Origin: Isurus oxyrinchus
Lineage: Eukaryota
Direction: 5' to 3'
Assembly: GCA_026770705.1 (NCBI GenBank)
Contig: JANJGN010000036.1
Coordinates: 806,001 to 870,000 of the forward strand
DNA: 64,000 nucleotides
Numbering within the stretch: position 1 is the stretch's first letter; every line of letters starts with the position of its first letter. Position numbers and translations under genes: made by a program. This document shows positions 1 through 64,000 of this stretch, piece by piece. The notes under the pieces are model-generated. The model was not told the origin of the DNA, searched no databases, and saw nothing but the letters and a program-made list of their open reading frames with translations.

Positions 1-259
1 ACTGCAAGATAACACTGTTTACATGCCCTTTAACACTGTCACAATAGATGAAAACATAGATAGGTTTTTAACTGAATATGTAAATATTGAGATTGATAAG
101 TTTTTGTTGGGTGAAGGGTATTATGTATTAGGGAACGAAGGCAAGGAGTTTAGGTTAAGATACAGATCTGTAAAGAACTTATTGGAAGGCAGAATATGCT
201 TGAAGGACTGAATGGCCTGATGATGGCGTGGCTCACGATAATTGTGTTTTCTCTTACAG

Positions 260-304
260 ACTCCTTTTTCTTGATTGGTGTTTAATGCGGATCCCGCAGT
301 CTGA
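260..304 (+). pseudogene. Terminal cytoplasmic exon of an upstream type-A paralogue (A0), degenerate
   Basis: ttacag|ACT CCT TTT TCT TGA TTG GTG TTT AAT GCG GAT CCC GCA GTC TGA aligns codon for codon with A1 THYARLAFKDDPRL* and with A2 cyt2, but has an internal stop and Tyr>Phe. Confidence 0.7.
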
Positions 305-724
305 TTTCAAACAATATTGGGAGCTTAAGTTCTGCTTCCGGGCTATGATACGTAGTGCAAAGTTTCCTCTGTTATGTTCTTTTTGGAAGAAAGCCTGGAG
401 GTGTGACCATTTCCAAGAGACAGCCATCACCAAAATTCTATTCCCGGCTTAATTCATGTTTGTTAATAATAATGAGCAAAGCAGCCCGCTGATTCATCAC
501 CTAGTGTGGAGTCTTCAAGTCTGACACAGCAGACTCCATTTCAAGTCCTATTTGACTCCAGGGAATTTTAGCGTTCTGTTCAGTTTCGATGTCTTTTTGC
601 TTTCTTGTGGTAATGTTTTTAAATTCATTGTGGATCTTGGCACACCGCGTGAGCAGGAAAGGGCGAATCAGTGTCCAAATTAGCAATCCATTAAACACGG
701 TTTGAAACCCTAGCATTGAATTTG

Positions 725-2563
725 AATGCTGTTTCATGCTCTCGTCTGCACCTGGAAAATTTTATTAATTTTGCTTCAAATTTTCTCCCCTCCATCATTT
801 TCACATGGACTATCTCTGAAACTTCCCTTCCCTTCCTTGACCTCTCTTTCTCAGTTTCTGGTGATCAACTGTGCACCAATATCCATTACAAGCCTACCGA
901 CTCCCACAGCTACCTTGACCACAGCTCCACACACCCCACTTCCTGTAAGGACTCCATCCCATTCTCTCAGTTCCTTGGCCTCCGTCACATCTGTTCTGAT
1001 GATGCCACTTCCTCTAACATGTCCTCCTTCTTCCTTAACCAAGGTTTTCCACCCATGGTCGTTGACAGGGCTCTCAACCGTGTCCGGCCCATCTCCCATG
1101 CTTCCACCTTCACACCTTGTTTTCCCTCCCAGAAACATGATAGGGTCCCGCTTGTCCTCACTTATCACCCCACCAGCCTCCGCATTCAAAGGTTCATCCT
1201 CCATCATTTTCGCTAACTCCAGCATGATGACACCACCAAACATAACTTCCCTTCAGCCCCCGTAGCATTCCGTAGGGATCGCTCCCTCCGGGACACCCTG
1301 GTCCACGCCTCCATCACCCCCTACTCCTCAACCCCATCCTGTGGCACCACCCCATGCCCACGCAAAAGATGCAACACCTGCCCCTTCACTTCCTCTCTCC
1401 TCACCGTCCAAGGACCCAAACATTCCTTTCAAGTGAAGCAGCATTTCACTTGCATTTCCCCCAACTTAGTCTACTGCATTCGTTGCTCCCAATGTGGTCT
1501 CCTCTACATTGGAGAGACCAAACGTAAACTGGGCGACCGCTTTGCAAAACACCTGCGGTCTGTCCACAAGAATGACCCAAAGCTCCCTGTCGCTTGCCAT
1601 TTTAACACTCCACCCTGCTCTCTTGCCCACATGTCTGTCCTTGGCTTGCTGCATTGTTCCAGTGAAGCCCAACGCAAACTGGAGGAACAACACCTCATCT
1701 TCCGTCTAGGCACTTTACAGACTTCTGGACTGAATATTGAATTCAACAACTTTAGGTCGTGAGCTCCCTCCCCCATCCCCACCCCCTTTCTGTTTCCCAC
1801 TTTCTTTTTTTCCAATAAATTATAAAGATTTTCCTTTTCCCACCAATTTCCATTATTAAAAAAAACACCCGCTCTAGAGCTATACCTTGAGTGCCCTACC
1901 ATCCATTCTTAATTAGCACATTTGTTTAGATAATATCACCAACTTCAACTTTAACACCTATGTGTTCTATTGTACTATTGTCGTTGACATCTTTTGATGA
2001 TCTGCTTCTATCACTGCTTGTTTGCCCCTACAACCACACCCCCCATCTCTCTCTCTCTCTCTATCTCTCCGCCCCCCAACACACACACCTTAAACCAGCT
2101 TATATTTCAACTCTTTCTTGGACTCGAACTCAAGTTCTGTCAAAGAGTCATGAGGACTCGAAACATCAACTCCTTTCTTCTCCGCCGATGCTGCCAGACC
2201 TGCTGAGTTTTTCCAGGTAATTCTGTTTTTATCTGTACCTTGCTTGTCCTGTTTTCTATCTTTAATTAGCACATTTCTTTAAGTAATATCACCACTTTCA
2301 ACACCTCTTTGTCCTTTTGTCTGTGACATCGTTTAGTTGCCTCCACCTATCACTGGCCCGCTATCCAGCTCTCTTTTCCCAAACCCCCCACCCTTAAGCA
2401 GTTTATGTTTCACCCCTTTATTTTTCCTTAGTTCTGTTGAAGAGTCATGCGGACTTGAAACATTAACCGTGTGCCCTTCCACAGATGCTGCCAGACCTGC
2501 TGAGTCTTTCAGGTATTTTTGTTTTTGTTTTAGGTTTCAGCATCCACAGTTTTTTGCTTTTAT
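725..2563 (+). mobile_element. Penelope-like retroelement, 5'-truncated (RT C-terminus, GIY-YIG endonuclease, two 3' pseudo-LTR units) with an 11-bp TSD
   Basis: LPFLDL..YKPTDSHSYLD (716-1216) and NLVYCIRCSQCGLLYIGET..HFN..GLNIEF (1433-1762). TSD cattgaatttg at 714-724 and 2564-2574; the paralogous site at 62811 is empty. Confidence 0.9.
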
Positions 2564-5500
2564 CATTGAATTTGGGAGTTCATGCTGTTTGATCCCTTAG
2601 TGCTGATGTGCTCAGTGAATCTACAATGGCAGGTTACAGGACACATTTCTAGACTGGATGTGTGCGGTTTAAATGTGGGAACCATTCTACAAGAATGACG
2701 CCAGAACTGAGAGGTCATGATATCATTGACGATTGAACAGGCTGTGCCTCTTTTTTCCACAAAAGAGAAGACTAGGGGGTGACCTGCTAGCGTTGAGGCT
2801 GAGAGGGAATTTTTCTATTTGCAGGTAGAGCTAACGAAAAGACTATGAACACTAGATATGCACAAATAATTCTAATCGGTAATTCAGGAATTCTCCCAGG
2901 AGAACGAAAGAATGCAGAACTCGCAACCACAGGTGGAGGTAAATAGCTGAAATACTGTTTTCCAGTGGGAAGCTGGATAAATAAAACATGAATTAAGCAA
3001 TAGGAGGATATGTTGATGGGTTGTTGAGGCTGTGGGAGGAGGATCGTGTGGAGTAGAGACACCAGCAGAGAGAAGAGCATCTGAATGGTCTGTTTCTGCT
3101 CTAAAAATAATTTTGAATTTTAGAAAGTAGAAAACATGAGAAGTGACTGAAATCTGTTTCCTCTGAAAGTTTGCATCAATAGCAGAATTTCTTCTTCGTG
3201 CTAAAATAAAAGGTTAACGTTAAGCAGAATTGAAAATACATTTCATCGAGGTGATCTTAGATGTTTGCGTCACGCCTTCAATATTATAATCATTAAAAAT
3301 TAATGTTTGGGTCACTGCTTTTTAAGATACATGTTACAGCCTGAACAAATGTTATTCACTGAGCGAGCGAATTCCTAGAGGGATAAATGTCTCACTGGTC
3401 CTTTATTTTTCTGTTTTGAAAAAGTGGGGAAACTTTAACAATTCCGATATTAAAAGATTTATGAACAAGAAGAAAAAAAAACTTAATCACAAATGTTTAA
3501 AATTACACGGCTGAAGCTGTCTTACAATGTATTCCCCCGGAGAAAACCTCGCTCTTCATAATACACAATTAAACTATTTGGAAACAGGTCCCTTTTGGAG
3601 TTTTAACCATGAAACTCCAGTGACGTTACCCAAGGCAAATGCTGCTGCTGCTTTAGTACAGTGTCTGACACGACGTCACGCTCTCTCCCAGTCTGCTCTG
3701 GAAACCCGAAGGAAGTTCAGGAACAGACTCTTACTTGAAAGCAAAGACTTCCTTGTCTTGAATTCGGACGCCTGCTTCAAATTCGACATTTCTCTCAGCA
3801 CAGATCTGGTCTCAGGACATTTCCCCCACACAGCCACCTCAACTCAACGAAGCATTTCCCTTAATTATCAACTTCTCCCTTTTTTCCATGGGCTCCAATG
3901 TCTTAAGCACGCCTTTGATTTCCAATTTTCCAAACTAAAAAATCCTCCCTATTGCCTCCACTTCCGGGTCAAATAAAAATTAATAACCTCCCCTTGTTTA
4001 CTTATGAAATATTAGCAGCTGAAAAGACAATCTCTTTTCTAACAGCTAATTTAAAAAAAACATATTTATTTATAATCCCAACTCCACCTTAGGGTCTAAT
4101 TGCAAATGCATGCATTCAGCACCATTATATTTCATCTCTAAGTTCCCACAGACAATCTGTTTTCACTAACATTCCCTAGTTTAATTACCAATGGACACAC
4201 AGACACACGCACACACATCTTTCTTTATAGAATTCAACCATTTTCCAAAAATATGTAAAAACAACATACATCTTCCCGTACACAACTCCACCCATTGACC
4301 TTGTTTCCAGATCCCTTAATACATGTGCAAAACAAAATGCATTATAGACTAGCTTCAACAGCTTTCTGAGGGAGAGAGACCCGAATCCCACTTTTCCTTC
4401 CACAGTACCTCTTGCACCAAAAAACACTACACTCACGGTAAATGTCTGACATGTAGATTTAAAGTTGAACATAAACCAAAAGATACTGTGTAAATGTGAA
4501 ATTAATTCATCACAAGTGCCCTGAATCACTGCCCGTGTGCTCCTGGTTTGTTCGAATTCAGTAATTGATAGAACGCATCATATTTCAGAGAGAGAAACCC
4601 ACAACTAACAGCATCTCAATCCAGAGCAGATATTGCCGGCTCAGCAGAAATTACAGCTTTATCCAGATGTCATTTAATTATCATTTAATTATCAATCAAT
4701 ACAAAACACTGGTGCATCGTCATAATCGAGGAATAATTTATTTTATTTACATACAGATATTTGCCAAGAAGTTAACACCCTGTCAGTGACTGGAGTTACA
4801 GAATCAGCAGAAAAAGTCCAGAGAAACTCCGTTGTCTCTGCTCAATGTTTGTTTCATACATGAGTTACACGATAATAGTGGAATATCCTTAACAATACTC
4901 AAAACAATTGAGAAATTTAGCAAAACGAGTCAGTCTTTTTGAACTCTAGCGGGTGCACTGGGAAAGATAACTGTTTCGTGGGACTCCCATTGGTTCCATG
5001 TTTATTTCCACCAGGCTGTGGGTTGTTGGGCAAATCCTGTCGCCTCCATAACTCATCTGCGACCCGCCTTCTTTTTTGATCTTTTATCCAATGCAGCCAT
5101 GTCGAGGAAGGCGTGGAGAGGTCCGCATTGTACTGGGAGACATATTAAACATTAACAGCGAAAATTAGTCAAAAAATAGATAAGGTTACCCACTCCTGCA
5201 ACCGCGTTTCATAGAACCATAGAATGATAGAGCAAAGCAAGAGATAATTCCGCCCACTGTTCCTGTGCCAGTCTTTGAAAGAGCTGTGTAAATCGCCCTA
5301 CTGTCCCCTTTTCTGTCCCCATATCGCTGGCCTTATTTTCCACTTCCACTTTTTTCTAATTCCTTCTTGACTGTCCCTATTAAATCTGCTTCCTTTGCTC
5401 CCTAGATCAATTTGCAGGGATTTTTTGCTTTATTTGTATGTGTAAGAATTGTTTGAACTGATGTTTTGTAACAGCAGCAAAATTAGGAAAGCAACTGGAA

Positions 5501-5729
5501 CAGCCCAAAGTTTAATCAGAAAACTGAGATGATGTGTCTATCAATGTGAATGAATTCCTTTGTTGTTAATTGGCCAATCCTATTATTGTGCTTCGCAATA
5601 TGCCATCTACACAATTGAGCAGAGTCCACAGAATTCATCACATTCAGATGAATGACACAAAAACCATCAAAAGACTTGTGTTCGTACAGCACCTGTCGTG
5701 AACTGAAGAAGCCCCAGACCATTTACATC

Positions 5730-6060
5730 CACTTCTTTGAAGTGTACTCTCTGTTCTAAATGTAACACGGTAGTGAAGTTACACACAGCAAGTTTCCATA
5801 AACAGCAAATGATTAATGACGTAGATAATTTAGTTTTAAGGTGCAGGTTAAGAGATAAAATATGAAATGGGTTAGCAGAGAGAACCCCGCACACCTCTCA
5901 TTCCCCAACATGCCACCACTACTCTTCTTGCACTAATGGCGGTACCATCTTTTATGCCGAGCTGAGAGGGCTCACAGTGCCTTGGTTTAACTATTCAAAT
6001 GAAACCCGCACCTCAGACAGTGCAGCACTCGGACTGAAGGTTCATCTTTGACTTTCTGCT
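5730..6060 (-). mobile_element. DeuSINE-like SINE; other copies at 15120-15280 plus 18860-19060 (split by the Penelope pair) and 54750-55010 (+)
   Basis: Shared blocks ccttggtttaac..gcacctcagacagtgcagcactc and gcacacagcaag..ccataaacagcaa; the plus copy has ggggccaacacttatcc..aaagctgccgcgtttcctacat. Confidence 0.55.
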
Positions 6061-7739
6061 CAAGTCTCCGGACACGGGCAACACACACACGTGCACAAAC
6101 ACATATACACATAATTTCTGCCCAAAGTGATTCCTTCTTCGTCCACTTACAACAGATACACATTTTGATTTATCTAGAAAATTCCCCAGGGTTTGGCCTT
6201 ACCCTCATTCTAAGTCCATTCGCTAATGCATTTACTAAATCGATTGGGTGGGAGGAGGGACAAAGGTGGGAAACGAGGGAAGGGGATTAGACTTGCTGTG
6301 GAAATAGAAAGAAAATAGCAGAACTCTAAAATTTAAACTGCTGCAAACCCGTCGTTAAAGGGGACGGAGATATTTTACCTGGAAAATTACCCTACAATTT
6401 CTATTATCAGATGGGGAGAGGGACTGGGAGATATTTTTTGATTCCAGTTAGATGGAGGAGTGTTTTTTTTATACAAATTCAGATGCTCTAGAACTGCTGT
6501 CTGATAAACACGTGAAATATAACGTTTGAAGCCTTGCACCCTATCCCCAACAAACACGTTTTTGTATGTTACTACAACATTAAAAGAAAAACTCACCTGT
6601 TTTTCATCCCGATGTGGCCACTTTCTCTCTGTTTGATCGTGGTCATCTGTGTTATTAATGGCTGTGATATGAATTGAAATGTTATCCGAGTCTGGCTGTT
6701 CCATAATTATTACAGATGCACCGTTCGCCAATGATGCGCCAATGTATCCATGACCTCAATGCGTTGATGGGCCCTATTTGTTACCAGGCCACCAATCCAC
6801 TCAAGGTCCCCCAGCACCCGAAGAGTCCCTCAATGCTTCAGTGGAGTGAAAATCGCCAATGGATGTACAAGCAATATCTACCCACCGTGCCTGGCGTCTG
6901 TTGTCCATCAGGTGTACCATTGCCACTATTAGTGACCAGTAATTGGCATTTTATATGGGACCCAGAGACAACAGAGTGATTGTGAACATTTTGATTGTGG
7001 CAAATACTCTTATGCATCTTTCGAATTCCACTCACTTGAGATTTCATCTGTGCCAGCATTTCAGTGCAACTTACCCGTTTGTGGCTCATTCGGCCCCTCT
7101 CTTTGCCTTCAATCTCTCAAGGTGCAGCTGGATCAGATCAAACATATTAAACACATATTATCTTTTGCAAATCCTGATGGAGGTGACAGTAATAGCTGAG
7201 AAGTGAATTGCCGAGTGGACGTATCATCAATCTTAAAAGCTCATAGAAAATGTTAGCATATACCATTGTAATCAGAGTTGGGGCTGAACTGGGTTAGACC
7301 CAAATATAGAGAGGGATTTCGGGATGAACTTTTGAGATGGTTCAGTTCCTCACATTTCATTGTGAGATTTCTTGCCTCGTTCTCCTGAAAGCAGAAAGTA
7401 AATTAGCAATTTAAAACTGCGAGAAGGAAATTAGGTAGACAAACAAGTATTAAAATATCCCTCATAAATATTAATCCTCACCTGATCTGCCGCTTTTGTG
7501 AATCCAAATGGAAATGAGGAGCAAGAGTAGAACGAGTATCACCAGGACAGTTATGATAACAGAAAGGGCCAGATTGCACCATCCGAGAGAGACAAAACAC
7601 TTAGAAACTGCTGTTTGGTCAAATCATCCTTTTCTGGGAATCTCTGATGGGAAACGTGACCCAAAAGGCAGCCCAGAAGCAGTGCATTAGGGCAATCTTG
7701 CCCGCACATGTTCTTTGAAAGGGGCATCTAATTAATCCT

Positions 7740-8150
7740 ATTCTCCCCGCTGTTCCCTCATATCCCTTTAAATGTCTTTCTATCAGTTATTTATCCAAAT
7801 CCCCCTTTGAAAGTTCCTTTTGAATCTGCTTCCACCACCCTTTCAGGCAGCGCCATCCATTTCATAACTCGCTGCATTAAAATTATTTCTCCTCATCTCC
7901 CCCTCTGGCTATTTTGCTGATTATCTTCAATCTGTGTCCCTTTGGTTACCAACCCTGCTTCCAGTGGAAACAGTTTCTCCTATTTGCTCTGTTGAAACCC
8001 ATCATAAGTTTTGAACACCTCGATTAAATCTCCCACTTTAACCTTCTCTCAGCAAAGGAGAAGAATCCCAGATTCAATATCATCTCCGCATTAACTGAAG
8101 TCCCTCAGCCCTGGTCACATTCTGGCAGTCGTCCTCTATACCTTCCACAG
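7740..8150 (-). mobile_element. CR1 3'-end fragment / CR1-tailed SINE, lying where the B1 C1 exon would be expected
   Basis: tgaatctgcttccaccaccctttcaggcagcg..tttggttaccaaccctgcttccagtggaaacagtttctcc; a plus-strand counterpart lies at 45740-46110. Confidence 0.65.
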
Positions 8151-8639
8151 GCCATTCTTGGCTATTTCCTGCTTGTAAAGCGCACCCAGTGTGGAACTGA
8201 TCTCAATTCCATTCCAAGATCTATTGCCTCAGAATGGAGGTGGAAGGAGACAATGAGTTTCAGATTAGAAAAGACATTCTAACCTGAAGAGGAAAAAGTG
8301 AATGTGTTGTGGGGAAAGCATTGATCCAGTGGGATAACTCTGGCAAAGTGAAAGCACAGGCACGCTTTCCTCTTTCCATGTCCATCATTCTAGGATTCTA
8401 CTATGTGACGGAGAAATATAAGACAAGTCTACGAATTGTTTACAAGGACAAGTCTACAACTGGTTCAAACGTAAAGTGCCTACAGCTACTAAGAAGCCAA
8501 TCAAGTTCTCCAACTTGATCTAAATTAGAATGAAAGACTCTGTTGAACAGATCACCAGCTCACCTCTCTCCATCTCTGCTGTTTTGGGGAACGGTATGCT
8601 CTTTGTCCAGTATTGGCCTGGAGAACCCAGTTGAACAAT

Positions 8640-9720
8640 ACAAGTACAGATAATGCTGTGCACGATCTGAATTCATTTCACCAGCTCTTTTATCTCCAAC
8701 CAGTAGTGTGGTTCCATTCTGGAGCGTTGCATAGCTAGCCCTATGAGCACAGCAGTAGGAACCCAAGTGATTCATCTGGACATTGCGAATTTCCAGTATC
8801 AATTGAAGTTTGTTGTTGCCTTTTTTGGAAATAAATTTACAATCGGCCCCCTGACAGGACTGCCTGTAGATTACTATCGGGGCTTCACCCACACGTTGTT
8901 TGCACTAGAAATAGATGGACAGAAATGTCACTTCGTAAGTGCATTGACAGGTTAATTCCACAGTTTTCCCGACTTAAATTGTCATTATGAACGGGTTCTG
9001 AGACGGAGAGGGCTCGGATTCTGTAACTGGAGAGATTATGATTACATTACCATTGGCTAATGAGAGATAGGAAGCATCCCCTTTGAATGACGTCGCGTGT
9101 AATACAATTACAGTCAGATCATTATCGTCAATTATGATTGGCTAGGTCAATTCTCCAATTTTTTTTACTTACTTGAGAAGAAGAACCAATAAATAAACTT
9201 ACATAATCATGTGAAATCCCTTCAACTAATCATCGGGTCATATTTTCAGCTTAGTAAATATTAATTCTGGCAGATTCCAGTTTAAAAGCCTCACCCGTCT
9301 CTTACTCACTATAAACCCGCAGCACCAGGAAAATAATCATCAGGGAAAACGATTTCTCGGACATCTTGACGCGGTGAGTTCTCCGTGTTTTCGCTCTCAC
9401 CAGTTTGTTTCTGCAGGCGGAGTGGCCGCAGACTGACCTGCGCTCTTTCCCAGTGAGTTGCTGCCCTTTCAGATGCGTTGGAAAATATGACAAGAGATGC
9501 TATGGAAAGGATGACACCATTTTAGGAGCGGCTTCCTGTTGAATGCCACATGCGTTTGGCATGCTGCGGTCAACGTCTGTTGCGTCACAGTGGTCAACTG
9601 GCAATATGTCTATAAAGAACCTTACTGGGTTGTCGTTCGGGAGGGGTGGCAGAATAATCATTGTATCGATAAATGCTGAATTTTGCATTTAAAGTTAATT
9701 CAAGATTAACCATCCCCAAT
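8640..9720 (+). repeat. Segmental duplication of the type-B 5' region (V, leader, promoter): 8640-9720 is paralogous to 42560-43570
   Basis: tgcgaatttccagtatcaattga..gttgccttttttggaaataaa..acaatcggccc, gacaggaagca and atgacaccat..ttagg.gcggct are shared. Confidence 0.9.
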
Positions 9721-12039
9721 TGCCATTGAGAATGTCTCGGTGAGCCAATTTTAAAAACGACTTTCAGGCCGCTCCTCAGTCTTGTCTTTAGAAAAAAGAG
9801 ACCTAGCCTGCTCAGTCATTTCTGTTAGTTTAACCTTTCAGCTCTGTTATCAGCCTTGTAAATCTTTTTTGCAACCTCTCTCGTCTCTCGATATTCTTTT
9901 TATAAAATAGAGTCCAGAAATGTACACTTTGTTCAGGCGTTGGCTGAACAAGGTTGTATGGCCCAATATGACTCCTTTGCTATTCACTTATATTCCTCAG
10001 CAAATATGTCCCGGTGCTGATTTACATTTTTCCAGTTAAGATCGCAGGCACTTGCACCAAAAGGAACTTGCTTTAGAATTATTCAGAGAGTGAATGAATC
10101 ATCCGTTTGATCCCCGTCAGAAACAGACCAGATCCAAGGCCAAGATAAAGGCGAAATACTGCGGTCACTGGAAATCTGAAATAAATGCAGAAAAGGCTGG
10201 AAGAACTCAGCAGATTTGCCAGCTTCTGTGCAGAGAGAGAAACTGAGAAACTTGACACATCCAGTTGGGCTTTTCCAGCATTTTCTATTTCTAGAGATGC
10301 TGCCAGAACCGATACGTTTACCCAGCGTTTAATATTTTTATTTCGGTGCCCGAAGCCTCTCTTTATCGGGTTTGTATTTCGATCCTGAGCGGAGATCACA
10401 CTCCCGCACTCTGCTGTTGAGCGAGCGACTTCCCTGTAAATAACACGGGCAGAAGAGGGTCACATAACTCAGCGGTGATCGAGGGGAGTCTTTGGGGCGT
10501 TTTACTTTTAACGGGAAGCAGACTATGTTTGTTCCGTTGTTTTGCATTCCCTGCTCCGAAACATTCCACTTAGAAGCGTTTCTCCACTGGGGAATAACAG
10601 CAGACATGATTTATAATAAAACACCACAATGTGGCCGCGATTATAAACCCTTGATACGTAACGAGATTTTTCCCAGTCTGCATTCTGTAAGTATCCTCGG
10701 GAATAAAGATTTCCGATCTGCGCCATTCCCAGCGGAATATCCCAGGTTTCCCTAAAGAGCCGCGTGAGGGTTTAATTGAAAACAATTCTCAGGGGGAGTT
10801 CGGCAGTTGCCGGGCAGAGAGCGTCTCCGGGAATCCATAATGAGAAAATCCTTCAAGGGAGTGAAACTGAGGACAGTGGGTGAAAAGCTAATACGAATCT
10901 GATAAAACCGCACACTTCCCTTTGTCTTTTGTTCAAAGTCAGAGTTTTCTAATTTATTTGTATTCGCTCATGGGATTTGAGCGTCGCAAACTGGACCAGC
11001 ATTTATTGCCCTCCATTACTGCCCCTTGGGATGGTGGTGAGTCACTTCCTTCAACACCAGAAGGCCATGTGCTGTCGATGCACACAAAGTGCTGTTAGGG
11101 AACGAGTTCCAGGAATTTTGACCCGGAGACTTTGAAGGATCGGGGATATATTTCCAAGTCAGGATAATATTTGTCTTGAGGGGTGGTGCCCACATGTCCC
11201 CTCTGCCCTTGTCCTTCTAGACGGAGACAGGCTTGTCTCCGCTGTCTCTGCTGTCTCTGTATAGATAGTGCAAACTTTAATCTCTCTGAATCTCTGAGGA
11301 AGCGAGTGCATCATTTGAGAATACTATAGGGGGTCAGTTTTATTTTTAAATACCAGGCATCGAAGATAAAAGTGACTCGGTGTCAGGTCGATAAGGGCAC
11401 TGTAAATGAGTTGAATGTACACCAGCCTGTTCTCTGTTCAGTTGAATCTAACCTAGACGGCAAAGCCTCTTCTGTCTGCGGTTTAACATTGAGTCCAATG
11501 CAAGCGGTTCTGTACATGACGAACCTCAACTGTAAAAACAGGACAGCCACAGAGAGCTTCTGGATGGAAAATAATTTTTCATCTGAAGCAAAAACCGGTC
11601 ACAATCTCGGCCAGCGATTTACGTCAACCGATGTGGTTTGCAAAGCCCCCGAATGGGCTGTGAGCGAAGCGTCTTTCTGATACTCGCAGCAAACAGCCGC
11701 GGTCACAACCAAGGCGCCTCTTTTCTGCCCAGCCTCGCTCTCTGCTGCAAGGTTCACTGACTCGCTTCTTTGTAATTCAAGATCAAGCATTTCTGCAGAA
11801 CAGTTCAGGTGCTCAGTAAGGCGCAACACTGTCTGCTCATTTCTGAACACATTCTGACAGCACTTCATTCCATCACGTTAGTCACATCGAGATGAATGTA
11901 TCTCGCTCTTCTCTCCCAACTTCCGTTCCTCAGCATTCTCCTGAAGATTCGCTGACATGGGTTCCCGCGGAGCCTTGCAGGTAATTTGCAGCACGGATTT
12001 GCTGCTTTGACTTTATAATTGGCTCAGGTTTCCCATGAG

Positions 12040-12340
12040 AGAATCCCATAAAAGAATGAATTGATCCAGCAGCAGTTTCTAAGTAATTTTTCTCGGTTGG
12101 GAAGGGGCATTTTGATCCTTTGCTACAACCGCCACAATTTCCGGGGTCTACTCTTCATCCTCATTCGGATTTGGATTAAGTAAAGCGGTTGGTCAGGTGA
12201 GAATTGATGTTTAACAGCGACATCTCAGCGGTGGTTAATATGCATCTTTCTATAATATTAATTGGAGTTTCTTGTTTCAGATAACTGAGTGAATTTCACC
12301 CACAAAGAAAAGCGAGGAGCTGAATCATTTTTTTAAAGTT
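12040..12340 (+). pseudogene. Inverted remnant of type-B TM exon and first tail exon (B3)
   Basis: cagcagtttctaag..TCTACTCTTCATCCTCATTCGGATTTGGATT..AAGCGG..TCAG|gtgag (to 12196) and gtttcag|..CACAAAGAAAAGCGAGGAGCTGAATCAT match the reverse complement of B1 7330-7645. Confidence 0.7.
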
Positions 12341-13724
12341 AATCACTAACAATATTTAACACTGAGTCAAAACTAGTTCAACTCACGCTGCAATTCGCAT
12401 GGCATAGATGTTTTACTATTTACCCCGTTCTTTTCAGATTGACTCTGATACCTATCAATAACTCCTATCTCAATGTTTATTTCAAGTGGCCAAAGATTAA
12501 AAGATCACAAGAAAGAGGAGCAAGAGGAGGCCCTCGATCCTGCTCCGCCATGCAATGAGTCCTTGGCTAATATGATTGTGGCCTCAAGTGCACTTTCCTG
12601 GCCATAACCCCAGACCCCTTTGTCAATCAGAAATAGGCCCAACTCAGCCTTGAATATATTCAGGTCCCAGCCTCCATTGCTCTCTGGGGGAGCGAACTCA
12701 AAAAGTAACTACCACCTTAGAGAATAAATTCATATACATCTCAGTCCTAGTTCTGCATTCCCGCACGAGTTGAAACATCCTTTCTGCATCTACCCTGAGA
12801 AGCTGCATCAGAATCTTATATGTTTCAACAAGTTCATTTCTCATTCTTAGATTTACAACTAGCAATGCTAGTTTGATATTTTTGTCTACATCTAGCTTCA
12901 GTTTGTGAGGATTATTTCAAGCCGTTCACAGAGTGCCTTAAGAGTTTCTAATGATCATTTTTATTTGCACCCGAATCTCTATTTCTGCTCTATCTGGAAA
13001 CTTACTATCACCTAACAAAAGAAACATAATTTGATTCTGAAGGAGTAATGCCTTCGAAAGACTATTTATCCAGGAATGGATTTGGCTGTTTTGAAAACGC
13101 CACCAAGAGGAAGGTGGGAAAGAAGGGTGAACGGCAACGGATTTTTTCAGCTTTCAAAATGGATACACTGTCGACGGGGCCAATAATTTAACTGTGAGGG
13201 TAAAGCATCGGAGTCTCTCAACCAAAAATCCAACTATCATAAAGTAGGATGGTTAAGAGAATTTAAGTTAATTTGGGTGGAAAAAGAGAAACTGATTCCG
13301 ATCGTGGGAGGGTGGGGTCTTTGTGTGGCGAGGTGGGGGGTGGGGGGGGGGGAGGGGACGGGAGACGTGCGTGGGAGTAGTGGTGTACAGTCCAGGGCAA
13401 GAGGTCATTAGCTTCAAAGTAGGGCAGGCCGTCCAGGGTGATGTCCGAAACTAATCCTCTCCCATCCCCCAGAAAAATGTTGCTGGGGCTTTAGGTTACT
13501 GTGCGCTACTGAAAACATGGTCTGTGGTGACGGCTCAGGCACGTGAATACCTCTGCAGTTGTAGGGTAATAGTTGATTATCACAGAGTATATTTTTTAAA
13601 AAATACAGGATCCACAGACACCTTCAACTTGAGCAAAGTCCCACTACTGGATGCTTTCCTAATCACTCTCTCTCTCTCTCTCACACACACACCCATCATG
13701 CGGAGCCTCCCTCACATGTACACC

Positions 13725-14466
13725 TACATTATCCTGTGTGTGTGAATTGCTAACTCTTAAAGATATAGGACACAGTGATCCTCTCTTAATCCCTAGCTTG
13801 TACAGGTAAAGTATCCTGTGTGTCTGAATTCCTAACTCTTACAGATATTCAGGACTCAATGATCCTCCCTATCTCCCTCAATTGTACAGGTACAATATCC
13901 TGTTTGTGTGAATTGCTAACTCTTGCCGATACAAAGGACACAATGATCCCCTACATATCCCTCACTTGTACAGGTGCATTACCCTGTATGTGTGCATTGC
14001 TAACTCTTACAGATATATAGGACACAATGATCCTCTCTATATTCCTTACTTGTACAGGCGTGTTATTCTGTATGTGTGAATTGCTAACTCTTACAGGTAT
14101 ATAGGACACAGTGATCCTCTCTATATCCCTCACTTGTATAGGCACATTATCGTGCACGTTTGAATTGCTCACTCTTACAGATATTTAGGGCACAATGATC
14201 CTTTCTATATCACTCACTTGTATAGATACAATATCCTGTATGTGTGAATTGCTAACTCTTACAGATAAAAAGGACACACTGATCCACTCCATATCCCTCA
14301 CTTGTACAGGTAAATAATCCTGTGTATGTGAACTGCTAACTCTTACAGATATATAGGACACAGCGAACCTCTCTATATCCTTCTCTTGTACAGGTCCATT
14401 ACCCTTTATGTGTGAATTGTTAACTCTTACAGATATATACGACACAATGATCCTCTCTATATCCTT
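13725..14466. repeat. Minisatellite, 84-bp unit, about 9 copies
   Basis: gaattgctaactcttacagatatataggacacaatgatcctctctatatccctcacttgtacagg.. recurs at 13826, 13910, 13994, 14078, 14162, 14246, 14330 and 14414. Confidence 0.95.
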
Positions 14467-15284
14467 CAAGAATCAGGGACCCTGCTTTTCCATTTTGGTT
14501 TGCTGCGCATAGATGTGTATTTATGATCCATTTTTGCAGCGGCCGAGGCACATTTCAGGAAGGAGAACAAGGGGATAAAGAATCTGTATAAAAATCTGCA
14601 GAGGTTTTCCTTCCTTTGGCGGTTTAATATTTAAAAAATAAACGCAGAAGTCGTCACGCCAAGAGCAGCAGCCGGGCTCAGGGGAAGGCAGGAGGTGACT
14701 GCGGGAGGACCAGAGAGTGTACAAGGCCAAGACGTGCGGTAGAGCGGCCCCGTGTGGACAGGAGGGAGAAAGAGTGGTAACCATAGCCTCTGTGAAAAGA
14801 TCCCTGCTGAAAAACGTTAAAGTCTGATGGAACTATTGTTCTCTTTAAAAAATGAGCGCCCCTTTGGAGCCCTGTTAACATTTGGACACTTCTTCCAAGG
14901 CAATCATATCCCATTAATTCTTCTTTCCTTAACTTTCTGGTCATCATGGCTCATACGTTTGTGTTTCATGGAAATATCACTGCCCCCCCCCCCCCCCCCA
15001 CCCCTTCCACCTCCCTCGCCCTCCATAAAATCATTCTTGGGATCTTAAATTCACACTTTTCAAACGCATTAAAATGGCTTGGCCGCTCGGTGCTGCCATT
15101 TGTATGAGAACTCGGTTGTTAAAAACGAAGCCAGACGTGCATTTCTATAGCGCCTACCACGACCTCAAGGCATCCCCATTGCGATTGGCAATCAATTAAG
15201 TTAATTTTTTGAAATGTTACCTCTGTTGTAATGTGGGAAACATAGAAGCCAATTTGCACAAAGCAGCTCCCACAACAATGAGCA

Positions 15285-17050
15285 GAAAATCTTGGAAGCA
15301 CTCATCGTGTCAACAGCTTCTGTGGAGAGACAAAAAAGAGTTAACATTACGAGTACTTATGACTCTTCCTGAGTGCTAAAGAGAAGTGAAGATGTGCTGA
15401 TATTTTTACTGTTTAAGGGGTTTGAGCAGGTGAAGCTGCATAGAAAGCCAATGATAGGTGGAGGCAAAGGAGAGATTGCCAGAGATCTCATGGACAAAAG
15501 GATAAAGGAATGTTAATGATAGTAATACTGGATAAAGGAGGTGCTTATGATTGAATTATGGCCAGAAAGCAGAATGTAATAAAACCGGACAAGGGTGGCT
15601 CTAGAACGAACGACATGAACAAGTGACATATGGCCCAAGTTGGGGTGGGGAGGGTGGAGGGAATGGTGGTGCGTAAAAAAATTGAAAATAGCATAAAAGG
15701 TGGGGACAAAACTATGACTAAAAATAAAATAAGTAAAAACAAACATAAGTGAACAAACAATAACCATGAAAAAAGGAAAGAAAAAAAATTAAGATTAAAA
15801 TGAATATTGAAAAAGGGGGAGAAAAAGGGGGTGAGGATGGAAGAGAGAATTCATGATCTGAAGCTGTTGAACTCAATATTGAGTCTGGAAGACTGTAAAG
15901 TGCCTAATCGGAAGATGAGGTGCAGCTCCTTCAGTTTGCGTTGGGCATCACTGGAACATTGCAGCAAGCCAAGGATGCACATGTGGACATCAGAGCAGGA
16001 TGCTGTGTTGAAATGGCAAACAACAGGATGGTCTGAGTCATTCTTGCGGATAGAGAGAAGTTGTTCTGAAGAACGGTTACACAGTCTGTGTTTCGTCACA
16101 TCAATGTAACGGATACCGTATTGGGAGCAGTGAATGCAGTAGACCAAATTGAAGGAGGTGCAAGGGGAGCGCTGCTTCCACTGAAAGGGCGCTAATTGCG
16201 CCCTTGGATGGTGAGGAGGGACGAGGTAAAGGGGCAGGTGTTGCTTCTTCTAAGAATGCATGAGAAAGTGCTTTGGGAAGGGGATGAGTTGTTGGGGGTG
16301 AAGGAAGAGTTCACTAGGGTGCCCTGGAGAGAATGACCACTTAGGAATGCCAATGGGAAGTGGAGCACAGGGTGGAAGTAAGATCTGTTTGGTGGTGGCT
16401 TCATACTGGAGTTGGTGGAGGATGATCTGATTAATGCGGAGGCTCCTGGGGTGAAAGGTGAGGACAAGGGGGACCTATTATGGTTCTAGGAGGGGGAGGG
16501 AGGTGTGAGGGCAGAGGCACGGGAGATGGGTCAGGCATTGTTGAGGGTCCTGCTAACCACAGAGGGTGGGAAACCTCGGTTAAGGAAGAAGGAAGACATC
16601 TCAGAAGTGCCGTCTTTGAAAGTGGCATAATTGGAACAGATGCAACGGAGGCGAAATAACTGAGAGAATGGGATGGAGTCCTTAAAGAAAGTTGGATGTA
16701 ACGAACCGTAGTCCAGGTAGCTGTGGGAGCCACTGGGCCTCTAGTTAATATTGATGGACAGTCTATCACCAGAAATTGCTACAGAGAGGTCAAGAAAGGG
16801 AAGGAAATTGTCAGGCATTGGCCATGTGAAAATGATGGAGGGGTAGAAGTTGGCAGAATATAAATATTCTTTTCTAGGCCTGGACGAGAGCATGTAGTGG
16901 CACCGAAACAATCATTGGTGTACCGATAAAGGAGTTGCGGGATGGGGCCTGGGTAGCACTGGAATGAGAGGTGTTCCACACGCCGCATACATAAACAGGC
17001 ATAACTGGGGCCCATATGCGTACCCATAGCCACACTTTTAATTTAGAGGA
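15285..17050 (-). mobile_element. Penelope-like element fragment (left arm of inverted pair)
   Basis: GVAMGTHMGPSYA (16779-17033), MVYCIHCSQYGIRYIDVT..LNIEFN (15851-16147), 3' tail to about 15285. Confidence 0.85.
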
Positions 17051-17057
17051 ATGTTAT

Positions 17058-18845
17058 TCTTCCTACAAATCAAAGGTGTGGCTTTGGGTACCCGCATGGG
17101 CCCCAGTTATGCCTGTCTATTTATGGGGTGTTTGGAACATTCATTATTTTAGTCCTACTCAAGTCCCCTCCACCAACTCTTTCTCCGGTACATCGATGAC
17201 TGTTTCAGTGCCGCTTCCTGCTCTCGTCTGCAACTGGAAACATTCATCAATTTTGCCTCCATTACATTCACTTGGTCCATCTCTGATACTTCCCTTACCG
17301 TCCTTGGCCTCTGTTTCTCAATTTCTGGTGATAGGGCAACGACCAACATTCTCTACAAGCCCTCCAACTCCCACAACTGCCTCGACAACAGATCCTCACA
17401 CCCTGCTTTCTACAAAAACTCCACCCCATTATGCCACTGCGTTCGCCTTTGTTGCATCTGTTCCAATGATGCCACTTTCCAAGACGGCACTTCTGACATG
17501 TCTTGCTTCTTACTAAACCGAGGTTTCCAACCACTGTAGTTGCCAGGGCCCTGAGCTGTTTCCGACCCATTTCCCGTGCCTCTGCCCTCACACCTTCTTC
17601 TCTCTCCCAGGACAATGATAGGTCCCCCCTTGCCCATATTTTTCACCCCTCCAGCCTTCGCAATCAAAGGATCATCCGCAAACATTTCGGCCAACTCCAG
17701 CATGATTCCACCAGCAAACAGAACTTCCTTTCGCCTTCCCGCCTGTTGGCATTCCTTACGGACCATTTGTTCCACCCTGGCCCACTCCTCTGTCACCCTC
17801 CGTACCTCATCATCCTCCTACGGCACCTTCTCATGCAATCTCAGAAGCTGCAACACCTTCACCTTTAACTGTTCCAATGTCACCGAGGAGGGAACATTCC
17901 TTTCATTTGAAGCAGCGCTTCCATCTCACCTGCTTCAATTTGGTCCACTGCATTCACTGCCCAAATGCGGTCTCCACTATATAGGTGAGACCAAATGCAG
18001 ACTGGTTGACCACTTTGCAGAACACCTTCCGTCTGTCTGCAAGCATGACCAAGGCCTTCTAGTCGCTTGCCCTTTCAACATACCGTCCTGCTCTCATGCC
18101 CACATGTCCGTCCTTGGCCTGTTGCAATGTTCCAGTGAAGCCCCCCGCCAACTGGAGGAAAAGCACCTCATCTTCCGATTAAGCATTTCACAGACTTCCA
18201 GTCTTAACATTGAGTTCAACAAATTCCATCCATGACCTCCATCATCCATCTTCACTCTCTTTTTAAATCTCTTTTGCAATATTTATTGTGAACTTTTAAT
18301 CTTTCTTTTTTTAATTTTAAATTTTTATTTTTACCCACTTCAGTGTATTTTTATTTATTTCCATTTTTATTCACTGTTTTATCCCCACCTTTTATCTTAT
18401 CAATCTGTTGGCCTACCACCATCCCTCCTCCCACCCTCAAAAGGTCCATCTGTCACTTGTTCATGTTGTCCTTGGCAGAGTGCTCACCCTTGTCTGCTAT
18501 TATCACATTCAGCTTTCTGACTTCAATGCCACCATCAGCACCTCCTTTGTCCATTACCACTATCATTAACACCGATTTGCCCTTATGTACTTGACATCAC
18601 TGGCAATTTCTCCTTTGCCTCCATCTGTCATAGACTTTCTATCGCTCTTCACCTGCTCCACCCCCTTAATCAATATAAATTTCATCACATCGTTACTTCT
18701 CCTTAGCTCTGAGGAAGAGTCATGAGGACTTGAACCGTTAGCTTTGTTTTTTTTCTCTGCACATATGTTGTTAGGACTGCTGAGCTTTTCAAGCATTTTC
18801 TGTTTTTGTTTCACGTTTCCAACATCCATAGTATTTTACTTTTAC
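17058..18845 (+). mobile_element. Penelope-like element fragment (right arm of inverted pair)
   Basis: QIKGVALGTRMGPSYA, RYIDDC, CGLHYIGETK..LNIEFN (17576-18235), and a 3' tail ending catccatagtattttactttta. Confidence 0.85.
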
Positions 18846-21072
18846 CCTCAGCCATCAATAAGGTAATGGTCAGATTTGATTGCGAGATAAATGTTGGTCC
18901 CAGGACACAGGGTTTTACTTCACTCCCGCCTGCACGTCTTCCAGTGGTGCCTGTGGGATCCATTGCATCCTCCCGAGTTGTTTGACAGACCACAATATAA
19001 AATCGAGCCTGAGAAAAGGCTCCTCCGAAAGTGCAGCCCTGTCTCAGTACTAACACTGTGACCATCATTCTCTAGAGTGGGCCATGAAGGCACAATTTTC
19101 TCATTCAGAGGCGAGGACGGTTGCATCGAAGTCAAAGCCAGTCAGCAACCTGACGCACAGGATTTAAAAGTTCAGTAGTGTGATAGCCCTTAATACTTCG
19201 ATATTCCTGAAATCAATTTCCAGGGTGATGTTCAGATTGAGTGACAATGAATTCGAGGGAATATCTGATCAATTTCCTGCTCCATACTGAAGTGAAGAAA
19301 GGAAGAAAATTGAGAACGTCGATAACAATGGCATGATCTATTCATCCCCGATACAGACCACCTTCCAAAGTTGAAATGTCTCAATTTTTAAACACTAATT
19401 CAAAGGGCCTGGATATCGCAGGCAAGACAAGCATTTGTTCCCCATTCTTAAATGCACTTTAGAAGGTGGTGATGAGCCGCCTTCATGAACCACGACAGTC
19501 CCTGTGGGGTAGGTGCTCCACAAATCTATTTCATAAGGATTTCCAGGATTCTGACTGAGAGACAAAGGAGGAAGTATGTCCATGTCTGGATGTTGTGCAA
19601 TTTGCAGATCGTGGTGCCCCCTTTTGAGGTGTTGGAGATTGTGCGTTTGGAATGTGCTGTCGAAGTGGCCTTGGCGAGTTTCTGCAGTTCACCTCGTGGA
19701 TGCTACACACTCCAGTGACTGTGCATTGGCGCTGGAGAGGGTGAATATTTGAAGCTTTGGATGAGGTGCAACTCAAGCAGATTGGCCCTGGGACAGCCTG
19801 GGTACCAAACCCACATCAAAGAGATAGATTGAAATGAGCAACATTGACATAACTGACCACGGGAAAATGCAGATAAGCGTCCTGTCTGAGGGGTGATTCA
19901 TTTATTTGAGCTAATTTTACACTCTCTGAATGTTCAAATAATCCACTTTACTCATGCAGAAAACTGATCGAAGCACCTGAATATTTCGATAACTAACCTT
20001 CCCTTAACTGGGTACTGTATGAATTCGGGAAACAGGAAGATTTAATCTCCTGCCTAGACTGACTTAACTAACCACAGTGGAAGTCAGAAAACCTGAATAG
20101 TTTATAAGGGTGTTGAAGTACCTCAGAGCACCACATACCACTTTGAAAGAGATTGAACTTTATTGCACTTGATCACAAAGCTGAACAGCTATGTTATGCA
20201 TATTTTATTAGTAAAGTTGATGTTTTGGAAAACTAAGGTTTTGGTCATTCTGCTGCCCTTTGCTGCCCTATGCAATGGTAGTTAATGTCTATCTCAGTGT
20301 GCAGTATGGGATAACCCATAGATCACAGAACCTTGAACACCGGGGAGGATCTCGAGAGAACACACTGCATTCTTTTTCACAGTTGCTTTACAAAGGCGCA
20401 CTGGGGCATTTAAACTACCCTGTTTTCCATTTTCTCACAGGACGATCCCTATAGTTCATTTCCTTCCCTTCCCGCTCTTTCTGTGATACGTGTAAAGTGT
20501 GTAACTTTTTCGAGCTCTGATCGAGTCTCACTGACCTGAAACGTTAAGTCAGTAAGGTTCATGGAAAGACATGGAGTTAGTGAAGTCATTCTTTGACAAA
20601 GAGTTGCCTTGCAAATATCATGTCCAATATGTATTCGGTGGATAACATACAGTGTTGGAGGAAAATAACTTGGTTTGAAACTGATGCAATGTCAGGTTCT
20701 AAGGGCCGTGCAATGCACGTAAATGATTTTTCACGAATAACGTATATTTTAGGAAAAAAGGCTTGTCTAAAACTCCCTGAGTCCCTGGCAAAGCCTCATG
20801 TCTCCTGGCTGACTAAGTTTTCAAAAGCATTTGAAGTTTTACACAACGTTTAATTTATCAGTTTTGAGTTCAATGAAACATTGCCAACGTCCCTATCTCC
20901 TCGCTGGAAACATCTGCCAAGTTCACTCCAATTGAAAGGCACGGTTAGTGGAAAACTGGTTGTTTGGCCGGAACCAGCCTGCTGAAGTTTTAAAATTGCA
21001 AATTAAATGTGATGGCTTCGTTGGCAAATCCTGTCTCCTCCAGAATTCATCAGAGGGAATTCATGCGGATTC

Positions 21073-21145
21073 TTATCTACCACCCACCTTCGTTTTTGAT
21101 CTATTTTCTAATGCAGCAGGGAGCTAGAAAGTTCTTCCCCGAAAC
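21073..21145 (-). pseudogene. Orphan type-B terminal exon
   Basis: The reverse strand encodes AALENRSKTKVGGR*, compared with B1 AALDKRSKKKAGRR*. The flanks (ggcaaatcctgtc.., attaac) match 5030-5190. Confidence 0.7.
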
Positions 21146-21416
21146 CTGGACATATACTAAAGATTAACGTTAAAGGTAGGTAAATCACAGGTCAGATTAT
21201 CCCTCCGAAACTAATCAAATTTTTTCCATTTTATTTCTGATGGTCCCGTTAAGCAATGCTCACTTCTGTCTTCACGCTGAACTGATGGCTGCGTTGATGC
21301 TGCCACCATTTCACATTGATGCTCTCCTCCATTTTGGTGAATCTCTGATAAATTTCTCTCTGCATGTGCAGTAGCCTCGATCGTCCAGACGAGGGTGCGA
21401 TTGTCCTACTTTAATC

Positions 21417-24400
21417 TCAAGAAAGAAGAACAGTTTTGCAGAGAAGATGATTTGGCCCTTGTAAATTCATTAATCATCCAGGGACAAAAGAGTGCCCATT
21501 GCAAACGCCCCTGCTGCTTCTGACATGGCTGTAGGCTTTTCGCTCCAATGCAAAGTAAGCTCCTGAAATGAGATTTACATTTTTGACCCTGGAATTATTT
21601 TTCTCTTCAGGTATTTATCTAATTTCCTTTTGAAACTTAATATTCACAGCAATAGCTGTGCCAATACCACCTAAACACAGATACACACAGAGCGCCACAG
21701 ACATAAAAGTGCACACACACACACACACGCACACACACACATGCACACAGACACAGTCAGAACGACACAGACACACAAATACACACAAATACGCACACAG
21801 AAGCTTTCACACACACCGGTACGCACAGACACGCACAAACGACACATGCAGACACACTGAGTGACACACTCAAAGAGTGAAAAATGCACAGACACATGTG
21901 TGCATTCAAACACAAAAACTCTGTGCCCTGGTCATCGGTCGTGCCGCCAGTGGGAATTGTTTCTCTGATGCACACTGCGGAAGCAAAGAGAGCTTACGGC
22001 ACAGACAGCAGCCACTTGGACCAACGACTTTTCTTTGGCTGAAGATTGAGCCACTCAGTCCAAACGCACTTGCAAGAATTTGGTCCATAGCCCTGCAGGT
22101 TCAGGCACCTGAGGTATCCAAACATTTTTAACTGAGCTGAGGCTTACTGTCTCTACCTTCAGGCAGTGGGTCTCAGAATCCCACAACCCTCTAGATGAAC
22201 CAAAAATTCTGAGCACTTTTATCAAATCTCTGAACCTCCTCATCTCCAAGGAGAACACTGCCGGCTTTTCCAAACCGTCCATGGAACTGAAGTCCCTGGA
22301 ACAATTCTTATCAATCTTTTCTGGAACCTGTCTGATGTGTTCACATTTTTCTGAAGGTGTAGCGCCCTGAACTGCACACAGTTGATGCGGAACCAGTGTT
22401 CATAAAGCTTCATTGTAAGTTCCCTGCTTTTATGCTCTTCACCACTATTTATTATGTCTACGTTCTCGTGTGCCTTTAACCACTTTTTTTCCTCTATACC
22501 TAAGGAAGGATGGAGCAACAGTTAATTAATATTAGTCGGAGAATTTGAGTAAAACCGATGTAAGACTGATGAAAGCTCCCTGTAAGTGTTAAGAAGCGAT
22601 ATTTTTGAACAATGTCCTAAATGGAGAGGCCTGGCCTACAGTAAACTGGAGTCACATACTGACTGTGAATGACCTCAGTACAATTTACTGATGGACATTT
22701 AAAAAGCTCTTTTCATGAGTTTTGGGCAGGCCAAGGCACTTTACAGGCAATGGAGCAGTTTTGATATATAACCGCTACTGCGTACTCAATAGAGAAATTA
22801 ATTTCAGAGACAGAAATGGAGCCAGAGGCTGACAGATAAAATTTGAGATTGTGGGGCCTAAGTTTCAGTGTTTGTACTGAGAGACACAGGTTTTATTGCA
22901 ATAGGGGTGAGTGAATCTTTCCAGTTTACCTGTCGTGCAATTGATACGCAGAGGAGCTGACAGGCAACTTGTTAAAATTATATAGCATCTTTAACCACAG
23001 TAAAGCGACATAAGATGTTTCAGCCAAGCCTTATGGAGCAAAATGTGAGACCAAGAGGTTGGGCTCAATGAGCAAGTTCATCAAAGAGGTCGGTTCTAGG
23101 AATTCCCTTCAATGATAAAGGAGAGAGAGAGGTAGTGAAGCAGAATGTTTTAGGGATCGAAGCCAAATGTTAGGGCTTTGGCAGCTCAAAGCACGGTAAC
23201 AATGATTACAGAATCTTTACAGTGCAGAAGAAGGCCATTTCGCCCATCGGGTCTGCACTAGCTCTCTGAAAGGTAATCCTGCCGAGTACCACTCCCCTGC
23301 CTTGTCCCCGTAAAGCTGCACATTCTCTCTTTTCACGGATGAGATACTTAAAATGATGTATCCTTAAGAAGAGAGACTTAGACGAACAGTCATATCGGAG
23401 GATAACGGAACTGGAAGAGATTACGGTTTGGGGGAGGTTGTTTGGCGAAGCCAGTTCCAAAACTCTGCCATCACCATGTGTAGGAGTGCTTCTTATTTTG
23501 TACGAGTTTAGGACAACTGTTAGATTTCAGGCTGCTCCACTAGTCCTAAATTCCTCAAGCAGTAGGAATCGTTTCTCTCAATCTGCCCTATCAGCTTCCA
23601 TTATTATCTTGAAAATGTTCAATTCACACCTGCTTCTCAAATCCGGGGATGAAATGTGAATTAACCCATTCGGTACAACAGTCGGGAGGACATCAACTAG
23701 TTCCCAGCATGTTCAATGGATTTTAATGCAATACTCAAAAATGTTTTTGTGTTGTTTGAGATAGGGCGGTAGGAATTTGAGGTTTAAATGAGATACGTAG
23801 TGATCATGGGAATCCATTTTACTGAGGATCTGATTGCGGTTCAGTTGGTGAAATATGAGTGAAATTCTCGCTGTCTCTATCTCCCCATCCCCTCTCTATT
23901 CATTAACGACATGACAAATACAGCAATATGCTATAATTAAATAGACATTTGACAGCATATTTCAGTGATAATTGCACCCAGGGAAGATGCAAAGAGAAAG
24001 AGAGAGAGAAAGAGACACACAACGACAAGGAGTGACTGTGAAATCTATTTCCCTGTTTTGGATTTCCAGTAATCCTCACCTAAAACACATTGATACACCG
24101 TGGTCCCATTCTCTGTGAGATTGTGCTGTGTGTACACGGCCTGCGCCCTGTTCCATTCACTTCAAAAGTGACCTCACTTTGAAAACAACGGATTTGTGAC
24201 AAAGAATGGGCATGGGGAGAGCGACAAAGAAAGAGAGAAAAATAGGTAAGGAGACGAAAACACATTGGGAGCGTGATGGAGGGTTGTAGGATAGGACAAA
24301 TAGACACAACTTGTAATTCACTGACTGCTCCCGAGGGTCTGGGATTAATTCCTAACTGTGAAACTGTTTAAAGTCTTGCTATAATTCCCTAATAATTCCT

Positions 24401-25744
24401 GTGTTACAGGCAAAAAGACGAATTGCACATTGAAATGTATTGCGTTTTGAGGAGTAGGATGGGGGCACTTGAATTCAGTCCATAATAGTTTTGAAAAAAA
24501 TCTCATTTAAAAAGTCTTCCAAAGGTATTAGCGGCTCCTGCCCAGTGGGAAAGGGGGAGGTTGGTCCTTTCTGTGGTGACTGGGGTTGCAGGGGCGATTT
24601 CTGCGGTGGGATATTGCGTTACACAAATTTCCCACAGCCTTCCTTACAGTGCAACCGTGATGACGCTGCCAAAATTCAGTTTTCTCAGACTGTAATCGAG
24701 GACTGTTAACATAAAGCATGGTTATTGTGTTAAAAAGGAAGACAGAAAAATCATAGAGTGCATTTTAATCAAGGTTAATTCCGAATTAGAATAAAACGAA
24801 CAGAGGCAAGGATAATTTTTATCGAGAGCAGAGGAAAGAGAAACATGAAAAGAGATGGAAGACTAGGCCGGCACAGGAAGAGGGGATGAGAATGAACAAG
24901 AGAGGTGACTGTGTTAGAATTGGAAGATTCAATGCCTAATGAATGTACAAACAGTAGCAATGCCTGGTTGAGCCGGTACAGCCGGTAGGTTGTTTGAGGC
25001 GGGGGAGGGGCTGTGGGCGTAGTGAATGGCAGAGGGACAGAGAGGAGTCATCAGTCTTTGTCTATTTTTATAATGGGATTGAATTAAACATCGGGAGGTG
25101 GCAGTTTAAACACAGAGGGAGGGATACAGACTCTGGGCTTGTTATTGGGAGTTGGGCTGGAGGTAGAATTCCAGTGATTATTCACTGCCCAACTTCAGAA
25201 AGAAAGCTGCCCGTCCTCACCCCTTCCAAGATGTTTGAAACATTTAAAAAATGCTGGGGCAATCATGAGGTTTTGGCACCTACATTGTATTTGAAATTTG
25301 TTCGGATTTTAATATCAGGGCTTGTGTTTCAAAATAGTGTCCCCGGAGATTGTATATGTCAGTGAGGGCGAGGGGTTCTGGGACTTTGCTTTGACTTTTC
25401 GTTTGCTTACATGTTTGCTTTGTTTTAATCAATTTCAATTTTCCCCTCTTCTCCCAAGCCGAAATCATTTGGGAGCTGTAGTTTTGACCAGGCAAAGAGA
25501 GAATACTTTTGCCACCAGGAATTATCGGACAAGACGTGCAACAGCAGGAGGAAATAATATTAAATGTAAATAACTCGTTTTCATTCACTTTTCTACGCAG
25601 ACACTTACCTTGAAGGCAGTTTGTGGGATGTTTACAATAAGCGGCAGGGTCTGCGGTTTGGGGAGTTAACTCAGAGGTATGAAGTTTGAGACTGGCTGCT
25701 GCAGAGGGAGCCCAATGTAATTCCATATATTTCAATCTGTCCAT
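21417..25744 (-). pseudogene. Putative decayed type II membrane receptor with N-terminal ITIM (possibly C-type-lectin-like), copy 1
   Basis: Exon 25744-25609 (MDRLKYMELHW..CLQ) ends at a strong G|gtaagt donor. A weakly hydrophobic exon at about 25010-24905 reads YRLYRLNQALLLFV..LGI. Further exon-like blocks at about 24700-24600, 24176-24080 (donor gtgag) and 21562-21417 (GVC..W....[C>F].....LLCK). The family assignment is tentative. Confidence 0.35.
21990..22480 (-). mobile_element. CR1 LINE 3' fragment
   Basis: ORFs 22055-22282 and 22240-22518: CVQFRALHLQKNV..FQKRLIRIVPG..FSLEMRRFRDLIKV. Confidence 0.7.
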
Positions 25745-25989
25745 CTCTTCCTCAACTCTGCACCTCCGTCCATACCAATAGCTGTTTCCCCACATCCCTC
25801 TCTCTCACCAAACCCTTGAAATCTTGCTGTCTCAAATTTCATTTAAAATCTCTTTATAAAGCTATTTACAGGTTTATTCACGATCTCTCCCATTCTGAGA
25901 CTTTATCGGACTAACTCTCCCCGCTCCCAGAAAACTTATTTACATCTCAATCTTTCTCTAAGTGTCTCAGTTTGTTTCGCTGCCTTTTA

Positions 25990-27460
25990 TGGAAATTAAT
26001 TCGTGGAATGTGGACGTCACTGCCTAAACTAGCATTTATTGCCCACCATTAATTGCCCTTGACAAGGTAGTGGTGAGCTGCCTTCTTGAGCAGCTGCAGT
26101 CCCTGTGGTGTAGTTACACGCACTGCGCTGTTAGGGAGGGAGTTCCAGGATTTTGACCCAGCGACAGTGAAGGAATGGCCGATATATTTCCAAGTCAGGA
26201 TGTTGAGTGCTTCTGAGGGGAACATCCAGGTGGTGATGCTCGCATGTGTCTGCCCTTTCCATTTAGATAGCAGCTGTCTTGGGTTTGGAAGGTGCTGTCT
26301 AAGGAGCTAGGCGAGTTCGTGCACTGCATCTTATAGATGATACACACTGCTGCCACTGTGTATCAGTGATGGAAGGAGTGATTATTTGGGGGTTGCGTGC
26401 CAACCAAGCGGGCTGCTTTGTCTTGGATGCTGTCAAGCTTCTTGAGTGTTGTTGGAATTGCATTCTTCCAGGCAATTGGAGAGCAGTCCATCACCACCCC
26501 TGACTTGTGCCTTGTAGTTAGTGGAGAGGCTTTGGGGAGTCAGGAGGTGCATTAGTCTCTGCAGGATTCCTAGCTTCTGACCTGCATTTGTAGTGGCAGG
26601 AATTAATATGACTATCCATTTCAGGTTCTGCTCAATGGTTAACACGCAAAATGTTCATGGTCGGGATACAGCTATGGGAATGCCATTAAATATCAGGGGC
26701 GATGGTTAGATTTTCTCTAGTTGGAGATAGTTATTGCCGAGCACTTCTGTGGGGCGATTGTTAATTGACAATTATCAGCCAAGCCTGGATATTGTCCAGG
26801 TCTTGTTGCATTTGGACATGGACAATTTCAGTATCTAAGGAGTCAAGTATGGTGCTGAAAATTGTGCAATCATCAGCGAGCATCCCCACTTGTGACCTTA
26901 TGATGGCAGGAAGGTCATTGATGAAGCAGTTGAAGATGGTTCGGCCAAGGTCACCATCCTGAGGATCTCCTGCAGTGATGCCCGGGAACTGAAATGATTA
27001 ACCTCCACAGCCATAACCACTTCCCTTTGAGCTAGATACGACTGCAAACAAAGGAGAGTTTCTCTCTGGCTGACATTGACTCAAGTTTTGCAAGGGTTAC
27101 TTAATGCCACACAGTCAAATGCAGCCGTGATGTCAAGGGCAGTAACTCTGACATCACGTCTGGAGTTCAGTTCTTTTTGTCCATGTTTGAACCAAGGCTG
27201 TAATGAGGTGAATAGCTGAGTGTGCCTGCCGGAACCCACACAGAGTGTCGGTGGGCAGGTTATTGCTAAGCAAGCGCCGCTTGATAGCAATTTTGATGAC
27301 CCCTTCAGGCACTTTACTGATGATCAAGAGTATACCGATGGGGTGATAATTGGCCAGGTTGGATGTGTCCTGTTTTTTAATCTACAGGCCATGCCTGGGC
27401 AATTTCCCACATCGACGGGTAGATGCCAGTCCTGTAGCTGTACTGGAACAGCTTGGTAGC
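25990..27460 (-). mobile_element. Non-LTR retrotransposon (CR1/L2-group) RT 3' portion; shorter 3'-end copies at about 10960-11225, 19400-19790, 27715-27790 and 43620-43860
   Basis: VRVTALDITAAFD, FADD-like motif (ctgatgattgcac on the minus strand), AGQKLGILQR..LTPQSLST..KAQVR. The terminal block agcatttattgccc..gaaggtggtggtgag is shared by all copies. Confidence 0.75.
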
Positions 27461-29549
27461 ATGGGAAAGAACCCCACTGGGTTCTCACTTTGTCTTCTGA
27501 TTAAACATGAGCTGCAAAAATGACACGTCATTTCAGGATGCAGAGCAATCTGCGGAAGGATGTCAGAATCACAATTAACCTTATGCAGCTTCCCCTAACA
27601 GGTGCAATTCACGCCCGGTGGGAGGAGGGTCTATGCTAAGCACAATTAATTTAACTCACAGTCTAAATATAAGGAACTAGCTAACCAGAATTGGAGGCGG
27701 GGCTCCAACGTTTTTTAATTTATTTTTTTATAGGATGTGGGCATCGCTGGCTAGGTTACCACTTATTGCCCATCCCTAATTCCCTCTGCTGAGTACTGTC
27801 AAGATCACATACTAACAGTCACACACACACTCACATGCGCACATGCACACACACACTCTCTCTCTCTCTCTCACCTACATATGCTTACACACACATGTTC
27901 TCTTCTCTCTCTCACACACACAAGGACACACGCGCTCTCTGACACACATGCTCTCACACACAACATCTCACACACACAGGCTCTCAGACAAGCACTTACA
28001 CAACTCGGTTTCAGTACTAGTGGCGAAATTCTGCTTTAAATTCTCCCTCCAGTCTGTTGCGCATCTTCCTTTCACTTCAATATAATGGAATCTAACAGTT
28101 GGAACCTGTAAGCAATTGCAAAATATTTAGAGGTTACTCCAGGCTATCTTACAGTTGTAATGCTTCCCTGATCTGTCCACTCGAGGTGTTGGTCACTTTC
28201 CCCTGCGAATGTCAAGTTCAGTTTCCTTCTTGATCTGAAATGGTGAATCTTGTGAATTCACATGCTAGATAATCAAGCTCACAAACAATCGATTGTCTTT
28301 TACTGACTTTATAAATGTCAAAAATACAAGCTAAACCATTCAGTAATAGTTGCATTAATTTATTAAAGGTCTTTAATTTATCAAGTGGTAGATAATTGTT
28401 AAAGTATATAATTGGAGCAGTGGATTCCATAGGTTCACTTTAACAAACTATTTCTAACAACAATCAAGTTAGCAAGGCCATTACGATGGGAAGGAATTGA
28501 ATTGAAAGGCAGAGAATATCAAACTGAAATGTAACCTTGATAAGACCACACTCAGCATACTGTTGGCAGTGGGTAATGATGGCCTTTAAGGAAAGGAATA
28601 GGAAGGTCTACAATCAACATTGTGAGATTAGGATGCACAGAGGTCAGAGTTAAAGGATTGAAAGAAGTTGAGAGGAGAAAGGAAGCAAATTTCAAACCCA
28701 CAACGCAGTATTATGCAGTGAAAAGAGAAACACACACACAGGCTCCGGCATCTTCAGTAGTTTCCTCATAGCTGTAGTATGTCTGTATCACACACACACG
28801 CACACACACGCACATTTTTACCTAATCTCTGCTGGTTCATGTCGGAATCAGCCACACACACACACACACACACAAACACAAACACACACACAATCACACA
28901 CACACATTTTGACTAACCTGCCCTCTGCTTGATTCTGCCTGAATCACGCACACACACCTGCACCAACTTCCCCACCGCTATCACTGAGATCATATTGTAC
29001 AAAAATAATTATCATCACTTCCTATGATGTTGCCCGAGATTCACCTCTGGGGGTAATATTTTCAATGCTCTGAGGTTTTCAGCCATAAATTGTTCTGTCC
29101 GTTTCACTGTCAATTTCACACTTGATGGATTTTTGGCCACTTGCAGCCAGAAGCAGAAAACTACATATTGCCGAAATAAACAGCAGATTTGGTTCTCAAA
29201 AAAACCTGCATTATCAGCAACTCAACGCCGTTGACCTCATTGTCGACCTCCTCCTACGCAGCATAGGTCTGGACTTCATCGTCTTCACAGTCATTGCCAA
29301 ATGCTGGTGATGTCTATCATGCACTGCACGCAGGAGGGCACCAAGGGCGGGCTCACTGCACCTAGAGACAGCTATGCCTCTTCTTGAACGCCACTTCCCT
29401 TGCTTCGATTTTACAAACATCTATGCTTGGTAATATTTATTAAATATACAACTCCTGAATGGCAAAAGATGAGAGACTTGCAGAATTTTAAAAAATCTTC
29501 TGCTACCTATGAAATTTGGCATGGTGGGCAGAGATTAACTAAATTTATA

Positions 29550-30620
29550 TTAAAAACAGAAAATGCTGGTAAATTCTCAGGAGGCCTGGTGGCAACTGCA
29601 AAGAGAGAAACAGCGTTAACGTTTTCAGTACTTGTGACTCTTTTTAGGAGCAGAAAAGTAGAAATATCAAGGGTCTTATACAGTTGAAGAGAGGGGATGG
29701 AGAAACTGAAGCAAAAGTAACGTTACGGATAGGTGGGAGCTCAGGTGAGACTTCCAACAACTATCATGGACACAAGACAAAGGGAGTGTTAATGAGACTG
29801 TCAAAGGGAAAGGCAGATTCTAAAAGTTGCATGAAGATCTGATAACAGAATCTGTTCGTAGTAGAGCAAGGTTCAGTACTCTCTACAAGCAGGGTCTAAG
29901 AACAAGATAGAAAAAAAGTTACAGACTAGCCTTGTTAGGGTGGTTGTGGGTGAGGTGGTGGCGGGGTTGCTAAGATGGAGTCCATGGTCTGAATTTGTTG
30001 AACTCATTTTTAATTGTAGAAGGCTTTAAAGTGCCCAACTAGAAAATGAGGGCTTGTTCCTCTAGATTATTTGTGGGAATTTGAGGAATAGCACCTTCTC
30101 ATCTGATTCGGAAACGTGCAAATCTTCGGTACTTAACATTGAGCACAGTGACTTCAGGCCACGAATTCGGCCCTCGATTCTGTTATTATCTTCCCAAAGC
30201 CCAACCCCACTAGGACAGTCTGTCATTGTTCTTATGTTCTGTTTTCAGAGACCATTGAACCTTGTTTTCCTATTAACCCATTCTACTATCCGGCCTTCAG
30301 GGCACCATTAGCACCTGCCGTGGTCTTCAACACTATCATTGCTAATCTTTTTGTCAAGTGTCCATGTTATATTTGTCAAGTCTCCTCTGAGCTCCCAGCT
30401 ATCCCTGATCTTCTAGTATCATTTACCTGCTCCTTATCCTGACTTTAACAGTATGAAAACCCATGATAGTTGCATTTGTCTTTAGCTCTGAAGAGTCATA
30501 TGGGCTCGAAACGTTAACTCCGCGTCTCTCTCCACAGATGCTCCCAGACCTGTTGAGATTTTCCAGCATTTTCTGTTCATATTTCAAATTTCCAGCATCC
30601 AGAGTGTCTTGCTTTCATAT
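29550..30620. mobile_element. Inverted pair of Penelope 3'-end fragments (29550-30060 minus, about 30200-30620 plus)
   Basis: aaacagaaaatgctgg..aacg..gactct on the left mirrors gaagagtcatatgggctcgaaacgttaac..ccagcattttctg on the right. The endonuclease C-terminus (..LQL..EFN) lies at 29985-30060 on the minus strand. Confidence 0.65.
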
Positions 30621-31049
30621 TTGCTCAAATGTCAATTAACTTACCTGGACAGACTGGACAGTAGAGATATGACAGATGCACTTCACTGAGCACCTGACGG
30701 GTCGCCTGAGGCTCTCCCGCGCCAGGGGCCCTTTAAAGTGTTGGGCGTTACAATGCTCTGGGTAACGTTCTGCAGCCTCACATCTCACCCTCCAGCACTC
30801 ATTGGGAGGGACGACGGATTGTAAATCGCCCTTCCCACTAATTCACGGCAAATACCATATTATCGGGCACGCACGGACTGTGAGCCCGAAGATGGAATGC
30901 CGCCGACTTCTGAGTGCCGACCCCGCCATTAGCGCGCGATTCTATTATTCAGCCCGAAGTTTTTGCTAAATTCCCGATTGGATTATTTCTAGTAAGTACC
31001 TCATGCATTTGACCAATATTTTTCAAATCTTGTTATATGACCTGTAATG

Positions 31050-32200
31050 AACAGGATAAAAACACAGAGAGCTGTTTATCTCGGCACCATTTTCCAACCC
31101 CAACCGTGTATTTATTAACAAACACAGAGCAATGCATCTGCGTCTGAGTTACCAATATATTAAAGCAGATCTGAAAACCAATGATAGCTTCATAATAACA
31201 GCGTTTTTGATGGATCTGACCAGAAGAGGTGAGGGTGTCTCTTACGCTAATTTGCAAAGTCAGTTATAGAGCGAATGTGTGGGGGTGAGAAATGGGCTTC
31301 AGGGCCTAGATATCAGCTAACGCACTGGCTGGAAATTTCGGCTCCATCAATAATGTCCCGAGCACTCATTACTTCTGCCCTGGGAGTGAACGCTTATATT
31401 TACTCTAGAAAGAAAATTAAGTACAATGAATCTGCCATTTGGATATTGCAGATCAATTGCTTTTACAGACTAGAATATTAGAATCATAGACAATTACAGA
31501 ACATAAGGAGGACATCGGCCAGCCACGCCTGTACTTGCTCTTTGAATGTGCAATTTAGTCTCACACCCTATTTATCTCCTCATGATTCTGAGAATTAATC
31601 CTCTTGTAGCAAAGTTCCAGTAAATGATGGTATCTATACTGCATACAGCACACAGTGGCTGTGATTAAAAGCCATGTGTTGAAGTTGCTAATTATTTGCA
31701 AATGTTAACACAATTCATGTCTCACATGAGACTATTTGTCAAACTGGCGACTAAGATTGAGATGTTGTTTCACTGAGAGAATGTCATTTATTTCCATAGT
31801 ACCTTTAATTTCATAAACATTAAAAAGCTGGACTGGAATACGCTGGTGTGATCATCACTGGATAACTGCGTTAGTTTTTAAACTCAGATCGAATGTACCT
31901 AACAGATTGAAACATTTACAAATTAATCAGTTTATTCTGCTGTCAAACAACATTCTTTAAAGGTATTTTGGAGGTATTTTTCTCAGGATGCAGATGGAAA
32001 AGTTCATTCTGCTAAATACCGCTCATCCACCCGGAAAGTATCTGACCCCCTCAATCATTAGGGCAACAATTCTTTCTTCAACAATTTCAAAGAGTTTCAT
32101 GGACCCAATGCCCCCAAATCTATTTCGCTCTACCCAGGGAACCATTCTCAATGCTGGTCGCTCTCTGTGTTATAGACCTCGTGACATCAGTCTTCAACTA
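31050..32200 (+). repeat. Diverged copy of the A1 3' flank (51290-52260) with no adjacent gene
   Basis: Shared blocks gtttcactgag, tatttccat..atttcat.aac.ttaaaaagctgg.ctggaat, ttattctgctgt and tggaaaa..tcattctgctaaa. Confidence 0.75.
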
Positions 32201-33010
32201 ATCCTACTTGAAACAAGAATTTGGAGTAGGATTCGGCCATTCAGCCTCTCGAGACTTCTTCACTATTCAATGTATGATCCGTTCCAGAGGTCCAGCTAAC
32301 TGCATTCATTCCATAAACCTTAATCCCCTCACTTGACCAAACAATTGAATTGACACCAACATGAACTGCTTTTAGGGGAAGACATTTGGAGATTTCCACT
32401 CAGTGTTGTGTGGAGAAGTGCTTCGTGACATCAGCTCTGAACGGCCTCTCTCTAATTTGAATATTTATCCCCTTGGTTTGGCTCTCTGTCTGCTCCCCCT
32501 TGCCCTCACTGGAGGAATATTTTTTATCTCCACCTATCCTTTGAAAGTGCAGGCTAACCAGGTGTAGTATAATCATTTATCTCTCTAACTAAATATCTTG
32601 TTAATAGTTACTTGGTAATACAGAACACGAGTATTGTTCAAAAAAGGTCCTTATTTGGCAAAGGTTTCCTTTTTGCGGTCATCAGTTCAATTCGCAAGTA
32701 AATACAAATATTAGTGGAAACAGCCCATTTATACTGTACAAGATAGAAGTACTGATTGGTTGGCAACTGGACTCTGTTTGCCAGACGTGTTTCCATGGAA
32801 GATGCACTAGTTGAATGTGACTGACAGCCAACTTCCAAGCAAGGTATCTCAGAAATTTGACAACAGTTGAAGCTGACAATTTCATGCAGCTACTATGAAG
32901 TAGCACATGCGAATCATATTCACCACTAACAGAATGCTGCTGTCAAGCCAAAAAACACTCTTTGTATCACACTAATGACTAATGTGGTCAATGAATTCCA
33001 TTGCCAGTGT

Positions 33011-33859
33011 TGTGAGGAAGATATGATATTGACTGTAATGATACTGGAACTAAGTTAACATAGATTCCCAGTGATGTCTGTGCATTTGTGTGTGTATGCC
33101 TGCTGGTCTTTATTGGATTGCAGAAAGCTGGTGTAGAGGCTTTGATGCATAGAAGAGAAGCAGGTTTGAAATGTTAATTGGGTAAACATAGGGAAGTAAG
33201 AAATGAATTGTAAAAGGGACAATTTGCAATTTAAAATTAAGCATTCAAACGATTGAAATATTATACCTAGCCAGAAGAAGCAGAGCAATGTGTTTACTTA
33301 TTCCAAAGCTTACTAATACAAGTGGCGTTATGGAACGGTTAGAAGAGGTAAAGGTAAAAAAAAATATTATTATACAATGGGAATTTGCACTCAACGAGGA
33401 AGATATGCATAATGGAAGAGAAGGCTGTTGGTGAAAATGGAGGGCTTCTAAAACCTAAAGTCTCCAACCTATAAACGTCAAGTCGCTGTTTGTGAGGACC
33501 CAGAGCTGAAAGAAACTCGTTTTGAATTCGATTTTCCAGAGTGTGCTTTGCCAGGAGTCTATTTAAATCTATGTGTTTTACTGTTAACTTAACGGAGGTG
33601 TAACTGAGAGTCAGGATAATTAGGGGATTCTTAGAAGTTATTATGGTAGTACTTTGTAAACCTATGTATGTACTTGCAATTATTATTTAATAAAGGTTCA
33701 ATTTACTTTTCAAAAACATCATGACCTTATAAGGGTGGCCTTATAAATGATTTCCAAGTCTGCATCTCGAAACATGCAAATTGCAAAAGTTGGTCATGAC
33801 AGTTGTTTCAAGTTTCCCTCATGGACATGACAAACTCGCCCTTACCATGTATCGTAACA
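33011..33859 (+). repeat. 5' LTR of Gypsy element
   Basis: Shares blocks with 38932-39782, e.g. ggacccagagctga.agaaactc, ttgcaaaa..ggt.atgacagt and ttcaagtttccctc. Confidence 0.85.
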
Positions 33860-36800
33860 TTAGGGGTCTCTTTGCGGGATATATATGAAATTCTTTGATT
33901 TTAATGAATTGGGGAATCTTAAGGTAACGAGAACGAGAAGCACTTTGACTTCAGGAGAGGTTATGAATTATTTCTGAAGTGGTGAGACTGTAGAAATGGC
34001 TGCATCCATGGCTAAAGCGTTTTTGAAAGTAGAAGATGCAACTCGGACTGGGTTACAGAAAGTATCAAAGAATAGGTTAACAGATTCTGTGGTTAATTTG
34101 CATTTGTCTTACCTGCAGAGGCCAGGAAAGCAGATATAATTGAAGGGATAGCAAAGCATCTGAAGCTGTAAGTGATGCCTGACACAGATGAGTCACAGCT
34201 GGGGGTAATGACACTCAGTTAGAAATGAAGAAGCTTGAACTTGAAGAAGTAAAATGAATTAAAAAAATGAGCTCGAGGCAGCAGAAGCGGACAGGACAGA
34301 AAGAGAAAAAGAAACAGCATCACAAAGGCAGCAAGTGGATAGGCAGGAGAAAGAATGGAAGCTTGAACTGAAATTACAGGCAAGAGAGAAGAATAAAGAA
34401 TGAGAGGCAAGGGAATGATAGAAGGAAAGATGAAGGACATACCAACTGAAAAGGCTGGAAGTTAAAAAAAAGAACTCTGACACTGAGGAAAGCTCTGATG
34501 TTGAAAAAACATTTACCCTAAAATCCAATGGGGAATGGTTTAAATTTGTATCAGCTCTTCCAAAGTTTGAGGTAACGGATGTTGAAGCATTCTTTACTTC
34601 ATTTGAGGCGACAGCCCAACAGATGAAATTGCCACAGGAAAAATGGACATTGTCGTTACAAGCCAGGTTAGTGGGTAAAGCACATGAGGTATATGCTTCG
34701 CTGTCTGAAGGAATGTTTGTGAATTATGATCTGGGAAAATAAAGGCTAGTTTGAGTGCATATGAATGAGGCATCCAGGCAGAAAATCAGGAATATGTGAA
34801 AACAGCCTCGGCAAACTTATAATGAATTTGAAAGACGAGAACAAAGCAATTTTGAGTGCTGGATATGAGCATTTCAAATTGGTGCAACATATGCAGCTCT
34901 TAAAGAAGTAATTCCTTTGGAAGAAATTAAAGATCAATTCGTTTGGTAGTGAGAATTCGTGTGGAGGAACAGAAGGTCTCAACAGTAAGAAAGCATTTGA
35001 GATAGCTGCTGATTATCAGTTAGTTCATAGAGCTAAACATATTTTGGCACCCCTTCAAATCAGAAACGGATAGACAATGGGAAGGTGAAAAGAACTTGGG
35101 TAGTCAGGGAAGAGAAGGAAAAGGTTCCCAGGAAGCTTCATTTTCTCAGAATGAAATGGAAGCTGCAAAGGGGAGAAGTGACATTGGAAAATTGAGGTAT
35201 TTTCATTGTAATGAAGTTGGACACATGACGTCAGTGTGCTGGAATTTACAAAGAAAACCTATTGCAATTTTTGAGTTGCAGAAAGTTTCTGGAAGTCAGT
35301 GTGCTGTGAGTTCAACTATTGTGCCATAGGAGGAAGCATTGGTTTGTTTATATTTCAAACAGGAAAAATCAGTGATTGGTAATGAAGTGGGAACATGATC
35401 ACAATTTACGCAAGAAAATTTTGTACAGAAGGTCTCAGAAGTATTAAGAGGTTTTGCAAATGAAGGGAAAGCCTTTCCATGTTTACAGGCTGGAGTAGGT
35501 AAACATATAAACATTTAAAGAGAAACAGTCATTCCTTGTTGTGAGAAAGTGATATTTGTTGTACAAAGGGAGTATTGCAGGAAAAGGAGACAATAAATGG
35601 GGTTCATGGAGATAGTGAAACTATTCCTTTGTGGAGAATAAATTTAAAAGGTAAGTGGAAAACTGGTGAAGTGAACTTTGGATTGGTGTCAAAATTGCCC
35701 GTTGCAGTGGTTCCAGTTGTTCTGGGTAAAGATGTAGCTTGGTGAACAATGTCAGTGATGCCTAAGGTATGTGAGCAGCCTGTAGAGGTGTCTGCAATGG
35801 AAGTGTTACAGAGGGAAAATCCTGGATGGTCTTCAGGTTGCGTGATCACGACATCACAGACTCATGAGTTGAAACAAGAAGATCAAGAAGGACAGCAATC
35901 CAAAGGCAGGACGGAGATATTGAAATCCAATTAGCTGACACTATGTTTGGTAACATCGTTGAGAAAAACACAGCAGAGGAAATGACACTTGAAGTCTTTA
36001 GCTCAAGACAGTTAATTGAGTTACAACGAAAGAATTTGCAATTTAACCGGGTATGTCAGCTTACTCTGAAAAAGAGGCAAAATATATTCCGGAATGTTAT
36101 TTCAATCAGATTGTGCAAGACGTATCTTGTCTGAGCAAATGAAAGATGGAGGTGCATCACGTTGTTATCCCAGTTGGGTATGAAAGTTAGAATCCGAGGA
36201 TTTTTCCTGACATTCCAATGATGGGACATTTAGAAATTAGGAAAACACAGGCCAAAATGCAGAAACATTTTTATTGACCTGGTTTGCATCGGATGTAGTC
36301 AAATTCTGTAAAAAATGTCACACAGGTCATGTGATATGGAAATCACAAGCAGTGTCTAAGCTCAGTCGCAATTCCAGCATTTGAAGAACCTTTTACCAGG
36401 ATCATGATTGATTGTATTTGGAGCCGCTCTAAGACTAAAGGTGGAAAGCTGTATTTAATGAGAATACTGGATGTATCTACCAGATTTCCAGAAGCGATGC
36501 CTTTAAGAAGTATTACAACAAAGAAGATTGTGGAAGATTTAACTAAATATTTACAAGATGTGGATTACCTAAGGAAATTCAATGTGATCAGGTTCGAATG
36601 TTATGCCGTAATTGTTTATGGGGGAATGAACAACAATTCACGTGAACAGCTTACCACCCTAAGTCTCAAGGGGCTTAGGAAAAATGACATCAAACTGTAA
36701 AACCTGTGATGGCAGCGTATTGTCAGGATTATCCAAGGATTGAGCTGGACAAATTCCATTCTCGTTATTTCCTATTGGAGATGCTGCTAATGCATCGACT

Positions 36801-38762
36801 GTGTTCAGCCTTTTTGAATTAATTTACGGTCAAGAGGTAAAAGCACCACTTAAATAGATTCATGAGAGATAGGTGGGTCAAAATTCAGAAGCTTCTCTGC
36901 TGGCTTACGTATTAAACTTCAGGGAGAGTGTAGACAGAGCATGTGAATTGGCTAGGGAACATTTAACGATATCAGCACAAATGATGAAATTAAAAGCAGA
37001 CAGGAAGTCTATAACTCAGAATTTTGTTGCTGGGGAGAAAGTGCTAGTTCTGTTTCCAGTACTGGTTGATGCAATAAAGACAAGGTTTAGTGGGCTTACA
37101 GGATTAAAAAAAGTGAGTGAAGTATATTATTTAATAAGCGCTCCAGATAGAAGAAAGAAGCAGCGCATGTGTCATGTAAATATCCTATGAAATACTTTGA
37201 CAGGGAAGAGGAACAAAAGCAAATGTTAGTGCTGATAGATAATGAGAAAGAGAAATGCAGGATTCTGAATTCGATTTTCCTCTAATCAATTTGGATAATG
37301 AAGGGTTACATAAAAGTTTAAATGTAATATTGAGTTACTTTCCAGACAATTGTCAATGTGATTTAGGAAATATATTGCAATTACACGAAGCAATTTGTGG
37401 AAATAAGTTAGAGAGGTGAGATTTAGCTATACATTACTTTTCTGTAAAAGTTTAACCTTCAGTAAGGCCAACATCCTTATAATTAAATTCGATAAAGTAT
37501 CATGTAGAGAAAGAAATTGACTTCATGCTTCAAAGTAATATCATTAAGCGTAGTTGCAGTAGCAGGACTTTGCCTATTGAACCAGCACTGAAACAGGATG
37601 GAACAGAAAGACTGGCTGTGGATTAGCGAAAGGTGAATGCGGTAAAAAAGTAGATTCAAATCCAGTACCAAGGTTGGACAATTGTATTGAGAAAGTGGGT
37701 CAATCAAATCGTATCACAAGCATTGAGTTGCTAAAGGGACATTGGCAAGTACCGTTATTGAAGAGAACAAATGAGATATCAGCTTTTATGACGCCAAATG
37801 AACCAAATGATTTTAAGGTCATGCCATTAGGCATGAAGAACGCACTGGCGGCATTTCAAAGGCAAAGAAACAAATTAATTGCAGGTTTAACAATTGTGCT
37901 CTTTATGTTGATGACTTATTAGTTTTCAGTCAGAGGGGGGATGACCTTTTGCAACAGCTTGAAGAATTATTTACCAGACTACAGGAAGCTAATTTGATGA
38001 TGATCTTGGCTAAAAGTGAAATTTGAAAAGAGAAATTTACACATTTAATTCATGCATTTGGACAGGGTAAGGTCGCTCCGAGTGATGAGAATGCCAAGAC
38101 TATTGCGGATTTCCCAGTGTCTATAACAAAACGAGAAGTTTAAGATTCCTGGGAATCTCAAGTGGGTTTTGCTGGAAATTTATACCAAATGTTAGCAGTG
38201 TAGTTTCTCCACTGATTGATCTATTAAAATTTTTTTAATGGGCACTGAAGTATCAGACAATTCTAAAGCGGAATTAACTATGACACCAGTTTCGACAATA
38301 TCCAATTACGCCAAGCAATTTAAGTTAGCCGTGACATAAATGATACAGGCATTGAGGCCGTACTGGTATAAGAAGTTGACAGTGGATTTGAATAACCAAT
38401 AGCGTATTTTTCACGGAAGTTAAATGCACAACAGGAAAGATATTCAACAATTATAAAGGAGATGTTGGGTTTAGTGTAACATTTTAGCATTTTGAAATCA
38501 ATGTGGCAAACAATTCGTCAGAAACTTTGTCTACACCGATCATAATTCGTTAAAAGTTTCTATACAAATTTCGAGACAGAAGAACAAGGCTATCCAGCTG
38601 GAGTCTATTACAGCAAGCTTTTGATCTACAGATTATTCATTTTTCTGGTAGAGAAATCTGATGGCAGATGCTGTGTGAAGAGTTTGAAACTTAAATGGAA
38701 AATTGGACATTTAAAACCTGGACACTGAACTTGAATGATTTCTGTTCATACCAAGGAATTGC

Positions 38763-38795
<33 letters not shown>

Positions 38796-38931
38796 GTTAT
38801 GTTAATGCATGCATCTGGAAATGTAGTAGAATAAGTACATAGATAAGTATAGGCGGTAGTGTATGATGGGTTAATAAAAATGAAGCTGTCTTTTAGAATG
38901 GTGACAGTTCATGTTTAGATAAGGCGGGTGA

Positions 38932-39782
38932 TGTCAAGAAGATTTAATTATGCCTTTAATGTTGATGGAAATTATTTTTAAATAGAGCTTTTTTTGTATC
39001 TGTGTCAATGTGTGTGAATTTCAGTGTGTCATATTTGGATTAATGCCGACTGGTTAGAGGATTTGATCTATAGACAAGAAGGAGGTTTAACATGTTAATT
39101 GAGTAAACAGCGGGAGGTTACAAGGTGAAATGTAAAGGGGCAAGTTGCTTTTTAAAAAAAATAAACCATTCCAAAGACCCTCGGCAGAAGAAGCCAAACA
39201 ATGTTTTTACTTTTTTTTTCCAAATCTGACTAATAAAATTGGTGCTTTGAAAGGGTTTTATTGTTCAAAGAGGTAATGTTAGAAAACAACCTAGTATTAC
39301 AATGAGAATTTGCATTGAAAGAGGAAAATATGTATAAACGAAAAGAAGGCTGTTGTTAAAAGTGCAGTGATTCTAAGATCTAAAACCTCCAGCCTGTAAG
39401 CATGAAAGGACCCAGAGCTGACAGAAACTCATTATGAATTCGACTGTACTGAGTGTGCTCTGCCAGGGGTCTGTTTAAATCTGTGTGTTTACCATTGCCT
39501 TAATGGAGGTGTAACAGAGATTCAGATTAAGTATGGAATTTTATATGTTATAATATTATTAATTTGTAGTCATATGTTTGTGGTTAAACTTGTTTAATTA
39601 TTAAATAATTAATTTATTCTTAAAAAAACATCTTGAAATTCGGTTGTTCTATTACATCTGAATTCACAGCCTGCATTTCGAAACAGACAAATTGCAAAAA
39701 TGGTTATGACAGTCTCTTCAAGTTTCCCTCTGGGATTTAAACAATTCGGCCTTTCCCATCAGCTTTGTCAAACTAAGTGACA
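38932..39782 (+). repeat. 3' LTR of Gypsy element
   Basis: Starts tgtcaagaag after the PPT-like aaggcgggtga and ends aagtgaca. Confidence 0.85.
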
Positions 39783-41009
39783 TGATAGGTACGGGAGCCA
39801 TATTTCCCAAAGACTGGCGGATTGTATAAAGCAACATGTCCCTTCTGCTGTTCGCAATGGGCAGCGGAGGGACGTCAAACAACCAGCCAGTGCTTGCAAT
39901 ACCCGAATCAGAGTGTTCAACTTTAGCTGTGATTCTGTGATTGGACAACAATTGCCAATTAATTCCTAGAATTATGCTGACAACCGATGTAAGATTGAAA
40001 GTATGGTGCATTAACTTATAGGGTGAGCTACATGTATCAACAGACAGGGCCCTGTTCTTTGCAGACGGAAAGATCATGTTCACACCTTGTGCCAGTTTTA
40101 GCAAAACAAAGTAAGTGACAGACATTTGCAGGTTCATTCCCCATGAAAATACCATGTCAAAACAGATTGAAACTGCGTGGTTGAAATTTCAATCAATGTT
40201 TGGCGGTTAGCTATCAGTAATCATTCACTTGTGCAGTGCCTCTACAAAATGGTCCACTTGCCATCAACCAGCACTGTCTTCTCATACTTTATCAATATGT
40301 CTTCCCTCATCTTTGCTTTTTTTCTTGCGAATTGCCTTCATGAGTGCAAGATGGAAAACGTAGACAAAAAGTTTTTTTTTCAGCAATGCTCGAATACTTT
40401 TTTTGCAAAGATGTGTCAACACTGGATTACGAAAATACGAAAGCCTAGATGGAAAATGAATACATTCCCGCTCGATAACTTCCCATCATCCTAGTAATTC
40501 TATGATACAACGATAGTTGGGTTGCCATGGCAAGAAATTAATAACATGAATGGTCGCGGTTGTGTGGGCCTTTAGTCTATCATTTAAGTAAAAAGTGCAT
40601 TCAAAGATTTGGAATAAGTTAGAGCTTTCTGCTGCCTGAATGGGAGGCTTCTTGACTCGCCTTATATTACTGTGTGACATCTTAGAATCATACAGTGATA
40701 CAATTGTATCCTGGTGAGCAACACTGTCTCAATTGAATTTTTAAATTCATTGCCTGCTCCCGGGCCTGGATTAAATTTCTAAATGTGAAGCTGTGTAAAG
40801 GCCTGTTACACTTCCTGATTAAAGCCCGTGTTTTCGTCAGAGGGATGAATTGATCAATAAAATGTGTTTTTAGGTGGGCGAGAGTTGTACTTGAATTCAG
40901 TTCATATTGTTTTCTGAAAAGCGTGAAAAGAATGTCTTCCATACAGATCAGCGGCTTCTTTCCAGTTGCAAAGAGGGAGGTTGCTCGGGCAGGAGAGAGG
41001 TGGTAAACC

Positions 41010-42250
41010 TGTATAACATCACATTTCTGCAGTGGGATCTTACATTGCACAAACTGCCCATAGCCTTCCCTACAGTGCAACCATGGTGACACTGCCCACA
41101 TTCAGTTTACTGGGAATTAAATGTGGATTCTCAATATAAAACATGGTTACAGTGTCTTGTATTGTCATTTAAAAAGATAAGACAGGAAGTTCACAGAGTG
41201 CATTTCAATCAAGTTTCATCCCGAGTTAACAAAAGGAACAGAGTTATAGATAGATGTAACGAAAGCAGGACAAAGAGAAAGATGAACAAAAATGGAGGCG
41301 AGATAGGGGCAGAGAGAGCTAGTGAGGAGCAGAAAGAGAGGTGAATGTGCTAGAAGTGGAGAATCCAATGTCTAATATTGAATGTACAAAGAACATCAGG
41401 CCTGGATTGAACGGGTACATCTTGTTGCAGGGGGGCGGGACTATAGTGAATGGGAGAGGGATACAGGGGAATCATCAGTGTTTGCCTGTTTTACAACAAA
41501 GCAGAAAATACATCCAGAGGCGGCAGGTTAAATATAAAGGGAGTGATAAACACTCTGTGAGTGTTTGTTGGTGTGGGGGTCAGGGTGGGGACCTAGTGTT
41601 TGTTCACTGTCCAGCATCCGGATTAAAGCCCCCACCGTTACCGCCACCCTCTTCCAGGGTGTGTGAGTTAAATAAGAAATTAAATTCTGGGACAGTCATG
41701 AGGCACATTAAGCTTCATTTTCTTTGATATTTGTTTCCATTGCCTGAGTTTATGTTCAGGGCATGTGCTTCAAAATGGTGCCCCCCGAGAATGTTTATGT
41801 CAGTGTGTGAGAGCAGTTCTGGGAAATTCCTGTGTCTTTTCGTTTCCTTAATCTTCGATTTCCATTTTCTCTCTGTCTCACGGTCTGACTTTGTTTGGAA
41901 GCTGCAGCTTTTGACGATGAAAATAGAGAATAATTTTGAAACCAGGAATCCCCGGTCAAGAGCTGTAACAAGAGGAAGAGATCAAAATAATTGTATATGT
42001 CTCGTTGTCATGAATTTGCGTATGCAGATAAAAGACATTTTCAAGATAGTCCGTGGGATGGTTAAAATAAGGGGCAGGTTCTGCTGTGTGGCGGGTCATG
42101 GAGGGGGTGAAGTCAGAGCTAAGAAGCTTGAGACTCGCAGCTGCCGAGGGACTCAGGTTTAATTCAATGGATTTCAATGCCCACCCCCCCATCTCTTCCT
42201 GCAACACTGCAATTCCCACCATGTTCATAGCTTTTCATACCTCCCGCTCT
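41010..42250 (-). pseudogene. Second copy of the ITIM/type II receptor-like segment
   Basis: Collinear similarity with 24600-25800. ORF 41956-42228 EEMGGWALKSIELNLSPSAAASLKLLSSDFTP..AEPAPYFNHPTDYL matches ORF 25280-25795; the Tyr and the splice donor are lost. Confidence 0.5.
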
Positions 42251-42274
42251 CAAAATATATATAAATCTAATATA

Positions 42275-42310
<36 letters not shown>

Positions 42311-43265
42311 CTCATGGATTTTCTTTTTTGTCCTGGGGGTGTTTTATTCGGAGACGGCAGTTTGTTCGGAACTAGTGAATTACTCCAACTGATTCTTTGA
42401 ATCCATTGAACACAAACAGCAATCTGATCGGATAAATTCCACTAACCAAACACACTCACTCAAATGCAGCTCACTCAACAGGGCAAAAGCCAGCAAACCG
42501 TCTTGTTGGTGAAACTGTCCGGAGAGAGATTGGGACAGAGATACCGATTAATTTGCACCAAATGATAATGATGTGCACGATCTGAATTAATGTCACGTGC
42601 TCTATTAGCCTCAACCAATAGTGTGGGTCCATTCTGGAGCGGTACAACCTTATCAGCACAGTATTAGGAACCCGAGTCATGCACCTGGACTTTGCGAATT
42701 TCCAGTATCAATTGATGTTTGCTGTTGCCTTTTTTGGAAATAAACTTACAATCGGCCCACTAACAGGGTCGGATATCGATTAGTATCTGGCCTTCACCCA
42801 CAGGTATTTTGACCAGAAATTGCAAGACACTAATCCTTCTTCATAAATGTAGTGACAGGTTATTGGAACCGTCTGGCCGACTTCAGCTGCAAAACTGAAG
42901 GGGCTCTGAGGCAGAGAGTGCTCGGATTCTGCAACCAGACTGATTATTGTTACATTGCCATTGAGAGACAGGAAGCAGCCGCTTTGAAGCACGTGGCCTG
43001 TAATTTAAGAAAGTCACGTCATTGCCTTTAATTATTCTTGGTTAGATTAATTTTCCAATTTGCGTTTTCTTCACTTTACAGAAGGAACCAGTAAATAAAC
43101 TCACATTATCAGATTAAGTTCCTTTCCCTAATCGCTGGGTCAAATTTTGAGCTGGATAAACACTTTTTCTGACTTATTCCTGTTTAAAATTCTCATCCGC
43201 CTCTTACTCATCATAAACCCACAGGACTTGGAAAATGAGCATCAGAGATAACGATTCCTCAGCAT
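42311..43265 (-). pseudogene. Type-B leader-V-C1 pseudogene (B2), head-to-head with A1, 3'-truncated
   Basis: Leader starts 43265 with a 1-nt deletion relative to B1 and a mutated donor. V 42928-~42609 (AAEVGQTVPITC..NFWSK, frameshift, PC*WADC, LEIRKV..LQNGPTLLVE). C1 remnant 42519-42311 (DSFTNKT..CLVSGIY) stops at a (TA)n tract. Confidence 0.8.
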
Positions 43266-45479
43266 CTTGACGAGGTGAGATTTCAAATTGTTACTGCAGG
43301 CGCAGTGATCACTGACTGATCTGAGCTCAGACCCAATGAGCTACTTCACTTTCTGATGTTGCGGAAACTGCGATGAGCTTTGTTATTGAAAGTATGACAC
43401 CATATTAGGTGCGGCTCCTTGTGAATGCCACGTGCATCTGACTTACTGTGAGCCACAGCGGTCAAATGGCAGAATGCTTATAAAGAGCTTCATTGCATTG
43501 TCATTCAGAGAGGTGGTAACAGAAAACTACCTGTATGGGTAGATGTTCAATATTGCAGTTAAAGATTGATTCATTCTCGGGGTAAGCCTCACTTGGAAGG
43601 CCAGAATCTCTTAACCATCTAGAATTGCCTATTGAGAAGGTGGTGGTGAGCTGCCTTCTTAAAGTACTGCCGTCCATGTGGTGTAGGAACACCAAAGTGC
43701 TGTTAGGGAGAGAGTTCCAGGATTTTGACCAAGTGCCAGTTAATGAACTGTGGTTCATTCCAAGTCTGGATGGCGTGTGACTTGGAGGGGAGCTTGCACT
43801 TGTTGGTGATCCATGTATCTGCTGCCCTTGTACTTCTAGGTTGTAGAGGTCGCAGCTTAAGAATGTGAACGCCAGGAAATTAGAAAGTTATGTCACAGTG
43901 TCCAACATAATTTATTCTGCAAACAGGTTGTAAAGGTTCTGGATGCAAGCTTGATAAACACAGAGACTGGAAAATATTGAATCCGACTTCTGTACATTGA
44001 TTTGAATTTTAAGTACGAGTTATTCGTTCTGCAGAATACAAGTTGTACACAGACATGGAGTGGAATTCTAATGGAACAATACGTTCTTGCACTGCACTTA
44101 TCGAGAATCAATTGCAAGATTTTTTTACCACTTCAGTTCTACTCCTTAACATTGCCGTGCACTGTTGTCCTTTCTGTTAAGCCTCATCTATGATATAAAA
44201 TGGCAATGGAGATTAGCCTCAATTCAGCGTTCTGAGCTCAATGTAGAATGGAATTGATAAATGTTTTGATTGATTGACCCCGTGAAGAGTTTCAAACAAT
44301 AACGCATGTTTCACTTTAAATTTTAATCTAAGTGTGACTACAGCAGATCAATGGAAAATTCATTGCACAATTATACCTTTGAAATAACTGTTAAGCTTAT
44401 TTGATGTTAAAGTTTACAAAGTTACAAAGAATTTACAGCACACACCGAATCTCCGTGCTTGAGTTTATGCACCACACGGGCCTCCTCCCAGCCCCTCTTC
44501 ATCTCAGCCCAACAGCTTATTCATTTCTTCCTTTCTCACGCATATGTTTATCCAGCTTCAGGCTTAAACATATCTCTGCAAAACCTCAACCACTTCCTTT
44601 GGGAGCGGGTTCAGCATTCTCCCTCCTTTCTGGGTGAAGGAGTTTCTTCTGAATTCTCGACTGGATTTATCTGACATTGATGACCCTTAGTTACAGAGGA
44701 CCATTGGAACACAGGAGCAGGTTTAGGCCATTTTGCGTTTCGAGCCTGCTCCACCATTTAGTATGATCATGGCCGATCTGGTTGTGGTCTCAAGTCCAGT
44801 TTCGCATCTGCCGCACATAGGCCTTGAGTCCCTTGCCGAAGAAAATTCTGTCGTTCACTGTCTTGAATAAGTTCAAACGCACAGGTGACACTACTTTGTG
44901 GGGAAGATAATTCCACAAACCAACGACCATTTGGGTGACAAAGAAATCTCCTCATCTCTCTCTTAAAATGGAGGCTTTTATCTTTGAAACATGTCCCCTA
45001 GCTTTGTGCACAACAGGAAACATTCACCGGCAGTCTGCGCTGTCAAGGCCCATAAGGAAGATATACCTTTCAATAGGATCACCTTTCATTCCTCTAAACC
45101 CCAATGGGAATTCCTGAATTCCACGGTATTCCCGGTTGGATTTATTGATGACCAATATTTTGGAAATCCTGCCAAAGTAGAGCCATCTTCCCTACGCCTG
45201 CCTAAATGAAGCATTTCATATTTTTAAAGGCCTCGATCGAGTCACCCCTCAATCTTCCCCTTTTATACGAGTAAAGAGTCCCTGCCTGTTTATTTTCCCT
45301 GATAGTTATAAGCTCGCCATATTAGAGTCATCCTTGTTAAATATTAAATGTACCTTTTGAACTGTCTCTGTAACCTTTCTAGGATATGCAGAGCTGTGTT
45401 CTGTATTCCAAGTGTGGTCTAACTAATGTGAATACATACCTGCTGTATTTTGTAAAACAGATGAGTGCGTGACAGCATT

Positions 45480-45505
45480 TGAACCTGCAATAAACAGGAA
45501 ACCCA
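45480..45505 (+). promoter_or_regulatory. Candidate ETS-type site (aCAGGAAa) conserved upstream of type-A leaders
   Basis: aacctgcaataaacaggaaaccc lies about 190 nt before the A1 ATG, and aacctgtaaacaggaaatcc (54348-54367) lies at a similar distance before the A2 leader. The B1 promoter has acaggaagcc on the minus strand at about 9530. Confidence 0.35.
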
Positions 45506-45680
45506 CAGACAGCTGTCTACCTCGGCATCATTTTTCAACCATGTCTTGTATCTATGAATAAACACAGAACGCCATTCAGTCTGTACATTTCACACCTCCT
45601 TCACACCGAGAGATCTGGAGCGAGTTCGCAATGAGATTCGGATTGGGGGCTCAGAGTCTGACTGTCTGAAGTCCCGGACA

Positions 45681-48600
45681 ATGAACTTCCTCGGTGTGTG
45701 TGCATTGTCCCATCTCTTGCAGGGTGAGATATCCTAGCATGTTCAGATAGAGTGGAGAAGAGTTTGGATAGAGTAAATAAGGAGAAACAGTTTCCACTGG
45801 CAGGAGGGTCGGTAACCAGGGGGACACAGATTGAAGAGAATCGGCAATAGAACCAGAGGGGGAGATGAGATTCTATGTTAACTAAGCGAGTTGTTGTGAT
45901 CTGGAAGGCGCTGCCTGAGAAAGCGGTAGAAGCAGATTCAATCGGAACTTTCAAAAGGGAAGTTGGATAAATACTTGAAAGGGAAACAGTTGCACAGGTA
46001 TGCGGGAAGGAGAGGGTTGAGAGCGGGGGCTAACTGGATAAATATCTCAAAGTTCTAGCACTTTGAAGGGCCGAATGACCTTTGCCTGCGCTGTGCGGTG
46101 CTATAAGATGTAATTCAGTTTTCAAGTCCGATATAAAAATAGAGCGAATATAGTTAACAACGTGGGAAATGTTTATTCATCAGGAACAATAAATGGAATT
46201 AATCCGAAATGGATCCTCTTTTGGAATGAAAGATGTGAGTCGGCTCCATTGAAATTATTGGCAATTGAGAAGAGCACAGAGTTTCGAGCAGATTATTAGA
46301 GTGAGTTATAATCTCTGCAACAAAATAAAATGCTCAAAGTCAGCCGAGAAGAAGAGGAATGAGAGAAAAATAAAACAGTCGGAACATTTCGCTTTCAATC
46401 AGTCCTTTTAAGTTATTAACTTCACAGAGTTCTGATTTGTGTACCGCAGTGATTAAATTAGATTTACGGGTGAATGGACTCGTACTGTGCCCTTGGAAAG
46501 ACAGGGGTAAACTATCACAAACAACCGGTTCCGTGCGACTTTTCGATCTGGAGTCTTTTTTAAAAAGGATTTTGCTTCCTCCATATCGTGGTGCCGTCGC
46601 CAGAGTCCGGCTTTAGGAGCGAGGGTGTGCAGGTGCGGGGTGACGGGCTGCTCCATAATCTGAGGTAACTCTTGTTTTTTCTCTCTTTCTCAGTTATTGT
46701 GTCTCAGCCTTTCTTGTCCCAGTCTCCGCCGGTTCAGATACTCCCAGCGGGCAGTCGTGCTGAACTGAGCTGCCACACGGAGAGCTCATTAGTTCATTAC
46801 GCCTTCTGGTACAGAGAGTTGGGGCGAAACGACATGAAGCAGATTTACACAGCGGCCAAGTACCTCCCAGCAGCGGGGAGGTTTTCCAGCGAGATTTCTG
46901 ACAAAGCGGGTAACTATTCACTGCTCATTGCGGATACCCGGAGAAATGATTCTGGAATGTATTACTGTGCAATCCGCAATTACCTGAACAGGGCCTTAAT
47001 ATTCGGAAATGGCTCCCAGTTAGTGATTACAGGTAAATTTCATCAATATTCCTTTGCATTGCGTATTTCTACAGCAATTAAAATTGGTTTCAGCTGTTAA
47101 TGGGGTTTCTGTTTCATTTACTAAATTTAGAGGGCTCCCCGACCATATTCCTCCTCACCCCGCCGGAGGATGAGATTGCTTCGATGGAAAGTGTCCCGTT
47201 GTTGTGTTTGATCAGAGGTTTATCCCCCGGTCCCTTTCCCGTCCGCTGGAATGTTTCCGTGTGGGATATCGAAGGACAGGCAGATTCCGGGACAATTGAG
47301 ACAGACGGGACTTACACTATCAGGAGTTACGCCACCCTCTCGGTGGAAACCTGGAGATCGGGCGCTGCCTGTACTTGCACAGTCCAAATCAACTCCAGTG
47401 AAACTCACCTCAGTGCAAGTGTCTCATCTCAGAGAGGTAGGTATTAACAGTGACGGTTTAACAGTCTGTTCAATGCTGATGGTAGACATTGTCAACTTTG
47501 TAGATTAGAATTGTCCATCTTTCCGTGTGTGTCCATTTGTCATCATTTTATCATTGACTTTTCACTGATCTCTCTATCTTTCAGACTTTAGCTTTCTGAA
47601 AGTTTTACTCTATCTGTCCTCTCTACCCCAGAGAGTTATGGATGTTCATTCACTGGGATAGATTTTTTCACATTAAGGGAATACAGGATGTGGACACGCC
47701 GGAAATATGAAGCTGCAGTATAAGATTAGCCTTTGTCTTATTTAATGGTACACCAACTTTGAGGGACCGAATGGTCTCTTGCGCCCATTTCTTCTGTTGG
47801 TGTGTCTGGTTAGGCATATTGACACTGTTCCATGCCACTGGATGACTTGTCAGTGTGTAAAATTGAAAAGTGTGATTACATTCTCAGTGCACCAAATTGT
47901 CTCATAATGCCATTATACAGTTATCTATTCACCTCTACCTACTTTATATGCGCAATATTTCTGGCTGTCTCACTTAAACGGTCAGTTAAAAGATACCATA
48001 TTTATCTCTTTGGCTACCTGTTTATCTGTCTATCCATCTCTCTCCCTCTCTCCCTCTCTAACTCTCTTTCTCTCTCTCTCTCTCTGTGTCAATCATTATA
48101 TTTCTTTCCTGGTGCCGTTTAATATGTCTACCCCTTCTGTCTGCCTGTCCGACTCTCTCTCTGTTTCTCTCTCTCTGATCTCCTCTCTCCTTTTTCTGCC
48201 TTTCTCTGCTTCTGTATCTCTCAGTTTGTCACTTTATATCTGTCTCATTCACGGTCTCTCTTGTTTTATTTATTGATCTCTCCATTTGTCTAGCTCACTC
48301 TCATGGGATTATCTTGTTCATTTCTGCCATTGGTAAATGGTGCGGTATGAGACATCAAGCCCATTTACCAATCTGCTTATCTCTCTCTTTCTATCCTCTC
48401 TCTCTCTTTCTCTCTCTCTCTGTCTTTCCCTCTCTGTCCTCGTGCACGATTCACTGAAAGCTTGTATGCAGGTACAGCAGGAAATTAGGAAGGCAAATGG
48501 AACTTTGGCAGTTATTGCTAAAGCAATAGACTGTAAAACAGGGAAGTGTTGTTGCAGCTGTAAAAGACATTGCTGAGACCGAACTTGGAGTACTGTGCAC

Positions 48601-51009
48601 AGTTTTGGTCCCCTTATTTGAGGAAGGGTGCAGTTGCATTGGAGGTGGTTCAGAGAAGACTCACTAGATTGATTGCAGAGATGCGGGGCTTGTCTTATGA
48701 GTAGAGATTGAGAAGTTTAGGCCTACACTCGCTGGAGCTTAGAAGGATGAGAGGAGAACTAATTGAGGTACATAAGATTCTAAAGGGGATAGAGAAAGTA
48801 GGCGTGGAATGGATACTTCCCCTGGTGGGACATTCTAGAACGAGAGGCCATTGTTTTAGTCTCAGGGGTGGTAGATTTAAATCAGAGATGAGGAGGAATT
48901 ACTTTTCTCAAAGGGTCGTGAATCTGTGTAATTCACTACCTCAGAGTGCAGTGGCTTCCGGGACGCAGAATAAATTTAAGGAGGAGATAGTCAGGTTTTT
49001 AATTAGTAACGGATTTAAAGGTTATGGGAAGAGGGCGGGAAATTGGAGTTGAGGGCGAAATGAGATCAATGATGATCGTATTGAATGGTGGGGCAGGCTC
49101 GAGAGGCTGGATTGCGTACTCCTGTTCCTAGTTATTATGTTCTTATTTTGGTTTGTCTCTCTCACTCTGTCTCTCTCTTCCTCGCTGTCTTTCTCTTGCC
49201 ACCTGTTTCTCCCTGTCACTAGAACTCTTTCTCTCTATCTCGCTCTCTCTCCCCCTCCCTCTGTCTGCCTCTATCTCTCTTTCATTATGGATGTCTCTAT
49301 CTAATGATTTATCGGTGCATTTCTATCCTAGTTAATCTGTTTTGTATCATATATATGTTTTTTCGATCAGCCCCTCTCCATCACTCTCTATGTTACTATT
49401 TATGTCGTTTTTAAACAGTGCTGTATAAGACCTTGCTCTATTGGCTATCCATCTCTCCACCTCTCTCTGTATTTGTCCTCTCTGTTTCGATCTCAATTTG
49501 CTTCTGTCCTGTTTCAACATTGTTATGTAAGATCCCTGCTCTATTTCAGGACGATGAAGTTGCAAAAAATCAATTTCCCGTTTTCGGGTGAAATCAAACA
49601 TTTTAATTGACACAATTTCTCTTGTTTAATTAATTTCATAAACCTATTTTAAATGAAAGGATTTATTTTGCAGATTCTCCGCCCCCTACCACCTGCAGTG
49701 TCCTGCTTTCCGGGACCTTGTCGGCGGCAGCGCTTCTCCTTCTGGGGATGATCCTTGTGGCCGGGAGAAGGAGCTGCAGGAACCGGCAAAAAGGTAGCGA
49801 TTGTTGGGAGGCGCTGTAACTCCACGTTGCCCTCACTCCATCCATTAACCAATGGGTTATTGACAGTTTCAGCCGGTTCAGTGCGAAATGTAGCCATTCA
49901 CGCTCAGTTCAAATTTTACTTTCTAACAGGAAAATTGAACATTGATGAGCAACTGACAGTTTCCAGAGAACAACGAGAGAATACAGAGGTAAAAGAATGG
50001 ATTACTGTCACCACAACACGTGGATACATTTTACTGAATTCTAATCCAAGGATTACATTTCACAACTATTTTCATATGAGCCTGGAAAACTTTGCATAGT
50101 AGGCACTACAGAATTGGTGAAACTAGGCTTCAATCTCTCGAGTGCAGAATTTAGAATTTCTTTCTCTCACTCTCGCTCTCTCTCCCCTTCCCTCTGTCTG
50201 CCTGTATCTCTCTTTCATTATGGATGTCTCTATCTAATGATTTATCGGTGCATTTCTATCCTAGTTAATCTGTTTTGTATCATATATATGCTTTTTCGAT
50301 CAGCCCCTCTCCATCACTCTCTATGTTACTATTTATGTCGTTTTTAAACAGTGCTGTATAAGACCTTGCTCTATTGGCTATCCATCTCTCCACCTCTCTC
50401 TGTATTATCGGCGCATTATCGGCGCAATTTTGTGATGTCGCCCAAAGCGGGAACTGAATTACCTCCTAATGTTCGCTTTCCAAACAATGAAATATCACTT
50501 GCAGTTTCAGCCAGCTCTCCAAGTTTCTCTTATCTGGTATCTCACCTAGGGTTTTATGGCAGTTAAAGGATATGATAGGCTCAATGGAGAGAAGATTTTC
50601 CATGGTGGGGTTGGGAAGCGGGGAGTCCAGAACAAGAGGAAGAACGTTAACATTAGATCAGCTCGTTCAGATGTGACAGCAGGAAGCACATCGTCACTCA
50701 AAAGCAAGTGGAAATCTGGAAATCTCTCCCCTCAAAAGTTGCTGCGGCTGTGGGATCAATTGGAATTATCAAAACCGAGATTTATAGACTTTTGTTGGGT
50801 AACATGATTAAGGATTATGGAACCATGTTGGGTAGATGGGAGTTATGATACAGATCCGACATGATCTAAGCGAATATGCTGGAGGGGTTGAATGGCCTTC
50901 TCCTAACTCTACAATGATGGTGTTCATTATATTAATCGATTCTGTTTTGACTTTTTCTCCACAGACACATTATGCCCGCCTGGCGTTTAAGGATGATCCC
51001 AGACTCTGA
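45681..51009 (+). CDS. Intact non-rearranging VJ-C1-TM-cytoplasmic Ig-superfamily receptor (gene A1; PRARP/VJC1-like architecture), 6 exons, 303 aa
   Basis: All introns are GT-AG with compatible phases. Leader 45681-45723 (MNFLGVCALSHLLQ); VJ 46694-47032 (LSC..FWY..DSGMYYC..LIFGNGSQLVIT); C1 47131-47436 (SPTIFLLTPP..LLCLIRG..VRW..YTIRSYATL..W..CTC); TM 49674-49793 (DSPPPTTCSVLLSGTLSAAALLLLGMILVAGRRSC); cyt1 49930-49988; cyt2 50965-51009 (THYARLAFKDDPRL*). Total 912 nt with no internal stop. Confidence 0.88.
46694..47032 (+). CDS. Gene A1 exon 2: V-set domain with germline-joined J segment
   Basis: ORF 46672-47100 has the B-strand Cys, C-strand WY, DxGxYYC and FGNGSQLVI in one exon. Acceptor ttctcag at 46693, donor ACAG|gtaaat at 47032. 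Confidence 0.95.
47131..47436 (+). CDS. Gene A1 exon 3: C1-set Ig domain
   Basis: ORF 47100-47447 shows PTIFLLxP, LLCLI, VRWN, DGTYTIRS.. and W..CxC, a C1 pattern as in Ig/TCR constant domains. A 98-nt intron separates it from the V exon. Confidence 0.93.
48437..49145 (+). mobile_element. CR1 LINE 3' fragment in the A1 C1-TM intron
   Basis: ORF 48708-49052 LGLHSLELRRMRGELIEV..RTRGH..RRNYFSQRVVN, closely similar to 59663-60365. Confidence 0.9.
50151..50539 (+). repeat. Chimeric local duplication inside A1 intron 5 (copy of 49220-49471 fused to a copy of 51121-51250)
   Basis: Near-identical sequence to both donor segments; the junction carries a tandem attatcggcgc attatcggcgc. Confidence 0.92.
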
Positions 51010-54000
51010 TTGGAGAGGAAAGAGGGGGAGAGCTCACAGTCTGTTTCCCGAAAATGACGTGTTGCAGTAAGCTTCCATTGTTGGGCGGGAAGGTCCGAAA
51101 CTCCAAACGACGCTAACTAAGGCGCATTATCGGCACAATTTTGTGATGTCGCCCAAAGCGGGAACTGAGTTACCTCATAATGTTCGCTTTCCAAACAATG
51201 AAATATGACTTGCAGTTTCAGCCAGCTCTCCAAGTTTCTCTTATCTGGTATTAGTGTTTATTATTGCATTCTGCATCTTTATTCAGTATGTCAACAAGAT
51301 ATCATTCAAACAGGTTTAACAATGTATCTGTGCTCGAGTTACGTACATAAAACCATTAAATAACAATGACAGCTCCATGCTTTGTTTTTTTTTATCATTC
51401 AGGCCAGATACGCTCAGGGTATCTCTGAGGCCAATATACAAATACATTTATAGAGGGAATGTTGCAGGACAGAAGCAGGGCTAAGGGCCGACAGGTATTG
51501 GATGGCGAATTAGGCTGCATTGTTATGAAAGCTGCAGTGTTAGTGAACCCTGAGTCCTCACTGGTTGTGTCCTGGGAGGGAATAATGTTACTTTTACTCT
51601 TGAAAAAAAATATTTACAATTCTGCCGCCCTTTTGCTAATGCAGTTGAGCCCATTTTACCGACTAAAATCACTGGTTCGAAGATACTTACAGCACAGGAG
51701 GAGGTAATTCGGCCCGTCACGCCTGTGCCTGCTTTTTGGATATGCACTTTAGTCTAATAATTCGCAAACATGAATACAATTCCCTCCTCACATTCAAATG
51801 TCAGTCTAACGCTTGAGTAAATTTGAGGTAATGTTTCACTGAGGTGATATAATCTATTTCCATGACATCTTTTATTTCATCAACGTTAAAAAGCTGGCCT
51901 GGAATCCGATGCAGTACTGATCAATGGATATCTGGTTTGCAGAGTGTCTTCTGATTCCTCTTCGTAGCAGATAGAAACATTCCCAAATTAATACTGACTT
52001 ATTCTGCTGTAAAGACTCATTGTGCACAGATATTTCGAGAGTATTTCTAGACACTTATTACAAGGTGAATGTGGAAAAAGTCATTCTGCTAAACACAGTT
52101 CAACCGTCCTTCAGGTTTCTGTCATCCTCAACCTGCAGGAAAACAACTGCTTCCTTAAAAAATATCAGAGAGCTTTGCAAGAGCATCCGTATACTACCTA
52201 CCCACAGAGCCATTCCTGGTGCTGATCATTCTGCGTGTCATCGACCTCCATGGATCAGTCCTCGTAATATCTTGAACTATTAATTCCAGGGGCGCATTGG
52301 AGCCAATCAGTCCCTCTGGTTGGATTTGGCATTCGATCTGGTCATGGCTGAATTTAGGAAATTGAGATAGTGTATGTACGTTCTCTGAGTGTTTGTGTTT
52401 TTTAATTATAAGGTACATCTTTCAGTTTAAGTTTTATTGCTATATTTTTTCTATTTTTCGATTAAAATGTGAAACCTGGGATCTAGTTTAATTTTTGAAT
52501 GGAGGCAGCAGGACAAAAGCTGTGTTTGTTTTCTGGTGCTTGTAATGACGTTTATGACTCTTGAAGAGAGCGTAAAACAACCACAAGAGTAGAAAAACGG
52601 TGTTGTTGCCGAGCAATAGGGGCGCAGGGAGGGAGTCTCTCACACAGAGGAGCACACATATACAAACACACACGCACACACACATATACAAAGAACACAT
52701 AGAGAGAGAGAGAGAGAGAGAGAGCAGTTTGAGTTCACTTGAAAGCAGCTGCCAACGGGAGGATGGAGATCAGAGATAGCAAGTTGTAATCTGAAGTTGA
52801 AGCCAAGACTCCAGATAAGCAGTCTACTGGGAGACGGGACTGAAGAGAACAGGTTTCCCAAAAGAACCGACAGGTTCCAAGCCCAAGGAGTGAGACAAAA
52901 ACGGGGCAAATTCACAAAGATACGTTCCAGTTAAACGAAAGACAGGGACCGGGTGTAAAATTGATTGGATATGCGGACATTCACACTTTACCATGCAAAG
53001 CTCCCTGGGGATTCACTGAAAGAAGCTTTGCTCAAGCTGCACCTAAGCCTCATCTCCTCAAGTATAAAAAAGGGCAGATGCCAGTGAGGGAGTAACACCA
53101 TTAGGCACTCTCTCTGCTACCACCAGAGAAGGTGGTTCATGAACTGAATGATCCAATTCAGATGCAAGTTTGAGTATTCTTAAAATGAATCATTACTCTG
53201 CTCGGAGAGTATTTGACAGGAAATAGTTAATGAGTCCTTCAGAAACAAAATTAAACTGGTTTGAAATGTATAATAACGGATTCAAATATTTTAATGATGG
53301 ATTTGTGAACTTTAGCCGTTTATCACACTCTGACAGTATTCACTGGTATAATTTATTCTTCAAAATAAATCAGATAGAAGGTGTTATAAATGTGTTGCCC
53401 AAAATATTGTCTTAAATGTTAGACGTGGATTATTCGGCGAGTGAATGTGATTTACTCATATTCCACCGATGTTGGATATCTGGATGATTCAGGATATCCA
53501 AACATGCAGGTTAATGGAGAGGAGGCTGAATGGTTTGCATCGGGTCACGGAATTGTTGGCTCCGGTTTCGAGGTTATAACTATCAGGAAAGATTGAACAG
53601 GCCGGGTGCTCCTTTCTCTAGGAAAGTGGAGGCTGAGGGGATGACCTCATAGAGGTCTTCAAAATTAAAAACATGTTCGATACGGTAGACATAAAGAAGA
53701 TATTCCCAACTGTGGGAGAGAGACCAGAACTAGGGACATCCAATATAACAAAATCACCAATAAATCCAATCAGGAATGCAGGAGAGCCATTTTTACTCCT
53801 ACGTTGCGGAGAATGTGAAACTCGCTCGCACAGGGCGTGGTCGAAGTGCATCACCGGGATGCATTTAAGGAGGAATCAGTAATAACACACGAGGTGTGAG
53901 GGATAGAGGACATGTTGATATTGTGTGATGAAGGGGCGATAGGCGCAAGATCCTGTGCAGCAGAAACAACCTCACAGAGCAGATGGCCGATTCTCCACTG

Positions 54001-56539
54001 ATCCACAGGAATAGATTTGACACAAAGAGGCAGGCGGGAAGGCAATTGTGGGTGAAGATGTTATTAAAATAATAGCGAAACATGCTAGTTTCTTTTTTAA
54101 ATCTGGCGTGTTTTTGCTGCAATACGAATAAATTCATGTTGTCTCGGTGAATTAAACAGAACACTCCGAATGAGGGACATTTCCACTCTGCCCACGCGAA
54201 TGTCATAAGCGGTAACGTGGTTGAATTCAGCACCACTGTCTTTTGTCTCCAGTTTGCACCAGCCTGGACTGTGCACCGCCTGTGACGCGTGTTTACCACG
54301 ATCTGCAGCGTGTTGCCCTTTGCAGGCAGAGCCGTGTGTGGTCTTCTAACCTGTAAACAGGAAATCCTCAGCTAAAACGTACACAAGCTGATTTTTCCAG
54401 TGCGCTATTTTTAAATGTTGCACGTAATTTTCGCAAAATGTGCTATTTTCACCAGGTCTTCCGAACCCGGGGCCGAGAACAGAGGCACCCGAGCGAAGAG
54501 ATGGTGAAAATCTCACAGAAGCTGGCCCGGGATCGGAGACCGAGAGCTTCTTAATACCCTGTGCGTTGCTGCGTCTGTTTGCAGGTTTGTGCCTTCTTCA
54601 CTCCTCATTCAGGATGGTTTAAGACTGTTATAGTCAGCGAAGTAGAAAATTATCCCCATGCCTATATTCTGTAATATTAGCTTCATGTTGAAAAACCGAG
54701 TTATGTCCTCCTGATGCAAATTGATCACATACCAACATTCTCCAATCTATCGGATGGGATGTTCAAACGAGATCCTTTGTTTGCCTCTTTCGGGTGCAAA
54801 ACGTCCCAGGGCCACTATTAGCAGAGGAACGGAGGGGGCGGCGGAGCTCCCCCCGTGTCCCTGGGGCCAACACTTATCCTCCAACCAACATAATTAAAAC
54901 ACGAACTGGTTCATCATCACTTTGTTATTTGTGGGTCCTGATGTGCGCAGTTAAAGCTGCCGCGTTTCCTACATAACAACAGAGACTAACTTCAAAGAAA
55001 CTCCTTCATTGCTACTGATGCGCCTCTTTCTCCCTCTTGCTCCTGTTATTGTTTCAAATTTAACCCTCAATGTTTGACTTCGTTAGCATTTATTAACGAG
55101 TGGATGGTCTATTATATATTTTACTGTTATAGCCGATTCGCCATGGCAAGTGTTTACTCCTTCCCTGCCAAAACAGTATCCATAGTGTTGATTTTGTACC
55201 TCTGAGTTATTGCACCTCAGGCAGCTTTGTGCCAGGCTCTGGAAGGTCAGAGTCTGTCGCTCGGAAGTGCCTACAAGATGCATTGTGACACGGCTTAGTT
55301 GGCGGTGGTGGGGTTGGGGCTTTGGGTTTGCTGCTGGTGCGGTGCGGGGGGAGGTCCACTGGTGTAAGCGGAACCATCGCAGACATCTGCAAATGGTTCC
55401 ACATCTACGCCATGACAGAATGCATCTCTCGAGCCGGGATATATTCGGAAGAAGGTAACCAGAATCCACACGTTATTCTCTCAATATTGCACGTGTCCAG
55501 GCCCCTGATTCGGTCATGTATTACAGTGCAGCTAAGGAGCTCAGTGGTATGTCCTTTACGTTTGGAAATGGTTCAAAGTTGCTTATCACAGGCATAAATT
55601 CGGATAGCTTAACACATTGCACCATCAATAACCAGGAAGTTATGGTCGATGGTGATGGAATCTTAAGGCCCGGCTCTGCAAACTTCTCCAATAATCGATC
55701 ATTTAACTCCGCCTCCAGCTGAAATTCTCTCGTCGTAAAGTGTCCCTTCGGTCTGTTTGGTGAAGACTGTGGGCTTCGAATCCTTTTCCGTTCACTGGAA
55801 TATTTCCGGGAGGGGAACCGAGGGACAGAGCGATTCCAGGAAAATTGAGCCGGATGGTACATGCACCATGAGGAGTTTCATAATTCCCTGCATGGAAACG
55901 TGAAGCAGCAGAGCTCTCTGTACTTGCGCTGTGCCAATCAACTCCAGTGAAAATCATTCAAGTGAAAGTGTCTCAGCTCAGTGAAGTAGATATTAACAGT
56001 TACCTTGTACATTTTATTTGCGGCCAATTTGTTACCAATAGTTATTCGTATATCAGAACTCCCACTTTCTATGTGTCCATGTATCATTTTCTGAGCCCTT
56101 ACCCTCTTCGTATATATCTCATCGTTTTAGTGTTTAGCTTTCTAAATTTTAAGTCCAACTGTATAGTTGGCATAAAAGGGTACGGAGGGAGATAAAATAT
56201 TTTGACATGTCAATGACTAAATACATCCCAATTTCCTATTTACTATTTTCTCTCTCGATTGCTCTAAGTCATGACCTGTTTTCCATCGAGCTTCCAGCAC
56301 AGAAACAGAGCCTTCAGCCCTTAGAATCGGCGCTGGTGTTTCTGCTCCATGCGAACATCCTCCAAACCCATCTTCATCTCAGCCCACCTACATACCCTTC
56401 TGTTCATTTCTCTCTCATGTCCTTATACAGCGAGACCCATCAACACATCGCAGCATGGATGATCAAGGGGAACATAACACCGTGGTACAGGGTGCCATTC
56501 AAGTGGGGGTGGGGGGGGGGAGCGGGGAGGATGGAGTGA

Positions 56540-59500
56540 TAAATTAGAAATCCAGCTGTAATCCGGGACAGTATAATTAGGGGAATGGATATTGTTCCCA
56601 GTAGCCAGGATGGAGAGTCCTGAAGGCTGTGTTGCCTACCTGGTGCCAGGGTTAAGGGTGTCTCATCTCAACTAATCTGGGCTGCAGTCAAACTTGGAGT
56701 GGAGGCGGAAAGATCCAGTTGTCGTGTACTAGCTAAGTACCAATGATATAGATCGAATGAGGAAAGCAGTTCTGCTGAGAGAATACGAGCAGCTAGGGGC
56801 TAAATCAAAAAGCAGGATCAAAAAGGTAATAATCTCTGGACTACTACCTGAGCCACGAGCTAATTGGCGCAGAGTCAATAAGGTTAAAGAGGTAAATGCG
56901 TGGCTCAAAGATTGGTGTGGCTTTAGTTGGTTTGCATTCATGTGTCATTGGCACCAGTACTGGGGAAAGAGGGAGCTATTATGTTCGGACAGTCTCCACT
57001 TGAATTTTGCTGTTACCAGTGTCCTGGCGAATCACATAGCTCCGGTTGTAGATAGGGCTTTAAACTAAATAGGGAGGGGGGAGGTTCAGTTACATGGATA
57101 TAGAAAAAATCAAAGTTTAAGGAAAGTGTAAGAGTGCAGGTTAGTGACGAGGCTGATTGTTACCAAAAAGTCAAGCGAAGGGACAAAAAGTGTGAATGAC
57201 AAATTGCACCAAAGAATCATATAAGGGTAGGGAAAATTGACAATAAGTCAAATTTAAAGGCTTTGTATCTGAATGCGTGGAGCATTCAGAATAAAACTAA
57301 TGAGTTAACATCAGAAATGCAGATAAATAGATACGATCTGATGGTGATTACTGAGACATGGTTATAGGGAAAGCAGGTTTGGGAGTTGAATATCCAAGGG
57401 CACTCAGTGTTTTGGTAGGATAGGCAGAAAGGAAAATGAAGTGTTGTATCTTTGTTAGTAAAGGAAGAGATCAGTGCTATAGTGAGGAATGGTGTAGGCA
57501 CTGAAGGGCAAGATATGGAATCAGTCCGGGTAGAAATAAGAAATAGCAAGGGTAGGAAACCCTGGTGGCAGTAATCTATAGGTCCCCAAAAAGTATTCGT
57601 GCAGTAGGGCAAAGTGCAAACCAGGAAATACTGGGAGCATGTGATAAAGGCAAGGCAATAATCGTGGTTGATATTAATATGCATATAGACTGGCCTAATC
57701 AAATGGGCAAGGTAGTTTCGAGGGAGATTTCATAGAGTGTATTAGAGACTGTTTCTTGGAGCAATATGTTGTGAAAGCAACCAGGAAGCAGGCTATTCTG
57801 GGTTTGGTTTTGTGTAATGAGATGGGATTAATTAATAATCTCATAGTAAAGAGTGATCATAGCACGCTAGAATTTCAAGTTCAGTTTGAGAGCGAAAAAC
57901 GTGAGTCACACACTAGTGTCCTGGAGTTCAACAAAGGTAACTGCATAGGCATGACGACAGATTTGGCCCTAGTGGACTGAGGAAGAAACTACAATGAAGG
58001 ACAGTTGATGAAAAGTGGCAGATATATAACGAGATATTCAATTCCTTCCAAGCAAAATATATTACAAAAAGGAAGAAAGATGTTAAGAGGGGGGAAAGCA
58101 CTCATGGCAAAACAAGGAGGCTAAAGATAACATAAAGGCAAAAACTAAGGCATACCAATTTGCAAAGGTCAGTGGCAGGCTGGAAGATTTTAAACATCAA
58201 CAAAGGGTTACTAAAAAAGTATAATAAAAAGAGCAAAGGTAAATTATGAAATAAAACTAGAGCAAAATGTATAAACTGATAGCAAAAGCTTCGACAACTA
58301 TATAAAAGGAAAGGCATTAGCTAAATTGAATGTTGGCCCCTCCGATGATGAGATTCGGGAGTTAATAGTGGGGAATGCAGAAATGGCAAAGACGCTTAAT
58401 CAACATTTTGCCTCTGTTTTCACGGTGGAGGACACTCATACCACCGCAATGGGAACAGGTAGTGCAGAGGGTATAGAGAACGAAGAACTTAGAACAATCA
58501 ACATCACTAGAGAAAAATTACTGAGCAAACTATTGGGATTAAAAGATGACAAGTCCCCTGGACCTGATGGCCTACATCCCAGTGTCTTAAAGGAAGTGGC
58601 AACGGAGATAATGGAGGCATTGGGTATATTATTCCAACATTCTCTGGATTCTGTAAAGGTTCCAGTGGATTGAAAAAAAATGCGACTATAATGCCCTTAT
58701 TCGGAAACGTTGTGGGAGGGGTGGGGGGGGGGGGGTGATAGAGCGGAGAAGCATAAAGTACAGAACTGTAGACCAGTTAGTTTAACGTCTGTTGTTGGAA
58801 AATTGTTGGAATCCATTATTAAGGACGTAGTAATGGGGCATTTGGAAAGTCAAAATGCAATCCATTAGAGTCAGCATGGTTTTATGAAGAGTAACTCGTG
58901 TTTGACGAATTTGCCAGAGTTCTTTGAAGATGTGACAAGCAAGGTGGATAATGGATATCTTGTACAAAAACAGAATTACCTGGAAAAACTCAGCAGGTCT
59001 GGCAGCATCGGCGGAGAAGAAAAGAGTTGACGTTTCGAGGACTCGAAACATCAACTCTGTTCTTCTCCGCTGATGCTGCCAGATCTGCTGAGTTTTTCCA
59101 GGTAATTCTGTTTTTGTTTTGGATTTCCAGCATCCGCAGTTTTCTTTGTTTTTATATCAATGGATATCTTGTATATGTTATACGTCTGGGATTCCAGAAG
59201 GCCTTTGATAAGGTGCCGCACAAAAGATTAGTACACAAGATAAGATCACACGGAGGTAGGGATAATATATTAGCTTGGTTGGAGGATTGGCTTACGAACA
59301 GAAAGCAGAGAGCCGGGTCAAATGGGTCTTTTTCTGGATGGCAAGCTGTAACTAGTAGAGTGCGTGAGGGTTCGGTCCTTGGGCCCCGACTGTTTACAAA
59401 CTAATGACTTGGATTCACGGATAGAAGGTACGATGGCTAAATTTGCAGATGACACCAAAATAGGTGGGAAAGTAAGTTGCAATGAAGAAATAAGAAATTT

Positions 59501-60365
59501 GCAAATGTATATGGATAGGTTCGGTGAATGGGCCAAAAGTTGGCAAATAGAGTTTAACGTGGATAATTGTGAGGTTGTCCATTTTGGTCGGAACAATACA
59601 AAGGCGATGTATTCTTTAAATAGAGAGAAATTTCGCAATGCTGCAGTGCAGAGGGATCCGGGTGTCCTCGTGCATGATTCACTGAAAGCTTGTTTGCAGG
59701 TAATAAGGAAGACAAATTGAGTTTTGGCATTTATTGCCACAGGAATAGAATACAAAAATAGGGAAGTATTGTTCCAACCGTACAAGGCATTGGTGAGACC
59801 GGAAGTGGAGTATTGTGCACAGTTCTGGTCCACTGACTTGGGAAAGGATGTAATATTATTGGAGACACTTCAGAGGATGTTCACGAGATTATTTCCAGAG
59901 ATGCGGGGCTGGCCTTATGAAGAGAGATTGAACAGTTTAGGTTTATACTTGCTAGAGTTTAGATGGACGAGAGGAGACCAAATAGAGGCATATAAGCTTC
60001 TAAACTGAATAGACAAAGTAGAGGTGGAGCGGATGTTTCCCCTTGTAGGACATTCTAGAACGAGAGGCCATAGTTTTAGGCTAAGCGGTGGCAGATTTAA
60101 ATCAGAGATGAGGAGGAATTACTTTTCTCAAAGGGTCATGAATCTTGGGAATTCACTACCTCGTTGTTCCATTGGTGCCAGAACGCTGAATAATTATAGG
60201 GAGGAGATAGACAGCTTTTAATTAGCCACAGGTTGAAAGGTTATGGGGGAAGAGGGCGGGAAATTGGAGTTGACGCTGAAATGAGATCAGCCATGATCGT
60301 ATTGAATGGCGGGGCAGACTCCAGGGGCTGAATTGCCCACTCCTGCTTTTAGTTGTTATGTTCTG
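56540..60365 (+). mobile_element. Near full-length degenerate CR1 LINE (ORF1 SGNH esterase; ORF2 APE endonuclease and RT) in the A2 C1-TM intron
   Basis: ORF1: GDSIIRG, CLPGARV, STNDI, VIISGLLP, DSLHLN. ORF2: LYLNAWSIQNK, ITETWL, KSPGPDGLHP, FQKAFDKVPH, GSVLGP, FADDTKIG, RTRGH, RRNYFSQRV, followed by the CR1 3' tail. Confidence 0.92.
58965..59158. mobile_element. Palindromic Penelope-tail-derived insertion in the CR1 with a 15-bp TSD
   Basis: Near-perfect inverted arms (caaaaacagaattacctggaaaaactcagc..gttgacgtttcgag|gactcgaaacatcaac..gctgagtttttccaggtaattctgtttttg). TSD aatggatatcttgta at 58950-58964 and 59159-59173. Confidence 0.88.
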
Positions 60366-61319
60366 TAATTCACCTCAACCTCTCCCTGTGGGAACGAGCT
60401 TCACATTCTGCCTGCTGGCTGGATAAAGAGGTTTCTCCTGAATTCTCGAATGGATTTATTGGTGACTCTCTGGTATTGACGTCTTCTAGTTCTGGCCTCC
60501 CCTAAAATATGCTAATACCTTAACTACGCCTGCCCAGAAATCCCTGTCATTGTCTTAATCAGGTCACCCCGCAATCTTCTCCTTTTTTGAAAAATAGAAG
60601 ACAGCCTGTTCAAACTTTCCTCACTGTTATAACATCTCAGTTTGCTGACATTCCAGTAATCATATTTTTTTTGCACCTTCCCCTGTGCTTCTATATTGTT
60701 TTCTATGATATGGAGACCAGAAATATTCACAGGACGCTAAATGTAGTCAAGCTATGTTTTGATACATGTTTAGTATCGCCTTTCTCCTTTTCAATTCTGG
60801 GCCTGTTTTTTTTTATGGCTGTATTAACCTCTGTCATCACTTTGAATGATTTTTGTGTCTATACCTCAGAATCCGCTGCTCCTCTATCCGATTTAAACTC
60901 TTGTTTTCAAGTGAGTGTGTGGCCCAAACCCTGTCACTATGTCTAACCCAAACCCCAATCCTTGTCCTTCCCAGCAAAACAGTCTCTCTCTAACTTTTCA
61001 TCCAAGGCAAAAGAAAGGAATTCACTGGATGAACTTAAGCTACTTAGCCTTTCATGCGTGGCGGACAAACACTTAGTATCAATTACTATACATGAAATTG
61101 GTGAGCATTTCTAAATAGATGGGTTCATTAAGAGCACCGAACACCGATTTGTGAATGTGTAGTCAAGCTTAACACATTTAATAGTGCTTGCTTTTTCAAG
61201 AATGGTCCGAGTGGACAGTTGAAAAGACTTCAGTAGATAAAACCTGTATGGAGTTCACAAGACCTTCATGTTTTATAAATTTACCTATGTCTTCTTCGCC
61301 TGCACCCGATCTTCTTTAT

Positions 61320-61329
61320 ATCTATCAAA

Positions 61330-61380
<51 letters not shown>

Positions 61381-61470
61381 ACTGTCTGTCTATCTATCTT
61401 TCGATGTATCTATCTATCTCTCTCTCTATCGTTATATAGATAATCGATCGAACTATCTACCTATCTATCT
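61320..61470. repeat. (TATC)n microsatellite; also (TA)n at 38763-38795 and 42255-42310, and CA-rich tracts at 21680-21900, 27820-27990 and 28790-28960
   Basis: Direct inspection. Confidence 0.9.
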
Positions 61471-64000
61471 ATGCGTCTCCCCCTCTCTCTATCATTCTCT
61501 CACACGCTGTCTATGTGACTGTCTCTCCATCTAGCCATCCATCTACCTTCAAATTTTTAAATCTGCTTTGCTTACCTAATCATTTTCAAAACTTTATTTT
61601 AATGTGCTTGGTGATGTTGGTGACAGTGACAAGACTAACTTGATTGCCCATTCCGAGCTGCCCCCTGTAGGTGGTGCTGGATCTCCTTGAACCTTGTGCA
61701 AGAGCCAAACGGCTTGGGTTGCAGGATTTGTTCTGAAAATTCTGGGAATGATCCTTGCGGCCATGTGAAGGTGTTGCAAGAAAAGGCAGTCAGGAAGAGA
61801 TTAGAGAGAGACCCTGTAACTCAGTGGCACTCTGAATGCATCCATTAATCACTGGGATTTTGGCACTTTCAGCTGCTTGAATGTCAAATGAGGCCATTTC
61901 GAACAAGTTTAAATTTCACTATCTAACAGGCAACATGAACAGTGATGCGGAAGTGTCACATTCCAGAGCAATGACACAAGGAAAGCCGGTAATGATGGAC
62001 AGAATTGTTTCCTAACATCTGTAAGTACATTTCACTGAATTATAATCTGAGGTTTAAAATTAATGGTTACTGTCATATGTGTCTAGGTGATTTTGCATAG
62101 TGCATACCACAAGATAACAATGTTTAACTGTCCTATAACAATGCGGCAATAGATGAAAATATAGGTAGGAATTCAATTCAATTCAAAATTGAGATTGATA
62201 AGCTTTTGATAGGTAAAGGGGATTTAGTGTTAGGGAACGAAGGAGGGGGATGGGGTTAAAATAAGTATAAGGACGAGGCTTATTGAATGGCAGAAGATGC
62301 TGGATGGGCCTCCTGATGATGGTATGGCTCCGATAGTTGTTTGTGTTTTCTCTTCCAGATTCTTTTTGCTCAGCTGGCGTTTAATGTGGATCCCACAGTC
62401 AGATTGCAAGCAATATTGAGGGCTCAAATTCTGCTTCCGGGCTATGACGCGTGATGGAAAGTTTCATCTGTTGAGTCCTTATTGGAGGAAAGCCTGGAGG
62501 TGTGACCATTTCCAAGAAACAGCCATCGTAAATACTGTTCCCAGCTGAATTCATATTTATCAATAATAACGAGCAATGTGGCCCGCCGATTCTTCACCTA
62601 CTGGACAGTCTTCAAGTCTGACAGAAGAGGCTCTATTTGAGGCCCAATTTGACTGTTAAAAAGTTTAGCTTTCTGTTGAGTCTAGATATGTTTCAATTTT
62701 CTTATGGTAGTGTTTGTAAGTACATTGTGCATCTTTGTGTAGCGCTTGAGCAGGAAAGAGCACATCAGTGTCCACGTTCGCAATGTATTAAACACATTTT
62801 GAAACGCAAGCATTGTATTTGGGAGTTCCAGCTGTTTGATTCCTCAGTGCAGGTGTGCTCATTGGATCTGCAATTGGAGGTTACAGGACAGCCTCATGGT
62901 CCAGATGTGTGCGGTTTAAAAATGGGCACAATGCGACAAGAATCATACCAGAACTGAGAGTTTATGATATCACTGATCAATTCGCCACAGAAGAGAAGAC
63001 TGAGGGGTGACCTGATGGCGATGATCAAAATTATGAAACGATTTCATACGTGGAGACGGAAAGAGAATGTTTCCCTTTGCAGGAAGAGCAGAAGTAAAGG
63101 CCGTGAACATTAGATATTCGCTAATAATTCCAATTGGGAATTCATGAATAATTACTTTCACAGGGGAAAGGAGAGAATGTGGAACTCGCAACCACTGCGA
63201 CTGTTTGTGGAAAATAGCTGAGATGCATTTAAGGGGGAAGTTGGATAAATACATCATGAATAACGGGACTGGAGAATATGTTGATGGGATGTAGAGGGTG
63301 TGGAAGGGGGCTCGTGTGGAGCATAAGCACCAGCAGAGAGCAGAGGGGCTGAATGGCCTGTTTTTGCTCTGAAAATTATTTTGAATTTTGTAAAGTAGAA
63401 AACATGAGAAGTGACTGAAAGCTGTTTGCTCTGAGGAGTTTCCATCCATAAAAGCATTTCTTCTTCACACTAAAATAAATAGTGAAATGTAAAATTGGAA
63501 TTCAAAAGAAGTTTCACCTACATGATCTAATAACTTTGCGTACACCTTCAATATTATAAACATTAAAAAATAAAGTTTGAGACCACTGCTTTTTAAGAAA
63601 CATCTTATGACTTCAACCAATGTTATTTGTTGAGCAAGAAAAATCCCAGAGGGAAATTTGGCTCACTGGTCATGTATATAGTTTTTCTATTTTGAAAAAG
63701 ATGGGAACCCTTTTATGATTCCTATATTAAAACATTTATTAACAAGGAGAAAAAAAACCCTCAATCATACAAGACTAAAATTATAGGGTTGAAGGAGTCT
63801 CACAAAGTATTTTTCCGAAAAATACACTTGCTTTTCAGAACACTCAAGTACACTGTTTGGAAGCAGTGCTCTTATGTAGTTTTAACCGTAAAAATACCGT
63901 AATATTACCCAAGGCAATACTTCTGCTACTTTAGTACAGTATGCCACACGACTTCTCATTCTCTTCCAGTCTGCTGTGGAAATCCAAATGGAGTTCAAAA

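Follow-up and report, generated by a model that had tools for sequence, protein, structure and literature searches.

The PRARP/VJC1 genes combine a single-exon VJ, which carries a J-like segment and no RSS, with a V-C1-TM arrangement and an ITIM/ITSM-like tail; in birds the C1 domain of PRARP is degenerate. The family is further marked by two linked genes, of two lineages across bony vertebrates, by linkage to the MHC/CD1 region and by display on lymphocytes as disulfide-linked homo- or heterodimers. PRARP1/2 were reportedly described by Fu et al. 2019 as a gene pair of the non-rearranging VJ(-C1)-TM type with a tyrosine motif, and Ohta et al. 2019 are said to have described the VJC1 genes of Xenopus. 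KIR, LILR and CHIR are established clusters of paired receptors. PRARP has been placed 'in the MHC' (PMC10751288). According to a paper on UrIg and UrIg2, these have 3 and 9-11 C domains, respectively, and are single paralogues with expression in liver or gill, UrIg2 is linked to rearranging antigen-receptor genes, and the relatives sought for the gene invaded by RAG are of the single-exon VJ-C1 kind (PMC12227049). The V domain of NITR carries a J-like segment (PMC7916673), as do the shark genes described here.

An earlier note on the 64-kb window analysed here predicted that the array of gene pieces in it continues. It does: the window is a slice of a 3.52-Mb shark cluster (contig C36:585,925-4,102,027), whose many further copies bring the count to at least 179 C1 exons of the family, and no more of them lie in the 100 kb on either side of the cluster. 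We consider it probable that these intact and broken copies represent two ancient non-rearranging VJ-C1-TM genes, A and B, which turn over by duplication and loss, likely serve as germline paired immune receptors and most likely belong to PRARP/VJC1. Like PRARP/VJC1, A and B are a pair of non-rearranging VJ(-C1)-TM genes with a tyrosine motif, and their relatives occur among bony fish, amphibians, reptiles and birds. However, PRARP/VJC1 is reportedly a gene pair, whereas the shark cluster runs to about 180 loci, has an arginine-TM subfamily and is interleaved with light-chain-like exons. UrIg and UrIg2 are likewise elasmobranch non-rearranging genes with a single-exon VJ, C1 domains and a split leader (PMC12227049). 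Unlike these, the A/B family has one C1 domain instead of a VJ with at least three, a signalling tail and a high copy number, and those gene ids of its catshark, epaulette-shark and stingray relatives that were searched for are absent from table S1 of that paper.

All eight pieces listed in the earlier note were found in the window, in the order and orientation claimed (Table 1). Its count of seven or more gene relics holds for items, but gene bodies make up just five of these (A0, B1, B2, A1 and A2), the other three being scraps. A1 is indeed the only intact gene, the other four bodies being broken; the V, C1 and TM remnants of A0 sit 0.3-3.0 kb left of the window. Other B genes carry the B3 scrap at the corresponding upstream site (contig positions 737,196, 777,686 and 881,432), so that it reflects one inherited rearrangement rather than a separate gene death. 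The reading of the orphan last exon at 21 kb as the tail of B2 is unsupported, since a duplication joint lies between them and the B2 twin is cut identically. The window end repeats the window start, as had been noticed (5-724 against 62110-62821 at 77%, and 2564-3719 against 62811-63997 at 73%). The B gene predicted past 64 kb is present and intact at the window-equivalent 65.4-72.9 kb, with 8 exons in open frame and splice sites that read AG/GT; none of its exons is covered by contigs from four runs, none of them recorded as RNA.

Table 1. Features of the 64-kb window (positions in the window; B1 and B2, on the minus strand, are given with the higher coordinate first).
Feature	Position	Strand	Remarks
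A0 pseudogene (divergent a-type), last-exon remnant	about 260-304	+	contains a stop; tyrosine no longer present
Penelope-like retroelement remnant in A0/B1 spacer	721-2563	+	GIY-YIG match, E 1.4e-4
B1 pseudogene	9364-5052	-	8 exons, none missing; V has two stops, most of C1 is deleted and the tail tyrosine is gone
B3, inverted half TM exon of B type	12013-12223	+	contains stop
Orphan B last exon, decayed	21006-21116	-	74% best non-twin matches, at TM-arginine B genes
A-type flank	31039-32271	+	piece matching the stretch just upstream of an A leader, joined to A 3' flank; no coding exon
(AT)n repeat at joint of 103-kb tandem duplication	42255-42310		98-99% identity; joint at contig 848.3 kb
B2 pseudogene	43263-42421	-	leader present; V frameshifted and containing stops; C1 truncated after about 100 nt
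A1 whole gene	45681-51009	+	intact; leader-VJ-C1-TM-tyrosine tail
A1 exon 1, split leader	45681-45723	+	
A1 exon 2, single-exon VJ domain, canonical F-G-x-G J motif	46694-47032	+	V-set 5e-11
A1 exon 3, C1-set domain	47131-47436	+	Pfam C1-set 1e-8
A1 exon 4, stalk cysteine and uncharged transmembrane segment	49674-49793	+	
A1 exon 5, cytoplasmic	49930-49988	+	
A1 exon 6, T-x-Y-x-x-L motif (ITIM/ITSM-like) and stop	50965-51009	+	
A2 pseudogene (divergent a-type)	55206-62406	+	broken; LINE remnants between exons
A2 V and C1, with stops	55206-55981	+	
A2 TM	61709-61798	+	
A2 last exon, tyrosine lost	about 62360-62406	+	

The A1 model encodes 303 aa, every intron is GT-AG, and its architecture is that of NCBI gene models from other sharks. 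A1 or its 99% twin is spliced in contigs from 3 studies, with joints at 4 of the 5 introns and a loose end that fits the fifth; the runs are presumed, not recorded, to be RNA.

With one intact body out of five, the window is untypical of the whole cluster, in which 49 of the 130 A and B loci that were modelled count as strictly intact (29/54 A and 20/76 B; a-type genes were modelled only in part, and two short B fragments among the 179 loci were left out of the sequence set). Intact and broken copies alternate along the cluster. The blocks are genes, not dispersed repeats as the note had allowed, and all of the 150 + 150 scored matches fall in this one interval.

Both lineages, A and B, are ancient, and their relatives range from sturgeon to birds. 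The A/B family falls apart from IgH, IgL and TCR in the tree (95/92), from whose outgroups nine candidate rows were removed as misaligned, long-branch, redundant or family members. The A lineage (94/91) and the B lineage (91/93), with supports that fall short of the 95/80 star threshold, each include bony vertebrates, and A and B models stand on shared contigs in five sharks. The bird relatives gave no C1-set Pfam hit. The traits of PRARP/VJC1 found here are the single-exon VJ, the absence of an RSS at its junction, the V-C1-TM order, the tyrosine tail and the two linked lineages. Hence, the shark A/B genes are most likely members of the PRARP/VJC1 family, which we take them to be by these features. 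Among the database entries for the relatives none is named PRARP/VJC1, and the supplement of PMC10751288 does not list their gene ids. On the synteny with the MHC or CD1 regions suggested for checking, the marker searches were uninformative (pentraxin and S100 lie elsewhere than on C36, COPA on a small contig, and PEX19 was unmatched anywhere); 0 of 31 MHC class I matches lie on C36, at odds with the place in the MHC given for PRARP. NCBI automatic names call the relatives 'immunoglobulin light chain-like'; genes of the shark A/B type are thus mislabelled as immunoglobulins in databases.

Such names, together with the light-chain-like fold, would suit germline-joined Ig light chains or rearranged TCR pseudogenes. 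This is extremely improbable and largely refuted by gene structure and trees: the C1 exon is followed by TM and tail exons, the TM is not of the charged TCR type, the V-J junction has no RSS, and the A/B clade is separate from IgL and TCR. No RSS-like site was seen at the V-J junction in 166 loci scanned. Matches elsewhere in 15 of the 166 (shuffles 1.3) were rejected as recombination signals, for they come down to two inherited sites: the V-C intron of the a-type subfamily holds the first, and the second lies at a B acceptor. The split leader, the VJ-C1 fold and the stalk cysteine are shared with TCR alpha/beta and Ig light chains, whereas the unsplit V/J without RSS, the own tyrosine tail and the lack of a conserved TCR charge pattern set the A/B genes apart.

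The stalk cysteine is present in all intact genes (29/29 A, 20/20 B), most of which have an uncharged TM and one tyrosine motif. The tail reads T-L-Y-A-R-L in 19 of 29 A and P-L-Y-A-S-L in 13 of 20 B; in both lineages the motif is single and non-canonical at position -2. A TM arginine (N-x-x-R, activating type) occurs in 19 of 72 B TM exons, in a subfamily without the tail tyrosine that has open L-V-C-TM frames at contig positions 1,686,692 and 3,958,846. As judged from sequence, forms with the tyrosine motif stand beside charged-TM forms without it, as in paired activating/inhibitory receptors. This activating-type subfamily also backs the KIR/NITR/CHIR-like dynamics proposed before. With NITR, KIR, LILR and CHIR the cluster shares birth-and-death organisation and a majority, here putatively inhibitory, with a putatively activating minority; it differs in that the second domain is C1 (Pfam C1-set), not I or C2, and that two ancient chain types stand in head-to-head units.

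SIRP is also similar in its VJ and C1 domains and its paired signalling forms. It is established that the SIRP ectodomain with inhibitory and activating forms has this composition, and the cluster might hold shark SIRP-family receptors reading a CD47-like self marker. We regard this as very unlikely: the A/B genes have a single C1 and a single tyrosine motif, as opposed to two C1 domains and several ITIMs, and they form two lineages with their own tetrapod relatives (in a tree without SIRP sequences). In addition, the lists of the best 60 PDB matches to the V and C1 domains, dominated by antibodies, contain no SIRP chain.

B2 and A1 are arranged head-to-head with their start codons 2.4 kb apart, and the cluster contains 30 such B/A pairs under 6 kb apart. 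These pairs suggest another possibility, that A and B pair obligately into a heterodimer of the TCR or Fab kind, giving lymphocytes a germline combinatorial repertoire and us a living model of the pre-RAG receptor. The light-chain-like fold, TCR-alpha and IgL V among the best PDB matches, the stalk cysteine of both chains, the retention of both lineages across jawed vertebrates and the CDR-focused variation all agree with it. However, both partners are intact in none of the 30 tight pairs, which poorly fits a fixed co-regulated heterodimer. After collapsing of duplicates the deficit of intact genes (3/19 vs 12/26 B families, p = 0.054) is only suggestive. Moreover, A and B each have their own tyrosine tail, and while all 29 intact A genes have the J motif F-G-x-G, the J of all 20 intact B genes is degenerate and without this bulge motif. 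TCR-type charged TM segments are absent in the 29 A and 20 B intact genes, 2 of the A having an acidic residue. We therefore treat the obligate heterodimer as a tentative alternative, on balance not the expected one.

The germline paired receptors that we favour would work as follows. The stalk cysteine would link chains by a disulfide into dimers, either A with B or like with like, whose partners would come from separate units of the cluster because tight head-to-head neighbours are never both intact. Their V domains would bind a varying ligand. Forms with the tyrosine motif would recruit SHP-type phosphatases and inhibit, and arginine-TM forms would couple to an adaptor of the FcR-gamma/CD3-zeta type and activate. 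The cluster genes would thereby likely act as immune brakes plus a few accelerators. Turnover would likely come from unequal crossing-over, the blocks involved being 60-930 kb long and also bearing C exons of light-chain-like type.

Eleven such C exons, the first at C36:1,497,520, lie inside the cluster and repeat together with the blocks; in its first 0.9 Mb, the part holding the window, no light-chain-like match was found. Most twin copies differ by 0.3-1.4% mismatch. Very young duplications account for some of the copies, and assembly duplicates could be among them; the 103-kb duplication whose joint lies in the window may be one. These young blocks, the joint on an (AT)n repeat, the repeating light-chain-like exons and the fact that about two thirds of the loci are broken are what one would expect of mostly neutral drift, with a few dosage-insensitive genes in unstable segmental duplications driven by light-chain miniclusters or repeats and a count inflated by haplotype duplicates. 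Such drift is an unlikely explanation. Collapsing at over 96% identity still leaves 15 A and 13 B intact types, with a median nucleotide identity of 84% and purifying selection on C1 and framework. Two haplotypes alone cannot give families of three and four copies, other sharks and rays also have several paralogues, and the first 0.9 Mb has no light-chain-like match to drive duplication.

Amino-acid change is faster in the CDR-like loops. Over gene-wide dS, dN is 1.36 (1.04-1.72) for CDR1-3 of A, against 0.49 for the framework and 0.39 for C1; in B it is 1.73 (1.14-2.37) for CDR3, 1.03 for CDR1-3 and 0.44 for C1. Local dS lowers the CDR ratios to 1.07 (A) and 0.76 (B), values near 1 that would accord with drift, and the pairwise counts are not independent of each other; the loops may therefore be under relaxed constraint. 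Birth-and-death features are all present, namely duplicates, pseudogenes and subfamilies clustering across species. Subfamilies of this genome group with genes of other sharks (cross-species pairs at 100/99 and 100/97), and this grouping together with the fastest divergence in the CDR-like loops fits birth-and-death. The copy number, the mixture of intact and broken genes and the cross-species subfamilies thus support the rapidly turning-over multigene family that had been inferred from the window.

We note a further-reaching idea, which is rather unlikely: a second germline-encoded VJ-C1 system of sharks, in which dozens of A and B chains would pair combinatorially into TCR-shaped inhibitory and activating receptors, interleaved with rearranging light-chain miniclusters. 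If true, this system would fill the place of the NK-type receptor complex that is missing in cartilaginous fish and would beat UrIg2 as a living stand-in for the two-chain pre-RAG receptor. The interest of the cluster lies in its CDR-focused variation, its activating subfamily and its light-chain-like neighbours, and a megabase VJ-C1 cluster offers candidates that can be tested, both as NK-type receptors of sharks and as stand-ins for the ancestor, built of two chains, of antibodies and TCRs. No such shark cluster is described in the literature searched, the primary PRARP and VJC1 papers being outside that search.

The cluster is flanked by tRNA genes and a zinc-finger array. Of 234 unmasked flank frames, 145 were scanned, and apart from retroelement domains they yielded just one match to a ribosomal protein and a weak one to ZCCHC3. 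Inside the window, copies related to the Penelope-like remnant also occur at 15.8-18.3 kb.

The receptor genes of the window, which spans positions 806,001-870,000 of its contig (C36), belong to a far larger cluster on that contig. Searches with one A C1 exon and one B C1 exon gave scored matches (the best 150 of 759 and the best 150 of 570 candidates, respectively) that all fall within one segment of C36 and merge into at least 179 loci, namely at least 54 A, at least 47 divergent a-type and at least 78 B. This is a lower bound, and relics that lack a C1 exon, B1 and B2 among them, escape the search. No family exons were found in the 100 kb on each side of the cluster. The array continues beyond the window as anticipated from the sequence alone, and the B gene predicted to the right of the window is present and intact, with eight exons and 342 aa. 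The cluster is flanked on the left by tRNA genes and on the right by highly repetitive DNA that contains a C2H2 zinc-finger array.

Within the window, exon-by-exon searches with A1 and an intact B gene as queries recovered every item listed in the earlier note (A0 tail, B1, B3, orphan exon, A flank, B2, A1 and A2). These represent five gene bodies and three scraps, and A1 is indeed the only intact gene. Self-comparison reveals paralogous blocks at 67-77% identity, including the reported repeat of the window start at the window end. A1 has six exons, all GT-AG, and encodes 303 aa with V-set and C1-set domains by Pfam. Four of its five introns are joined at GT..AG in contigs of four runs from three studies, guessed to be RNA, and the fifth has a matching loose end in contigs of such runs; these contigs may stem from an allele or from the twin gene at 99% identity to A1. 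The intron between V and C is very short (102 nt and in frame in 40 of the 54 A loci), and in many A copies it reads through without a stop; its retention could yield a V-linker-C form. Young duplications of local sequence, one of 248 bp (98%) and one of 131 bp (97%), lie within the last introns and 3′ end of A1. Other features of the window are collected below; the 1.5-kb repeat pair has few further copies in the fetched DNA and no Pfam match.

Positions of features in the window and on C36
Feature	Window	C36
A0 tail	start	
Half TM exon (B3)	12 kb	
Tandem array, about nine 84-bp units, 81% identity	13708-14468	
Orphan B last exon	21 kb	
1.5-kb repeat pair, 68% identity	24315-25804; 40744-42251	
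A flank, non-coding	31-32 kb	
Decayed LTR-element remnant (integrase and reverse-transcriptase matches, strong strand skew)	34200-38000	
(AT)n joint of tandem duplication	near 42.3 kb	
V-C intron region (also in paralogues)	46694-47436	
Local duplications in A1	49226-50540; 50159-51251	
tRNA gene cluster (L188-L189)		488-508 kb
Scored C1 matches		585,925-4,102,027
Light-chain-like C exons		1,497,520-3,690,548
N-x-x-R B gene L061		1,686,692
N-x-x-R B gene L172		3,958,846
Repeated zinc-finger region (L194-L200)		4.14-4.21 Mb

Exon models were projected on 177 of the 179 loci. Under a strict definition that requires a start, splice sites, a kept frame and the absence of stops, 29 of 54 A genes are intact, as are 20 of 76 B genes; partial models of the a-type show open V and C frames with an uncharged TM in 10 of 47. 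Thirty B/A pairs are arranged head-to-head less than 6 kb apart, a geometry shared by B2/A1. Only A is intact in 17 of them, only B in 3, neither in 10 and both in none (p = 0.054 for the asymmetry with duplicates collapsed). Thus, if A and B chains pair, the partners likely come from different units of the cluster.

All 49 intact genes keep the stalk cysteine, and a tail tyrosine motif, by our own pattern, is present in 27 of 29 A and 20 of 20 B; none of the 49 has a basic TM residue. A subfamily of B (19 of 72 TM exons) carries N-x-x-R in the TM and in most cases has neither the tyrosine nor two of the tail exons. Among its members, L061 and L172 have open leader-V-C1-TM frames and no tail tyrosine. 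As judged from these motifs, they are candidate activating receptors, and we infer that the family may include both inhibitory and activating forms.

Collapsed at >96% identity, the intact genes form 15 A and 13 B types, with a median of 84% between types. In most of 16 comparisons, twin blocks separated by 64-930 kb show 0.3-1.4% difference; two comparisons give 2.7% and 4.7%. The 103-kb tandem duplication, whose joint lies in the window, may be a true duplication or a duplicated haplotype. In the tree, subfamilies do not cluster by species but join genes of basking shark and catshark, as birth-and-death evolution predicts, which supports the rapid turnover proposed in the earlier note. The dN over gene-wide dS of A is 1.36 (1.04-1.72) in CDR1-3, 0.49 in the framework and 0.39 in C1; that of B is 1.73 in CDR3 and only 1.03 in CDR1-3, and with local dS the A CDR1-3 ratio falls to 1.07. 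This shows amino-acid change focused in the CDR-like loops, that is, relaxed or diversifying evolution, with positive selection not proven.

Other sharks and rays have several copies of relatives with the same architecture (16 A-type and 38 B-type proteins), which automatic annotation names as immunoglobulins. Profile searches extend the family to sturgeon, paddlefish, gar, reedfish, coelacanth, lungfish, caecilian, turtles, lizard and ostrich, and to further birds, whose proteins lack a C1-set hit. The family also appears to be multi-copy in lungfish (P0128-P0196 set) and turtles (P0079 cluster), and its expansions are thus not confined to sharks. The V+C1 tree separates it from IgH, IgL and TCR-like outgroups (SH-aLRT 99; 95/92 in a second tree with nine outgroup rows dropped), and the A and B lineages each include bony-vertebrate members (94/91 and 91/93). 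Structure prediction for a basking-shark A chain (pLDDT 76) gives a fold that matches those of antibody light chains. None of 166 loci has an RSS-like site at the V-J junction.

The genes of this cluster most likely belong to the non-rearranging VJ(-C1)-TM family named PRARP (Fu et al. 2019) or VJC1 (Ohta et al. 2019), and the cluster is a large shark variant of a probably known family. PRARP/VJC1 genes are briefly mentioned in PMC10751288 and PMC11599192, and PMC10751288 places PRARP in the MHC; none of 31 class I matches lies on C36. What the present analysis adds is the cluster-wide census, the asymmetry of pairs and the placement of light-chain-like exons. The latter, so called for their sequence similarity, are 11 C exons inside the cluster, the same 11 from each of two light-chain queries, at 45-48% identity and ranking over the remaining C-domain matches. 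Nine of them precede an open a-type gene by 32-40 kb.
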